From Lepidodermella squamata (lineage: Eukaryota > Animalia > Gastrotricha): 64,000 nucleotides of DNA. Below are positions 1-64,000 of this stretch, piece after piece. Each line of letters opens with the position of its first letter. The first letter of the stretch is position 1. Made by a program: the position numbers and the translations under genes. The stretch spans positions 2,852,001 through 2,916,000 of the forward strand of contig JBLDXI010000019.1 in NCBI GenBank assembly GCA_047495785.1. The letters are read 5' to 3'. The notes below the pieces were generated by a model that had not been told where the DNA came from, did no database searches, and saw only the letters and a list, made by a program, of their open reading frames with translations.

Positions 1-64
1 ATCATAATGTGTCACCTTTGTGGGGCCGTGATTAATGGAATTCCAACGGTTGTTTTCCTTATAG

Positions 65-193
65 TATTTCCGAAGCCTCATCAGCTGCGGTTGTCTCAAA
101 CCTGAGCGCTACGTGGAAGCCCTGCAGGCCAAGCTCCGTCACCGCGAGGTGTATGCCCGCCTGCGTCGCCTCGATAAACGTCACCAGCCCTAG
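65..193 (+). CDS. Possible terminal coding exon of a gene starting upstream of the window (YFRSLISCGCLKPERYVEALQAKLRHREVYARLRRLDKRHQP*)
   Basis: Pyrimidine-rich acceptor (ttgttttccttatag) ends at 64, followed by 43 open, GC-rich codons to a TAG. No recognisable domain. Confidence 0.3.
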   Translation, partial: YFRSLISCGCLKPERYVEALQAKLRHREVYARLRRLDKRHQP

Positions 194-589
194 TCTATAG
201 CCTAAATCAAGCTTGACGATGGGCACACAAGTCCACTTTTACCCTCTGATTTCGCAATCATTGTTGGCGTCGCGCACGGAGCTAAGTGGGGTCCGGAATT
301 GAGCCTTTATGATCACTTGCAAATGAGAAACTATTTCAGTTGATTACTATCTTACCAGTTATGCCGCCCATCACTGTCGGCATTTCCAACTCAACGGCAG
401 AGCTGCTCAATCGGGTTTGCTTCTCGACTGCAAGCCGTTCTTACTGAGCGACGCCAAGCTTAAACTGCGGTGCAAACATGGGTCAACGGGTCGATTGTTG
501 ACCATCGCTTCGGCCTCATCACTTGGACTCGCAATCTGCGAGATCGGCGCCGCTAGTGATTCAGGTAACGTAGCTTTTTGATCGAATTA

Positions 590-1000
590 CCGTATTTGTT
601 CCAATAATAGCCCATTCACTAATAGTTGCTCATGTCAAGGCATCAGGGTCAAACAAATCGTCCATCTCTAACAATCGCCCGGGCTATTGCACATGCTTGC
701 TAGGTGTCGCGCGCCCCTATGCAGTCGCGTGCTTTTGTGCGGTATACCCTATGCGGTATAAAATTTAACAAACTTTTGAGAAACTTGCAGTTGGTAAAAG
801 ACGAAATGGGGCCGAATTTTGTTTTGAAGGGGTCTGTTGGGTGGCTCTGACCAAATAAAACCGAGGTGAGAGCGTCTAACGATTCGCCCATCTCTAATAA
901 TCGCTTATCTCTATTAGTAGCCCACTTTTTAGGACTTTTTTAGTTAGGGGTTGAAAATTTAGTAGCCCGGGCCGCTATTGGAACACCGGAACAAATACGG
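590..1000. mobile_element. MITE with CCGTA termini and TA target-site duplication (Tc1/mariner-pogo-like, non-autonomous)
   Basis: TA|CCGTATTTGTTCC ... GGAACAAATACGG|TA terminal inverted repeats; a related copy lies at 32346-32534. Confidence 0.75.
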
Positions 1001-1128
1001 TAATGATTTTTGCATGACTTGAAACTGTTTTGATGGTCAAATTCGATTATTGGCTGGAGCTCGTTTGCAGACTCCTGATGCTGCCTTCTACACAACAGAC
1101 AGCGTGCCCCAGGCCCAGTCACTGGGTT

Positions 1129-1155
1129 TCAACTCAACTCAACTCAACTTTATTT
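1129..1155 (-). repeat. (GTTGA)n microsatellite preceded by AATAAA, possibly a LINE 3' tail
   Basis: Minus strand reads aataaagttgagttgagttgagttga. Confidence 0.35.
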
Positions 1156-2274
1156 TGACCTTGTTTATCCAACAAAAATAACGAGAGTAGCCTTGGTTTA
1201 CGCTAACGATATGGCAGGTAACTTCCTTAGAATATTCTGTTTTTACACACGAATTTGTTTTGCTGTTTCAAAAAGAAACGCGTTGTGTGGGTTGGAAGTT
1301 CGACTAACGTAATTTCAGCAAAATACTGCAATTCGTTCGATCCGACTGACATGGTGTCGGGCGGCATAAGCACGTCGTATTGGTGCTTGACGCCAACCTA
1401 TGGTCCTCGATATATGTGTTCATCTACCGAGCTTTGGCAATCTATCCTAACTGTACGAGTGTAGGAAATTATCGTGTTTCGACCAGGAAAAACATTCACT
1501 TAGAAGCTATCTTATCTTAGGTGTTCGAAGAGTCAAAAAACGGGAAACTCAATGATTTATGCAAACCCCGTTGCATAATGAATACATGTACGATACTCAT
1601 TGGAGTATAAATAGCTGTAACGATAATCTGAATAAATTCTGAGAACCTTGGTTCAAGATGGTTTCCAAGTTCAAAGCTGGATACTGAACAAATGTTTTAT
1701 AGGGTCAACATGGAAGGTAGGGCCAGACAAGAGTCATGGACGGTTTTTTAGCGATCTCCGTCAAGGTAAATGTGCGATTCCCAGCGTCGATACGAACAAA
1801 TACGAACAAAGCTTCAAAAAATTCTGGATTCAAAGTTGGAAATTTGGCTAAAGGCAAAGGTCTGGATTTCTGAAGCCTGCCAACTCAACTGTTTTCGGCT
1901 TGTGTTAAATTCAACCAATGGAAAATAATACAACCATGCGGCAGAAGTCGCCCATGCATGCCATATGCGTTGCACCGAACTTATGCTCGAGCAGCGATCA
2001 GCAGCAGGAAGCGGAGAGCAGGAGATTCGTTAGCAGAGCAGCATCCAGTCTCATAGTAGTGCCAACAGTTGGAAACGAAAAAGACAGATCGCATCACCGC
2101 AATCAGCTTTATTCAGATATTTAACAACCGTCACACGCTGCGATGAAATGATTGGGGAATTTCGGGACTACGGGTCAATATATTCAAATAAATTATCACT
2201 CCAAATAAATAAATGGATTCAAATGAGACCAGGGATATGTCTTCTGGATGAATCTCGAAGAATCATGACTTGAG

Positions 2275-5137
2275 CTATTTGAATTTCATTCCTTGGGTTT
2301 TGGTCGGGAGCATTTTACTTGCCTGTTGCATTTGCAGGGCAGGTCTTATTGGCGGCAGCTTCTGCTGGCCGACAGCGAGCATCGGCTGTTGTGCTAGCAT
2401 TCCTTGCCTGGGCGGCTGATGAGCTATAAATCCTGGCTGTTTAGGCGCTTGCATAGGCATCTGCATTACCGGAGCCTGCATCAGGGCTTTGCTTTTCGAT
2501 GCCTGAGCAAAGGTTTGCTCATAGTAGGGATTTTTCTTTTCCCAATTACGAAGGGTCGCCCCTACAGGTGTCACAGGTCTACGGTTGGAATTAGGCTTTC
2601 CGTCGCGGACACTCGCCTTCTTCTTGCACAGGCAAAAGAGTACAACACCCACAATGACGATGGCAACGATGCCACCAACAACGCCGCCAATTATGTAACC
2701 AAGATTTGGGATACCAGTAGCTTCGGAAGTACTGTTGCCAGGAGATGCAGTCGCTTTGTTCGTTGTAGCCGCATCCTCGCTGCTGCATGGATTGACAGTT
2801 GGCAGGCAAGTGGAAAACTCCAGAGGGCTGCCTATCTCAGCCAGCATCATGGAGGCCATATCAGGCTGACTTATAGCGGCCTGGAAATCGTTTTGCCCAA
2901 TCGAAGCTGGCTCAGTTGCCGCTCTTTTCCGACGTTTTGCATTCAACACACCGCCAGCATCGCAAAACTTCTTCGTCGTCGTTGAGCTGATAGTGTATGT
3001 GATTCTAAAACAGCAGCCTTTTTCAGTTTTCGAGGTATTGGCGTAGTTGGAATCTATGATGTCATCCGTGTTGCTGTAGTTGAGGTTCACATTTTGCTTC
3101 TTAGTATATCCAGGACAGCATATCGAGTAGTTCGCTGCGCATACTGAATTCAGTTTTTTGGCGACATTGTTCTTGATGATTCGTCGTATCTTGAGGAACT
3201 CGTCAATCTTAGGGACTGGTTTGTAGAGCAGATCGACACCCTTCGATTCTTCATCACCGGAGGGTGAACAGCGAGTCGGGTTGTCACATTGCTGATACTC
3301 TTTCGACCCGTCAACTTTCAGTCGCCATTGCACTCCGATGCTGCAAGTTGATGAGCAGGCGGACCAAAATGCGCTTGACAGGCCAGATGTAGGTGGAACC
3401 CAGGTGGTGAGATAACGATCCCCTTCAGTTAGTTTGTCAGCAGAAATCGTTGTAAGATTGCTGACGGAGACAAGACCCTTACTAGGTGTAGTTGAAGCCA
3501 CAGACTTGGCTTTTGTGGTAGCTTTTCCAGCATTTGTGCTAGTTGCTAGGTTACTTGTTGTAGCCTCAGACTGTGGTGAACTCGCCCCAGCTGCGGTTCT
3601 TGTTCCAGTGACAGTCGACGCAGATGAAGCGGTTGATGCCAAAGTAGCTGCAGGTGAAGACTTTGTTACTGTCGTGATTGCAGTTGGGCTGGTTGATGCT
3701 GATGAGGGAGCAGCGGTTGATGTGACTGTCCGCAAAGTCGATGTAGAAGGAGAAGTCTGACTTGAAGGCTGACTAGAGGACGCTGTTACTGCTGTAGTTG
3801 TTGATCTTGAAGTTGAAGTTGACAGCGACGTCTGGCTAGAAGTGGGAGTCCCACTAGCAGTTGACATCATAGTATTTGTCGAACTCGATCGAGTTGATGA
3901 AGTAGAAAGAGTCGTTGTCGATAGCGGCGTAGTTGTTGAAGATTTAGTAGTTGTCTGGCTAGAAGTAGTTGTTGACATGATAGTATTTGTGGAACTTGAT
4001 CGAGTGGATGTGGTTGATATTGTGGTTGGCGTGGATGAGGTCGTTCCACTAGCCGTCAATGCCCAGAAATCGAACTTTATCAACCTGACGTTGCCTGAAG
4101 GACGCAATTTCAAAAGAAGGTCGAAGTATTTATAGCGTAACTCACCGAGATCGCCGTTATCTGCTAACCATCTTGGTTTAGCTATTCCAGATGCAAATGC
4201 AGCTGCAGCTCCTGATACAGGAATGTCAGAGAAGCAAACTGATGCTGGAGTGCTTCCGTTGCTCGACAATGGGGCTATCGCCACCTGCGAACAGATAGAG
4301 GTTAGTCAAGAGATTTAGCCTTTCGGATGAGGATAGCCTCTTCGGCGCATTTAAAATTTTACAAGTCTCGTACCGTTAAAGAGTCATTGCTTAGCTGGAC
4401 GAATAACCGGAAAGAAGCCACGCCAGATGCTGTTGAGAACAAGCTCGATGAACCACATCCAGGGTTCGAAGTCACAATGAAAGGATAAGATCTGATTTCA
4501 CCAGTCAGCGCATTTGTCACAGACACCTTTGCGCTGGCGTTATAGCGCAACTCAAGCCAAACAGTCATCCCGGTGATTCCGCCAGGCGAAATGCTAGTTG
4601 GGACTGAGGAAATTTAGCTGTATTTTGATCGACTAGCCTAGGCAGGTAACTTACGAAATGTTGTTCCGTAACTGGATGAGGATAGGATGAAGCCTAATAG
4701 ACCATAATCGGCCGAGTCATTTACATAAGTTGACGTTATATCCATTTCAGCCCTAAAATTGCTGTCGGTTGTCGGGAAAGCCTGATGTAGAGAAACCAAT
4801 TACTGGATTATGTGCAATTGTTGTACTTTTTCACAAACGGAGGCATGATGGAGCCTTCCATACTGAGAGTTGGTGCTAGTGATCTCGAAATAAGCGGAAG
4901 TTTGGCTTGCTACTTCAAAGGTGCTGAAAGATGTTGAAGCGGCAGAGGCATTGAACGATAAGGCGGATCGATATGTCGGAGTTCCCGCCCACAGGTACGG
5001 CAATGGGAGCGCGGCCGTATTCGGTACCTGTGATATAGCTGAACAGCGACTGTTAACTGTTAATTCAAAAGTGAATCCTTTGAAATACCTGATTTCAGCA
5101 AGCTTAGGAAAATAAGACCTCGGATCATCATGCCCAT
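2275..5137 (-). CDS. Type-I membrane mucin-stalk protein, paralog 1 (signal peptide, A-type N-domain, S/T stalk, TSP1-like/Cys-rich module, furin site, TM, NPYY tail)
   Basis: Spliced by eye: signal exon MGMMIRGLIFLSLLKS, then exons ISQVPNT..., AFPTTDSNFRAEMD..., ...MTVWLEL...FRLFVQL, and the large 3' ORF 2275-4284, which contains a 51-nt in-frame intron at 4095-4145. Motifs WSACSSTCSIGVQWR, KRRKRAA, TM IIGGVVGGIVAIVIVGVVLFCLC and NPYY. Confidence 0.85.
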
Positions 5138-5548
5138 GACTTACTTGAAAAAAAGAATAACGCAAGTCGGAGAATTTTGAAACTCGTCAATAATTAATGC
5201 AGCCTAAAACTTAATGGATACTTATCTATTCGCAACGGTTGGGAACCACTCTTGCTATGACGAGTTTTGAATCAATTAGATTTTTCCTAAAGTGGGGAAT
5301 CCATGCTAGAGCTGACGCGTTAAGGAGGAGTGGAACACTAAAAGGCTTTTAATAAGTACAAAAATATTCAGCCTCAACCAGGTGCTGAAATCCCAGCCTC
5401 TGCAGTTATCGATTGATATCGCCATCAAAAACCTTGGCACAGAGTATATGCTCGATAATTTTCTTTTACGACGGAAATTTTGCGTAGGGGGGGGGTTGCC
5501 TTTGTACCAACAGATGTTGACTATTTATTGCCAGTAACCGGTTACATA

Positions 5549-5985
5549 CCGTAGTTACCGAAATACTAACCCGGGCTTATACAAAAATGATACCTCGAAA
5601 ACTGGGGAAAAGTAGGCTTCTATTCAAGACTAGGCTTCTATTTTAGATAGGCTTATGCAACGGAGACCTGGCGTTACTTTCCGTCTTTCAATCTCAAAAC
5701 TCATCAAAGTATTCATTATTAGTTATTAGCTAGGTCGTCTAATAGCTGGAAATCAAGACTAATAAGGAAAGCATTCACTAAAATCATCATAAACAGCAGA
5801 TTATTACATATCTTCACGCATTTTTTCGTTTTTAAATACTGTTCAGCGCAGCAGAGCACACATGCCGTAATAGCATAGGCTACTATTCGAGATAGGACTA
5901 TGCATCGACGAATTTCAATTTACCTAGGCTTCTAATCGAGACAGGCTTCTAAACGAGTGGGGGCTTATAGTTCGGTGAAGTAACG
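5549..5985. mobile_element. Degenerate CCGTA-type MITE
   Basis: TA|CCGTAGTTACCGAA at the left end and an imperfect inverse (TTCGGTGAAGTAACG) at the right end; repeated internal AGGCTTCTA/GGGCTTAT motifs. Confidence 0.4.
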
Positions 5986-6490
5986 CTCTCTGACTATCCA
6001 ACTCATGCCGAGGTAAAGGTGCTTTTTGAGTATTTACTCCAAAGGCTTTCAATCTAAGAGGGAAAGAATTAGCAATTGGGAACAATCTGCCGAATCCGGG
6101 AGATTGAAATTCGCTTTTCGACCACCTTTTTCCCCTACCCGTTTTATTATTGAAAGCATCAAGTTTCTGCCTCGCAAATAATACTTTACTCTGGTATTAA
6201 CAACCATCATTGATGCACAAGTGTAAAGAGGCTGATAATAGTACAAAATATTACATCTGGAGAGTGCGCCAGAACAATCGTCCAGGATACGTAAGTTTAT
6301 AGGTGATATGATTCTCAGGTCACCAAAGATTAGAGAACACGCATTTTACTAGTAGTCCAGCCGGTAAATAAAACAGAGGAAAACATATAACATTTTCAAA
6401 AAACAGAGGATTAATAACTGAACAAGTAAAGGTTTGGGGTTAAGTGAACAGTGAACCACAAAACAAAAGTTGCATGTTATCTCTGACTTG

Positions 6491-9361
6491 TTATTTGAAC
6501 TTCATTCCTTGCGTTTTGGCCTGGAACATTTTGCTTATTGGCTGCTTTTGAGGGGCAGCCGGTGCTCTCAGCGTTCCAATCGGCGGTAGCTTTTGCATGC
6601 CGGCCACTTGTTGGGGCTGTTGAACCATGAATCCTGGCTGTTTGGACGCTTGCATAGGAGCATGCATTAACGGAGCCTGCATCAAGGCTTTGTTTTTCGT
6701 CGCCTGAGCAAAGGTGTGATCGTAGTAGGGATTGCTCTTTTCCCAATTACCAAGTGTCGCCCCGACAGGCGTCGCAGGTCTGCGACCCTCTAAGCCGGCG
6801 GAATTCGGTTTTCCATCATGAATACTCGTCTTCGTCTTGCAACAGCAATAAAGGACTCCAACAAAAATGACAATAGCAGCTATGCCCCCAACAACTCCGC
6901 CGATTATATAGCCGAGATTAGGGTTACCAGTTCCTTCGGAGGTACTGTTTCCAGGAGATGCAGTCGTCTTGTACGCTGAAGACGCAGCATCCTCGCTGCT
7001 GCATGGATTGACAGTTGGCAGGCATGTGGAAAAATCCAGAGGACTGCCTATCTCAGCCAACATCATGGAGGTCATATCAGGCTGACTCATGGCGGCCTGG
7101 AAATCGCTCTGCGCAATCGAAGCTGGCTCGGCTGCTGCTCTCTTCCGACGCTTCGCATTCAACAAACCGCCGGCATCGCAAAACCTCTTTGTCGCCGTCG
7201 AGCTGATAGTGTATGTGATCCTGAAACAGCAGCCCTTTTCGGCTCTCGATGTGTTCGCATAGTTAGAATCGACGATCTCATCAGTGTTACTGTAGTTGAG
7301 GTTCACCGTTTGCTTCTTCGTGTAGCCAGGACAGCAAATCGAGTAGTTGGCTGCACATACTGAATTCAGTTTCTTGGCGACATTGCTCTTGATAATTCGT
7401 CGTATCTTCAGATAATCGTCGATCTTAGGCACAGGTTTGTAGAGCAGATCGACACCTTTTGACTGTTCATCACTTGAGGCTGAACAACGAGTCGGGTTGT
7501 CGCATTGTTGGTACTCTTTCGACCCGTCGGCCTTCAGTCGCCATTGCACTCCGATGCTGCACGTCGAGGAGCAGGCGGACCATAGTGAGCTAGAGAGGCC
7601 GCCCGAAGGTGGAATCCAAGCGTTCAGGTAACGATCGCCTACGCTGAGTTTGTCAGCAGTAATTGATGTTAAACTGCTGACTGACAAGAGGGCCAAATTT
7701 GTGGCTGTGGCAGTTATCGTCGGTTTCGACGTTGCAGTTACACCATTATCAGCTCCTCTCGAAGAGGTGCTCACTGCATTAGACCCGCTATCGGCCGAAG
7801 TAGTTGATGCCAATTTGCCACTCACTGTTGTTGTAGAGCTTGACGACTGGACAAACGCGCCTGTAGTTGGGTTTGCGGTTGAATCTGAACGACTTTGAGT
7901 TGATGTTGCGGCAGAAGTTGTGTTCGCAGTAGCCGCAGATGAATTCGTGTTCTGCTTCGTGGCCGTTGTAGAGACCGTGACAGTCGTAGTACCACTTGAT
8001 GTACCTTGGCGAGTAGTTGAAATCGAAGACGTCGATAGCGCCGTTGTCGATTTTGAATTCAAGGTTGAGCTTGACACCAAGCTACTCGTCGTCGATGGAG
8101 TTTTACCCGTACTACTAGTCTGGCTTTGGGTCATTGTTGATAGACCAGAGGTTGTGGTTGGCAGGACAGTCGAGGTTTGGCGGGTCGTTGTTGAGGTTGT
8201 AGCTGTGCTTGAAGTTACCGTTGTGCTCGACCGTGAAGTAGAAGAAGCTGCAACGGTTGTCGAGGAATAAATCTCAACCAAACTCCATACGTAACTCTTG
8301 ATTAGAACCAAGTTCGCTGTAAAATTAATTGCCATAAATCATGAAATAATTAGGATGAGCTGATTATTACAAAAGTTCCCGTTAAACCCAAGCCATCGGG
8401 ATTTAACCAGGCCCGTAGCTAATGCCGAGGCCGCTGCTGCGGGAAGGGATATATCGGCTATGCAAATTACGGTAACAGTCGCTCCATTAGCTGGCAGAGG
8501 GGCTAAAGCAACCTGAAAAGCACACGATAACGAATCCAACGATAGCGAAGTAATGAGGTTTGATTATGGCTCACTGTTAAAAAGTTGTTATTCAACTGCG
8601 CAATCAACCGAAACGACGAGGCCCCTGATTGAGAAGCGAAAATACTCGACGAGCCGCAACCCAGCAGAGACGAGGCGATCACTGGTGATAATGGCAGGAA
8701 ACCAGAGCCATTAGTCGTAACAGACGCGTAAATGCCACCTCCATAACCTAATTGCAAAGTGATCGTCAAACCATTGAGACCACCAGTTGAAACAGCGACA
8801 TTAGAACCTCCGTTTATCTCGATAGTTAAATTTGGATAATCTAGTTAGAGTGGAATTAATAGGTGCCAAGGTCAAATACAATTTGTCATAACCAACTTGT
8901 GCTTCCATACGATGTTGACGAGAGGATGAAAGCCGCAATAGCGTAGGATGCTGAGCCACTTACATAAGTCGTGTTCAAGTCCATCTCAATCCTGAAATTC
9001 GTCATACTCGAAGGAAAAGGCTTGAAGAAAAAAGTTACTGGAGTTAATCTTGTTCAAATCGAATCCCACCTCAATGTGATGAAGTCGCCCCAATACGTTT
9101 GAGGCATTAATGATTGTAATACCCTGAGCCTCAAAGCCGGCCACATCCACGGTACTGAAGGCTGCTTGCGACAAGTTAACTGCATCAAACGACAACACTG
9201 CCTGGAAAACAGGCGCTCTGGAATACGGAAGAGCCAGAGATGCCACATCTGGCGATTGGGCTTTAGCTGAAATTCATCAATAAACAAAATGATGTTTCGA
9301 GGCTGACTTAATATTTACCCAGTATCAGCGTTACAGTGAAGGTGAAACAAATTTGAAGCAT
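6491..9361 (-). CDS. Type-I membrane mucin-stalk protein, paralog 2 (A-type N-domain)
   Basis: Signal exon MLQICFTFTVTLIL|gtaaat. ORF pieces 8986-9246, 8503-8769, 8339-8539 and 6491-8335 are collinear with paralog 1, with the same C-terminal module, TM and NPYY. Confidence 0.85.
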
Positions 9362-9892
9362 TTCAATCAATGTCTTCAAAATCTAGATAATTGTAACCTC
9401 GTCATCTGCCTGGCTGCCAGGCGATTGTGTATGAATAATGAATGTTGCCATTAGGGTGTTTTCAAACGTGAACTTGCTTCGCACGCATTTTCAAAATCCA
9501 CCATTCTAATGAAGATGAGAATTCTTGATTTCATGTGAAGCCATATTTTGAGATTCTAAAGCCAACGCCCTCCCTACAGCCCACGTATGAAAGCTTCGAT
9601 CTGAGTTTTCTTCATGTAGAACTGCCATTAAAAAGTATATAATAAGACTATGAATGCAGGCCTAGTCAAAGCTGTCAAGGTCACTAGCCACGCAACATTT
9701 ATTTTTGCTATTTTTGTTTTGATTTTGAAAAAATACGGTTGCTAAGGCCTTTTCTATCCTCCTTCCAACGCCTCGTGGCAGAAATATTGGAATAAAATTA
9801 GCGAACGGACATAGCTGTTATTACTCTAAATATATCATGTGTTACATTGATATCTAAACGTGTGTTACATGTAAACGTTGAATGCTGAATGT

Positions 9893-10468
9893 GCACTGTC
9901 AACGCACATCTTGTTATTGAAAGTGAACTCTCAATACATATTGAAAGTACACTATCCCCCATGGAGAGTATACTTTCAATAGAATGATACTTGTGCATTG
10001 AAAGTAAACGCTAAGAAATATCCATTGTTTTTTCTCTCTTGGGCAGCCGAAAGAGAACATTTGATAAAAGGGTTGAACATATTTGCGTTGAAAGTATAGT
10101 CTCAATATATGGAAGGATCAAGCGTCTTGTGGAAATTTCACATTCAATAAGAAGTGATATTGTTGGGGCCCGAGTCCGAATCCGGCCCATACGGGCTCCG
10201 GCCGGCCTGTACGCAGAACATTGATTCGCCACTTCGTGTTCGTGGCGCTTGAAAACACGCCCGTATGCGACGTTCACTGTAAATTTATTAAATGGAAAAG
10301 AATCACGCTTCACCCCACACGGGCCGGCCAGCTTTCTTCACACAACGACTTTGTCCAGCGCAGCACTCGGGCCGCCGGGCTCGGGCCTTTGCAATCAGGC
10401 CGCCTGGCTTGCTCGATTGAGAGTTCACTTTCAACGTTTCGCCACTCTCGTTGCAACATTTGACAGTA
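9893..10468. repeat. Imperfect inverted-repeat element rich in TTGAAAGT motifs (probable non-autonomous transposon)
   Basis: attgaaagtgaactctcaat (~9916) versus attgagagttcactttcaac (~10416); several internal ttgaaagt copies. Confidence 0.35.
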
Positions 10469-11029
10469 ATACTGTTTTATTTCTTGCAATTTAAAAGAAT
10501 CCAGGCGCCTCAGCACTGATATCTAGCAAATTATTGTTCCAGTTTAGGAACAAACGATTCTTCATGCACATTTCACGAAATTGAAATAAGAACTAGATAA
10601 GATCTCAGATGACATACATTTCCACGCCAATTCCATGTTACCTTGCCAAAGCACAACGCACTTCTTTGAATTCATAGATAGGCTGTCTTCGTCAAACAAT
10701 TCGAATGATTTTTCCGGGTACCGCTGTGTCTGAGATCTTTCATAGAATCCATTTTTTCATTATGTAAACATCATATCTCATCAACAAGTTTGCGCGAAAT
10801 GGGTTGCTTCGTTTAAAATGGTTTCATGTTTCGAATATTCACTATCTAATAGTCAGTATTACTTATTCGCCTCAAGTGGCGAATGCGGCGAGAGAAAATG
10901 TTGTTTCTGACAATCGAATGTAGAGAGCGGGGCTACCGCCGTTTAAATGAAATGGATTGAATAATATATTAGTAAGGTATAGGTATTTCAAGTTTGGGCG
11001 AATCTCTCTGAAACATGACTTCCAAACAA

Positions 11030-13882
11030 CTACCTCATTCCTTGCGTTTTGGCCGGGAGCATTTTGCTTGCTGGCTGCACTTGTGGAACAGCTCTTATTG
11101 GCGGCAGCTTATGCTGGCCGACCGCAAACTTCGGCTGTTGAGCCATGAATCCTGGCTGTTTGGGCGCTTGCACAGGCATCTGCATTAACGGAGGGTGCAT
11201 CAAGGCTTTGCTTTTTGACGCCTGGGCAAAGGTTTGCTCATAGTAAGGATTACGCTTTTCCCAGTTACCGAGAGTCGCCCCAACAGGCGTCACGGGTCTA
11301 CGGCCCTCTGAGCTGGCGGAATTAGGCTTAGCTGCATGGATACTGGTCTTTTTCTTGCACAGGCAAAATAGTACTATACCCACAATGACAGTAGCAGCAA
11401 CGCCACCAACCGTTCCGCCAATTATGTAGCCGAGATTAGGATTACCAGCAGCGTCGGAGGTACCGTTGTTGCCAGATGATGCTGAGCCTTTGTAGACCGA
11501 AGAAGCAGCATCCTCGCTGCTGCATGGATTAACAGTTGGCAGGCACGTGGAAAAATCAAGAGGACTGCCTATTTCAGCCAACATCATTTGTGCCATATCA
11601 GCCTCAGTCATCGCTGCTTGGAAGTCTCTTTGACCGATCGAAGCTGGATCGGTTGCCGCTCGTTTCCGTCGTTTGGCATTCACTGAACCCCCTGCATCGC
11701 AGAACCGTTTCGTCGCAGTCGGACTAATTGTGTATGTGATCCTAAAACAGCAGCCCTTCTCAGTTTTTGACGTATTGGCGTAGTTGGAATCTATGATGTC
11801 ATCTGTGTTGCTGTAGTTGAGGTTCACCGATTGCTTCTTCGTGTATCCTGGACAGCAAATCGAGTAGTTGGCGGCACAAGCTGAATTCAGTTTCTTCGCG
11901 ACATTGCTCTTGATGATTCGGCGTATCTTCATATAGTCATCAATCTTAGGCACAGGTTTGTATAGCAGATCGACACCTTTTGACTGTTCATCACTTGAGG
12001 CTGAACAACGATTCGGGTTGTCGCATTGTTGGTACTCTTTTGACCCGTCGGCCTTCAGTCGCCATTGCACTCCGATGCTGCACGTCGAGGAGCAGGCGGA
12101 CCAAAATGAGTTCGATAGGCCAGAGGGAGGTGGAACCCAGCCAGTTAAGTATCGATCGCCCTCTCTAAGTCTATCGGCCATCACCGTTGCCAAATCGCCT
12201 ATGGAGAACAAGCTTGCGGCAGTGGAGGTTGTAGTTGCCAAGACTCTTTCCTTGGTTGTAATTGCTGTGAAACTGGCTTGAGTAATGCTCGAAGTTTGAT
12301 TCAGAGATTGCGTCGAACCCGTTCTTCCAGTGACAACTGATTCTGATGTAATCATAGCAGCTGTGGGTGAGCTGGTTGCTCGGTTAGTCGCTGCGCTGCT
12401 GGTGCTGGAAATCATTAAAACTGTTGTTGACATGGGATTCGTAGGTGTTGTAGTTTGAGAGGAGGAGAATGCTTTCATATTAGTCGACGTTGTAATTTGC
12501 CCTGTCGTAGTCGAACTAGTAATGACTGAAGACGAATCTGTCTTCGAAGTTGTTGAGGCAGAAGTTGCCTTTGTAGTTGTCGAAGCTGTCGATGACATGA
12601 AATTCGTTGTTGTGGAAATAGTCGAGCTCGTACGCGTTGAAGTCGAAGTCGTAGATGAGCTTGTCGTTGGATTGGTAACAGGAATCGTCGAGGTCGTTCG
12701 AGTAGAAAGTGTTGTTGTCGAACTACTGACTGCCGCAGTTTGATTAGCTCTCCAGAACAGCATGTTTCTTATTGCCACATTTCCTGGGAGGGATTGTGAG
12801 ATTTATTAGTGAGCTATGAGCTATGGTGTTGGTAAAGAGTATTACCGATTGGAAGGCCGCCATATAGACGAATCTTCGAGTTGACATTTTCCAAAGTAGC
12901 CCCCATGCCTGGAAGGTTAGTGCCACTGAAGCAAATCAGAGGCGAAGCCACGCAATATGAGCTAAGTGGCGCCATAGCAACCTGGGTTTAATCATATCGC
13001 TCGGGTTAGTTGCGTAATGGTTTTCAAATTCTAACTTACAGTCAACACGTCACTTAAAAGCTGAACGATCAGACGAAATCGTGAAACGCCCGACAGAGAA
13101 AAGATCGAGGCACATGTAGTTGAAGTTATGTTCTCTGCTCCGGGCAACCACCCTTCTGAACCTGTAGCGAGAAGCAGCCTACCTGCCGGCTTCAACTCTT
13201 GCCACAGCGATAAACCAGTCATGATATGATAGTACAGATACGAGCTGTTATACTCTGTAAATCGGGTAGATGAAGTGATTTGGGGATAACTGACGAAATT
13301 TTGCTCACCGTACGAAGCGCCTGTTGCCGAAAAGATGAAGCCAAACCACGAGTTGCTATTGGATAAATTGGCTGGGAACTCAACAGTGACGTCTGTCTCC
13401 AATCGCCAGCTGTTGGCATTAGCGGGCTGAAATGCCGGGAAATGGTTTGCATGCGTAGCTAGTAAGTAAAGGCGAACTTACAATTGATAACCATGCGCCA
13501 TTGCTGCGAATCTCGAATGCCGTACTTTCTTGCGCGGCGTCATAATTCAAAGCTACGCTTGCTGATGCGTTAGACGCCTTAACAGCGTCGAATGAAAAGG
13601 CGGGCGCATATGCAGCATTCCACCCAGGCAGAGGCAAAGAGGTTGTGTCTGGAGCTGGTGTCCAGTTTCTTGAACCTGCAAGCATAAATAATAACCCCTT
13701 ATTGCTTTCGATTTTAGCGATGTTACTTGGATTGCTGCAAGCTGAAGAAGTCGTCGACGAGGGGCGAGTTGTAGTTTGCGAATTACCTGGGAAAGAAGCA
13801 GCAAAACTCAACGTAGGAATACGAGATATCAGGACTTACCCAGTGCAAAAGTAGTGCCAAACACGAGAATATATTGAAACAT
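11030..13882 (-). CDS. Type-I membrane mucin-stalk protein, paralog 3 (B-type N-domain only; tail ends GMR*)
   Basis: Signal exon MFQYILVFGTTFAL|gtaag (13882-13840), then exons GNSQTTT..., ...WLSI|PANANSWRLETD...FRLIVQLLSDVLT, and the large ORF 11030-12778. Confidence 0.85.
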
Positions 13883-13942
13883 TTTCAAGAACTTTCAAAA
13901 CTTCGAATAGCGGTCAAAAATTGTTAGTGCGGCCTCTTGCAC

Positions 13943-13951
13943 GCTTTATAG
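13943..13951 (-). promoter_or_regulatory. Candidate TATA box of paralog 3
   Basis: Minus strand cctataaagc, about 65 nt upstream of the ATG at 13882. Confidence 0.4.
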
Positions 13952-14264
13952 GCTGCCAACCGAGGGTAAGCGGGGGATGGCATTTCATCTTTTTGGGACT
14001 TTAAATCACTTTATACTTTAGATCTCGACGCCAACGCAACCTCTTAGCTTCTGCGAAGGGATGCTTCGACGGACTTATAATGAACACTGAAAAGTGAAAA
14101 TAATTAAAAATGCGTGAACTCCGTAGCTAAATTTTCGAAGTCGGGTCAATTAATGTACGTCCAGTGCTACGTGGGAGTTAGATCGTGCAAGTTTCAAAAA
14201 CGCCATGCCAGATTTCGCTTGCATGCTTTTTAGCATTTATCTTCCACAAGTAGATGCAAGAGGG

Positions 14265-15050
14265 CTTGGGACTAATACTGTATGGACTCGACACTAGCCA
14301 CTTTTCTGCTGGACAGGAAAAAAATCAATAATTTTGATGCGAGAAAATCACATGAAAAAATGTGTTTTTTTACGCATTAAAGGCACCATTTTTACGCATC
14401 CGCCCGTTACAAAGCCAAAAACAGGACAAGTTTCACGAGAGTACCGTATGGGCAAGTCATGCCGATAGATACAGACTTAATTTTTATGAATATAGATAGC
14501 TCAAGTCACGATCTTTGCAACAGTGCCAAATTCAAAATTTTATGACTTTGCTGTGATTTTACTTTGAATTTTACACAGAAATTGCCATTTTTGAGGAAAT
14601 AAAAAATGGCAAAAAATTATTCAATGAGTCATGAATATTCTCTCGTATTTTTTTCTGAATAAATCAGCGTAAATAATTCGGTTCTATTTTTAGAAATTTT
14701 TGCTCATTCTGTCAGAAACATCAATTTAGCTAAGTAAATTCAGCACCCAGTATGTCATGGTTTATACCGTTACAAAGGTCCTCTCATGTAGAATTCGGCT
14801 ATGTAAAATTAAATGCGATCCGAAATAAAGGTAAGGTGTGATACGGTACCAACGGGACGAGACTTCGATTCTTCCCAATGTAATGGGCGCATGCGTAAAA
14901 AAGGTACTCATAAAACGTCATTTTGCGATTTTTTTCTCGCGATTTTTGAACGACTTTACGATCACGATTCTTCGGACGGTTTTTTGCGTCCAGCAGGATT
15001 TTAATGGAGAGATGCTAGCAGTGTCGAGTCCATACAGTATTAGTCCCAAG
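14265..15050. mobile_element. 786-bp non-autonomous DNA transposon with ~30-bp TIRs and an 8-bp TSD
   Basis: TIRs CTTGGGACTAATACTGTATGGACTCGACACT / AGTGTCGAGTCCATACAGTATTAGTCCCAAG; direct repeat CAAGAGGG at 14257-14264 and 15051-15058; subterminal inverted repeats near 14390 and 14880. Confidence 0.85.
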
Positions 15051-15322
15051 CAAGAGGGAGGATTGTCCTGTTCTCGAACACCAGCGGACCTAAACATGTT
15101 GATAAAAAAATAAAAGCTTATTTGCTTATCACGGAATTATATTTATTGGATTTCGGTAACAGCTTCATCCAGCCCTTGGTTTTCAATATAAGCTGTAGTT
15201 TTTGAATAATGTAGAAGGATTGAATAATGTAGAACGCCTTTGCACTTTGCAGGGTGTAATTGTTAATCCATCGCTGAATTGAATTACGATTCCACTCAGA
15301 GTAAACTCAGTAAGGAATTATG

Positions 15323-15690
15323 AGGGGAGCGAGTAGTCGAGTGGTCACAGCGTCTCACTGGCTGCGAAGAGGCACGGGTTTAATCCCGGAACCGCACAAC
15401 GTCAATCATGCGTCTCCGCACAACGTCTGCTTTCTTCTGCGGTTCTGGGACCGTAAATCAAGCTGCGATGAAGAGTCATGCGGCCAACTGGAGCCAAGGA
15501 TTCAATCCTCGAGTGTGAAAGCTGCTGGTAATTACCGCCAAGCAGCTCCTGCGAGACCGCAGCTCCCTTCCTCCCGGTGTAGGGCGCCATTCATCGGCAA
15601 TCAAGAGATGGCTACTCGGTGCGAAAGCCTGGGGACCATGGATCGATCAGCAATAATCGGCTCATGTATAGATGACTCTTAGGCCTCATA
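15323..15690 (+). mobile_element. tRNA-derived SINE (Pol III internal promoter)
   Basis: A-box TAGTCGAGTGG (15334-15344) and B-box-like GGTTTAATCC (15377-15386), followed by a GC-richer non-tRNA body. The 3' end is approximate. Confidence 0.55.
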
Positions 15691-15900
15691 TATGTTATGA
15701 CACTTGATCCAAGTGCTAAATGTCGAAATGCGAATTGCGCAATAAAGTATGAGTATGCGTATTATGATCGAGGAGAAAAGGATATATTGGGAATAGCAAA
15801 ATTAATAAGGAGCAAGACAGAACAATAGATTTCGAGTCATTAGAATATCATTATCATGTTCATGTTCAATAATTTACGGTGCAAATGTTTTCAATCGCAA

Positions 15901-18900
15901 TTATTTGAACTTCATGCGCTGGGCTTGGAACATGTGGCTGTTAGGCAGCATTTGTGGAGGGGGCTTCGGCGCCATTGCTCCAAGAGGCGGGAGTTTTTGC
16001 TGTCCAGGATATTTCGTCAATGAAGGCCCGACATCATGCGGTCTGGGTTCAAGCTGAGTTCGAATAAATCCCTTTGAAGCGGCGTTTTGCATGAGGGCGT
16101 TGCTTTTGGGCCCTTGAGTAAGAATTTTATCATAGTAAGGATTACTCTTGTCCCATTTGCTAAGCGTAGTCCCAACGGGCGTTGAGGGCCTTCTATCATC
16201 AGAGACCACCGAATTACGCTTAACAACACTCGAGCTTCCCTTTTTCTTACAAAGGAGATAATAGAAGGCAATTACCACAATGACAACGAAAACAACTCCG
16301 CCAACAACGCCCCCAATTATAACGCCAAGGCTAGGGTTGGAGGCAGCTTCTGACGTAGTGTTTCCAGGTGTGGTTGCTTGATTGACAGAAGAAGCAGAGT
16401 CTTCACTACTGCATGGATTGACAGTTGGCAGGCACGTAGAAAACTCCAGAGGGCTGCCAATTTCAGCCAACATCATCGAAGCCATATCAGGCTCGGTAAT
16501 AGCGGCTTGGAAATCACTTTGACCGATCGAAGCCGGCTCGGCTGCCGCTCTTTTCCTACGTTTTCCATTCAGTGAGCCAGCTGCATCGCAGAACTTCTTC
16601 GTCGCCGTCGGACTAATTGTGTATGTGATCCTAAAACAGCAGCCCTTCTCAGTTTTCGAGGTATTGGCGTAGTTGGAATCTATGATGTCATCTGTGTTGC
16701 TGTAGTTGAGGTTCACAGTTTGCTTTTTGGTGTATCCAGGACAACATTTCGTGTAGTTGGCTGCACATGCTGAGTTAAGTTTCTTGGCGACATTGCTTTT
16801 AATGATTCGTCTTATTTTTAGGTATTCGTCAATCTTAGGCACAGGTTTGTAGAGCAGATCGACACCCTTCGACTGTTCATCACTGGAGGCTGAACAACGA
16901 GTCGGGTTGTCGCATTGTTGATACTCTTTCGAACCGTCAGCTTTCAGGCGCCATTGCACTCCGATGCTGCAAGTCGAGGAGCAGGCGGACCATAAAGAGC
17001 TTGAGAGACCGCTCGAGGGTGGCATCCACGCGTTCAGGTATCGATCACCCTCTTTGAGCTTGTCAGCCGTCACCGATGTCAAATTGCTAACGGAAACAAG
17101 AATAACAGTCATTGCCGTAGTGGCTGATTTTGGTTTAACTGTCGAGCTCGCCCCAGCATTGGCTGCTACACTACTAATAGTCTGCAAGCTTGTGCTTGTG
17201 GAAGTGTCAATAAGGGTTGAGGTCGATGCTGTTAGCGCATTGTTAGCTGATGTCGAACTTGGCATAGCTATTATCGCCGAAGTTCCCGATGTGGAATCTG
17301 AAGCCGACGATGAAGTTGACTGCGTTGCACTTCCGGTTTTTCCTGCAGTCGAGACTGCTGTGTTAGTTGAGCGCGTGGCAGTAGAAGATGCCCAAGTCGG
17401 CGTTTGGCTTGAACTTATAGATGTTGTCGAACGTGTTGACGTTGGCAGTGTTGCAGTTTGGTTTGTGGTCGCAGATGCCATGGATTTTTGGGTAAAAGGT
17501 GAACTGCTTGTAGAAAGTGTTCCATTCAAGTGCCAGAAGAACATGTTTCTCATGGTGGCATTTCCTGTATTTTGCCTTCAATCAAATCTATATCAAACTC
17601 AAACCTTGATAAAAAAACCTGCAGTTCCAAAGCTCGCATACAGACGGATCTTGGTACTCACATTCTCAGTAATAGCTCCCGCGTTAGGTAAGCTGACCCC
17701 ACTGAAACAAATCAAAGACGCCGCCATGCAATCCGAGTTCATAGGAGCCATAGCGACCTGAGTTTGGCAAAAATATTTCAAGGCATTATTTATTAGCAAC
17801 AAGGTACCGTCAACATGTCGCTCCAAAGCTGAACAATCAAACGGAATCTCGAAACACCGGTCGAAGTGAATAATGGGCTACAGGTAGTTGAAGTGAGATT
17901 GGGTCCATCAGGCAGCATCCCCGAGGAACCTGTAGACAGATAAAGCTTGCCAGATGGCTTCACTTCTTGCCAAATGGAAAGCCCGGTCAACGTATTGTAC
18001 GCCATGGACCCATCATTATTGTGCGCTAGAAGGTAAAGGTAAAGGTAATAAGGTAAAATATCCACTGATTGAGGTTCAAAACTGACGAAAAACTAACAAT
18101 AAATCACGCTGGTTGACGAAATGACAAATGCGAACCACGTATTGTATGATATATTAGTTAGGTATCTCGTCGTTACATCAGTTTCCATTCGCCAGTTACT
18201 TTCGTAGGCAGGCTGAAACGCATTTTTATAATTAGACGTTTCATTCGGCAAAATCATCGCACTCACAATCGATAGCCAACCTCCAGAGTTATTTACGCTC
18301 TCTGTCAGCTCAAATCCCAAAGAAGTTTGTTTTGCAAACAGATTAAGCATTGGACTTGCAGATGCATCCGAAGCTAGGGTGGTATCGAATGAGAAATTCT
18401 GAGCATAAGTGGCAGTTGAGCCGTCCAAACTCAGCGAGTCAATGTCAGGCGTTGGTGTCCAGCTTCTAAGAGCTGAAATAGAGATATGTTTACACGTTAT
18501 TCAGTCTAGAACAATTTACCGCTCTTTGAACTACCGCATATTGGTGTCGTAGTTTGAGGGGGAGTTGCAGTAATTCCGCCCGGTGATAGCTGCCAAAAAC
18601 GTTGGCCAATGACGGCCAATGTTGCTAGAAATGAATTAAATCTCAGTTGGAAATTAACGAAGTCCAATCTCTAATACAGTAGTTTCCGAAGAAAGAAACC
18701 CAGCGCGGTTTCGCACTTCCTGTTCCAATCGCAGTGCCTGCTATTGAAGGAACGGGGACATCAGAGAAGCATACTGCAACTGGGGTCGTCCCATTGGCTG
18801 GCAGGGGCGCTAAAGCAACCTAGGAAGGATAAAAGTCTAATAAGAATCGGAACTACATTTGAATCTTTACGAAAGAAATGCTCAAAGATTACTCAGCGAA

Positions 18901-19964
18901 ATTGTGATAATGTTATACTGTGAAGAATGTCCGCTTTTTTGACGGTATTCGCTGTTTAGTACCCTGGAAGATTGCTATTGCAAAGTACAGAAAGCGGGGA
19001 GGAAAGGGGGTGGGGATACAGCGGGTACCCCCAGCACGAGTGCTGCAAGCAAGAAATCCGCAGGGGAGGGGCCCTTTGGTGCGAAAGTAACCAAAAGTCT
19101 CATTTAGCTCGATAATTCCCATGCTGTTCTATGCTAAATCCCAACCTGCACTGCCTGTATAGTCGCTTTATCATGCCGTATTCACCGTGTAGGCTGTCTT
19201 ACCGTCAGAAGATTGTCGCTCATTTGGGAGATCAGCCTATACATCGCAACACCAGATGGCGCCGCGAAAACGTTTGATAAGCCGCAGCCAGGCTTCGACG
19301 TCGCAATAACGGGATCCAACGGCAGGGTTCCAACAGCGTTACTCGTGGCTGACGCGTATACTCGTCCCCCGTAGCCCATCTCTATGACAATAGACAACCC
19401 ATTGAATCCAGTAGGAGCCAATATTGAATAAGCTGCAATTACAAATTGATGAAACAGTTCAAAGATTTATTTAAATAAATTAACACGTGTATCCATAAGA
19501 TGTTGACGATAATGAAAACGCGGCTTTTCCGAACGTTCCAGAGCCATCAATATACGTAGAACTCAGATCCATCTCGATCCTGATGTTAGTTGCAGTAGAG
19601 GGCAAGGCCTACAACATATAATTAGGCCATTAAATTGTTTTAATTCATCATGAGAAACTTGCTGTTCCCATATTAACTCGCCCAGTTCCAAATGTAGCGT
19701 TGGTTAATTCAATGCCCTGAGCGCTTTGTCCCGCAATCGTAACTGTGCTAAACACAGTCAGTGGCGTCGTTGCCCCATCGAAAGACAAGGCCTGCTGGAA
19801 CGCAGGTGTTCCTGCCCAAGAATATGGCAGGGCCAGAGATGCCGTATCTGGAGACTGAGCTGCCCCTGATGAAAATTCTCATCTCATAGTAAGTATTCCA
19901 TGGAATGAAACGAGAACATACCCAGCGCACATGTTACTACCGATATGAATAGAGTTTTCAGCAT
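15901..19964 (-). CDS. Type-I membrane mucin-stalk protein, paralog 4 (tandem A + B N-domains)
   Basis: Signal exon MLKTLFISVVTCAL. A-domain exons at ~19865-18530 splice in frame through the linker GGITATPPQTTTPICGSSKS into B-domain exons at ~18473-17600, then into ORF 15901-17553. Confidence 0.8.
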
Positions 19965-20699
19965 TTCGAAAGGCTTTTCAAAAACAAAATTTGGAAATGC
20001 AACAGTCTGTGGAGAGTTGGCGCAGCCTGTCATCGAAAACCATTTTCAAAACCGATGAATAAATAATGTTCCGCTTGTTGATAAATCTTTTGTAAAATAA
20101 GTAGGCGCGTCGCTTTTTCCGGTTTAGTGCTGCGGGGTTTGCAACCCTGATGAAGTTTTTTTGTATCATTTCAGAATAAAGATTGCCTCGCGTGTGTCGA
20201 GTGTGCATCCTACGATTTCGCCTGTGATTCAAACTAGAAACCTCACAAACAGTGGGAAAAACCTCATCAATTTTGAATTCTCACTGTGACCCTGGCCGTG
20301 TTGCTTGGAAATGTCGCAGCACTTACGCTGCTCCATGTTCTCCTGTTTGGGCAAAAGCAGTTGAAAGATATGTCTGAAATAGCTGATCAGGCAATAATAG
20401 CTGATAGATTTCGCCTACGAAAACGTTGATCGTAAACCGTGAACTATGCGTTTCAGGAGCGTGAGCTTACTCTCCCGAACTGACTTCGGGGATCTGGCTT
20501 GGGCAGCTCTCTGCTGGTAGAACGAATCAGAGAGAGATCAGATAGGACACTTCACTATAGTTTCCATTTCAACATCGTTTTGAGACCTCAATGATCCCAG
20601 GTGCCAGCATTGCAGAGCTAGATGTTTTCTTAACTTATCTTGAATTGTTGGGTCGGTTTCTGAGTTACCGCTCAGAAAAATAGCTCGGTTTTACGGAGG

Positions 20700-21800
20700 A
20701 AGATGGCAAAAGAATTGAGCATTTCGCTCTCTTGACTCGTACGAAAAGCGAAACGTTACACGGTTTGTGACCTTTAACCTTGAAATTTGAAACTGTCTTA
20801 TCAAAAACCATGGCCAATTTTATTCCCAAGGCAGTTCTATTCCATATCTTCCGATGCTTGGTGATTGTTGAGTTGCTTGTTGTGGTTGGACGAAACTGGT
20901 TTTTTTATGTTTTAGAATTAAATGTTAGTCCCAAAAATAAAAAAATGCCGAACCTTCGCTCGATGATAAATGATTGACTGGTAAATAACAAGTTGATGCA
21001 ATTAAATATGCTGAAGGTCGGATACCAAGGCAGAGGGATAATAGAAAGCCTTTGGTGGTTTTACCGTTTACGATGACACTAACTGCGAAACGGTCGACGT
21101 TTCGATTTCAATAAGGTGACACCGTTGAATCCAAATAATCAATCCGTTTTGCCGTCGGATGAGCAGCATTATTGACTTGGCTACGCACGAGTAACGTGTG
21201 AGAACCGGTCACACAATCGTCAGAGTTATGCGCAAAGGCTCGGATAAATAGGCAAACATCGACAGTCAAACAATGTTTGCCAAACAACGGCTTCAAACAT
21301 CGCATTTACACGTTCAGTTTGTAGAAAACGATATCAAACAAAATCACTGGGGGATGCGATTTTGTTTGACACCCAGTGATTTTGTTAGACAAACATGCAA
21401 ACATTTGGCGTTGTGGCTGCTGCGGAGATGCCAGCCGGAACGGCATCTGCGGAAGTTTTGCATGCGCTTCTTCAAAAATGGATAGAATCTGACCACATAG
21501 AGCAAAAAATTGCTGGAGTCGCACGGCAAGGAAAAAAATCGAATCAGAGAGGTTGAAAATTTAAAAGCATTCTATCACCCGGTTATGGTGTTTTCGCCTA
21601 TTATGCAAATTATGCATAAAATATCTTGATAATTTTGCATAAATTAAGCTATTTTCTTTTGATGATTTGCATACATTTTGCAAAATTTCTTGCAAATTTT
21701 GTTTGAGAGTGTTTGAGAGTGCACTCTGTCCTACAATTACAAATTCAAGACAATTAAAATGGTTTACAATCACAATGCAAATGTATATGCAAATGTAAAT
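20700..21800 (+). mobile_element. Possible highly decayed LINE remnant, interrupted at its 3' end by the following TIR element
   Basis: Only weak, broken RT C-terminus-like peptides. The segment after the insertion (25315-25355, ctcttctgggcgat...ggcttct(aaat)n) recurs at ~56840-56888. Confidence 0.25.
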
Positions 21801-22027
21801 GCAAATGTAAATGTAAGTGGGTCTATTTCATCTGCTCTCAGAAAAAGGATTATGAATTATTTGTGAGTGAAATAAGATTTTGTAATTATTTTTATTCACT
21901 CAAAAATAAAAACAGATGCCAGCCCCCATTGTACTCCCTAATTAACTCGCCAGTTTGCGCATCGAGGTGTTCAAAGTCCGCGTCTCTTTTGCGTCCGACT
22001 GCTATTTTAGGAGTCGAGCTGAGAGAA

Positions 22028-23251
22028 AAGCCGCTTTTACACTACTACTATGCGAATGGTAAACGATTGTAATTACTCGATTGTTAAATAACAGTGATTA
22101 ACTCGTTTCTGCTTATTGTCACGGTTTTATCGTGATGATTTTTAGAGAACTTGAAAAATTGGAAACATTTTACAATTAATTAGAAATAGTTTCATATAGG
22201 TATTTAGGCTACTCGTTTACAAGGTGATCAATTTTCCGTCAAACCGGGTAGATAGGATGCTAGAGCTTTATTCAGTGCCAGCATGAATTTAATCGCCATT
22301 GCATGATTGAAAAAATTATCGCGAAAATTCCCCGAATTTTCCTTGATTTCGCGAAGCGTTTAGTTAAATTTGCTGGACCAACTCCTTGCTTCATCACCTT
22401 GAACTCGTGGCTTTTCCATGTCAGGAAATTTTCGAGAATCCAATTTTGGGGTATTTATAAGTATTTTTCATGGTATTTCATTCTTGACCGCTTTTTCACA
22501 CAAAAAACTGCTGTAAAATTGATTGGCTTCTTAAAAAAATCATTCGATTCTCTTGGCACATGGAGAAATGTTTACCCAGTTCGAAATATCGAAAGCCAAG
22601 ATACGCTCAAGCATCACCGAGGGCTGGTCATTCTAGTATAAATTTGTTTTAAATTATTATTAATTATTATTAAGTCTTGTTCTTTAAGTGATGACCGTGC
22701 TAATTATAAGTACAGGAAACCACGGGGAATTTTACGACCAATATTTCTTTCTAAATTAATCGTGAATTTTGAAAATTAAATTGCATAAACACGTTTACAA
22801 CAAATTTGGTTCCGCAACAGGCGACTTTGTTTCAACTAAAAGTGAAACCCTCTTGAGAATTTTGCGGCAATTTTGCGGACAACAGTCAATGAAACACATT
22901 TAAACATATTATTTAAATGTTTTCTTGCAGACAAGCCCTGAGTTCACGGTCGAATTTGCTAAATCTTACAAATAATTTAACGGATTTTCTTCTCGATGTG
23001 TTCAATTATGCAAAGGCGGGAATTTTCGTTTGAGTGCTGAATCAAAATCAGGAATTCACGAGAAAATTAGCATGCCATCATATCTTTTGAAATTAGCCAG
23101 AAAATAATCAAAATGTTTTTAATTCTTTCTAATTCTCTCTTAACAGCGATAAAAAACGTTAAAATCAAATAAAAGCAAGCTAATAACTGTTATCTAACAA
23201 TGGACTAATTACCATCGTTTACCATTCGAATGGTGCAGTGTAAAAGCGGCT
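22028..23251. mobile_element. Nested inverted-repeat element
   Basis: agccgcttttacact...cgaatggtaaacgattgtaatta versus taattaccatcgtttaccattcg...agtgtaaaagcggct. Confidence 0.6.
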
Positions 23252-23326
23252 AAAGACGACGCTTCTACCCGACCACTGCGCGTCGTTTGGGCGATTATCG
23301 TCTCTTTCTCGTCTCCAGCGAACATA

Positions 23327-23669
23327 GAGTGAACCGCTCTAATTTCGGACAGTTTAAGGTCCCTAATTTCGGACACATCAAGGTAAGCTTCAACCTAGTC
23401 AAATTTGGTATCGTTCGAAAGCCCTCCATGAGTTGATGACGAATATCGATAGTTCGGCCGAAAAAGTATAATTTAGGCTTATTTGTGTGAGTTTCAAGGT
23501 GACATGAATGTGTGAAACTCAGGTAAACAAACCTAAACAATGACATTCGTCATCAGCTCATCGAGGGCTTTCGAACGACACCAAATTTGACTGGGTTGAA
23601 GCTTACCTTGATGTGTCCGAAATTAGGGACCCGTACTTGGGCACAGTCCGAAATTAGAGCTGTTCACTC
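23327..23669. mobile_element. Foldback MITE, GAGTGAAC family, TA-flanked
   Basis: TA|GAGTGAACCGCTCTAATTTCGGAC ... GTCCGAAATTAGAGCTGTTCACTC|TA, with arms of about 110 bp. Confidence 0.8.
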
Positions 23670-26600
23670 TACCAGATGACGTTTCCAGCATTTTTCTTTT
23701 TTTCGTAGATAGCCGTCGTTTTTACACTAGCGGAGGGTTACGGAGGCGTTCGTTAATGCCGTCAGTTGCCACCCCTATTTCGAGGCTCTGTTTTGATTAC
23801 GCAACTGAGCTTTCACGAAAAAGCGAATTTTTAATTTTTAATTTGTTTTCGGCATTAAAATTCCGCCGTTATTTTTTCAGGGAAAAATCAGTCGATAGAA
23901 CATAAAAGCATTATTAGGCTGGGTTTGCATCAACTTAAGCCACCTGAAAATCAATTTTCGTGGTTATGGCCCTCGAAATTTAAGCAATGGAAAAACAAAA
24001 AATCATTTTTTGAATGTCACCGAAGTAAAGAATATTTTGACTGTCAAATGTGATCAAAATTTGTATTTACCGTCAATATGAGTCACGTAATGCTATACTT
24101 GAAGGCCGCGGCAATGTTTTCGCTTTTCATATTTATTTGAAATTGGGGGCGATTAAACACCCTATAGGTAATGAACCGTGTACTAAAAGCCATAATCAAA
24201 CATAAAAACACAGGGATAAATAGTTGACGAATATCTAAAATGCGAGGTAAATTCATATCGCATGGGCAGAAAAATCTTAGAAAAATTCAAAATGTCATGA
24301 GAATAGTAAGCAAGTATGTCACTTGTCAATGAGTTGACAATAATTTAGATTAAAATGAACCAACCGGGTAAAATACATTAGTCAAAATTACCGTAAACAG
24401 TTAAAATCGGAGTTTTCCGGGTTATCTTCGCTAAATTTTTTGATTTACTCGGTGAAAAGCGCGGATGAAGAATCAAATATTCTCTTTGAATTTTTTTCCG
24501 AAATTGCGTCCAAAAACTTCGTCCAAAAACAACGTCCGAAATTGCAAAATAAAAAAAGTTGCGCAAATGAGAAATAATTTTAGGAAAGTATAAACACGTC
24601 CCGGAGTTACAATAGGACGAAATTCTCAATCGATGGCTATCTAAATCAGCTGAAGCAATTTTAAACAATTTTCGACGTTCGGGTTGATATAGCCGAATTC
24701 GGCCGAATATTCTTTTGCTGATCAAATTTCCGACTGGCAAATGGCAAAATTTGTAAATTTGATCAAAAACTCAATTATTGAAAAAATTCAACATGTCGAA
24801 ATATTCGAATAATAATTGAGGATATTAGTAAAAATAACTTTGAAGTACCAACTAAGAAGAAAATATATTTTTGAAATTTCTTTTTGAAATTGGTTTCTTG
24901 ACGCTTCGGAAAAAATCAAAATTCAATTTTCTGAAACTCTTTAGTTGCGTAATCAAAATTTGTCTCAACAGAGCCGTTAAATAGATGATAGCAACAGATG
25001 TAATTAACGAATGCCTCCGTACCCCTCCGTCGTGTAAAAACGACGAGCGTGCGGCTTGCGAGAACCGTAACTGCGAAAAAATGAAATATTCTAATCCCTG
25101 GATTGTTCAACAACATTGCGTCTTATCCTCCTCAGCCTCCAGCTGAAATAACAAATTAGTTTATTTTTGAGATCATCCTTTTCTCCGTTACTCGCTGAAA
25201 ATAAAATAAAATGGAATTTCACAATGAAAAGTCACCATTTTTAAGTGAGCAGATGAAATAGACCCTATGGTTCCACTGTATATGTTTCTCTTTCATTCAA
25301 AACTTGCTAAGCTGCCCTCTTCTGGGCGATGAGGCTTCTAAATAAATAAATAAACAGTGTAAATGAAAGTTTGACAAACTCATGTTTGAAGCTCTGCTTT
25401 TCCGACATTTGATCGTATAAATGCATTTCATACATTTTCATCAATCATCGATGTTTGAAGTAAATGTTCGAGAAACTGTTTGCCCGTTTAGCCGACCCTT
25501 AAGAGTTAAGCCTCATGCTTTAATATGCGTTAGTTTGCAGTTTATAGTATTTTATGCATTTTCTCCAATATTAATCATTTGTGTATTTTAACTTTTCATA
25601 CTACGCATAGCGAAAAAAGTTAATTTTTTCTCTACGTTAGCGGCGTCGTCATATTGTTGAATCATGTTATTGCAGTTGTCTCTCATGCTCGCTAGCATTT
25701 CGGTATAAGCCTCCACTTGACGGTAATTACTGTCAACTCGAAGCGCAAACAATGCTTCGTAATCAACAACCGACGGTAAAAATAGCTGCGCACTACGATG
25801 TATATTCAGCAGGCGATGAGTAAGTTAGTCGTTTTCGGGAAGCCGTTGCTACCTCAGTTCATTAATCTTTTTTCAAACTTTGTGATAATAACTATATTTC
25901 AAACTTTTACATTTCATCATGCTAAAGCTTGCATTGTTCATCGGCGTTGCGGTGAGGCTGAGCAATTCGCTATATCAATTGTCATTATATTTATTTACCA
26001 ACAGGCTGTTCTCGCCATGTTGTTCTTAGCCGAAGGCGCGCCGGTTGACGAGCAGGTAGAGGCGGAAAGAGCCCTGTTTTGCTACGGCAATACGCTGAAG
26101 AGTCCCACGCTGAAGAGTTGCGTTGTGATTGGAAGCAAGTGTACAAGCGAAATCGGTTTACCTGGTACATGGAAAGCATTAGGCGGGCCCATTGCTTATT
26201 GCGGCTTTTAGGTGGACGGGGTAGATTCAATGTCTGTTTGAAGTATGAAGCGAGAAATGATTTAGATGTGGGGATTCGCTTGAGAAACATTATAACATGA
26301 TATTAACTCTATTAGCTCTATTCTTGGGTCTTGGAAGCCTTATAGCGTAATAAAGCAAATGAATAGCCACGATAATTTAATTCTTTGGCACTCTCAGCAT
26401 GTTTTGTTTTTGGCTGAGTTTGACAGAATGGGCACCGCATTGCCTTTTAGGCTTTCAGATCCCTTCTTCGTGTTCCGTGCTTCAAATGGTGAACATAGAG
26501 ATTATTTTTTCGAAATTTTCAGAGAAATGCAGAGCAGTAAAATCGTGAAAAAACAATTCCTTGATTTTCAGAAAAATCGACATTGAAGCATATTTCGCAT

Positions 26601-27386
26601 TGGGTTTGTAATGATGAAACTCTATATTTCAATGTTTGGAGTGAGCTTGGAAGATTTTCTTTTCTGATTTTCTATAATTTTATAAATTATTCCACTTTTT
26701 TACATCACAAAAATGTAGATTCCTACATACGCATGGTAAAATTGTGCCATTGGGAAATTGAATTTCTCCATGGCAACTAATAATTTCTGCCAAAAATGAA
26801 ACTGCCAAAAAATTGGGCAGCATTTTGCTCGGAATTAGCCTCAAACCCCCCCAGCCCCCCCCCCCCCCCCCCCCCCCATGAAACGCATTTTCTCGAGAAT
26901 CGCAGGAAAGTCACAGAAAGAGCGAAAACCTCAATTTTATTAGAAAGCAATTTCACGTGCAAAAACAAAAATGTGACAAAACGAGGCAAAACGAGGTCTT
27001 CGAAATCTCTTGCTGGTAGCCGTCGCGATGCAGATCCGGTTCGGTTTCCTCCTCGAATTCGCGGTTTTGAGCAGCAACGGAAATTCAGCGACGAGCCATA
27101 GCAACGTCAGAGGCGACAATGACTGGTTTCTCGGCGAATCTTCGACCGGCAAAATTGACCCAAATCCATGGATTAATTTCCGCCGCGACCTGGATACCAC
27201 GTTTGATATAATGCAGCAATCAAAAAGAAGGAAACAAACCAAGACATGGCGCTTGAAAAGGCCTTCAAGAGGCAACAAATTTAGGGAGGGAACGGCCATA
27301 GATCACTAAACTACACATAACCAGTTTAATTTACAGTGTTCTTGATCTCATCCTTCATCCTCGGAAAGGAATTTTTCACCCCGTAG

Positions 27387-30147
27387 TTAATTATACTTCA
27401 TTCGCTGCGATTGCGCGTGTGGCATGTTGGTCTTTTGCAGCATCCTTTGTGGAGGGGGCTTAAGCGTCATTGCAAGAGGTGGAAGCTTTTGCTGACCAGT
27501 CGGAAATTTCGTTGATGCAGCCCCGTAATCAAACTGAGATGGTTTAGGTATCTTTGAAGCTGTCGGTTGCAATGAGACGTTGTTTTTTGGCGCTTGAGTG
27601 AGCATTTGATCGTAGTAAGGATTACTCGTGTCCCATTTACCAAGTGTAGTCCCGACTGGCGTTGGTGGCCTTCGACGTCCAGATACCCCAGAATTAGGTT
27701 TCACGTCACCTGTGTTGTCTTTTTTCTTACACAAACAATACAAAATTACAACAACGATGACAAAAGCAACGATTCCCCCAACGGCGGCCCCGATTATTAC
27801 GCCGAGACTGGGGCTGGACGTGGTATCTGATGTACTGTTGCCAGGTTTATAGGCAGAGGAACCATCATCCTCGCTGCTGCAAGGATTGACAGTCGGCAAG
27901 CATGTGGAAAACTCCAGAGGGTTGCCTATTTCCGCCAACATCATCGAAGCCATATCAGGCTGACTCATCGCGGCCTGAAAATCGCTCTGCGCAATCAAAG
28001 CTGGCTCAGTTGCCGCTCTTCTCCGACGCTTCGCAGTCATTGAACCGCCAGCATCACAGAACTTCTTTGTCGCCGCTGAGATGATGACGAAGGTGATCCT
28101 GAAACAGCAGCCCTTTTCAGTTTTCGAGGTATTTGCGTAGTTCGAATCGATGATATCATCCGTGCTGCTGTAGTTGAGGTTCACGTTTTGTTTTTTCGTG
28201 TAGCCAGGACAGCAAATCGAGTAGTTGGCTGCACAAACGGAATTGAGTTTCTTCGCCACATTGCTCTTGATTATTCGTCTTATCTTCAGGTAATCGTCAA
28301 TCTTAGGCACAGGCTTGTAGAGCAGATCGACGCCTTTTGATTGTTCATCACTGGAGGCTGAACAACGAGTCGGGTTGTCGCATTGTTGGTACTCTTTCGA
28401 ACCGTCGGCCTTCAGTCGCCATTGCACTCCGATGCTGCACGTCGAGGAGCAGGCGGACCATGATGAGTTGGAGAGACCGCTCGAAGGTGGAATCCAGGCG
28501 GTGAGATAGCGATCGGCTTCGCTGAGCTTGCCAGCACTTATTGATGACAAATCACAGATGGAAACAACAGTTTGTGCTGTGCCCGTAGTACCAACAATGT
28601 TTGCTACGCTACTGATCGTCGCGGCCTTACTACCTACAGTAGTTCCACTAATCGATGATTGAGGAATAGTTGAGGCAGTTGCAGACAACATGTTATTAGC
28701 TGTTGTGGAACTAGCCACAGATGAGATAGTGGTAGTGCTAGAAGTCACATCCGACCGAGCTGACGCTGAATTTGACGGCGATGCACTTTCAGTTTTTGCA
28801 GCAGTCAAGACTGTTGTGCTCGTTGAACGTGTTGAAGTCTGAGTCGAACTTGTTTGACTTAGGGTTGATGTCGAAATAGGGTATGTTGTAGTTTGAGTAG
28901 TGGCTGCCCGCGTTGCGGAGTTTGTAGACGATATCGAAGTCATTGTTTGAGTCTTTTGGGTAGAAGATGAATCACTAGTTGAAAGGCTTGTCGTTGTAGG
29001 GGGAGTCGCAGTAAGTCCGCCCGGTGATAGCTGCCAAAACCGATGGTTGATGATGCCGAAGGTCGCTTAATATAGAGAAATCTCAGTGAGAAAGTAGTAA
29101 AACGCATTTTTACCTATGGTTCCAAAGAAAGAAATCCAGCGCGGTTTTGCAGCCCCAGTTCCAATCGCAGTGCCTGCTATCGAAGGAACGGAGACATCAG
29201 AGAAGCATGCAGCAACTGGGGTCGCTCCATTGGCTGGCAGGGGCGCTAAAGCAACCTAGATTAGCATAAATAATTTAATCTAAAACTCGTAACTACATTC
29301 TAATGCTGCGTTTAGGTCATTTCAAATAAATTTCAATTAAGTAATGGCTAGAACGGAGCTGGCTGTCTTACCGTCAAAAGATTGTCGCTCAATTGAGCAA
29401 TCAGTCTGAACAACGCTAAGCCGGATGGCGCAGTGAAAACGTTTGATAAGCCGCAGCCAGGCTTCGACGTTGCAATAACGGGTAGCAACGGCAGGGTTCC
29501 AACAGCGTTACTTGTGGCTGAAGCGTATACTCGACCTCCGTAGCCCAACTCTACAACAATCGACAGTCCATTGATGCCTGAGCTCGTAATAGAAAGATTC
29601 CCTAAAAAGTCGATGACTAAAATCAGCGACAGGTTGCATAAAGTTAAATTACCGCTGTAGCTATCGTTGCTAATGAAGTTGTAATATCCATACGATGTTG
29701 ACGACAAAGTATAAGCTGCTTTTGCGAACGGAATGTCGCTATAAGTTGAACTTAAATCCATTTCAACTCTGAAATTTGTTGCGGTAGAGGGCACAGCCTG
29801 CATAAATAAATTATGTGGTCATAAATCAGTTTCGTCCGAGATAACTAGCCGTTGCAAAATTAATTCGCCCAACTGTGGAGGTATAGTTGTCGGTTAATGC
29901 GATGCCCTGGGTGCTTTGGGATGCCACATCGAACGTGGTGAATTTTGATGACGATACGTTTGCCCCGTCGAAGGATACCACTTGCTGGAAAATAGGCGCT
30001 CCAGCGTAAGAATAAGGCAAAGCCAGAGATGCTGTATCTGGAGACTGAGCCGCCCCTGATGGAAACTTTCATCTCCCGATACTGCATTGAAAAAGGTTTG
30101 AACATACCCAACGCCCATGTTACTGCCAATGCGAATAACGTGTTCAT
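27387..30147 (-). CDS. Type-I membrane mucin-stalk protein, paralog 5 (A-type N-domain)
   Basis: Signal exon MNTLFALAVTWAL; ORF pieces 29826-30020, 29348-29803 and 27387-28943; KRRRRAA, TM and NPYY. Confidence 0.85.
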
Positions 30148-30763
30148 CCTTTTTCAAAGTCTGCAATGATGCAACCGTCTGGGCTTTTTCGACACAATGC
30201 GAGCAGACAGTCATAGCCGTAAATTGATGAATAAATAATGCTATTCTCCGCCCACCCTACTTCTCTGGACTAATATTTTGCGAGGTGGCCGAATCGTTTT
30301 CTCTCGATGGAGCTGCGGGGTTCCTACAGCGATCAAGCTTTTATCATATCAACTTCCAGATTTTAACGCTTGAATCAAGTGTTCAATCAATGGCACTTCT
30401 CTTTATGTTGAGTTTGCGTCGGCGATTCGCTCGAAAAACATTTTAAGAGCAACGCCATTACTGTCCTGGAATATATTTTTCGTCCCAAATTGTGCTGTCT
30501 GTTTTATTCAAGCTTTGAAAAATCTCCACAAAATGATGTTTTGAAGCCTTAATTATTAACTTAACACCCAACTTCAAATCTCGATTAAATTTCTTAACCA
30601 ATCCCTGAAGATGGTTATTGAGTATAATATTTAGTTGAGTATAACCTAAACGTTGGAATAAACGCGTCACGTTTTATAAACATAATATTTATTCGAAGAA
30701 ACTTGTAATACGGCCTACAGATTTTTTTATAAAATAATATTTTTTAGCAAAACGAGAATCGGT

Positions 30764-30862
30764 AGTTAGGGTTAGAGATTAGGGTGAGGGGTTGGTTAGG
30801 GTTCAGGCTTAGGTTTTATTAGGGTAAGGTGTTTTTATTAGGTCAGGTTATAGGGTAAGGTG
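30764..30862 (+). repeat. Degenerate (TTAGGG)n-like interstitial repeat
   Basis: agttagggttagagattagggtgaggggttggttagggttcaggcttagg... Confidence 0.55.
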
Positions 30863-31261
30863 CAGCTTCGGATTTTTACCAAGTTCAATTTTAGGGCGCT
30901 TGCACTAAATCAGTCGTTATTTTTTGGATGAATAGTTGTTTCTCAGAAACCTGTTTTTCGCTTTGTATATAAAATCGAAAATAATCATCTGCAGCATGTC
31001 TCACCCTGGATATTCGGCGACAAGGTGTTTAGTACCAATTCTCAATGAAACAGTGTGCATCATTTGGTCATTTTCTGAACCTTTGAAGTAATTGATACCA
31101 ACAATTGTGTAATTGAGACGACGACAAAAATTTTGAATGAAAAACAGAACATTTTAATTATTTTGAAACGTGATAAATAAACGCTATATAAACCGGTTAA
31201 TTATGACTATACGTATTTTTAAACTATCAGTTTTTTTAGAACGGGGGAAAGGAATGTCTTT

Positions 31262-34200
31262 TCACAGTTTTTCTTCCAGAACTTCTTCGTCGAAAACTTC
31301 CCCTTCTTCCCCTTGGGTAGTAGTAGCCTTTGTCGTAGTAGTAGTGGTGGTAGGCCGAGTCGAAGTCGTGGTGGTCCTCGTTGTAGTAGGCCTCGTGGTA
31401 GTGGTAGTAGAAGTGCTCGTAGGTTTAGTAGTCGTAGTCGTCGGCCTGGTAGTTGTCGGTGTTGTACTGGTAGTCGATGTTGTTGTTGTTGTATTCCATG
31501 CTACATTCACCACAGGCGCGTCAGCTACCTGTATTCTCGGCTCTTTCTTGCAGTCGTCGATGAAGGGCACGGAGACCAGATCGGCGACGCCGCACAGGTT
31601 CGGCTGCGACGGGTCCTGGCGCAGCATGCGGAAATAGCCCAGTTCGCCCCAGTTCGTTCCCCAGCTGTTCCGAATCCGCCAGCTATTGAGGCAACAATAA
31701 ATCGACAATAAATCGACATAAACAATAAAGAGGGACATTTTTAAAATAAATTATTGATTCCAATCCTCATCAACAAAAACCAAAATAGACACAGGTTTAT
31801 CGAAATAAAGCATAAAATTGAAAATGTATCTTCTAGCTTGACATAAAATATTCCTTTGCAAAAATATTAGGCGGCAAGGATTTAGTGAATTTTTAAGTTT
31901 TTGTAAAAAATTGCTAAAAATTGCTAAAAAATTATCAGCGATTTCAAGGCAAATCATCAGTGACATATCATCATTAATTAATAAAAATTCTGATTAAAAT
32001 AAAATTCAAGCCGTAAATTTAATATATTTACAATTGATAATTAGCAGTGACAAATGAGCAATAAATCACAGTTCATCAAATTCATACGAAAAATATTGAA
32101 ATACGTAAAATTCTTAAGAAATTCGAATAATCAACGGCCAAAAATCATTGTTCGAAAGTCCCTGATGATTCGCCACTAATGACGCGCTGAAATGTCACTG
32201 CTCACAGCAGTCAGTGATTATTTGACCTACATTTTCTAAATTATAGAGAACCTCGGATAATGCGAATTTCGTCTTTCAGAATATTTTTTTAGCAGAACCA
32301 AATCTGCACGTTGCGGATAGATAAGCCAGGGTCGCTTTTCGAATACCGTATTTGTTCCAATACGCAGCCCGGCCTACTAAAATTTCAACCTCGAAATTTT
32401 GAAAATTTTAAAAATTAATTTTCTCGTGAATCGTTCATTTTTCATGCTTTCAAACCAACTTGACCCATCAACCCTGGGCTACTATAAGGGATGGGTGATT
32501 ATTAGTGAATGGGCTACTATTGGAAAAAATACGGTATTTCTAAAAAAATTAACACACTGTGGAAATCCTATGGTGAAGAATGCGGCTAATGAATTTTACG
32601 CTGAATTTTAAAATATGATTTTGTTTACATTTTGCTGATCATCCTTGAAGTTTCGAAAAGTGGTTTTAGGCCCATTGAAAATTCCAGAATTTTGTTCCGC
32701 TAAAACTAAGACCCTTTGTCCATATTACTTTCATCAGCCGACAAATCGGATTTCCGTATTAGATATAACATACAATTTACGCTAGTAAAAACTCACTATT
32801 TTTGATTAGTCTCAGGATCGATGCCGAAGCCGACTAGAAATACGGCGTGGTTGAGCCCGGCGACGGGGCGTTTACACTGCGTCGTCGTGTACACGCCGCC
32901 TATGTACTGGTACAAATCCTCGAGCACTTCGATGCCGATCGCCAGCGGGCCGTTGTCCATGAGAAACCGCGCCAGTTCGCACTCGCCGCCGGTGAAGTTG
33001 CGATGGCCCCGCAGCCGGCCGTACGCCGGCTTTGTCGCGTCAAATTGGCACGGCAGTTTCTGATTGTTGCGGTAAGAATACTGGTCCCAAGTGTTGAGAC
33101 CCGGCACAACTTCAAGGTATTTGAATACATTGGTCCTGAAAATAAATACATAGAAATATAATCGAAAATTGAATTATTAAATTGAATATTTTAATATTTG
33201 AGATAAATTGGGCTATTATTCAGGAATTTTTTTTAATTTCAAAATTTGAAGTATTTCGAACTATTTTCTCTTGTTTACCTACATGAGGCCACCGAAACAG
33301 CCGTAGTTGTTGAAGATTTTCGTGCAATCGACGATCTGTTGAACCGACAGGCGGAGATCCTTAATGCCACACTTCAACGCCAGTTGACTCTCAACAGCAG
33401 CTAAAAATAATTAGAGAAAAAAATCATTTAAAATTTCAATTTCAATTTTGAGCACATTTTCGACATTCAAAATGTTGTCCAAGGGCATTTGAGCAATTAT
33501 GACGCTTCAAAAATGAATCAATAGGTCCAAATTTGGTGCCTCTTATGGCTCACCACCAAGCTATTTTTCCGAGAGTTATTATCATTATTAATGTTATTTA
33601 TTATAGGTCAAACATAGATTAGGTCGAAGCTTATGGCCATGGCCGAGTTCGGTAATTACTTCAACAACTCATGGGTAAATCCGCCAGTTCCTCCCACCAG
33701 TTCCCAGTGGTATGAAGGAGCAGCGCCGTTTACGAGTGACTCGACCAAGGCACGAATCGAGATTTCAACGCTACCTAAACGGCCAGGAGGCAGCTCTCGA
33801 TGATAAAACTCTTGATTTTTTTTTTCTGGACCAATTTGCGCAACCCTAGCAACATCAATCATGCCTCAGTCGCCCAGGAGTCGAAAATTCGATTGGAAAC
33901 CTCGAAGGCGGGCAAAATATTTCCAAATCAATTGAAGCGTGACGATTTCCCGGTTCATACATTGTTAACTGCCGACCTACCCGGCCCGGCATGACGGCAC
34001 CGCCTTGGAAGAGGTTGAGTGGGCTCGCTTTTAGAAAGCTATCAGGAATCCGGCGGCAGTATTCAACGACTGGCCCACCTATCGAGAGTTCACTCGGACT
34101 TGCTGCTATACAGCGCGGTACAAAGATGCGGGGCGTACTAGAGCTGCGGAGGTTTTCAGAAGAAATATTTTCACTGCTGCCACTCGCTCGGCTTCGAGTT

Positions 34201-37055
34201 ACAATCGGGCCGCCGTCGAATTTCCGACTACACTACGCAGAAAACGAACACAGAAAATGAACGTATGAAAACGAGGCTGGCTGTCGCAGGGGGCGTCCGC
34301 TCTCATCCGAACTCCGAACTTGCGCTAAAATTTTCAGCGGCCTCTGATATCTCCTTAAAAAAACCTTTTTGGGACAAAATTTGGCATATGCATTCCCTTA
34401 GAGCTGCTCTTTCAGTAATTGAAAGAAAAATAAAGGTTCTAAAATAGGTTTCGGCAGGACATTCACCTGAAATTCACCTGAAGATTATGTGGTGAGTTTG
34501 GACCCAAAAATGCAGTTTTCTAAAATTAGTTTGAGAAAATTGTGTTCATAATTTTTCTCAAAGTTCAGCCCATCACAATGAAATTTCGTTTGCAAATCAG
34601 CGGACAAAATAACTAGCTAATTACCAAATTTTATGAAAAATTTCGCTAAAAATATTTTTCAAAGTTCAAAATTCAGAAATTCAGAATTTTCGATGAATTT
34701 TCTTGAAATATCCTTGCAAATCTGTGGGAATTTACTCGATTTTACCTGCGGAGACGACGCCGTAGCAACTGCCGCAAGATTTTTGGTCATACGGCGCCAT
34801 GACAACGCCCTTCTCGACCCAGTCGAAATAGTTCGGCAGCCCATCGCAGCCATCAGAGCGCAACAGCGAGCCCTGGCGCTGGCGCTCACTCGGCGGCGGA
34901 GCAGCCAGGCCCAACGTGCCTCGCCTCGCATCCGGCTTCATGCCAGCAAATTTCGTGATACCCCTCGGGTGCTTCTCGAGACCGGCCTGGTACCGCTCGT
35001 TGTGAGCAACGATTCGCTGGTAATTGATCTCGAAAATGTCCTGCGCCTCTTCGTCTTCGAATTTCGCTATGTCTGGGAATTTTTCACAGTATTTCTTCCA
35101 TTCGACTTCGATGGAGTCGTAGATAGGAGCTTTTCGGAGCAAACGCCGGTTGCCTCGGGGCACCAGGCCGATTTCGGCCAGCGAGTCGAAGCCTTTGAAG
35201 TGGGCGTCGACTTCGGATGAGTTGAGGCCGAAATTGCACACGAGAACCTCGTCGATGTAACCGTAGAATGAGCCGAATTGCTGGTCTGACCCGATTGTTA
35301 GTGGTGTATGAGTCGTGGCAAGCCTTTGTTCTGTCCCCATAGTTGCTACTAGCTCCTAGAAAAATCAAGAAATAACGAACTTCAAACCAAAACTATATAA
35401 ATTTCCTTTAAAAATGTGAATTATTCGAAATTCGAATTTTTGAAATTAAAATAGTTTAAAATTAAAAACAAAATTGAAATTTTGAAAATCTCAAAATATT
35501 TAAAAAATTCTAAACATTTCGGAAACAATTGAAATTTTGAAAATTGGTTTTGATTGGTGTCGTAACTTTAAAATTTCGAGAACAAAATTTCAATTGTGAT
35601 TTCAATTTTTGAATTAATGATAAAAGTTATTCAAAATTGTTCTGCCTACATTATTGAGGTGGACGTAGGTCATACTCGCGTCGTGGACAACGCAGACCTG
35701 TTGAAAATCGGCGCCATTCGGTCCGATAATTTTGTTGACATCAACACTGATCGTCGAGTTCGATTTCGGATTTTTAAAGGCCAAGTTTGCTTCGACAGCA
35801 TCGCCAATTAGGGCTGCTATGATTATCGAAAATTCCGAGCCATCGGCGTCCTTGCTGTTCGAAACGAGGCCGCCGGTTGATGAGCAGGATGTCGTATTCG
35901 TTGGATCCAAACCGCATCTAAATTATGGCTTTGGTTACGCATCGTCAAGTATAGAAACGTTTACGGATAGGTACGAAAATGAACAATCGAAAATTTAAAT
36001 ATTTTCCAATATCATTTAAAATTATAAGAGAACTTCGAATTTTCTACTTGAAATTAAACATCTATTGAATTTAAAAAATGTTTGAATTTGAAATTTTTTA
36101 TTTGGAATTTAAAATTATTTTTAAATTTCAAAATTTCAAGAATTTCAAACCTGTAGAAAAAGCAGAAAGATGCCGAAGTTGCCATGTCGAAGTTTTTGAA
36201 CGCCGGAACTTCCAGCCAGCCTCCGAACGTTTTCAACGAACCGGAACCACGAGCTTTGTGCGCGAAACTGACTTCAGCCGCGCCGACAATCGACGTGGCA
36301 ACTTTTGCCGATGAAGAATCTCTAGCATCTTGGTCGAAATTCAAATACAGCGAACACTGCCTCGGCTGATTTAAATTGTGGTCAACAAAATCGGAACAGC
36401 TGCAGGTATCGAGGCGAAACGCCGAGCCAGGCGCGCATGGCTGAATTTTCGAATTGTCCGTGTTTTCTAGGTCAATTAATTTGAACTCATCGTGGTGATC
36501 TTCCACTGAGCCCAGGTAATTTCCATAAGAATCTCGGCATAGAGTTGAATTTATTTGAATCGGCGGCATTTGCGTGGTTGGCGGCGAGAATTTTCGATTA
36601 TTCACGCATGGCTGCGTGCAATTTTCGTCGGACTCGCATGAGCAGGTCTCAACCTGGAACCGGGTTCCATTCGGGCAGCAAAACGGGTAGCTGATCTCGT
36701 TAGCGCAGACGAAAAATGAATTGCAAGAAATTTTCGACCCGTAGCAGCCATGCGTGGCTGTGTCCTCGTTTCGACACGGGTCTGAGCAGGGCGAATCTGG
36801 GTTCTCAGGTACACACTGCAGGTGAAGGTCGTGCCAAAATAGGCCCTGGGCGCATTTTCTCAGGTACCCGATCGCATTAGTCTCGTTCAAATAAAAGCAT
36901 TGGTAATATTGGTGGCAGTCAAGCGGATCGGCGTATAAATCTAGCTGATTGCGGCGGTTTGAAATTGAGAAGCAAAATTTATTAGGATCAGGCGCTGTTC
37001 TAGCAATAGAAATTGCACTTGTTGCAGACAAAAGTAAAAAAATTGAAATAATCAT
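31262..37055 (-). CDS. Secreted multidomain papain-family (C1A) protease: signal peptide, CBM14 x2-3, LamG/ConA-like domain, I29 propeptide, C1A domain, Thr-rich/acidic tail
   Basis: Six exons, frame-consistent: 37055-36151, 35917-35650, 35355-34746, ~33400-33283, ~33135-32797 and ~31682-31262. Motifs YADPLDCHQYYQC...CAQGLFW, LYLNFD...LTIG...FYGYIDEV, ERFNIN-like IFEINYQRIVAHN, QKSCGSCY, NHAV and NSWG. Confidence 0.88.
32346..32534. mobile_element. Intronic CCGTA-family MITE (shorter, inverted relative of 590-1000)
   Basis: TA|CCGTATTTGTTCCAATA ... TATTGGAAAAAATACGG|TA; subterminal sequence shared with 590-1000. Confidence 0.75.
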
Positions 37056-37192
37056 TTGCTAGGGTTGATGAAATTGTGGGCGGAACGTGCGAGGATACGC
37101 TTCACTGATCCGGTCACGCGACAACAGGGCACCTGGTGTTTTCGATTGCGAAATCAAGCACGGGCGAGGAATTTTTTTCTATACGGCAAGAC

Positions 37193-37203
37193 GGCACGTG
37201 CGC
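37193..37203. promoter_or_regulatory. E-box-containing motif GGCACGTGCGC upstream of protease gene 1
   Basis: An identical 11-mer lies upstream of protease gene 2 at 42799-42809. Confidence 0.4.
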
Positions 37204-37909
37204 CGAGTGGTGTGATGTCTGAAGTTCTAGAAAAATAACCTTAATACGTTCTAAAAATCAAAATAATAAAAATCGGACAAAAATCGAATTCTTCAGAAAA
37301 ATCAGTATATACTCGAAACTTATTAAATTCGAACAATGAAAGCTTTTCTTATTTCCTGCAATTTATCAAGAATTTTTTTATTTCTGCCCGATTTCTAGCG
37401 ATTCGACATATCTTTTTGGTAACCTTGGACGGTGGTAAATTGCCGTCTCTCATTAGCATATTCAACAGCCTCATGAATGACAATATTCGCCCTTGAAATC
37501 GCGGACAAATTTCGTAGAAATTTCTTTTTGGATCTCCAGAAAAAATTAAATCCTTCGCAGTCGCATACCGAATTTGTTCCAATAGTAGCCTCAATTCAAT
37601 TCGCTGAAAATCGCCCGTATTCCTAATACATAATATAGCCCTGGTCGTCCGTTAAAAAAAAATTGTAAATGAAAGATTCACTAAAAAATATGTTTCGAAT
37701 TTTTCAAAAGTTCCGAGGTTCAAATTTAGATACCTGGTACTAGGAATCTTCGTACGGATTTCCTAGGTGACCCCGTATCAAAAAAATTATATAAATAATC
37801 ACATAATTTATTGTAAGTCAATCGCTGATAATCATGAATATATCGTCAAAATAAATTGCAGTCAAAAAGCTCGTCAAAATATGTTGCGGCAGTTTGCAAG
37901 AAATCCAGT

Positions 37910-40900
37910 CTAATTTTCATTGTCGTAGTTGGCGCGCACAAATTTGCAACCGCGTTCGAATCCGCAAACTGAAATGCGAAAAATTGAACAGAAACAGTAA
38001 ATTTTCCAAAATTATGACTCACCATCTTTTCCCATCGCAATTTTACCATAACCGTTCTCGCCCCACCTTAAGAGGAGATGAAATTAATTATGAGAAACGA
38101 AAAAATGTAAACTAGAAATTAACTCACAGTTCTGACCAGTAGTTTTTAACTGAGACCAGAGATCGAAAAAAAAGAAAGTTATTGAACTCTTAAAATCAAA
38201 TTTGAAAAATTTACCTATCCAATAGCTTTCGCCTTTCGCAGTCTAAAAACAAATTAGAAAATCTGAAATTTCAAAAAACCTTTAAAATGCGTTACCTGGC
38301 CCCAGCCGATAAGTAGCAAAACCTTGTTTAAATTAAATTAGGTAACAATTGAAAATGTGATTATTCTCGTCTCACGTGATTTCGTTTATTTGGTGTGCAA
38401 TCGGAAGCGTTCGAAAATATGCCTGTTTTTATTTTGAAAAATTGAAATTAATTAATTAATTCAAAATTAAGAAATAATAGCATACCTGTAGTGTAGCCGA
38501 AAAATAGTCGACTGACGCTCATTTCGCAAGTAATCGGGCCGTATTTTCGCAAAAACTAAACCGAAATTGTTAAACAATATCAGCGAAATTCTAATGACGA
38601 CTCACGTTTTGAAGTTGCTCGGCGGTCGAAGCTCCGGTACGGGCCTGAATCGGAACCTTGCCAAAGTAAGGCTTTTCAAGCGAAACCGGCGTGTAAGGAT
38701 CGCAAGTATCCTGGCTGCACTGAGCCGTGTTGGCCGCAGCTCGGTACGCATAGCCCTCTTGATTGCAAATGTAGCTATACTCTCCGGCGTGCTGGTATAC
38801 CGCATAGGTGTAACCACTGACGCAGCCTTGAATCAAAATTTAGCAGAATTTCAGAGAATTTTTCTCGAGACAATGAGTTACCGCGATTGTTGCTGATGCA
38901 GTCCATAAATTGTTGTTCGGCAAAAATGACACGCTCGCCAGTGTTGATGCAATGAACCAATTCGATAGCCGCTAATTACAGTTGTTGCGAAAAATGCTCC
39001 GAAAATTACCTAAAATAACTCACCAACTCCAGCTAAAAAAAAAGAAAAAAATTAATGATTACAATCGCAACGATTTTGAATTTCAATTTTTTTTAATATT
39101 TTTTATATAAATCTATCGATTTATATAAAAAATTGGGCTAAGAGAATTCTTGAGGAAATAAAATTTCGAAAATGTTGAAATACCAAATGCCCAGCAGCTC
39201 GCACACTGGCCCTGGTCCTTGACGGGTGTCACGCAGTCAGGCTTCTCCACTTCCCAGTTGAAGGTCGGCTGATTGCCACGGAGCAGCGTGATTTCAGCCT
39301 CAGCAGGCATATCTACGACGTGTTCTTCATCGGGAAGCAACGGCGGCGGCAGGGCCAAAGTGCCAGCGAATCGATTCAGGTCGACCTTGTAGCTGCAATT
39401 TAAACCAGGTCACGTTAACATCACGCAACAAGAAAGTAATAATGGGGAAGGCAAACGTTTTATTGCGCCAGCCACTTTTTATATAGGTCAAAAATTTTAG
39501 CCATCAGAAATTAAATGACTTTTGCATAGTGAAAAACAATAAAACAAATAAATTCAATTTAGAAATTGAAAAAGGCTTTGAAGTGAATTTGATAATTTGA
39601 TAGTTTTCGGCGAATGAGGTTGAATTGATTACCTGACTTTACCGGCGCTGTATGCAGCATTCGTTTCCCGGACAAGTTTGAAATTTTCAGAGAATGCCTT
39701 CAGCATAGCGTCGCATTCTGGAGTGCCACGGCGGCACTTCTTGTCGTGCCTTGCGAGCCAAACGCGGAAAGCTTTTTCGGCCTCGGTATCCAAAACAATC
39801 GGACCCTTGAAAAATAATAAAATAAATCAGCTTCGATTAACAAAATTTCCATCGCAATATTACTAAGTAAAATTAAAAAAGCTATCGGAATTTGGAGAAA
39901 ATGCAGAAATTTCAGATTTAAAATTTGAAAAATAAAAGTTTAAAATTTATCTTAAATTTCATTTTTTCTAGTTTTCTGCTGCGAACTTGGAATACTAACT
40001 TTTGGCTTGTTGTCTTCAACAGGAGCCACTTTCTCCACCTCTTCGTCGCCTTCGCCCAAGATCTCATCCCCTTCCTCCTCCTCCTCTTCTTCATCTTGAT
40101 TTTCGCCGCCTTTACCGGTGCTCAACAGGACGACCTGCATTTTCCGTAAGGAAAGATTGAAACAAAAAAAACACCGTTATTCAATACCACATCGCAAATT
40201 TTATTTTATCTCTTAACTTTTTAAATTTAAGAAAAAAGTGACAGATAGCGAGAAAAAGAGGCAATGGTGTTTCATAGAAATAAAGAAAAATGCGATAAAA
40301 GAAATATTCGCATTTTTCTATGATATCATATTGAGCAGATTTTTTGATATGATGAGGACAAGAGATGATGATTCAGGGTCACAGATAATAAATATTAGAC
40401 AAAAAATGTTCGAGTTTTGAGAGCCCTATCTACATAGCGTTACGTCTACATGAAAAGCTCCTCGAGCTCTTCGCCTTCTTCTACCTCTTCGTGAGCGGCG
40501 CCTTGCTCCGCCGGCGCCTCAGTCGTTGTCGCTTGCGTTGTCGCGTCGTTCACGTCGCCTTCCTCGACCTGCTCGTCGTCGGGCACGTCCGCATCGGGCT
40601 GTGGCGCCTGGGTCGTTGGCGCTGCGGGCGTCGTAGTCGCGGCGGCCGTGGTTGTAGTCGGACGGCGCGTCCTCTTCGAGCACTTTTTACGAGTTGTCGT
40701 CGCGGGCTGACGAATTGAAGAAGAAAGGAAAAATAGTTGAAAGTTGAAATTTAATTTTAAGATAGACTAATATAAATTTTCGAAATTTAGAAAAATTTTA
40801 AAATTTAATTTAAAATTTAATTTAAAATTTAAACTTCCGTCTTGAATTTTTCGAATCTACCATCTACTTCGGATGTCTCATTTTCAATCGATTTTATACT

Positions 40901-42553
40901 TGATGATTTTTTTATGTAAAACCTGCCGTGAAATTTTAAAACGACGTCAAGGTCATTATTCTCCATGCACAATTTAATTTGGGATTGTTCATCCTTGCGT
41001 CGGTTCCCAGTGAAATTTGGTTCCCATGAAAATTAAAAAAATCGCCACAGCTGGTTTGGCTCGTCATTTTGATAATTTTGTTGACCGACGAAACTTAGCG
41101 CGAGACTTACCGTTGTAACGTCAGGCAGCGCTGTAGTCGCCTTGGTGGTCGTCTTCGTGCGGCACTTTTTCTTTGTCGTCGGTTGAGGCTTTAATGGCGA
41201 AAAATCGAAAAGTCTAAAATTCAACCACAAATAAAACAGCCAAAAAACCAACCGTGGTGACGTCAGGTAGAGCAGTTGTAGTCACCGTCGTAGTCTTTGT
41301 ACGGCACTTTTTCTTCGTGGTCGGTTGAGGCTAACAAATCGAAATTAAAAAAAAATTAAAAAAAAAATTAAAAATAGGAAAAAAACCCAACCGTAGTGAC
41401 ATCAGGCAGTGCTGTCGTCGTCGTCGTCGTTTTGGATCGGCAACGTTTCTTTGTCGTCGGCTGGGGCTGTTGAATAAAAAAATGAAAATAAATCCGATAC
41501 AAAGCCGGGTGATAAATAAAACCGTGGTGATATCCGGCAGAGTTGTTGCGACAGTTGTTGTCGTAGTCTTGCGGCACCTCTTCTTCGTTGTTGTAGTTGT
41601 CGGTTCAGGCTGAGAAAATAAAATTCATATTAACCGGTAAAGTTTAAAAAATTCCGAATTTAAAAAATGCCCGGAAACCAAAATAATTATATGGAAAAAC
41701 TCGTTTTGAATGAAGCTTAATTTTTTTTAAATTTAATTTCCAAAATTTTCAAAATTCAATAAATGAACTAGTACCACTACAAAATTCCTAGATTCCCCAA
41801 TCTTAAATTTTGCTTGAAAAATTACCGTTGTAACGTCAGGTAGAGTAGTTGTTGGCACGGTAGTAGTGGTCTATGAAAATTTAACAAACAAATAGAAATT
41901 CTAAAACGAAGTCTCCTCTATTATTGCTCACCGTAGTTCTTACACATTTTTTCGTGGTCGTTCGAACGCAAGCCTTCTTGGTCTACAAAACAATTTGAAA
42001 ATCAGAGAAAATCTTGAAGATTCAGCAGAAAATTACCGTTGTTGCTTTGCATTGTTTAGCAGTCTATATAAAATAAGGAATAATTGTAAAAAAAACATTC
42101 CGAAATTTGAAGAAAAGCTCACCGTGAGCTTGGTCAACAAATCGCCCTGGGTCGTGTGCTTGCATCGATGAGGCCACTTTTTCCGGCGGAAGAAGGTGGG
42201 CTAAAATTTGAAAACAAAAATATTCAATAAATAATAAATAATGTTACGATTCAACTGGACAACAAGAATAAATTTGATGCTGAATTTGAAAAGAATAAAT
42301 AAAAATTACTCGGTGAGCATATCGCTTGGGCTGGTCACTGGACTGTAAAAACAATAATAATTAAGGTCTCTCGATTGATAGATAGTAGATTCGAGAGCCT
42401 TACATCGTTGTCGCTGTCGACGCTCGCAGTCGATTCTTCGGTATCGTCGTCGTCATTCCAGCTATCTTGCCGAATTCGCCGAGCTCGCCCGGCCTCGGTG
42501 AAGTGAATCAGCGCAAAACAGGCCAAGGCAATTAATGCCAGAGTCAGCTTCAT
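37910..42553 (-). CDS. Secreted papain-family (C1A) protease with a long Thr/Lys/Cys-rich and acidic N-terminal extension; about 24 coding exons
   Basis: Signal MKLTLALIALACFALIHFTEA; phase-0 small exons (PQPTTKKKCRTKTTT...LPDVTT); I29-like AFSENFKLVRETN...LNRFAG; QGQCASCWAF-AGV-AAIE; RNH|VLLLIGWG; YWIVKNYWSELWGENGY; ends VCGFERGCKFVRANYDNEN* at 37910. The link between the repeat region and the protease at 40134-40450 is ambiguous. Confidence 0.78.
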
Positions 42554-42798
42554 ATTTCCTACAAAAATTAATGTCCCAGTTGCCTATTTATAATTGACAG
42601 CCTAAATTCCCTAAAACATCATAGAAAATTCAGCGTGACTGGAAAAATAGTTGAAAAATTGTTAAAAATTTACCGGCTGTAATGATTGGAGATTTCAACG
42701 GTGTTTTGAAAATGAAAAACAAAATAGGCGATGAGGCGATGAATCGCGCGCGGTCGTAGACCTGATGGCGCTTGGCCGATCATGAAACAATCGTTATG

Positions 42799-42809
42799 GG
42801 CACGTGCGC
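42799..42809. promoter_or_regulatory. E-box-containing motif GGCACGTGCGC upstream of protease gene 2
   Basis: Identical to 37193-37203. Confidence 0.4.
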
Positions 42810-43337
42810 GGAAAAGCTGTTGATGGTTGGACAGGTCGCGCGCCCGTTAAATCGCGCCCTTTGTTATTGCCCGTGTGATTTCAATTTTATGAATGGTGTT
42901 TTTCAAAAAAATTCTACGCTATAATTTTGAAGTATTTTTTTAACGCAATCAACGTTTAAACCCGGAAACCAAAACACCGAACGTTACCGTTTACCGTATT
43001 ATATCCGATCTATAAAAATTGATTGAATATTATTTCCACTGGCAGCTCGTCCGCGGCGATTAGAAAATGGTCAACTCATGATTTTCCGATTATTCGGCGA
43101 TTGAATAATATGGGGTGATTATTCCTAAAATCTGATGACCCCAGCAAAATTATTGCCCCGTGGGTAATTTTCAAAGGCACTGTGTTCAGCGTAAAAATTA
43201 GGGTAGATTAGTTTCATCATCATCTCGAGCTGCTCGCTCACCTGGGCTACCTATTCAAAACTGTCCTCATTTTGGACAAACTCTACTTGGAAAAAATTCA
43301 ACAATTTTTTGGATAGCTCTTTTTTCTGCAGCAGATT

Positions 43338-44212
43338 TCTTTTTTCAGCAGCAGAATACTTTTTTCTGCAGCAGATACTTTTCCCAGCAGCAGATACTTT
43401 TTTCAGCAGCAGGTTATACTTTTTTCAGCAGCAAATTTCAAAATATCGATTTTCATTAAAAAAATGTAACCATTTTGATAGACACGATTTCCTGAGTTCA
43501 AATATGTATACATATTTCGTTATAAGCAGCAACCGCGCCTAAAATGATTTATTTCCATATACTCGTCATTACTCTTATTAGATTTAACATCAGAGAATGG
43601 AAAGTCAGTTAATTCAGTCTGTTCTATCAAGAAAAATTCAGCGGCCTAGGGCCATGTAGTGTGCACCCGTGTAAAACAAGGATATAGTCCCTATTCGCCT
43701 TGACGAACGTCTACGGCGTTAAAATCATCGTCTTTACTGAAAACAGCAAGATTGAAATCTTTGAAATCAAGATTGAAACGCCGTAGACGTTCGTCAAGGC
43801 GAATAGGGCCTCATTACCTGCCCAATAGCCTGGGCGCCTCAGTTTCTGTACTGCAATAGAATCGTTCTTGGTGTAACCACGCCCAGGAGACTCCTTCTCA
43901 GCAACACCGGCCATAAACGGCATCAAATCATCTTCATTTGCCATCATCCACTCCACTACTTGCTGCCGCATAGTGATATGATCCTCCTGCGAGCCATTCA
44001 TCAAAAGGGCAAACGCCCGAAGTGCGCAGTTATGTATATGTATACATATTTGAACTCAGGAAATCGTGTCTATCAAAATGGTTACATTTTTTTAATGAAA
44101 ATCGATATTTTGAAATTTGCTGCTGAAAAAAGTATAACCTGCTGCTGAAAAAAGTATCTGCTGCTGGGAAAAGTATCTGCTGCAGAAAAAAGTATTCTGC
44201 TGCTGAAAAAAG
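43338..44212. mobile_element. Foldback-like element with ~175-bp near-perfect inverted arms whose outer parts are tandem ~20-bp units
   Basis: 43338-43515 is the reverse complement of ~44037-44212; unit ttttt(t/c)cagcagcagata. Confidence 0.75.
43638..44031 (-). pseudogene. Disrupted OTU deubiquitinase domain inside the foldback element
   Basis: NCALRAFALLMNGSQEDHITMRQQVVEWM (Cys box, lacking the usual DG), YWAGNEALFALTNVYGVSI, and an out-of-frame His box SLFYTGAHYMAL after an internal inverted duplication. Confidence 0.7.
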
Positions 44213-45721
44213 GTTTCTTCAATTTTTTGGCGACATTAAGAGCCCTCGTAAAAACCAAAATAATGCGGCCAGTGCCAGCCATCTTATTAGACAGGAATAA
44301 TAATTAGTATTAAGTTAATTTGACAGTTGAGCTATTTAGGATTTACAAAGCTTGAGTTTAATTTGCAACAAATAATATCCCAATATTTCATATTTTAAAT
44401 CTTTGCAATTGTTAGGGATTTAATTTAAGTTTTATTAAGCCCTGGCTGCTAAGGTATCAGAAATTGAAACCTCAAGATTCATGATTCATCCAAAGTATTC
44501 TAATATCATTAAATCCGGGAACCGTTTGCTCGGGTTACTTACGTCGACCCGTTGTATCGATTCATCCACGCCAAAATCAACTAGGATTTAATGACTGCAA
44601 CTAGGACTGCAAGATTTCAGTTCACGAAACCATTTTCCCCCGTAAATTTTGCGAACAACACCGTAAAATTCGATCGGCGGAAAATCGCAGAAAAATCGGT
44701 CGTAAAAAGCGAAAATTGGAGAATTTTTATGACTCACTTTTGAGGTTTTTTAGTCCAATATTTTAAACCACGCGCGCACTTGAAAACAAGTCGATCAGTT
44801 ATCTATCGTCAGTAAATTCTGGTTTATATTAGGCCGCCTTCAATAGAGACGCCCCACATCAAATGGTCACCCATTTTTACTCCTTATAAGGATCGACAAC
44901 ATTTATCAGCTTTTCACCATTTACGGCATTCTTCTTTTGAATATGACTTCCCTTTTAGCAGTTTCTCATCATAATTATAACATTTTTGATTATTTAATTG
45001 CCTAATACTGTTCTAGATGTGCCAGTCATACCAAAATCACAAATATTCCTATCCTCAAAGGCAGAATTTGGACTCTGGAACACAACGAGGTCGAAATTTG
45101 GGATGATATTGATATCTTGGTTGAAAAATTAGAACTTTGAGTTTTGATTCCACGGGAAAAAAATGTTTCCATTCTTGAAAGTTCTTTGGTTTACGCCTGG
45201 AGGCCGCTGTAATTACGCGTGCTCACAAAAAATGTTCTCGAAATTATTTCTCAATTTTTGCTCATTTCCTAAAAGATGGCTTGACCCAAATTCAGACTGG
45301 CAAATAAACACGGCTATATATTGCAGATCGTTATTACTTCCCTTTAAATTTGTCTATCTTTCGACGCTGAATAGAAGAAATGAAGAATAAAATCTCTCCA
45401 TCTGAGCCAATTTGCTTCCAATTCACCCGGATTTTTTAATTTTCAGCAAAATTCACGATAAAATAAAGCCAACGCTGATTTATTGCGACATGGTATTACA
45501 ACAAATTTATCAAGCGAGGTGACGCGTTATTGGAATTCGATATATTCATCTACTATTACCACAAGCTCAAACATCCGATGTGCACTAGGCAGAATAGTAA
45601 ATATAGAGGCAGCAAAAAAGCGTAACTGAAAATTCCCACTCACCATAACTCGATAGTATTGCGGTGTATTTTAGACATTTTACTGAAGAAATTTTAGCCT
45701 AACAAAATTCGGACTCCTAAC

Positions 45722-48700
45722 ATGAACTACTCATCAGAAATCACCGAAGCCATCGAAGCGTGTCGAAAATTCGGTTTCAACGCAGCGTCAACAGCTAGAA
45801 AAATGCTCGACACAAAATTTCATCCTAAAAACCGAAAATCGATCGATCGAATTTTCATCCCGGAATTCTTAAACAAAATCAGCGAATTTCCTGAAGAAGC
45901 TATCGCTTTGTTTTGCGATAAAATGCTCGAAACAAAAGATCTCGAGGGATTCCTATTATTCCTAATAAATTCAGACCTGCTGATGATCGATCATCTACTG
46001 ACTACGACTTTTTCGATGTCAAACTGCGAAAAATCTGATCGAATCGCCGAAATTCGATTTGCGATGATTCGATTCATGTACAGCGATTTGACAGTATTCT
46101 CCTGCCCTGACTACATCAACAGTTCGCCACAAAAAGTCAGGATTTACCACGATTCAACTTTTGCAAAAATTCAGAATTACATGCCACGGACTAGCGATGT
46201 TTACCTGAAGGCAAAATTCGAAGGACTCTGTTCGAGAAATTCAAGGCATAGCTGTCTAGTTTTACACGGCGATTCTGGCCTTGGGAAAACCATGGCTGCC
46301 ACACATGCCGTAGTTCTGAATGAACCTCTACTTAAATCTTGCGGCATCACCACAATTGCATGGTTGAACTGCTCGATCGTCCCGGCTAATAGCAGAAACT
46401 ATTTAGCGAGAAATGCCTTTTTCGAAAATTTAGCCAGGATTTTCAGCTTGAAATACCACTATGGAGATGTTAATGAAGTCGACTTCGTCGTCCGAAGGTT
46501 CCTGCGCGACTATTCAGCTCCGAATAGGAAGATTCTGCTAGTCCTCGACAACATCAGCCATCCCTACATCCTCAAACTTGCAGAGAATCTGGGTGAAAAT
46601 GTCCCCGTTCTGGCGACGAGTAGAAATTCCACATTCAAACATTTTCATGATTTCAATGAAATTCAAATCATGCATATGGCCGATGAACGTATTACCGAAC
46701 TTGCCAATCAGGAACAACCAGAGTTATGCTTAGGATCGCCATTTGTTGCTTCAGTTGTCGGTTCCAGAATCCTAGGCCCAGCTTCAGAATCCGCCGTTTT
46801 CAGCTCAAATTGGACACCTTACGAAGTCGACTGCCTGAAACTGCTTAAACAAGTTTTCGATGACCTGTCTGAAGTAGATAAGAAGCGATACCTAGTATTT
46901 CTATTATACATCCCAGAGATTCCATTCGCGCTTGAAGATTTAGCTATTTTATGGAATTTCGAAGATTTGAGCCTAGTTAAGCAGCAGATCGCAATTTTCT
47001 TGGAGAAATCACTGGTTAAGAAAACAGAAGAATCAAAGTTCGCAATTCATCCAATGCTATTCGATGTGGCCTACCATTACGCCGTAAAGTATTACAGGCT
47101 CGATCCTTACTCGGCTATCATCGACGTAAGGCGATACATTTTGTTGGAAAATCGCGAATGGTTTGAAAAAATTGTGACTAACAAAAGGGTCCAACTTCTC
47201 GAAGCTATTGTCGAACATTTTCTCAGTGAAGAATGCTATTCCTTGGGAACTAAAGACGTTCTGCTCGAATATTTCTTTCCCAATGAGGAGAGTACTCCTC
47301 TTACGATCCTTATCGATTCCAAGCTGGAGAAGCGATTTGACAAGACTGGAAATATTGGGTTGGCAACTCTTGGAAAAATTCTGAACAAATTACTCGAAAA
47401 GGAGTATTCCAGTATCGACAAGTCCTATTTCGCTAGATTCAAGAGAATTTTCAGTAAGCCACAAGATGAGTCACGTGACTACCGACTAATTGCTTTGAAA
47501 CGATGCGAGAGTACTGGATTATGGCCTAAAATGCTGGAAACAGTGGAGAATGGACGATTTTGGTACGAAAACATCATGCTAACAGCTGCTGAGCTTGACT
47601 TCGATGAATTGGCGATAATGTTTCTCGACGATGAAGAATTCTTCAGCCGAATTGATGTGATTGATAATGACGGCGAGAATATGTTGATGAAAGCAGTTCG
47701 TGGTGGTAGTTTTAGAGTGGCATTGGCGATTCCGCAGTCGTACGATGCCGTTGAAGCTAAGGTGTACAACCAAGTGAATCGCAGTGGTGAAACTGCGATC
47801 ATGATTGCGATAACAGGTGACATTAGCGGATATTCCTACCTGGCGGAGACAATGATGAAAACTGGAAAGTGCGATTTCGCAATGGAGACGACGCCCGAAT
47901 TCGAGAGGACGCGATCAGTTGGTGCTCATTGCTTGTGGCGAATCAGGTAGGCTCCACAACATATTTTCGAGCCCCATCGGTTTCCTTCTCCCTTGTTCAC
48001 CTTGCCCATCGTTTCGCATTAATTTCTAACTACAGATCCCTTCAGACACTAAATTCAGATATCGCGGCCATATACCTATATATTATAATTAGCCGCATTT
48101 TCTTTTTCAGAAATCAAACCGAACCATCCGTTCTGGAAGAAATCTCCGTTATCGCTCACCTAGAGCCAGATGAAATCGAGTTTCTCGACGTAATTAAAGA
48201 CAATACGGAATATGGGGACAGTGCAAAGTTGAAACCTTGCGACGAGATTAACGACCTCCTGTTACGCAGCCTATTCGGCAACGAAATAACGGCGAATCTT
48301 TCGAAAAGCTCACGAAATCTCATGAAACAAATCTACAACTTCAACCATACAAAAGAGCTCGATTTGGACTCCCAAGGATTCAGCCTGAAAGATTTGTCCT
48401 TAGGTCTACTTCTCGCTTGTACTATTGGTAGTGAAGCTGCGGAAAGCCTCATTAAAAGAGGAGCGAATGTTGACGTGAGGAATCAAGTTTCCCCGGCCAG
48501 AACGGCTTTAATGGAAGCTACTAGAAATGGCAACGAGGCTGCAATGAAAACTCTCCTGGAAAACGGGGCAAACGTTCATGCGAGAGACGATCAAGCCCTG
48601 ACTGCCATTTACTACGCTGCTCGGCATGACAGAGATGTAATAATGCGACTTCTCATTGAAAAGGGAGCTAATGTCAAAGACAAGAATCGATACGGCGAAC

Positions 48701-49236
48701 CCGTTCTTAAAATCGCTGCGAAATGCGGCTCCGTTCAATGTACAGAATTTTTGTTGAAAAATGGCGTCAATATTGACTCCCCGGACGAAGATAACATGAC
48801 ATCGTTGATGGAAGCTTGTTATCAGGGTTTCGAAAACAACGTAGTCGCTTTGCTGATTTCATCGGGAGCGAAACTTGATGCAAAGGATGATTCAGGCTCA
48901 ACTCCTCTCATGTGTGCTATAATCACTCGTCACCCTAAAGTTGCTGCCATGATTTTGGACCACCCAATCGGAGCTAGCACGATAGACACAATGAATAATG
49001 AAGGCAATACCGCTCTAATGATGGCTGTTCAGTGTTTGAGTGATGATGAAACAATCAAGTTGTTGCTGGACCGGGGCGCTAGGTTGGATTTGCGGAATCC
49101 GAGGACGAATAAGACGGCTTTAGACATCGCGCTAGACGTATTGGACTGCTACCCGTCTTATGCTTACGCCTTGGGCTATCGGCCTCCGTTATGGCGGCGT
49201 GTCTGTGGATTTTTCGTATTGGAACTTATGGATTAA
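45722..49236 (+). CDS. APAF-1/CED-4-like NB-ARC (STAND) NTPase with C-terminal ankyrin repeats, copy 1 (about 1116 aa, 2 exons)
   Basis: Exons 45722-47946 and 48111-49236 (phase-2 GT-AG intron). Walker A GDSGLGKT, Walker B ILLVLDNI, LATSR, CLGSPF (GxP), LWN...LEKSLV...IHPML; ankyrin repeats TALMEA, TAIYYAA, TPLMCA, GNTALMMA, KTALDIA. Confidence 0.88.
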
Positions 49237-49444
49237 CGACTGCATCGATGTGACCGCCTAACCTATACATGTTTTGTCAGTGTAATAAGCTGAACATGCT
49301 ACTACTCATTGAATCCACTCCATTGTTAGGCTCAAACGTAAACTTCGGTAACTTTGGTAATAAAAATGTGGTATTCGGTCGGAAACTTTAACCTACAGAA
49401 GAATAAGAATGTTGAGTGAAAAAGATAGATCACAAATTGCTTAT

Positions 49445-49800
49445 TGCCAAAACGATCGGCCAAACGATCACTTTCGGGTGGCTGGTTTTTGAACCAGTCT
49501 CCTTTCCGCGACTATCCGCTTGAGGAAAAAGGTGGATGTCGTGGAAATGACGGCGCGATACAACCGCGGAGCATAAGGCGCTGATCCTTTGTTACCACCA
49601 TTGATAGTACACAAAGCTTGGAGGAGATTCGGCTTAGAGAGGGTCGCGTAGCTCATGGCCTTCATGATGAAGCTCATATGTTCAAACCAACCTTCACGGC
49701 CGAGCGCGGCCAGCTTAGCCTGTCGTACAGAGGCCCGCATCTGTGGGATCAAATGCCTCCGGTCGTTCACGACGCGTGGCCTGCAAAGGCGTGTCGCGAA
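49445..49800 (+). mobile_element. Decayed LINE (CR1/L2-like) ORF2 3' fragment, co-duplicated at ~56200-56400
   Basis: The peptide RGQLSLSYRGPHLWDQMPPVV resembles the SF.YRG..LWN.LP motif of CR1/L2 ORF2 C-termini; upstream frames are broken. Confidence 0.45.
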
Positions 49801-50889
49801 GATGAGTGCAGCTATGACCCGATTCAAGGCACTCAAGAGGCTGCGTGATATTTTCGAAGAGATAAAACTTAAAGCCTGTTGCTTGTTGCCAAAACTAGAT
49901 ATTGCATAGCGTTTGATAAGCATGACAAAAGAGAATATTTTATATGCGCAGTTATTCAGTACGCTGATGTTTCAGGTGATTGGTAGAAAAATAGGTTATA
50001 GCTGTTGCAGTGAATTAAGTAACACCTGAAAAAATCATGTGAAACTTGCATTGAAAACTGCAGTGACACGACCAATTCACCAAGCTCTCTTGACGACAAC
50101 GAGCGAGCGACCGTGGCTGATGAAAGACAGGAATGGCTGACTGCTGACTTTGACCTGGCATTTGGAAAAATAATGTATCGCGATCTAAATCGTGAGCCAA
50201 CGGCCGATATTGATTTAGCATTTAGCTTTTTTCGATAGATTGATTCGCCTTATCAGTTGATTCGCCTTATCCGAGTGCGGGGGTAAACATACCCCCCTGG
50301 CGTCCGAAAATTCGAAAAACGTAATGGTTAAGGGTACCCCCTGTTGGCTTGCAAATTTTGAGCTCGATTCACTCCCATAGAGCTGGACCTAGTCGGATCC
50401 CTGCGCCTTATTATTATTCGATCGCAGATATATTATTGTGTAGATATATTATCGCAGATGTATTAAACATTGAAATTGAAAATGCTAGTGATTACCTTTC
50501 GTGACTTTCAAATCTGATGAATCACCAATGACCCAAATTAAATTTTTACCCCCGGATTTATGCCATCGCATTCACCGATCAAAATTAGGCTAGAAGAACC
50601 TTATCGGCAGTTTGAAATATCAAAATGGTCGCTCACCTGCCAAAAATAGTACCTGTATTTCAAGTCGCATAAAATTCCTCGTCAACGCTAGAAATTCAGT
50701 ATTTCCTGCTTAGTCCAAAGCTTTCTAATGTTATTGAAATGATTATTATTATTATTATTAATTATTTATTAGTGGAAAAGCTACACAATTTTCTCGCTTC
50801 GCTCGCATTTTTGGGTGAAATTGAAACTCATTTTGAGCAACAAATTTTTTCTATTCCTTGGCAGCTCCGAGAAAACACCCTATACTGTA

Positions 50890-51228
50890 CATTGTGGAAC
50901 CGCTGGTAAGTTGAACTTCGGCGCGCACGCTGATTGGTCAATTTATCGTTGCTAATAACTCCGGAATGAAACAATTTAGTCGTGCGATCCACTAATAAAT
51001 TATTTTATATTTATGCAAAAAATGACCTTGCCACACCCTCTGCACGGTTTCCATTGACCACGAGCGTAAACTCCATATTAATGGTGGTAAATTGCTGCGG
51101 CAAAAAACACTTGTTGCAAAAAATCTAATGGATCGCACGACCAACATGTTTCATCCGGGAGTCATAGCAACGATCGATTGACCAATCAGCGTGCGCATTG
51201 GATTGGACTTTTAAGTGGTCACACAATG
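50890..51228. mobile_element. TA-flanked foldback MITE between the two NB-ARC units
   Basis: TA|CATTGTG ... CACAATG|TA with long imperfect arms (gcgcacgctgattggtcaat...gtcgtgcgatcca / tggatcgcacgac...attgaccaatcagcgtgcgc). Confidence 0.7.
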
Positions 51229-52452
51229 TAATGTTAAAAAATCTCTTTTATCAATAATGAAAACCAGCTTTAACCAGCTTTAGAAGGCTAGTCAATCAGT
51301 TATCGTCTGTACATTCTGGTTTTTATAAGTGCGTACAATAGAGGCCCCACCTTAAATAATAGCCCCCGTTATAGGAATTGAAAATTTATCAGTAGCGCGC
51401 CCAAGAGGCTATTTCAACATTTACGGCATTCATCTTTTGAATAATATGAATTCATCCCTAATAACCTTTTTCTCATCATAGGCATTGACATTTTTACGAC
51501 TTTTTTAGCCTCATAGTAATGTGGATATGCCATTTTGGCCATCAAAAAAGGCGGATAATGGATTTCGGAACTCACGAAGTTGCCTCTGCCCGAAATTTGG
51601 GAAATTAGGTTAACAACTAATTTTGTTGCATAGCCATCTTTTTTGAACATGATTCATCGCGAATGAAATTAAGCAACAATCCTCCTTCGAAGGACGATTG
51701 TTGCTCAATTCCACTCAACAGCTTTTTAACGATTACTTGGAGAATTCGCCGGAAATCAAGGTAGAGCTGCGCTTTTTTCAATTATCGGCACGAGTCCAGT
51801 TTATGTTGAAGCGATGCGATTCAGCTGCCTTTTAATCAACGTTTTAGAAAACATTTTCGAAAATTCCGATTAATAAAATCTTTCCATACCTTGCTTGGAA
51901 AAACTTTCTTTCTAATTACCAATCTGAATTTTCACGCATTTTAACGTATTTTCCTAACCAGAAAAAAGGCCTGACCCAATTTCAGACAGGCAAATAAACA
52001 CGGCTGTATTGCAGACCGTTATTACTTCCCTTTTATGTAATTCGTTCTATCATTTGACGTTGAATAGAACAAAGGAAGAATAAAATCTCTCCATCAAGAG
52101 CCAATTTGTGTCTCCTATTTCAGTCGGTTTTTTCAATTTTAAGCAACATTAACGATACAATATATGATACCACCGCTGATTTATTGCAACACCAAATTTA
52201 TGAAGCGAGGCGACGCATTATTGATATTCGATATTTATCTAATACATAACAGAAAATCAAACATCCGATGTGCGCCAGGGTGAATGATAAATAAAGCCAC
52301 AGCAAATAAAAACGTTGGGTGGCTGAAAATTCCCACTCACCAACTTGATTGTTCCAACTCGAGATCGTATTGTGGTAGATGCATTTTGGAAATTTCGCTG
52401 AAATATTTTCGAACACTACGTCGCGGTCTTGTAACATTTAGACAAAAATAAA

Positions 52453-55400
52453 ATGAGCTTATCACCAGACATCAGTGAAGCCATCGAAGCTTGTCGAAAA
52501 TTCGGCTTTAATGCAGCGTCAACAGCTAGAAAAATGCTGGACCCTAAACTGCATCCCGAAAATCGAGAATCCATCGAACGCATTTTCAGCTCAAATTTCC
52601 TACAAAAAATCACCGAATATCATGATGAAGCTATCGACCTATTTTGCGAGAAAATGCTGGAAACAAAATGTCTTGAGGGCATCTTATTATTCCTTATAAA
52701 TTCGGACCGACTGCTTATCGATCATTTGATTACAACGAATTTTTCGATGTCGAACTGCGAAAAATCTGAACGAATCGCCGAAATTCGATTTTCGATTATT
52801 CGATTCACCTACAGCGATTTGACAGTATTCTCCTGCCCTGACTACATCAATAAATCGCCACAAAAAGTTAAGATTTACCACGATTCGACCTTTGCGAAAA
52901 TTCCGAATTACATGCCTCGTACTAGCGATGTTTACCTACAAGCAAAATTTGAAGCGATTTGTTCGAGAAATTCACAAAATAATTGCCTGGTTTTACACGG
53001 CGATTCAGGTCTAGGAAAAACGATTGCTGTCACCCATGCCATAGTTATGAATGAACCTTTACTTAAGTTTTGCGGCATCACCACAATTGCATGGCTGAAC
53101 TGCTTGATTTTTCCGCCTACGAGCAAAGGCTACTTAGCGAGAGAGGCGTTTTTTGAACATTTGGCCCGGATTTTCAACCTGAAATACCAATATGGAAATT
53201 GCAACGAAGCCGACTACGTCGTTCGAAGATTTCTGCGCGACTATTCAGCTCCGAATCGGAAAATTCTGCTCGTCCTTGACAACATCAGCCACCCTTTCGT
53301 CCTCAAAATAGCGGCGAATATCTGCGAAAATGTCCCTGTTTTGGCGACGAGTCGAACTTCGACTTTCAAGTATTTCCTAGATTTCGATGCGATTCAAATC
53401 ATGCATATGGCTGATGAACGTATTTCCGAACTTGCCAATCGGGAACAACTAGAATTATGCTTAGGGTCGCCATTTGTTGCTTCAGTTGTCGGTACTAGAA
53501 TTCAAGAGCCAGCTTCAGAATCCGCTGTTTTCGGCCTGAATTGGACCGCATTCGAGGGCAACTGCATAAGACAGCTTAAACAAGTTTTTGATGAACTTTC
53601 GGAAGCAGACAAGGAGCTTTACCTAGCTTTCCTCATTTACCTGCCCGAGATCCCACTCGAGCTGGAGGATCTAGCTATTTTATGGAATTTCGAAGATTTG
53701 AACAAGGTCAGGAAGGAGATTAAGAAATTTCTCGAGAAATCACTGGTCAAAGAAGCGGAAGATTCCAAGTTCGCAATTCATCAAATGCTATTGGAAATAA
53801 TTTATCGATTTGCTGTGAATTTATTCGGCCTCGATCCTTACTCCGCTGTCATCGACGTTAGACGATACATGTTGCTGCAGAATCGCGAATGGTTTGAAAA
53901 AATTGTGACTAACAAAAGGGTCCAACTTCTCGAAGCTATTGTCGAACACTTTCTCAGTGAAGAATGCTATTCCTTGGGAGTAAAAGAGGTTCTGCTCGAA
54001 TACTTCTTTCCCAATGAAGAAGACACTCCTCTTGCGATCCTTATCGATTCTAACCTGGAGAAGCGATATGACAAGGCTGGCAATATCGGGTTAGCAACAG
54101 TTGGAAAAATTCTGAACAAATTACTCGAAAATGAGAATACGAATATCGACGAGTCTTTTTTTGCTAGATTCAAGGGAATTTTCAGTAAGCCACAAGATGA
54201 GTCACGTGACTACCGACAAATCACTTTAAAACGATGCAAAAGTACTGGCTTATGGGCAAAAATGTTGGAAACTGTCGAGAATGGGCGATTTTGGTACGAT
54301 AACATAATGCTAACAGCTGCTGAGCTTGACTTCGATGAATTGGCGATAATGTTTCTCGACGATGAAGATTTCTTCAGCCGAATTGATGTGATTGATAATG
54401 ACGGCGAGAATATGTTGATGAAAGCAGTTCGTGGTGGTAGTTTTAGAGTGGCATTGGCGATCCCGCAGTCGTACGATGCCGTAGATGCTAAGGTGTACAA
54501 CCAAGTGAATCGTAGTGGCGAAACTTCGATTATGATTGCGATAACGGGTGACCTTTGTGTGTATCCTTCCGTGGCTGAGACGATGATGAAAACTGGGAAG
54601 TGCGATTTCGCAATGGAGACGACGCCCGAATTCGAGAGGACGCGACCAGTTGGAGCACATTGCTTGTGGCGAATCAGGTAGGCTATAAAGCAGCATATTT
54701 TCGTACCCCATGGTTTCTCCCTTCTCCCGAGGGATCTTTCATTTCAATTTAATGTACTTTCTTGTCTTGCATTCGATTCAGACCTCTTTTGAAGCGGCAA
54801 TATAGGTATGTATAACTCTTTGCATTTTCAGAAATCAAATCGAACCATCCATTCTGGAAGAAATTTCCGAAATTGCTCACCTTCAGCTAGATGAAATCGA
54901 GTATCTGGACGTCATTAAACCAGCTATGGAATCAGGCGACAGCGCAAACCTTGAGCCATGCGACGAAATCAACGACCTTCTGTTACGAAGCCTGTTTGGA
55001 AACGAGACTACGTCAAATCTTTCGAAAGGCTCACGAAATCTCATGAAACAAATCTACAACTTCAACCATAAAAAAGAGCTCGATTTTGACAACCAAGAAT
55101 TCAGCCTGATTTGTCCTTAGGTCTACTTCTTGCTTGTAATATTGGTAGTGAAGCTGCGGAAAGCCTTATTAAAAGAGGAGCGAATGTTGACGTGAGGAAT
55201 CAAGTTTCCCCGGCCAGAACGGCTTTAATGGAAGCTACAAGAAATGGCAACCAGGCTGCAGTGAAAACTCTCCTGGAAAACGGGGCAGATGTTCATGCGA
55301 GAGACGATCATGCCCTGACTGCCATTTACTACGCTGCTCGACACGACAGAGATGTAATAATGTGCCTTCTCATTGAAAAAGGCGCTAATGTCGAAGACAG

Positions 55401-55950
55401 GAATCGATATGGCGAACCCGTTCTTAAAATCGCTGCAAAATTTGGATCCGTTAAGTGTACAAAACTTCTGTTGGACATCGGGGTTGATGTTGATTCTCCG
55501 GATGAAGACATCATGACGGCGCTGATGGAAGCCTGCAATCAAGGTTTTGAAGAAATAGTAGCTATGTTGATTGAATCAGGAGCGAAAATTGATGCCCAGG
55601 AAGATTCAGGCTCGACTCCTTTCATGTACGCTACAATCACTCGCCACCCTAAAGTTGCTGCCATGATTTTGGACAATCCTATCGGCGCTAGCACGATAGA
55701 CGCAATGAATAATGAAGGCAATACCGCTCTAATGTTGGCTGTTCAGTGTTGGAGTGACCGTGAAACAATCAAGTTGTTGCTGGACCGTGGGGCTAGGTTG
55801 GACTTGCGGAATCCGAGGACGAATAAGACGGCTTTAGACATGGCGCTAGACGTATTGGACTGCTACCCGTCTTATGCTTACGCCTTGGGCTATCGACCTC
55901 CGTTATGGCGGCGTGTCTGTGGATTTTTCGTATTGGAACTTATGGATTGA
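52453..55950 (+). pseudogene. NB-ARC + ankyrin gene, copy 2, with a 4-bp deletion frameshift (truncated protein or recent pseudogene)
   Basis: Exons 52453-54677 and 54832-55950. Copy 1 has AGCCTGAAAGATTTG where copy 2 has AGCCTGATTTG (~55108), giving TAG at 55118-55120; the downstream ankyrin frame stays open to 55950. Confidence 0.8.
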
Positions 55951-57988
55951 CGATTGCATCGATGTGACCGCCTAACTTATACTGTTTCGTCAGTGAAAAA
56001 AGCTGAACATGCTAGTATACTCATATTATCCTCTCCTTGTTAAGCTGAAACGTAAACTTCGGTAACTTTGATAATAAAAAATATGGTATTCGGTCGGAAA
56101 CTTTAAGCTACAGAAGAATAAGAATCTTGAGGAAAACCACAGATCACAAACTACTTGTTACCAAATCGGAGCAATGGATCTACATTCCGCCTTCCGCTTG
56201 TGTGTGGCTGGTTTTTGCCCCTGTCTCCTTTCCGGGACTGTTCGCTTGAGGAAAAAGGTGGATGTCGTGGAAATCACGGCACGAAAAAACTGGTGAGCAT
56301 GAGGCGTTGATCCTTCGTTACCACCACTGATAGTACACAAACCTTGGAAGAGATTCGGCTTAGAGAGAGTCGCGTAGCTCATGACCTTCATGATGAAATT
56401 GATTGGTTCGATTGCTGAGATCAAGAATTCTTTCTTGGCCCGAATGAAGTGATGGACCGATTTCAAGATTCGGAAAACTGGCAATGAGGGACGTAATAGC
56501 CTGGAGAAAAGATACGTTGTAAGGAATACATATGGAATATTCATAGAGAAAGAAATGGTCATTTTTTTCTCTATGGGAATATTGTGAAAAAGTCACCATA
56601 TCCTCAAGGGAAAAGGGAATCTGGCAATTCGAAATGAGTCGCCAATACGTCCTCTTCTAATAGCGATTCCAAGCACGTTTCACAAGCCGTTGAATTGTCG
56701 CACGAAAGCGAAAGGCAGCTCAAAGCTGTCCTGCAGCAGGCAAAACGTTGGGCATCGCTTGCATCGCACTTTCGAAGATTTAATGTCATCTGAATCGTCC
56801 TATAACTCTGCAACCTGCCCTGAATTATATGTTTCCCTTCTCTTCTGGGCGATACGGCTTCTTAAATAAATAGATAAACAAATAAACAATCTTGCAGCGT
56901 TTGGTGCGTAGATTAGATGGGTTTATTGCCTGGACTAGGTCGGCAATAGACATTTTTTCAAGGCCATAGGTATTCCATTGCTCCGATTTGAGTGCAGCTA
57001 TGACCCTAATCAAGACACTCAAGAGGCTCCGTGATATTTTCGAAGAGATAAAACTTAAAGCCTGTTGCTTGTTGCCAAAACTAGATATTGCATGGCGTTG
57101 ATAAGCATGACAAAAAGAATTTTTTTTTATATCCGGTGTTATATCAGGTGATTGGAGATACTGGTAGAAAATATAGGTTATGAAGGTCACCAAGTCACCA
57201 AGCTCTCTGGACGACAACGAGCAAGCGATCGTGACTGACGGATGACAGTAATGTCTGACTGTGGAATTTTTCCCGGAAAATCGGAAACATAATGAATCGC
57301 GATCTCCATCGCGCGGTGAGCCAACGGCCGATATTGACTTCGCATTTAGCCTTATTCGATAGATTGATTCGCCGTATTGATATTCAATCGCAGAGATATA
57401 AAACCTATTATTTTTAACATCATTCTCATCATTATCGATGCCATAAATAGATATTGGACTAGACCTCGTTTCAGACAGATTAATTTTAGCAGTTTTTTTA
57501 TTGCAACACTTTCAAATGAAAGGCTTTTTTAAGCCTCGTGGCGCATATATATCGATAGGAATAGCATGACACAGTCTGTCTAGCTGATTTCACTATGAAT
57601 CCATTAAATCCGCTCTTTTGCGGTAAGAAAAATGAGTTATGACCTTATGCTGCACCACGATCATTTGTCAATTTTTGTTTTCCAGTTGTAAAATGACTGC
57701 GGCTAAACACATGTTTTCCTGAATTAATTTCATAAAAACTCAAGTTTTAAATAAAAATAATTTATTTAGTTATTTTGGTGAATGTTTTGGCGGGCTGGGA
57801 AAATTAGGAGCAGATGAGAGCAGATGAGAGCAGATGAAAGAATACACCTCTAGTGTAAATGCGACGTGTATTATAAATTAGGATTCATGAGAATAGAGCG
57901 GATGAACAAACTCAAAAGAGGAATTCAGCAAAATTAATTAGACAAGTCACTACCCTTGCGGTAAATCAGGCTTTCAGCGCGAACATTT

Positions 57989-58918
57989 TTAAGCCTCCTG
58001 GTAGTTTTCCCCACCGCGCTTGGCCTCCTGGTAGTTTTCCTCGCCACGCTTGGCTTCTTGGAGGTTCTCTTCACGGGGACGATAACGCTTGGCTTCTTGG
58101 ACGTTCTCTTCACGTGGACGATAACGCTTGGCTTCTTGGACGTTCTCTTCACGGGGACGATAACGCTTGGCTTCTTGGACGTTCTCTTCACGGGGACGAT
58201 AACGCTTGGCTTCTTGGACGTTCTCTTCACGGGGACGATAACGCTTGGCTTCTTGGACGTTCTCTTCACGGGGACGATAACGCTTGGCTTCTTGGAGGTT
58301 CTCTTCACGTGGACGATAACGCTTGGCTTCTTGGACGTTCTCTTCACGGGGACGATAACGCTTGGCTTCTTGGAGGTTCTCTTCACGGGGACGATAACGC
58401 TTGGCTTCTTGGACGTTCTCTTCACGTGGACGATAACGCTTGGCTTCTTGGACGTTCTCTTCACGGGGACGATAACGCTTGGCTTCTTGGACGTTCTCTT
58501 CACGGGGACGATAACGCTTGGCTTCTTGGACGTTCTCTTCACGTGGACGATAACGCTTGGCTTCTTGGACGTTCTCTTCACGGGGACGATAACGCTTGGC
58601 TTCTTGGAGGTTCTCTTCACGGGGACGATAACGCTTGGCTTCTTGGAGGTTCTCTTCACGTGGACGATAACGCTTGGCTTCTTGGACGTTCTCTTCACGG
58701 GGACGATAACGCTTGGCTTCTTGGAGGTTCTCTTCACGGGGACGATAACGCTTGGCTTCTTGGAAGTATTCCTCGCCACGCTTGGCCTCCATGAGAGGAT
58801 TTGAAATGACTGCTGCAACCTAGTTATAAAATGCATTTATCGCTAAAATATATCGATTCTGCAGACATTAATAGGTAAAATTTACCAAACAGGCTGCTAT
58901 CATAAGCTTGAACACCAT
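57989..58918 (-). CDS. Secreted repetitive prepropeptide (neuropeptide/pheromone-precursor-like), 287 aa
   Basis: Exon 1 at 58918-58886 (MVFKLMIAACL), 66-nt GT-AG intron at 58885-58820, exon 2 at 58819-57989 (VAAVISNPLMEAKR...). Contains 18x YRPREEN(V/L)QEA-KR plus GEEYFQEA, GEENYQEA and a terminal GGENYQEA*. Confidence 0.82.
58047..58765. repeat. 39-bp coding tandem repeat, 18 near-identical units
   Basis: Unit acgcttggcttcttgga(c/g)gttctcttcacg(g/t)ggacgata; only two variable positions. Confidence 0.97.
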
Positions 58919-58993
58919 TTTACGGTTTGAAAAAAACGACAGCTTAAAGATTCGAAAAGAAAATATTTTGTGATGAATGCTGGCGTTGGTGTA

Positions 58994-59030
58994 GAATGAA
59001 ATTTTCATCGGTATCGGTCACGTTTTATAG
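58994..59030 (-). promoter_or_regulatory. TATA box + initiator of the prepropeptide gene
   Basis: Minus strand TATAAAA at 59029-59023 and Inr-like TCATTC at 58999-58994; the TATA starts 32 nt upstream of the Inr A. Confidence 0.6.
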
Positions 59031-59270
59031 GCTGGCCATCTAGTTCATTTCAGTAGTTGCGAGTGATGAATCGTCTTTGCCTGCGATCAAGGGTGCCGTT
59101 AAAGATGGTCTTCTGGTGGCATCGCTCCATGCAAGTTCAGCTGTCATTTCTATCCGCAAAACTTTTTTACGCAAAATAGATAGCATTATTTGAATAATCA
59201 TGAATAAGCTGCTTCTTTCTTCATTTTGAACAGCTTACGCCATCCATCATCGAAATGTCCGGAATTAGTA

Positions 59271-60661
59271 GAGTGAACGGTTCTAACTTCGGACAGTGCC
59301 TCAAATTCGGACAGGGTAGTGTGCCTAATTTCGGACGTCCGAAATTAGAGCTATCGCGCTGCTAAGTTTGCGGCGATTGAAGAAACCAAAATGTAACTGT
59401 TTACGCGCTCAATTTTGTGACGCAGCAATGGTTGATGAATCAAAACTGAAAAATTGAAATTTATATTTTTAATTTTTATTGATGTTTATTCTAGCTATTG
59501 CTTTTAACTTTGAAAATTCATCTGAAATCAAGATACTAATCATGCAAAATGATAGGTACAAAGGGGATTACTTAATTCAGTGATTTTCAAGTCACGATTT
59601 TCGCGTCGTTTTTTCGCGGTTAGCCTCGTTCTTTGCGGTTAGCAGAGGTCCGCTTGTTTATCACTTGCATTTCGCGCGCGTTTGACTTCAAGAAGCATTT
59701 GAATCTGAAAATCGCTGTATTACCTATTTTATACTTGTATGGTATAACATGAGTAAAAAGTTCATTTCTGAACGGAGCCGACCGAGATTTACGAATCGAA
59801 ACGAGCCGGAGGCGCGTTCAGATATAAACGATTTACGAATTTTATACCGTAAAATATCGAATCGGCCAAGCTACTCGACCTATATTTTTCAGGACTATTC
59901 TATATTTCATATAGTTCATATTTCATTATTCATGTTCACGTTTTTTAATTTCGTAATTATTTTTAATTTCTCGTTTTTTGAAGCTTTTTTTGGTCATTTT
60001 TCACTCGGCCGCTCGATATCAGCCCTGCAGGCTCAAGTATTACTCGTAAACGGACAGCTTATAGCGCGAAATACTCGTAAAATGACGATCTATCGGTTAG
60101 GCATGATAAGAGGAAAATTTAGATTCTAGTGAAGGCTTGAAACCCGAAAACCCATATTTAGTGGAAATCTAGGGCTGGAGTCTCAAAATTAGTGCTGGAA
60201 ACCTAAATTTAAGGTGCACACTTGCCACTCCCATTGTCATCTAGTTACTGTATACCTTTGTCTCAAGGAAATCGAGTCAAAATACGCCAAATGGTTCACA
60301 ATTTTTTTCAAATTAAAATATTTCTTATCGATACTATGTGATCTTTGTTAAAGCGGCAAACCAGATATTCCTCATCGCCTAGTAGAAGGCTTTCGAATGA
60401 CTCCAAATTCAAGGTTAATGGGATTTACCTCGATGTGTCCGAAATTAGGGCACCTGGGGCCCTAACTTCGGACAGCACGACAATGGCTAAAGAATTAACA
60501 AGAAATCAAGGTAAATAGATGTAAAAATTTGGAAAATTGCTACAGGTATAGCCAGATAGCCGGGCCACAGGTTTGCCACTTGGCACTTTTCCCCCATTTC
60601 ATTCCCACAAAAGCCGAGAATTCTTTGACTGCTTGGTGTCCGAAGTTAGAACTGTTCACTC
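59271..60661. mobile_element. ~1.4-kb non-autonomous TIR element, GAGTGAAC family
   Basis: TA|GAGTGAACGGTTCTAACTTCGGAC ... GTCCGAAGTTAGAACTGTTCACTC|TA; 60370-60450 matches the arm of the 23327-23669 MITE. Confidence 0.8.
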
Positions 60662-63600
60662 TATTTGCCAACAAAATTATGAAAAAACTATGAAAACGAT
60701 GGAATATTTGACAAATGTTGAATAAGCTATAAGCTCATTTTGTTCTGTCTGTCTTGTTAATGCTGTTAAAAACTGTCAAAAATCGACGGCATGTTTCAAC
60801 GACGCATTGCATTCAATTGTTTGTCCATTCACAAGGCATTCTCATCGGATTGATAGCCATAGCTTGCTACATTGCTACATTACTGCCTTTCTCCCGGTGA
60901 TGTCTTTGGATGTAACTGTTCAATTTCTTCGCTTCCTATACTTATCATGTAACCTCGGCAGTCAACGATGAAGATGTAAGCTGCAAGCCAATGACTAAAC
61001 GAGCCCAGATAATCTCATCCGTAACAGTCTGGTTCATCGTGGTACATCTAAATTTGGTTTACATCAAATTTCAACGGAATAAATAACTACAATCGGGTCA
61101 AAAACTATTCTTCACTCTATCATGTCACTCAAAGCTCAATGACGAGGTGTGAATAAGGGGGGGAGATGAAGGATTTCTAGTCTTTGCTCAGATCTTCTCT
61201 AAATGCAGTTGTTATTAATACATCTTCTTACCATACTTTCACTATTTTTGCTATCACCTCGGGTGTCCACTAATGGACATCCTTTAGTTGTAGTTTCAGG
61301 CATTGCGATTGACCTTCAAGTCGATGAAATTCGGGTGCTCGGCAAGTTGTCTGTTGACTGTTGACTTCAAGATAATTGCGACCGGGGGTAACCTTAATCG
61401 ATACGTTAAGAACGCATCGCGATAGGTAGATCCGGTCAAGCAAAGCGACTATGGACTTTATTTATACTGCTGCATAACAATGCCCCGTTCATTTTGTGGC
61501 ACAGCAGCTTACATTTGGCCATTAGCGTCATATTTTTTATTTCGCAAGACGCCCTTGAGCCGAGGCCTAACCTACCGACAACACCGACGATAACGATCTC
61601 CCGCCAAGCTTTCAGCCTTTGTAATCCACTGAACTCTCGTGTGTTTTTTTAGTAAGACCCCCTGCCGAATTGTTGTTGAACATTTATTAGCGTCCTCAGC
61701 GCACTGCCGCCGGCAAGGGCATGTCGTCTCGCAACCGCGTGCCATCTCTGTCACTTTGTATATATTGTTCGAAAGAAAGGAATTTATTATGTTATATTGT
61801 TCTTTTATATTTTTGTGACTGATGGACAAATAAATTTGAATTTAGAAATTTATTATCATCATCATCCGATAGCTGATAATGTTAGCAAATAGCAAACAAA
61901 GAAAATTGTGCGTGGGTGACAGTTGCTAACTGGCCTGTGTGTTTGAGTAGAAACACGACTCCTATGCCTGGCTACCGTCAATTTGTTATGTAAAATGACA
62001 AAGTAAATATTGCTAATATCCACTGTTCACTGATGAAAGCGAAGCGGATATCCTTACGTGGCGTTTTTACGAAAAGTCATAAGCGGATATTAAAATTTCA
62101 AGAAGTATAACTGTCTATAAGCATTGCAAATGGGTATCTCGCTGTATATTGTGTTTGAGAATGAAAGTGAAAAACTGAGAATGAAAGTGATTTCATAGAT
62201 CACTTCTGAATGCTTGGAATGCGCACTGTTCCGTGGCACTAGATGGGGGCGCGTACAAGGGAGAGCGAAGCGAACCAGGTTTCGGCCCGGAGGGCCGTAC
62301 AAATAACAACCTGCGCGCTGCGCGCTACTCAAATTAGTAGTGATTTGCTGATAAATGAATGAGAAATGCAATCGGGATTCAGAGTTTTTAATCCGAGTAA
62401 CCTGTTGTTAAGATAACAATAAGATGCATTGTTATCAGCCATGAATTTGCTGAGTTGGCGAATGCTTTACTGTAGCACTAGTAAAATTCCCCTTTCCCAG
62501 TTTAATTTAACTCGACCAATACCATTAATTCATATTGAAAACTAGCCTATGACGCATTTTAGTTCTAGGAGGTCGTCATCGTGGATCTGTGAACTTGCAT
62601 TTTGGCTGTGATCGAATTTTTTGGTATCTAGATCTCTAATGTAACACCTGGAAGCTTCTAATATCAATTTTCATATTCCGTAGTCAGAGAGATCATCTTC
62701 AAAGAGTGAGTCTCAAGAGATCTTCATCACTTAATCTTGTGTGTCAGGGTTGTCATTTTGATCTACACCCCCCATTTCGTCAAATGACTTTGAGCGGCCA
62801 TGATCTCTCTAAAAGATCATTACTTTACTAAATCAATCGCGGAGTATTTGAAAATCAATTAGAAGATTCTGGGAGTTAGGGTTGGAGATACAGATAGATC
62901 ACCAAGATGACCCGAGATCTCCCCTAAGGGGGCACGGGGTACTAGGGCGCCGGAGAGGCACGTCGATTCTTCTGAACTATTGGTTTTTCAACGGTTTTTA
63001 TGTAACTCGACCATGCTGAATTTAGCGCAATTCACAGAATAGTTCAAGCCATCATAGTTTTTTAGCTACAACCTAGCGAAGCCTAGGATGACGCCGCGGC
63101 CTCGCGCGCGCTCATTGCTCATCGAACGAAGAAAAACCGTTGCTAATGTAAACAACAAATACTTAAAAATTCTAATTTCTTTATTCAGAATACTTCAATT
63201 GTTAGCCCGCTCCACAAGCGATTCATCATAGAGTGCCCATTTATGTTCAGTGTACATCGATGGTTTTACGCTAAAACAGACCGATCGCATATGCGCTCAT
63301 AAAAACCATTTTTATAGAAGTGGGCACTTTATTCATCTTCTTGAACGTAAAATAAGGGGTCTTCACTGTAACATCTGGGAATAACAAGGCTCCAAAACTT
63401 GATTTTGAGCATAAATTGTGATTGCCAAGTATTTCGATAAAATCGCATGCGCCCGGTCCTGCGTGCGCCACTCTTGCGTTTTGTATTATCCTCAACTAGC
63501 CAATTCAAAAGAACTAATATTCAGATTGCTTTGGATTGAAAGAATTATTTGGTTTTCCGTGAATTGAACTAAGTTTGACGTAGATATGCCATAGTTCATG

Positions 63601-63749
63601 ACCTAGGTACATATGTCGTTCCAAAACAAATATCGCTCTATTACGCCTTTTAATTATATATGTAAAGGGTTGAATCAAATGTATAATATAGCTAGCGAGA
63701 TGGCATCTGTTTTTATTTCCGACTATTAAAAAGCATTTTTGAAATCGTA

Positions 63750-63803
63750 TTTCATTAAAAAATAATTGATAATCCTTTTTCTGAGAGCAGATGGAATACA
63801 CCC
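63750..63803 (-). mobile_element. End of another member of the 21819-25265 TIR family
   Basis: aataattgataatcctttttctgagagcagatggaatacaccc is the reverse complement of 21819-21862 with few mismatches. Confidence 0.6.
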
Positions 63804-63839
63804 TTAGAGCTCCGAAACGAAATTCCATAAATTCCACAG

Positions 63840-64000
63840 AGAAAAATCTTTCCAATCTTGAAAATTCTTTTCTCTACGCCAGGAGCTCGCTGTACCTAAG
63901 CATGGCCAGTAAAAAATTTGAAAAAATTTCTCGAATTCTTTTTAATTTCGGCTCATTTCCTAATAAACAGGAAAAGTCGGGTTGTCCCAATTTCAGACAG
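63840..64000 (+). repeat. Third copy of the NB-ARC gene upstream region
   Basis: ctcatttcctaa...cccaatttcagacag matches 45261-45299 and 51950-51989. Confidence 0.55.

Follow-up and report, generated by a model that had tools for sequence, protein, structure and literature searches.

Positions 2275-30147 of the window, by which we mean the whole 64,000-nucleotide stretch of Lepidodermella squamata DNA analyzed here, carry five intact multi-exon genes on the minus strand. These genes are probably tandem paralogs that code for type I membrane glycoproteins of a lineage-restricted family, in which different heads are placed on a common chassis. The predicted proteins have complete ORFs of 813-1062 aa, and all five show the same order of signal peptide, head, Ser/Thr stalk, base, transmembrane helix, and tail. 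The predicted sequences support a type I surface-protein layout with a variable head and a constant base. No relatives of the family were found by an exhaustive profile search from the base to the C-terminus, a word search, or searches of Pfam, Atlas, and PDB, in agreement with the initial annotation, which had not recognized the family.

Gene models were assembled manually from GT/GC-AG introns of approximately 50 nt that are consistent among the paralogs, and the splicing is predicted; the sequencing runs in which the locus was found are of DNA or of unknown kind. Gene 1 (2275..5137, minus strand, 854 aa, head type A) is modeled as an uninterrupted ORF with exons at 5137-5089, 5038-4839, 4781-4655, 4603-4374, 4284-4146, and 4094-2275; its GT-AG introns are 50-89 nt long, at positions and in phases common to the paralogs. 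The predicted gene 2 (6491..9361, minus strand, 865 aa, head type A) comprises exons 9361-9319, 9266-9070, 9020-8897, 8840-8575, 8512-8371, and 8316-6491. Gene 3 (11030..13882, minus strand, 839 aa, head type B) is predicted to consist of exons 13882-13840, 13786-13727, 13675-13482, 13426-13309, 13254-13040, 12981-12846, and 12783-11030, of which 13786-13727 is a stalk-like mini-exon of 60 nt. Gene 4 (15901..19964, minus strand, 1062 aa, head A and then head B) is the longest model, with exons 1-6 at 19964-19922, 19865-19663, 19608-19485, 19432-19203, 18819-18678, and 18624-18520, and exons 7-11 at 18472-18267, 18212-18098, 18025-17808, 17757-17619, and 17564-15901. The model of gene 5 (27387..30147, minus strand, 813 aa, head type A) contains exons 30147-30108, 30055-29850, 29797-29653, 29601-29372, 29255-29114, and 29065-27387. 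The last exons of the five genes correspond to five long minus-strand ORFs. Apart from three longer introns, intron lengths are 47-62 nt, and positions, phases, and lengths are concordant among the paralogs. The two GC-AG introns occupy a homologous site (donor 19662 in gene 4 and 29849 in gene 5). Differences in intron length between genes 5 and 4 are not multiples of three.

The five genes encode six heads of approximately 250 aa, as gene 4 has heads A and B in tandem. The five genes described in the initial annotation were all recovered, but the complete second head at the upstream end of gene 4 (19964-18520), which is in frame, had been missed. The heads are of two types, A and B, both of which are old. 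The head A cassette of gene 4 (18520..19865, minus strand) is most closely related to the head of gene 5 (74% aa identity), and its head B cassette (17619..18472, minus strand) to the head of gene 3 (55% aa identity). The two are linked across a predicted 47-nt phase-1 intron (18519-18473). Every head cassette is flanked by phase-1 introns; therefore, a gene can gain, lose, or exchange a head with the reading frame kept. Aligned end to end, the heads share 29-74% identity, and 29 of 272 columns are invariant. The motifs SFD, RxE(M/T)D, FRLxxQL, and VAxAP..C are kept, as had been noted for the N-terminal domains.

We also examined the fold of the head. When the central 142 aa of a head were modeled, the result was all-beta at low confidence (pLDDT 42), and Foldseek with this piece gave no match below E 0.5. 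In an Atlas feature search with another head piece, all matches were ConA-like/Laminin_G_3 clusters at 0.86 (90 of 256 features shared), which is under the 0.9 level; scores of this size are obtained with shuffled sequences about a third of the time. Ten head exon pieces, which are short and intron-split, gave no Pfam match with E values up to 5, and lectins were absent from the PDB profile matches. A ConA-like or LamG-like head fold may be regarded as a weak lead.

The heads are followed by the stalks. In gene 5, the last head strand and the Ser/Thr stalk were assigned by composition to 28575..29065 (minus strand), with equivalents in genes 1-4 at 3481-4094, 7697-8316, 12218-12783, and 17107-17564, respectively. 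The stalks are 142-192 aa long, contain 51-62% Ser + Thr and no cysteines, and show no tandem DNA repeats. Those of the five genes cannot be aligned, consistent with the differences in length and sequence reported for them previously.

In paralog alignments, the base ectodomain of gene 5 spans 27867..28574 (minus strand; 236 aa, 12 conserved Cys), and the bases of genes 1-4 span 2773-3480, 6989-7696, 11510-12217, and 16399-17106. DRYL, WSACSSTCSIGVQWRLK, CCPGY, KGCCFRIT, KRR(K/R)RAA, and CLPTVNPCSSED are each present in all five bases. Within the block from DRYL to SSED, 164 of 216 columns are invariant and pairwise protein identity is 87-90%, confirming the near-invariant block with these motifs that the initial annotation had described. 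Its mention of long identical nucleotide stretches was overstated: the DNA identity of the bases is 81-86%, and the longest stretches without a difference measure 29-62 nt.

The base appears to open with a degenerate thrombospondin type 1 (TSR)-like motif that lies below the Pfam threshold. The motif was placed at 28359..28469 (minus strand) in gene 5, based on a sub-threshold Pfam TSP_1 match and a PDB profile match, and at 3265-3375, 7481-7591, 12002-12112, and 16891-17001 in genes 1-4. On the bases of all five genes, TSP_1 scored 15.8-17.5 bits, under the cut-off of 21.6, and TSP1_CCN scored 17.0-18.6 bits, under the cut-off of 27. Over profile positions 22-58, the PDB entry that matched best was the alpha-TSR of Plasmodium CSP, with an E value of 2e-4 on two-copy fusion chains and approximately 0.06 on single copies, and a protein with VWA and TSP_1 was among the library matches of the profile search. 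The TSR core W-S-x-C-S-x-T-C-x-x-G-x-Q-x-R is found in the invariant WSACSSTCSIGVQWRLK of the five bases. The CSP alpha-TSR shares the core WSxCSxTCxxGxQxRxK, and the segment preceding it here aligns to the CSP region before the TSR. The base sequence CSSTCSIG fits C-x-x-(S/T)-C-x-x-G, the O-fucose consensus of TSRs. The TSR-like stretch of approximately 35 residues has four Cys compared with the usual six, and differs from the TSP_1 family in being a single sub-threshold copy fused to an 8-Cys module. The structure model for this question was unusable (pLDDT 34).

A basic KRR(K/R)R site with a furin-type consensus is invariant in the five genes, located at 28017..28031 (minus strand) in gene 5 and at 2923-2937, 7139-7153, 11660-11674, and 16549-16563 in genes 1-4. 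Judging from this consensus, the base may be cleaved there. A SEA domain was not detected by Pfam at E up to 10 in the module after the TSR-like motif or on whole last exons, and the GSVVV autoproteolysis motif is absent, with the basic RRKR site in its place. AMOP, the 8-Cys module located after the TSR of isthmin, gave no Pfam match at E up to 10 and has only the eight Cys and the post-TSR position in common with the base. Membrane mucins of the MUC1/MUC13 type and dystroglycan resemble these proteins in being type I, with a Ser/Thr stalk that is O-glycosylated (putatively so here), a compact membrane-proximal module that is cleaved (again putatively here), a single transmembrane helix, and a short signaling tail. 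In dystroglycan, a globular N-terminal domain likewise lies ahead of the mucin region. In contrast, membrane mucins undergo SEA autoproteolysis, whereas here a putative furin-type site is present with no SEA domain detected, and the base, unlike that of membrane mucins, contains 12 cysteines together with a TSR-like motif; the searches revealed no sequence relationship.

The transmembrane segment, predicted from hydropathy and bearing a GxxxG motif in each protein, lies at 27732..27806 (minus strand) in gene 5, where the motif is GGxxGG, and at 2629-2703, 6842-6916, 11360-11434, and 16252-16329 in genes 1-4. It matched Pfam TM_ErbB1 and Syndecan below threshold. The cytoplasmic tail of gene 5 was defined by paralog alignment as 27387..27731 (minus strand), with NPYY at 27612-27623; the equivalent NPYY sequences of genes 1-4 are at 2521-2532, 6722-6733, 11240-11251, and 16132-16143. 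The tails are approximately 115 aa long and share invariant NPYY, RRPxTPVG, and QKLPP. A colinear PDB profile match to APP C99 was obtained over approximately 72 residues (20 bits, E 0.002). Both have a GxxxG-type transmembrane helix, a KKK stop-transfer sequence, a TP motif, and an NPxY with F-x-Q after it; the transmembrane helix gives most of the score, and the APP ectodomains are unrelated to those found here. Pfam APP C-terminal did not match any of the five tails even with E values up to 10, and membership in APP/APLP was rejected in favor of a resemblance. The match to C99 suggests coupling to PTB adaptors and endocytosis.

From motifs alone, we infer furin cleavage, O-glycosylation, ligand binding, and NPxY function. 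The heads would be ligand-binding modules whose specificity differs by gene, probably with a ConA-like beta sandwich that perhaps binds carbohydrate. An O-glycosylated stalk would lift the head tens of nanometres over the membrane, and a furin-type convertase would cut the base at the basic site into two chains that stay associated, like those of other cleaved surface receptors. Through the NPxY tail, every member would be linked to one shared PTB-type adaptor or endocytic machinery. Several recognition heads would thereby share a single chassis for processing and signaling.

The same layout is used for adhesion by membrane mucins, dystroglycan, selectins, fungal adhesins, and apicomplexan TSR adhesins. 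Of these, the fungal adhesins (Flo/Epa/Als) and the selectins are arrayed families whose segments are exchanged by recombination, and, as in the present family, they carry a variable binding head on a long stalk. However, their heads are PA14, Ig-like, or C-type lectin domains, with GPI anchors or CCP stalks, whereas this family has an all-beta head (in a low-confidence model), a transmembrane helix, and an NPxY tail. The heads could instead bind partners in cell-cell, cell-matrix, or gamete adhesion, with the stalk and base as a mechanical tether and cleavage at the basic site allowing shedding. We consider such a role unlikely: the TSR-like motif and the likeness to known adhesion proteins are consistent with it, but no feature here tells adhesion from receptor function, and the invariant NPxY and long conserved tail suggest that the proteins couple to partners inside the cell and are not a passive tether.

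All parts of the genes are under purifying selection, the heads wherever dS is measurable. The base showed dN of 0.06-0.10, dS of 0.53-1.0, and dN/dS of 0.06-0.14 (approximately 0.1), and the dN/dS of the tail was 0.08-0.32. In the heads, dN/dS was 0.11-0.28 where dS was finite, which gives no sign of an arms race, and windows reached 0.83 at most. These values bear on the idea that the genes are allorecognition or immune receptors, whose heads would be highly polymorphic recognition determinants under diversifying selection. A tandem array with variable distal and constant proximal parts resembles such loci. Moreover, DNA run X1 contains the head exons 29525-29772 under two contig forms, one identical to the window and the other 9.3% divergent; the latter is not the gene 4 paralog and could be a divergent allele. 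Nevertheless, the divergent contig may represent a further paralog, as the depth over the base suggests more copies elsewhere, and the heads are under purifying selection where measurable and are old, with saturated synonymous sites, rather than recently diversified. We therefore regard allorecognition or immunity as distinctly unlikely. We would give the same slim chance to a lineage-specific recognition system in which exchangeable head cassettes, one gene already having two, are shuffled among genes and alleles onto the conserved chassis and head exons are highly polymorphic. If this were true, the array would be a self/non-self or pathogen-recognition locus made from domains without known relatives, and the second contig form of run X1, 9% divergent, would represent an allele.

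We return to the common chassis, and to how its base is kept alike. The initial annotation had proposed gene conversion or strong constraint for the base, and both apply, with a dN/dS of approximately 0.1 and clustered incompatible partitions. At four-fold sites of identical codon families, differences in the base were 0.30-0.45 in all ten pairs. Those in the heads were 0.59-0.85, except for genes 3 and 5 (0.50, 30 sites) and for gene 5 and head A of gene 4 (0.32), and those in the tails were 0.53-0.73 between {1,2,3} and {4,5}. Synonymous divergence of the base is thus lower, approximately half that of the saturated heads. Informative sites in the tail favored the split {4,5}|{1,2,3} (45 of 88), and in the base each of the ten possible splits occurred, in local blocks (local-compatibility permutation test, p = 0.005). 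The halved synonymous divergence and mosaic site patterns indicate that the base is kept alike by strong constraint and, in addition, by interlocus gene conversion or recombination that is old and patchy; homoplasy raises site incompatibility among five sequences with dS of 0.5-1.0, and the extent of conversion is uncertain. Judging from the same dS, the conversion is old and not a recent homogenization.

If all parts of the genes were equally old, purifying selection alone would account for the base. The substantial base dS (0.53-1.0), identical DNA runs of 62 nt at most, and similar dS of head, base, and tail between genes 4 and 5 (0.69, 0.87, and 0.88) agree with this explanation. We find it quite improbable, since four-fold differences of 0.30-0.45 in the base stand against saturation (0.53-0.85) in nearly all heads and between-group tails, the groupings of head, base, and tail are discordant with compatible sites clustered, and codon bias is weak (ENC 53-58) and cannot explain the low base dS. 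Conversion of this kind is known for the tandem paralogs TLR1 and TLR6, in which it keeps the membrane-proximal, transmembrane, and signaling part alike while the N-terminal ligand-binding part diverges (PMC2077338). The converted TLR1/TLR6 DNA is nearly identical within each species (PMC2077338), whereas the tracts here are old (dS 0.5-1.0) and mainly in the ectodomain base, and the tails have a two-group history.

That the family consists of passive glycocalyx or protective membrane mucins, coating the surface with heads that have no specific ligand, is very improbable despite the long Ser/Thr-rich stalks, because barrier mucins have longer stalks and these contain no repeats, and the distinct old heads are under purifying selection and keep 29 invariant columns despite saturated synonymous divergence.

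An HMM scan of the six-frame translation detected no further head or base copies in the window. The depth was 515-704 over the base compared with approximately 76 nearby, which suggests more copies of the base elsewhere.

We modeled the genes from the open reading frames (ORFs) of the minus strand. Five long minus-strand ORFs of 518–669 aa are located between positions 2275 and 30147, each forming the last exon of one of five paralogous genes, genes 1 to 5 (2275–5137, 6491–9361, 11030–13882, 15901–19964, and 27387–30147). Short ORF pieces in changing frames, similar to one another, precede each long ORF. All frame-open GT/GC..AG introns were enumerated for each pair of adjacent ORF pieces, and the solution whose position and phase were common to all paralogs was selected. 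The coding sequences of the resulting models are uninterrupted over 854, 865, 839, 1062, and 813 codons for genes 1 to 5, respectively. The introns are 47–62 nt in length apart from three, which measure 89, 116, and 383 nt. GC-AG introns occur twice, at one homologous site on the minus strand of gene 4 (donor at 19662) and gene 5 (donor at 29849), where genes 1 and 2 use GT. Intron length differences in the closest pair of N-terminal domains are non-multiples of three. In gene 4, a 383-nt intron (18820–19202) precedes the fifth exon; its counterparts measure 116 nt in gene 5 and 50–89 nt in the other genes, and the extra length is probably due to an insertion. The run searches recovered the locus in two sequencing runs: X1 is a DNA run in which the introns are covered, and X2, a low-share run of unknown kind with odd strand-switching contigs, showed no splice joints across the locus; the models are thus predicted. 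The plus-strand ORFs antisense to the last exons of gene 4 (16964–17761, 265 aa, overlapping much of the region encoding the Ser/Thr-rich stalk) and gene 1 (2404–2985, 193 aa) seem to arise from the codon composition of the coding strand rather than to be genes.

The five genes encode a signal peptide in its own exon, an N-terminal domain (head) of approximately 250 aa spread over four exons, a stalk of 142–192 aa, a Cys-rich membrane-side ectodomain (base) of 236 aa, a hydrophobic segment with a GGxxGG motif, and a cytoplasmic tail of 110–121 aa. The stalk contains 51–62% Ser and Thr, no cysteine, and no tandem DNA repeat. Twelve cysteines are conserved in the base, which also has a KRR(K/R)R basic site and 3–4 N-glycosylation sequons, and the sequence WSACSSTCSIGVQWRLK is invariant within it. 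The DRYL..SSED block has 164 invariant columns out of 216, with a pairwise identity of 87–90%. A thrombospondin-repeat (TSR)-like stretch of the base contains CSSTCSIG, a match to the O-fucosylation consensus of TSRs. The motifs RRPxTPVG, NPYY, and QKLPP are kept in the tails of all five genes.

Six heads were aligned over their whole length, with 29–74% identity and 29 invariant columns. Type A comprises the heads of genes 1, 2, and 5 together with head A of gene 4 (its first head, cassette 18520–19865); type B comprises the gene 3 head and head B of gene 4 (its second head, cassette 17619–18472). The gene model predicts that head A of gene 4 is followed by a short linker and head B, joined by a 47-nt phase-1 intron on the minus strand (18519–18473). 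A stop codon is located after 12 nt of this intron, just beyond the exon end at 18520, and a transcript retaining the intron would encode a secreted protein consisting of head A only. Splicing of the signal-peptide exon to position 18472, both in phase 1, would yield a product with head B alone. In all five genes, phase-1 introns delimit the head cassette, whose internal phases are 0, 1, and 0; because of the phase-1 boundaries, cassettes could be gained, lost, or skipped without a break of the frame. Gene 3 has a stalk-like mini-exon of 60 nt (13727–13786, minus strand) at the place homologous to the inter-head junction of gene 4, which seems to be what is left of a head A that was lost. No further copies of the head or base were found in the window by an HMM scan of its six-frame translation.

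The initial annotation attributed the similarity of the base to homogenization by gene conversion or to strong constraint. The base sequences share 81–86% DNA identity and their longest identical runs are 29–62 nt, so they were not homogenized recently. The Nei-Gojobori method gave dN of 0.06–0.10, dS of 0.53–1.0, and dN/dS of 0.06–0.14 for the base; in the heads, dS was saturated in most pairs, and dN/dS was 0.11–0.28 where dS was finite. We then compared the fraction of differing 4-fold sites, counted within the same codon family. This fraction was 0.30–0.45 in all ten pairs of the base and 0.59–0.85 in pairs of heads, except for genes 3 and 5 (0.50, 30 sites) and gene 5 and head A of gene 4 (0.32). 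Among the tails, it was 0.36–0.37 within genes 1, 2, and 3, 0.47 between genes 4 and 5, and 0.53–0.73 between these two groups. Codon bias was weak (ENC 53–58) and was rejected for this reason as the cause of the low dS in the base.

The informative sites were distributed differently among the regions. The split of genes 4 and 5 from genes 1, 2, and 3 was backed by 45 of 88 informative sites in the tail, and all ten possible splits of two against three genes were present as local runs in the base. Adjacent sites were more compatible than permuted sites (local-compatibility permutation, p = 0.005). In the pair of gene 5 and head A of gene 4, pS was 0.4–0.85 over the first two thirds of the head but fell to 0.15–0.37 over the last third, which suggests a breakpoint inside the head. 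The discordant splits and the clustering of compatible sites mean that the histories of the head, base, and tail differ. These patterns argue that strong purifying selection and old, patchy interlocus conversion or recombination together preserve the likeness of the base; constraint and conversion thus both apply, from the low dN/dS and the mosaic sites. TLR1/TLR6 is a published case of the same principle (PMC2077338), in which gene conversion acts on one part of neighboring receptor paralogs.

We searched for relatives of the base and tail. A word search with the base returned no match, and none of the 104 matches from an exhaustive profile search, run with the region from the base to the C-terminus against 1.84 billion representatives, was a family member. 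The top match, P0001, is a bacterial repeat protein without cysteine whose score was summed over 11 near-identical repeats, and P0003, a VWA and TSP_1 protein, was also rejected. The other inspected matches (six sequences, five Pfam scans) were generic Ser/Thr-rich membrane proteins with a GxxxG transmembrane segment, and the remaining rows align to the same transmembrane-proximal profile positions. No Pfam family passed the threshold with the last exons, the tails, the module that follows the TSR-like stretch, or ten pieces of head exons; sub-threshold matches to the TSP_1 clan were obtained in all five genes. A PDB profile search matched base positions 22–58 to the alpha-TSR of the Plasmodium circumsporozoite protein and profile positions 260–334 colinearly to APP C99 (E 0.002). 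Membership in the APP family was rejected, with no support from Pfam on the tails, and a resemblance to AMOP was considered but membership was not accepted. The tails of genes 2 and 3 (6841–6491 and 11359–11030) have TSIH right after the KKK/KTK stop-transfer sequence, similar to the APP tail (YTSIHHG), and their TSIH, VTP, and NPxY gave a colinear 20-bit match to C99; this likeness was taken as a coincidence because the other three genes do not have TSIH. An Atlas feature search with the base yielded no usable match, AlphaFold2 models from the base to the C-terminus (5 sequences) had a pLDDT of 34, and literature searches found no description of such a family.

The head was probed in all searches as separate exon pieces. 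The AlphaFold2 model of the central piece (10 rows) was all-beta with a pLDDT of 42, and neither Foldseek with this model nor an Atlas feature search with the piece gave a significant or usable match, respectively. In an Atlas feature search, the N-terminal half of head B matched ConA-like/Laminin_G_3 clusters only (0.86, lead-level according to the tool). The head motifs may also resemble legume-type lectins in a colinear manner. The array appears to be of a familiar kind, that of stalked type I surface receptors in which the chassis is conserved and conversion is confined to one region, but the head and base domains have no detectable relatives. Because neither has a relative in the databases searched, solving the structure of the head or base would add a sequence family not previously described, and perhaps a novel variant of a fold.

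We infer that the products of genes 1 to 5 are stalked surface binding receptors. The distinct, old heads, under purifying selection, would probably each recognize a different ligand, and the glycosylated stalk would project the head from the membrane. Cleavage at the basic site probably turns the shared base into a pair of associated chains, and through the NPxY tail every member would couple to a common adaptor or endocytic machinery. Adhesion and gamete recognition are possible functions of such proteins. Allorecognition is also possible. The sole hint of polymorphism is a second contig form over the head exons at 29525–29772 in X1, which diverges by 9.3% and does not correspond to the gene 4 paralog. 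However, this form may be another paralog, as the depth over the base suggests further copies elsewhere in the genome. The summed contig depth of X1 in the most conserved part of the base (28206–28473) was 515–704, several times that of the flanks, suggesting more family members than the five in the window, although short conserved contigs of the five copies also pile up there. If the models of these stalked receptors are right, the array would be a compact natural case of modular receptor design, in which several old recognition heads share one stalk, processing, and signaling chassis. Its exon layout would allow heads to be exchanged, and its concerted evolution would affect a single region and be traceable site by site.

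Summed contig depth in X1 was also high at 27000–27267 (1000–1900) and 30484–30751 (700–840), compared to approximately 76 nearby, and these regions look like repeated elements flanking gene 5 on both sides. The 7.4 kb that separate gene 4 from gene 5 (20000–27387) are GC-poor, with a GC content of 0.35–0.40 from 20 to 26 kb, and none of the four largest ORFs there matched Pfam. The neighboring gene at 31262–37055 was rejected as a relative of the head by HMM scan and hhalign. Pfam detected no LamG module in the neighboring ORFs scanned; those at 31262–37055 contain Peptidase_C1 fragments, a cathepsin propeptide, and a CBM_14 chitin-binding domain, and the region at 45722–49236 encodes an AAA-type NTPase and, after it, strong ankyrin repeats, in partial agreement with other entries of the initial annotation.

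Follow-up and report, generated by a model that had tools for sequence, protein, structure and literature searches.

A single expressed gene of Lepidodermella squamata joins a CBM14-LamG module to an apparently active papain-family protease precursor

In Lepidodermella squamata we found a single gene that is expressed, spliced, and subject to purifying selection and that fuses a module of CBM14 units and a LamG domain to what is apparently a complete and active protease precursor of the cathepsin-L type (the positions of its parts in the window, i.e. the whole 64-kb stretch of DNA analyzed, are collected in Table 1). The encoded protein, a modular zymogen predicted to be secreted, comprises, in this order, a signal peptide, three CBM14-type units, a Laminin_G_3-type domain, a basic linker, an I29 propeptide, the C1A domain, and a Thr-rich tail. 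On balance, the CBM14-LamG part probably serves to place the latent protease on a chitin or glycan matrix, where removal of the propeptide would release cathepsin-L-like activity locally.

Table 1. Parts of the fusion gene and a repeat in its fifth intron (positions in the window)
Feature	Position	Strand	Basis and remarks
Whole gene	31262..37055	-	six exons, 886 codons and stop; ORF phases, GT..AG introns, exon-only RNA-type contigs
Predicted signal peptide, aa 1-19	36999..37055	-	hydrophobic N-terminus by eye, no predictor; orthologue start similarly hydrophobic
CBM14 (peritrophin-A) domain 1, aa 39-90	36786..36941	-	Pfam PF01607, 29.6 bits
CBM14 domain 2, borderline, aa 102-145	36621..36752	-	PF01607, 21.0 bits, E 3.7e-4, just below cut-off
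Degenerate CBM14-like Cys-rich unit 3 (4 Cys), aa 173-220	36396..36539	-	without Pfam match; kept in all relatives
LamG (Laminin_G_3-type), first part, end of exon 1	36151..36359	-	aligns with LamG region of P0106, P0079, P0055
Exon 2, LamG middle	35650..35917	-	homologue alignment; X2 contig coverage
LamG last strands, start of exon 3	35164..35355	-	Laminin_G_3 positions 108-150 of 151, 16.3 bits, E 0.011; 56% identity to P0003
Basic linker GNRRLLRK between LamG and propeptide	35131..35154	-	possible convertase site; ANRRSPKK in orthologue
Cathepsin-L-type propeptide (I29), aa 467-563, EIFNIN variant of ERFNIN	34840..35130	-	Pfam I29, E 7e-4
Mature C1A start in exon 3: Gln582 (34783-34785), Cys588 (34765-34767), Tyr589	34746..34839	-	Pfam; junction 34746/33400 in X2, X3
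Exon 4, C1A	33283..33400	-	Peptidase_C1, E 6e-7; both junctions in RNA-type contigs
Exon 5, C1A: His730 (32847-32849), extra Cys686 (32979-32981)	32797..33135	-	Pfam E 2e-13; cathepsin K 1vsn, E 1e-9; junctions in RNA-type contigs
Exon 6, C1A end: Asn752 (31667-31669), Trp754	31553..31682	-	Peptidase_C1, E 6e-9
Thr-rich mucin-like tail (aa 808-870) and acidic end (aa 871-886)	31265..31501	-	sequence; orthologue without tail
High-copy repeat inside intron 5, non-coding for the gene	32232..32813	.	X1 word depth 2200-4000 vs ~100 elsewhere

The six minus-strand exons (37055-36151, 35917-35650, 35355-34746, 33400-33283, 33135-32797, and 31682-31262) give an ORF of 2661 nt encoding 886 aa, with GT..AG boundaries at all five introns and no stop in the spliced frame. 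Transcript evidence comes from runs X2 and X3, whose RNA-type contigs are confined to exons and match three splice joints exactly (31682/32797, 33134/33282(+1), and 33400/34746); exon 2 (35650-35917) is covered by X2 contigs, which end at 35649. The first-pass annotation placed the LamG end, the prodomain and the catalytic Cys within one exon, and the boundaries 35355-34746 proved exact; it also called for a check for transcripts that split the module from the protease, and the X3 contigs instead run unbroken from position 35318 in the LamG tail as far as the catalytic Cys (34746). Nearly all of the listed exonic differences are synonymous (24 of 25), and the tail shows in-frame length differences between runs (+6 at 31334 and +3 at 31403). 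The joints between exons 1 and 2 and between exons 2 and 3 are absent from the listed contig junctions, which is the point in favor of an annotation artefact or a decaying gene, i.e. two adjoining genes, or a pseudogene, mistaken for a single gene; these joints have zero X2 intron depth, matching phases, and intron positions common to the orthologue described below. We consider such an artefact extremely improbable and agree with the earlier view of a single gene, given the open frame of exon 3 that spans the fusion, the RNA-type contigs covering it end to end, the stop-free spliced frame, the synonymous bias, and the colinear orthologue. Within the 64-kb window we found no paralogues of the gene and no Rfam match; genes of the STAND/AAA type lie 9 kb from it.

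The orthologue is carried by metagenome contigs L001-L003, which belong to another organism; it is colinear with the L. squamata gene, shows 47% identity, and has two intron positions in common with it. It starts with a signal peptide-like segment followed directly by CBM14, with no VWA domain, as in L. squamata, and it keeps the Gln residue and the CGSCY, NHA and NSWG motifs, while the ERFNIN-type motif reads EIFNIN in L. squamata and ERF-T-IN in the orthologue. The colinearity, the retained catalytic residues, the shared introns, and the synonymous bias together indicate an old fusion that selection maintains.

For the N-terminal module, Pfam was run on the separate exon pieces rather than on the joined 886-aa chain, with cut-offs of 22.1 bits for CBM_14 and 27.6 bits for Laminin_G_3. 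Unit 1 possesses the six-cysteine CBM14 profile and is the only one of the three above the cut-off. Thus, of the "two clear and one degenerate" CBM14 domains proposed earlier, one is clear and the third is indeed degenerate, while the second is only borderline (21.0 vs 22.1 bits). The LamG signal is weak on the exon pieces of the gene itself, where the tail alone scores. Homologues align to the gene model over aa 31-449 (E 2e-96) and aa 19-459 (E 2e-80), with a third at E 5e-47, and homologues of the whole LamG region exceed the Laminin_G_3 threshold (44.2, 42.7, and 39.9 bits), which makes the LamG assignment firm. The module was also modeled with AlphaFold, using the homologue P0106 in place of the protein itself (13-row alignment). 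The model matches the three-peritrophin-domain protein EHEP (8in6, E 3e-7, low TM) and also resembles the chitin-bound effector Avr4 and ConA-like jelly rolls; with a mean pLDDT of only 60.7, these fold matches lend weak support.

Analysis of the relatives of this module reveals that it is found fused to trypsin-like domains, as a stand-alone unit, or behind a VWA domain (the true Pif-like arrangement). The module tree contains three supported clades: cathepsin-linked (two genes), trypsin-linked (P0079, P0151, P0122, L023, and L025 are CBM14-LamG-trypsin proteins), and stand-alone/VWA-linked. The VWA domain was found only in L026 and L030, which are VWA-CBM14-LamG genes among the non-protease relatives. 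The "Pif-like" label of the first-pass annotation therefore holds for the module, which is related to L026 and L030, and not for the gene, which is no member of Pif/BMSP because the defining VWA domain is missing. Pif/BMSP proteins of molluscs and other lophotrochozoans (VWA-CBM14-LamG) have in common with the gene product the CBM14 units followed by a Laminin_G_3-type domain; in contrast to them, it has no VWA, lacks the acidic/basic low-complexity crystal-binding region (no Asp/Lys/Arg-rich low-complexity region is seen in its sequence), and continues after LamG into a protease. That CBM14+LamG proteins are not proteases, as was stated earlier, overlooks the sister clade, whose members carry this module attached to trypsin-like domains; the L. 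squamata gene itself has no Pfam match to the Trypsin (S1) domain.

In the protease half, the I29 propeptide scores 20.3 bits, below the Pfam cut-off of 24.4, and aligns with the proregions of procathepsins L, S, and K, over ~97 aa, and with that of triticain (E 3e-10 to 8e-5). Peptidase_C1 (PF00112) matches exons 3-6 with 21.6, 30.2, 51.2, and 36.8 bits (cut-off 20.7), together covering profile positions 1-219. Cathepsins K, H, and L are nearest to the catalytic part, which has no large insertions. All the catalytic features named in the first-pass annotation (Cys, His, Asn, the oxyanion Gln, and Tyr following the Cys) are present, with Gln582, Cys588, His730, and Asn752 in the usual motifs (equivalents of Gln19, Cys25, His159, and Asn175) and the catalytic residues kept in the orthologue. 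Tyr589 is compatible with catalysis, because cathepsin C carries a CGSCY motif and yet is active. Compared with procathepsins L/K/S/H of the ERFNIN subfamily, the protein has a propeptide that can be aligned with theirs and bears an ERFNIN-type motif, the same Gln/Cys/His/Asn, NSWG, and three standard disulfide Cys pairs, and no insertions of the occluding-loop type; it differs in ~450 aa of three CBM14 units and LamG preceding the propeptide, in the Thr-rich tail, in Tyr instead of Trp after the catalytic Cys, and in an extra Cys pair, C561/C686, which is common to the gene and its orthologue. Other C1A zymogens have also added non-catalytic domains, namely cathepsin F (cystatin-like), plant RD21 (granulin), and the insect 26/29-kDa protease; we know of none among these with chitin-binding or LamG domains.

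How such a zymogen might work can be outlined as follows. The CBM14-LamG module would bind a matrix of chitin or of some other glycan, such as that of the jaw, eggshell, cuticle, or gut lining, and thereby deposit the latent protease on it; the propeptide would then be removed, either by the protease itself under acidic conditions or by a different one. Because the module lies N-terminally to the propeptide, activation would in the simplest case free the active enzyme from its anchor, though at neutral pH the propeptide, itself bound to the matrix, may continue to hold or inhibit the enzyme. S1 zymogens usually retain the N-terminal region on the active enzyme through a disulfide, while the cathepsin L zymogen sheds its propeptide; here, a C561-C686 bond could keep the anchor attached to the enzyme. 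A digestive enzyme of the gut lumen, which the module and the mucin tail would attach to chitinous prey or to a gut lining that contains chitin, would agree with the frequency of cathepsin-L-like digestive proteases in invertebrates, with CBM14 being a peritrophic-matrix domain, with the digestive cathepsins L (3qt4 and 9hjy) among the PDB neighbors, and with the Thr-rich tail; however, the orthologue has no such tail, and an anchor placed on this side of the propeptide would not retain the active enzyme, so that we find this role very unlikely.

Judging from the sequence, cleavage at the conserved basic linker could separate the two halves early, before or at secretion. In the extreme case, the gene would encode a two-in-one precursor, cut by a convertase at NRRLLRK in the secretory pathway into a Pif-like matrix protein and a free procathepsin L, made in equal amounts at the same place, with the protease never anchored. 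The basic cluster is indeed kept in both orthologues (NRRLLRK and NRRSPKK) and absent from the trypsin-linked and stand-alone relatives, and it recalls the dibasic RMKR site at which Pif is cleaved into two working proteins, although Pif is cut before its LG part and the site discussed here follows LamG (PMC11291548). However, the motif departs from the canonical furin site, R-x-[KR]-R, and its conservation is seen in two sequences only, so that we rate the two-in-one precursor as rather unlikely.

With the matrix-deposited zymogen retained as the preferred reading, close parallels are Anopheles Sp22D, which binds chitin, and Drosophila Tequila, which is induced by infection; both are likewise secreted and have peritrophin-type chitin-binding domains located N-terminally to a protease zymogen (PMC1761132). 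In these proteins and in the trypsin-linked relatives the protease has a chymotrypsin fold, in contrast to the papain fold found here, but it is the trypsin-linked relatives that carry the very CBM14-LamG module of the gene. By analogy, the module might sense foreign chitin (of fungi, microsporidia, or parasite eggs), with the protease acting as an effector or as a step in a cascade. The properties of Sp22D and Tequila, the trypsin-linked sister clade, and the nearby STAND/AAA-type genes point in this direction, but neighborhood by itself is weak evidence. Moreover, papain-type enzymes are, to our knowledge, not components of immune cascades in animals, and an immune role appears to us unlikely. 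A broader proposal, which we offer as a speculation of similarly low probability, is that the lineage has wired the CBM14-LamG glycan/chitin recognition unit separately to papain-type and trypsin-type proteases, which together would act outside the cell in recognition and proteolysis, either in defence or in the controlled opening and remodeling of chitin structures, with the C561-C686 disulfide tethering the module to the active papain-type enzyme. If true, such a matrix-tethered cathepsin would have no known counterpart elsewhere.

As to whether the architecture is already common in databases, a possibility raised in the first-pass annotation, no chain among 1.84 billion representative proteins matched both the LamG tail and the propeptide/protease, and the protease design was not found described in the literature searched. 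Apparent N-terminally extended cathepsins (P0002, P0005, P0006, P0010-13, P0021, P0028, and P0095) turned out to be tandem I29/C1 repeats or unrelated fusions with no CBM14/LamG. Word-index protein searches, a method nearly blind to this family, returned only P0079 itself and P0151 for the P0079 query, no match for exon 1, and nine proteins for the alignment A3, none of which also contains a protease domain in its chain. Scanning the JGI metagenomes with the LamG-tail alignment yielded 18 loci of generic, probably bacterial Laminin_G_3 with no CBM14 or C1, and feature searches of the ESM Atlas retrieved generic LamG clusters only.

Proteases of the papain family normally reside in lysosomes or are secreted as free enzymes. 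A papain-type protease that is joined to a chitin-matrix module, and kept so in more than one species, would represent a novel means of placing latent cysteine-protease activity on an extracellular scaffold, and it extends the Pif-like module beyond biomineralization. The parallel trypsin-linked family provides a natural domain-swapping experiment, in which one targeting unit is combined with two catalytic chemistries and with two different consequences of zymogen activation. In a small spiralian, these proteins would be candidates for the remodeling of jaw, eggshell, or gut lining, or for antifungal defence, and may offer a ready-made design for chitin-targeted proteases.

Six-frame translation of positions 31000-37300 revealed six stretches of open frame, all on the minus strand, which could be joined at canonical GT..AG sites into a frame of 2661 nt (886 codons) with one stop, the terminal one. 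The exon in which the first-pass annotation had located the LamG end, the prodomain and the catalytic Cys recurs with exactly the same boundaries (35355-34746) in the rebuilt model, and nothing essential had been overlooked in that reading. A Pfam run on each exon piece (CBM_14 cut-off 22.1 bits) recovered one CBM_14 unit above the cut-off and a second slightly below it, while a third unit with four cysteines obtained no Pfam match in this search. Exon 3 alone matches the tail of Laminin_G_3 (E 0.011), Inhibitor_I29 (E 7e-4) and positions 1-36 of Peptidase_C1, and the latter domain continues through exons 4 (E 6e-7), 5 (E 2e-13) and 6 (E 6e-9). The catalytic set comprises Gln582, Cys588, His730 and Asn752, with Tyr589 directly following the cysteine, and the protein ends with a Thr-rich stretch of 60 residues and an acidic tail.

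Features of the cathepsin-linked gene, its orthologue and a separate tandem family in the window (nucleotide positions refer to the window unless stated otherwise)
Feature	Position	Strand	Remark
Window gene, exons E1-E6	37055-36151, 35917-35650, 35355-34746, 33400-33283, 33135-32797, 31682-31262	minus	GT..AG joins
CBM_14 unit 1	aa 39-90		Pfam 29.6 bits
CBM_14 unit 2	aa 102-145		Pfam 21.0 bits
Third four-cysteine unit	aa 173-220		
C561	34846-34848	minus	three residues before predicted mature N-terminus; cysteine also in orthologue
Gln582			catalytic set
Cys588	34765-34767	minus	catalytic
C686 (in GECELA)	32979-32981	minus	Ala119 in cathepsin K; cysteine also in orthologue
His730	32847-32849	minus	catalytic
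Asn752	31667-31669	minus	catalytic
Orthologue exons	contig L001: 6457-7340, 7401-7671, 7728-7958, 8010-8497, 8558-8729, 8788-9180		rebuilt
Five tandem paralogues (ORFs)	2275-4284, 6491-8335, 11030-12778, 15901-17553, 27387-28943	minus	

The gene model is corroborated by contigs from two public sequencing runs, X2 and X3, which are confined to the exons and skip 31682/32797, 33134/33282 (cut +1) and 33400/34746; read on the plus strand, the skipped segments have CT..AC ends. These skips coincide exactly with the model junctions E5/E6, E4/E5 and E3/E4, so spliced RNA is the sole possible source of the contigs. Overlapping X3 contigs run from 35318 to 34746, i.e. from the LamG tail via the linker and the propeptide to the catalytic cysteine, which bears out the earlier assertion that the fusion is no gene-model artefact. 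X2 also covers exons 1 and 2, and its depth in the two upstream introns is zero; the rows listed do not include the joints E1/E2 and E2/E3. Synonymous third-position changes account for 24 of the 25 exonic differences listed between the window and the runs, and indels in the Thr-rich tail have lengths divisible by three; thus, the gene is under purifying selection in the modelled frame. This tail (31313-31501) varies in length from run to run through in-frame insertions (+6 behind 31334, +3 behind 31403). Intron 5 harbours a high-copy repeat (32232-32813), whose word depth in the run X1 is 2200-4000 vs ~100 around it, and which shows numerous loose ends and internal joints there.

Exon 3 (LamG tail, propeptide and catalytic Cys) served as the query for a full HMMER scan across 1.84 billion representative proteins, which yielded 256 matches, none below 1e-30. 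Among the 150 of these that were listed and re-scored against the whole model, none combines the module with the propeptide or protease in one chain, in a library where eukaryotic genes from metagenomes are called in pieces. Long matches with upstream extensions turned out to be tandem I29/C1 proteins or unrelated fusions. The best LamG-side match among those listed is an 82-aa fragment (P0003) encoded on metagenome contigs L001-L003, in which CBM_14, this fragment and two pieces of Peptidase_C1 are encoded in succession on the same strand. The rebuilt orthologue has 812 aa, is colinear with the window protein at 47% identity, and retains every module cysteine, the Gln, CGSCY, NHA and NSWG; it lacks the Thr-rich tail. 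Two intron positions are common to both genes (FCFFYR|CGLDP and NN|ELV) and the remainder differ. The CBM14-LamG-cathepsin fusion is therefore older than the divergence of two rather distant organisms, or else of two ancient paralogues. At the end of L001 a second CBM14/LamG-type gene begins (17714-17991, minus strand), with a LamG tail 50% identical to that of the window gene.

Exon 5 is closest to the chains of cathepsins K, H and L, with a nearly gap-free alignment, and the proregion in exon 3 aligns with triticain and procathepsins L, S and K, starting near their N-termini. By these alignments the protease part is a full-length cathepsin-L-like zymogen of the ERFNIN type (EIFNIN here), devoid of the exopeptidase-type insertion. 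The Tyr following the catalytic Cys is conserved in the orthologue, and cathepsin C, an active enzyme, has the same CGSCY. An extra cysteine pair, C561/C686, is kept in the orthologue and missing from cathepsin K; it may form a fourth disulfide tying the end of the propeptide to the enzyme.

The CBM14-LamG module has other partners. In the homologues P0079, P0151, P0122 and P0019 the LamG tail is followed by an IVGG-type trypsin domain, and their contigs (L023, L025), from the same metagenomes as L001, encode CBM_14, Laminin_G_3 and Trypsin in this order on one strand. In the trypsin-like domain of L023 (7025-7345) GADAGTP stands in place of the expected GDSGGP, which puts alanine at the position of the catalytic serine, and this domain is probably that of a protease homologue without catalytic function. 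P0106 and P0152, both from transcript-like contigs, are complete proteins of the CBM14-LamG type, while P0153 and P0072 are parts of VWA-CBM14-LamG genes with the Pif-like design proper. The metagenome organism bearing the orthologue has at least two such protease-free genes (L026, 546-2659; L030, 1135-3274), which is in keeping with a spiralian host. A maximum likelihood tree of ten modules contains three supported groups: trypsin-linked (100/100), cathepsin-linked (window and L001; 100/99) and stand-alone or VWA-linked (87/94), hence each protease class seems to have been joined to the module once. The label "Pif-like" given by the first-pass annotation thus holds for the relationship of the module, which shares a tree with VWA-CBM14-LamG genes, and does not extend to membership in the Pif family: Pif proper combines a VWA part with chitin-binding and LG parts and undergoes cleavage at RMKR (PMC11291548), whereas the window gene has no VWA. 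The basic linker (NRRLLRK in the window protein, NRRSPKK in the orthologue) could, by analogy to Pif, be a convertase site separating the two halves early. Given this linker and the extra cysteine pair, both present in the orthologue as well, release of the enzyme from its anchor upon activation, as proposed in the first-pass annotation, is one possible outcome beside early separation and a lasting disulfide tether.

An AlphaFold model of P0106, built from a 13-row alignment, is weak (mean pLDDT 60.7; 64-88 in the three N-terminal units). Its nearest Foldseek match is EHEP, with three peritrophin domains (8in6, E 3e-7), followed by ConA-like jelly rolls (toxin receptor-binding domains, laminarinases, LG domains and pentraxin); Avr4, a chitin-bound CBM14 effector, was matched as well. 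These predicted similarities support the reading of the module as three CBM14-type units and a LamG-type sandwich.

The five tandem ORFs elsewhere in the window (518-669 aa each) are paralogues of one another, with pairwise identities of 55-74%. Each combines a mucin-like N-terminal region rich in Ser/Thr with a conserved C-terminal region of ~400 aa, for which no Pfam match was obtained. The ORF-poor 8.6 kb between the window gene and the STAND genes contains an isolated 97-aa ORF (43711-44004, minus strand), which may represent part of an OTU-type cysteine protease. An immune role of the window gene would be in line with the STAND-type genes nearby and with the insect chitin-binding serine proteases Sp22D and Tequila (PMC1761132), both of which are suggestive only; a digestive role is a further alternative to a function on the matrix.

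Our literature search found no paper describing the combination of CBM14, LamG, propeptide and C1A domains, and word-index protein searches are nearly blind to this module family. The window gene appears to be related to two known kinds of proteins, modular chitin-binding proteases and extended C1A zymogens. It encodes a chain of the secreted type, in which a module of the glycan-binding type precedes a latent cathepsin; the module would deposit the zymogen on a chitin-containing matrix, where loss of the propeptide would yield local protease activity.

Follow-up and report, generated by a model that had tools for sequence, protein, structure and literature searches.

The minus strand of positions 57989-59030 of the window (the 64,000-nt stretch of DNA analyzed here) carries what looks like a 39-base satellite and is very probably an animal gene of two exons encoding a secreted protein. 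We consider it highly likely that this is a real gene for a secreted repeat protein. Comparison with related loci of the same genome indicates that it is a derived, divergent member of a family of genes encoding repeats of an acidic, tyrosine-containing decapeptide. The best explanation for the window gene would be a multi-copy peptide precursor, a reading to which we give about an even chance.

Tandem Repeats Finder identified a 39-bp unit present in 18.4 copies between positions 58046 and 58764 (97% matches, score 1361). Each strand of the array has two open frames, four in all, so that openness is by itself no proof of coding. The ATG (58918-58916) is followed on the minus strand by a donor GT (58885-58884) and an acceptor AG (58821-58820), and exon 2 (58819-57989, 831 nt) ends with a TAA codon. 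An in-frame TAG (58822-58820) stands immediately 5' of exon 2, and the frame can therefore not be extended without the splice. The spliced frame encodes 287 residues, in which the exon 1 peptide is followed by VAAVISNPLMEAKR, GEEYFQEAKR, the 18-unit array (12 copies of YRPREENVQEAKR and 6 copies of YRPREENLQEAKR), GEENYQEAKR and, directly before the stop codon, GGENYQEA. The protein has 21 KR sites, one per unit boundary. Judging from the positions of the TATA box and of the Inr-like element (see table), transcription would start near 58997.

A preliminary description of this DNA had proposed a 39-bp repeat open in several frames, a 33-nt exon joined to the EAKR frame by a GT-AG splice in phase 0, TATA and Inr elements at canonical spacing, and a signal peptide. 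It had also listed 12 plus 6 undecapeptides with flanking units, each closed by KR except the last (QEA-stop), with no Gly before KR. Our translation matched this list exactly, the two promoter elements were found 32 nt apart, and the first exon with its splice, like the layout of the N-terminus, recurs in 10 paralogues.

Table. Features of the window gene and positions of its paralogues in the genome
Feature	Position	Strand	Basis or remark
E-box element GACAGCTGAAC (CAGCTG 59143-59138)	59131..59150	-	about 225 nt 5' of ATG; conserved upstream
TATA box TATAAAA within GCCAGCCTATAAAA	59023..59029	-	sequence reading; -111 from ATG
Inr-like TCATTC	58994..58999	-	its A 32 nt downstream of TATA start
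Putative 5' UTR, about 79 nt	58919..58997	-	from Inr and ATG positions; 70% identity to L009
Exon 1, coding part, 33 nt, MVFKLMIAACL	58886..58918	-	putative signal-peptide n-region and start of h-region
Intron, 66 nt, GTAAAT...CTAG, phase 0	58820..58885	-	GT/AG; same codon in paralogues
Exon 2 leader VAAVISNPLMEAKR	58778..58819	-	remainder of putative signal peptide, NPLMEA, first KR
Ancestral-type 10-residue unit GEEYFQEAKR	58748..58777	-	translation
Array, 18 x 39 nt, YRPREENVQEAKR / YRPREENLQEAKR	58046..58747	-	Tandem Repeats Finder and translation
Two ancestral-type terminal units, GEENYQEAKR and GGENYQEA (without KR)	57992..58045	-	translation
Stop codon TAA	57989..57991	-	sequence reading
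Poly(A) signal AATAAA	57761..57766	-	225 nt past stop
Putative 3' UTR	57988 to about 57740	-
Paralogue loci	C19:3086 kb, C54:1911 kb, C2:892-896 kb, C2:986-987 kb, C2:994 kb
Paralogue loci, further	C29:2976 kb, C40:230 kb, C19:2339 kb, C24:3306 kb

The N-terminus of the spliced protein contains a Lys at position 4, a hydrophobic core of 12-13 residues and a V-I-S or V-A-A cleavage motif. Its Kyte-Doolittle means over nine residues amount to 2.1-2.9 for segments starting at residues 1-10. It resembles a signal peptide, with a likely cut predicted after S17 or A14 by the -3/-1 rule.

The 3' units and the stretch from promoter to leader served as queries against the 121-Mb genome, and the fetched loci were scanned for the two-exon structure. 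This disclosed at least 10 further loci with the cassette of the window gene, and the family thus comprises at least 11 genes, the latter included. In all 11 genes compared, the first coding exon is 30 or 33 nt long and encodes a peptide of the form M(M)xKLxIAACL; its differences among paralogues are mostly synonymous or exchange one hydrophobic residue for another. The intron (53-67 nt) lies at the same codon and in the same phase, with a GT donor and an AG acceptor in 11 of 11 genes (TAG in 10 of them), and exon 2 always starts with VAAVxSNPLxEAxR. The E-box motif lies at -218 to -227 from the ATG in 10 of the 11 members and a TATA box at -111 to -119 in eight, while TCATTC occupies the matching position in four (the window gene, L009, one L011 gene and L012). 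An AATAAA or ATTAAA is found 209-225 nt after the stop codon in 9 of the 11.

Between the window gene and its closest paralogue, L009, identity was 88% in exon 1, 83% in the leader, 66% in the intron, 70% in the 5' UTR and 54% in the 3' UTR. Identities in the intron were generally below those in the exons (59-66% versus 79-88%), less clearly so for L014 (56% versus 70-71%), and intron indels among paralogues were not multiples of three. As judged from these alignments, the pattern of conservation fits a coding gene that is conserved and spliced, and not a satellite. The recurrence of the layout at 10 other loci also means that the structure of the window gene is more than a product of chance. 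The window gene shares the promoter spacing of the family, its signal exon, intron and leader, its tandem units, each of which has a single aromatic residue and ends in KR or RR, and its last unit without the pair. As far as sequence comparison can tell, this is a new, lineage-specific family, in which a conserved cassette made of promoter, signal exon, intron and NPL-x-EA leader precedes tandem units closed by KR or RR.

GEENYQEAKR units make up the arrays of L009 (31 units) and most of the arrays of L010 (27 units of modal length, 21 of them GEENYQEAKR) and L011 (20 units of modal length, 19 of them GEENYQEAKR). GEAAYEEAKR or GEAGYEEAKR units occur in L011, L012 and the 503-residue L014, and REAGYEEAQR units in L015 and L017; the number of units reaches 47. 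The nine intact members have KR or RR at nearly every unit boundary and a fixed period, with one merged 20-residue unit in L014. Their dibasic pairs invariably have Arg at P1 and either Lys or Arg at P2, KK and RK being absent, and each of these members ends in a unit that lacks the pair. Of the 194 internal units of the family, 187 contain a single aromatic residue, which is nearly always Tyr. Two members, L013 and L018, have decayed. The ancestral unit of the family is, by this comparison, the acidic tyrosine decapeptide GEENYQEAKR.

Variation between units gave information on the reading frame. The 31 units of L009 comprise 8 DNA variants but only 1 protein variant, and each of the six sites that vary is a third codon position whose changes are synonymous in the EAKR frame; in L011, this holds for six of the seven variable sites. 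Read in any of the other open frames, these differences would alter the protein. Because the differences between paralogue units are mostly synonymous third-position changes in the EAKR frame, this frame is, on the evidence of the paralogues, the one that is translated and selected. The two-exon model and the reading frame of the window gene, like its signal-peptide-like N-terminus and its KR punctuation, are well supported by this synonymous variation and by the conservation among paralogues. A different possibility, which we regard as scarcely credible, is that another frame or the opposite strand codes, or that the array is noncoding satellite DNA. It could appeal to the four frames open across the array, but only the EAKR frame joins a conserved signal exon, the others having no conserved start, and only in the EAKR frame are the differences between paralogue units mostly synonymous.

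The window array itself has only two variable sites, one synonymous (CCC/CCA) and one changing Val to Leu (GTC/CTC). This and its 97% homogeneity indicate that the array is young and a poor record of any selection acting on it. In the three ancestral-type units that flank it, however, the QEAKR tails differ only synonymously (CAA/CAG, GAA/GAG, CGT/CGC, GCC/GCT).

The homogeneity of the array would also be expected if the gene were a young, silent or decaying duplicate, its array being now a minisatellite in a disused gene. Sequencing runs matching the gene were X2, which is DNA, and X1, of unrecorded kind and bearing another organism label. Reads were compared over 701 letters (58720-59420), a segment that mostly avoids the array. 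X2 proved to be genomic: it retains the intron, and one of its contigs matches the window exactly over 560 nt. In X1 the QEAKRYRPREEN-coding unit was present at high depth and with no mismatch, which means that the unit exists in a second sample; the flanks seen in the window were absent from it and the unit order differed at the edge of the array. X1 may be DNA too, since its contigs (118 Mb) come close to the genome size. The contigs matching 58720-59420, genomic for X2 and short and unit-only for X1, did not contain the exon-exon joint, and the run searches yielded no run recorded as RNA. Run X3, filed under the same organism label with 22 Mb of contigs, contains the paralogue L015 but is not listed for the window gene, which weakly suggests that the latter is weakly expressed or silent in the X3 sample.

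These run data, the existence of the degenerate relatives L013 and L018 and the near-identity of the repeats are what a silent duplicate would predict. We nevertheless find this explanation improbable. The frame of 287 codons is intact through 18 units; the ATG, the splice sites, the TATA box, the Inr, the E-box and the AATAAA are all intact as well. The purely synonymous differences in the tails of the flanking units and the perfect match of the unit in X1, under another organism label, also argue against it.

Alignment of YRPREEN(V/L)QEAKR with the paralogue unit showed three changes: an insertion of YRP (9 nt), the replacement of Gly by Arg and that of the core Tyr by Val or Leu. The YRP insertion is found in the window gene only among family members; a back-translated KRYRPRE(E/D) pattern had 18 matches in the 121-Mb genome, all within the window array. 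As a result of these changes, each unit has gained two Arg, while the paralogues have almost no basic residue beyond the dibasic pair, and it has kept one Tyr at a new position, directly after KR and in a basic context. With a pI of 9.7 and a charge of about +15, the uncut window protein is strongly basic; the paralogues built of GEENYQEAKR, by contrast, have a net acidic character. Its mass would be about 34.2 kDa once the signal peptide is removed.

With its repeated cores flanked by dibasic sites, the window protein resembles a convertase precursor, and the organism encodes processing enzymes: we found about 10 P_proprotein loci and a match to 7B2 (Secretogranin_V) in the genome. We lean slightly towards the view, derived from the sequence, that the protein is processed into peptides. 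After removal of the signal peptide, a convertase of the PC2/PC1 or kexin type would cut after every KR in the secretory pathway, and a carboxypeptidase would trim the K and R. This would release 18 undecapeptides YRPREEN(V/L)QEA, together with NPLMEA, GEEYFQEA, GEENYQEA and GGENYQEA as minor products; the leader peptide would be slightly longer than NPLMEA if the signal peptide were cut after A14. The calculated average masses are 1390.5 for YRPREENVQEA, 1404.5 for YRPREENLQEA, 938.9 for GEENYQEA and 972.0 for GEEYFQEA. Such peptides might act as neuropeptides, pheromones or defence peptides, as the preliminary description suggested, or in some other role. Since every array unit ends in QEA-KR with no Gly before the dibasic site, the peptides would not be amidated. 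Glu at P4 is unfavourable for furin, which is for this reason an unlikely processing enzyme; processing would rely instead on a PC1/PC2- or kexin-like enzyme in the producing cell.

An unprocessed repeat protein could also account for the regular period and for the strict conservation of every residue. The main rival to the peptide precursor is indeed an uncut, Tyr-bearing repeat polymer. The window gene would then encode a secreted, disordered and highly charged polymer (acting, for example, as adhesive or cement, as part of a matrix or egg envelope, as a partner in a coacervate or as a hydrophilic protectant), in which the conserved Tyr would serve for cross-linking and KR would merely be part of the charge pattern. 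AlphaFold2, run on the single sequence, gave no fold for the window protein (mean pLDDT 53, pTM 0.15, coil across the array), and the protein is therefore predicted to be intrinsically disordered, as a polymer of this kind would be. The presence of one aromatic residue in almost all internal units recalls the Tyr/Lys decapeptide adhesives, the basic window protein and its net acidic paralogues could form a polycation/polyanion pair, and the Glu at P4 can also be counted in favour of an uncut protein. We hold this explanation to be doubtful, though worth serious attention, for several reasons. The invariable Arg at P1, with Lys or Arg at P2 and no KK or RK, fits convertase specificity better, and the last unit of the nine intact members stops right before the would-be pair. 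Purifying selection acts on every residue of the core of 8-11 residues, which is unusual in a bulk material. Finally, a disordered chain with 21 exposed KR sites would be unlikely to escape about 10 convertases.

If the protein is a peptide precursor, it could also be cut further. EEN(V/L)QEA would then be a spacer, and the product would be YRPR, or YRP, released by a monobasic cut after Arg-Pro-Arg. The YRP insertion with the change of Gly to Arg is all that sets this gene apart from its paralogues on this view, and it brings two Arg per unit where the paralogues have almost no basic residue beyond the pair. Lys at P6 fits the classical rule for monobasic sites, which the array units satisfy. 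Pro at P2 and Glu at P1', however, are poor for subtilisin-like convertases, and EEN.QEA derives from units where it makes up the conserved core, not a spacer. We consider this further cut very improbable, and the undecapeptides remain the preferred products of the putative precursor.

We also considered tyrosine sulfation. The genome contains a tyrosine sulfotransferase on C21 that matches TPST1/2 of the PDB at 1e-21 to 1e-26; another sulfotransferase candidate, on C42, lacking any relative in the PDB, was set aside for the one on C21. From its sequence context, the EENYQEA of the paralogues is a plausible target. Sulfation of the main unit of the window protein is not plausible, because its Tyr sits between KR and RPR; an acidic context for Tyr is offered only by the three flanking octapeptides and by the paralogue units.

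The preliminary description had called the peptide unrecognised. This stands insofar as we found no relative in proteins, Pfam or papers; the peptide does not, however, stand alone, being derived from the decapeptide unit of the paralogues. A search for homologous proteins with exon 2 gave no match. A profile built from the N-termini of nine paralogues gave 131 matches among 1.84 billion representatives; none of those inspected, the top-scoring and the shortest, had the leader, and they were unrelated periodic low-complexity proteins (pentapeptide repeats, mucin-like proteins and others). In Pfam, Lysostaphin_N, which has 13-residue repeats, scored 34.1 bits, below its gathering threshold of 60 bits, and matched in period only, while a spore-surface family scored 25.7 bits over 11 residues and was likewise rejected as a match of period or composition. 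The ESM Atlas contained nothing related (scores of 0.80 or less), and YRPREEN, EENYQEA, EAGYEEA, GEAAYEEA, GEENYQ, EENVQEA and NYQEAKR were found in none of the full-text papers searched. As for the genome itself, it contains 4 Wnt loci and about 25 nuclear-receptor ligand-binding domains; Chitin_bind_4 and Col_cuticle_N gave no match in searches that had no positive control. We take the host to be an animal of bilaterian grade that is probably neither an arthropod nor a nematode.

If peptides are indeed released, a poorly sampled animal would use a dozen genes, all invisible to annotation pipelines and to homology searches, to produce short peptides of acidic or zwitterionic character in very large amounts. 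The family would then provide a clean example of precursor diversification, with a fixed regulatory and processing frame and a cargo altered by small indels and repeat expansion. The family is also a warning that an array resembling a minisatellite may, in a compact animal genome, be coding sequence under strong constraint.

The architecture of the window gene is of a known kind, and its sequence places it in none of the animal prohormone, fungal KEP or Baramicin families. FMRFamide-type precursors are animal multi-copy prohormones with many copies. The window gene shares with such prohormones a putative signal peptide, many near-identical short cores, dibasic separators and, in the genome, convertases and 7B2. 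It differs from them in having no Gly before KR and no sequence similarity to known peptides, in the acidic or zwitterionic nature of the cores, and in the size of the family, which numbers at least 11 paralogues and has arrays of as many as 47 units.

Mussel foot protein 1 is an adhesive made of Tyr/Lys decapeptide repeats. Like the window protein, it is secreted, disordered and basic, with tandem units of about 10 residues that each contain one Tyr and basic residues. The window protein, in contrast, shows no sequence similarity to it and has Glu-rich units, each with a strict dibasic pair with Arg at P1.

Apidaecin of the honeybee comes from an insect polypeptide defence-peptide precursor. 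Baramicin of Drosophila, which has furin-type RxRR sites and few repeats, is another insect defence precursor (PMC8423362). The window gene shares with both the encoding of several copies of short peptides in one secreted precursor and the membership in a lineage-specific, fast-evolving family; its predicted products, however, are neither of the cationic nor of the proline-rich antimicrobial type.

Fungal KEPs and the alpha-factor precursor of yeast have a signal peptide and tandem short cores flanked by KR, and fungal Kex2-processed families diversify by swapping cores while the processing frame is kept (PMC6339444, PMC7329392, PMC9769878). The repeat layout of the window gene agrees with that of KEPs, which are fungal secreted proteins with at least three KR-flanked repeats, but its host is an animal, as indicated by the Wnt and nuclear-receptor genes, there is no homology, and there is no sign of modifying enzymes encoded next to the gene; the gene thus falls outside the KEPs, and the resemblance points to a possible working mode and not to membership. 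By analogy, the family could be an animal counterpart of the KEP system, in which a fixed cassette of promoter, signal and leader is combined with fast turnover of the cargo, and the window gene would represent the birth of a new cargo. This extension is speculative and, in our opinion, improbable. It would mean that, through an insertion of 9 nt, the Tyr changed its place and the unit its sign of net charge. The animal would thereby have gained either a novel secreted peptide for signalling or defence, or a basic protein that pairs with the acidic paralogues, for example in a secreted coacervate or cement. Compared with the other members of its own family, the window gene has kept the EEN.QEAKR half-unit and three complete units of the ancestral type, and differs from them by a unit of 13 instead of 10 residues and by an uncut protein that is basic and not acidic.

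The paralogues of the gene, which carry the same cassette with 10-residue units, included a mixed array on contig C2 (L012). This array contained two unit types in succession, which shows exchange of cargo inside a single array. On the same contig, a 72-residue truncated paralogue at L011 adjoined a full gene, whose 5' UTR began almost immediately after the stop of the truncated one; this full gene was devoid of both an E-box and a TATA box. We also found two near-identical genes with REAGYEEAQR units on separate contigs (L015 and L017), with about 25 and 10 units, respectively. These are either alleles or haplotigs, or else the products of a recent duplication with changed copy number.

Features of the window and of related loci elsewhere in the genome
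Feature	Location	Strand	Remarks
Five long ORFs	2275-4284, 6491-8335, 11030-12778, 15901-17553, 27387-28943	minus	518-669 aa
ORF with chitin-binding Peritrophin-A (CBM_14) domain	36054-37055	minus
Paralogue pair	45722-47950, 52453-54681	plus	742 aa each, 80% identity
Ankyrin-repeat ORFs	47869-49236, 55111-55950		one after each 742-aa paralogue
Perfect microsatellite	57808-57837		10 bp x 3, unit GAGCAGATGA; inside inferred 3' UTR of the gene
Segment upstream of the gene	59270-59420
Truncated paralogue	L011 (G000:C2:985500-988200)		5 GEAAYEEA units
Mixed array	L012 (G000:C2:993600-995900)		9 units of the GEAAYEEAKR type, including one GEAAYREAKR, followed by 4 GEENYQEA
REAGYEEAQR gene	L015 (G000:C29:2974000-2977100)
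REAGYEEAQR gene	L017 (G000:C40:229800-232800)
Tyrosylprotein sulfotransferase gene	L020 (G000:C21:1456800-1458800)	minus	multi-exon, PDB matches

In the genomic DNA run containing the gene (X2), depth over the segment lying upstream of it was ~20 times that of single-copy sequence, and several X2 contigs diverged at the edges of this segment. A high-copy repeat or transposon probably has its end in this segment. Elsewhere in the window, the five long ORFs were paralogues of one another (54-74% identity), and none had a Pfam match; they form a tandem family of uncharacterised proteins. The only Pfam match of the 742-aa paralogues was a weak one to AAA_22, below the cut-off, so an NB-ARC/Apaf-1 identity for them was not confirmed.

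The tyrosylprotein sulfotransferase gene (L020) was compared with known structures, and two pieces of it matched TPST1/2 in the PDB (1e-21 and 1e-26).
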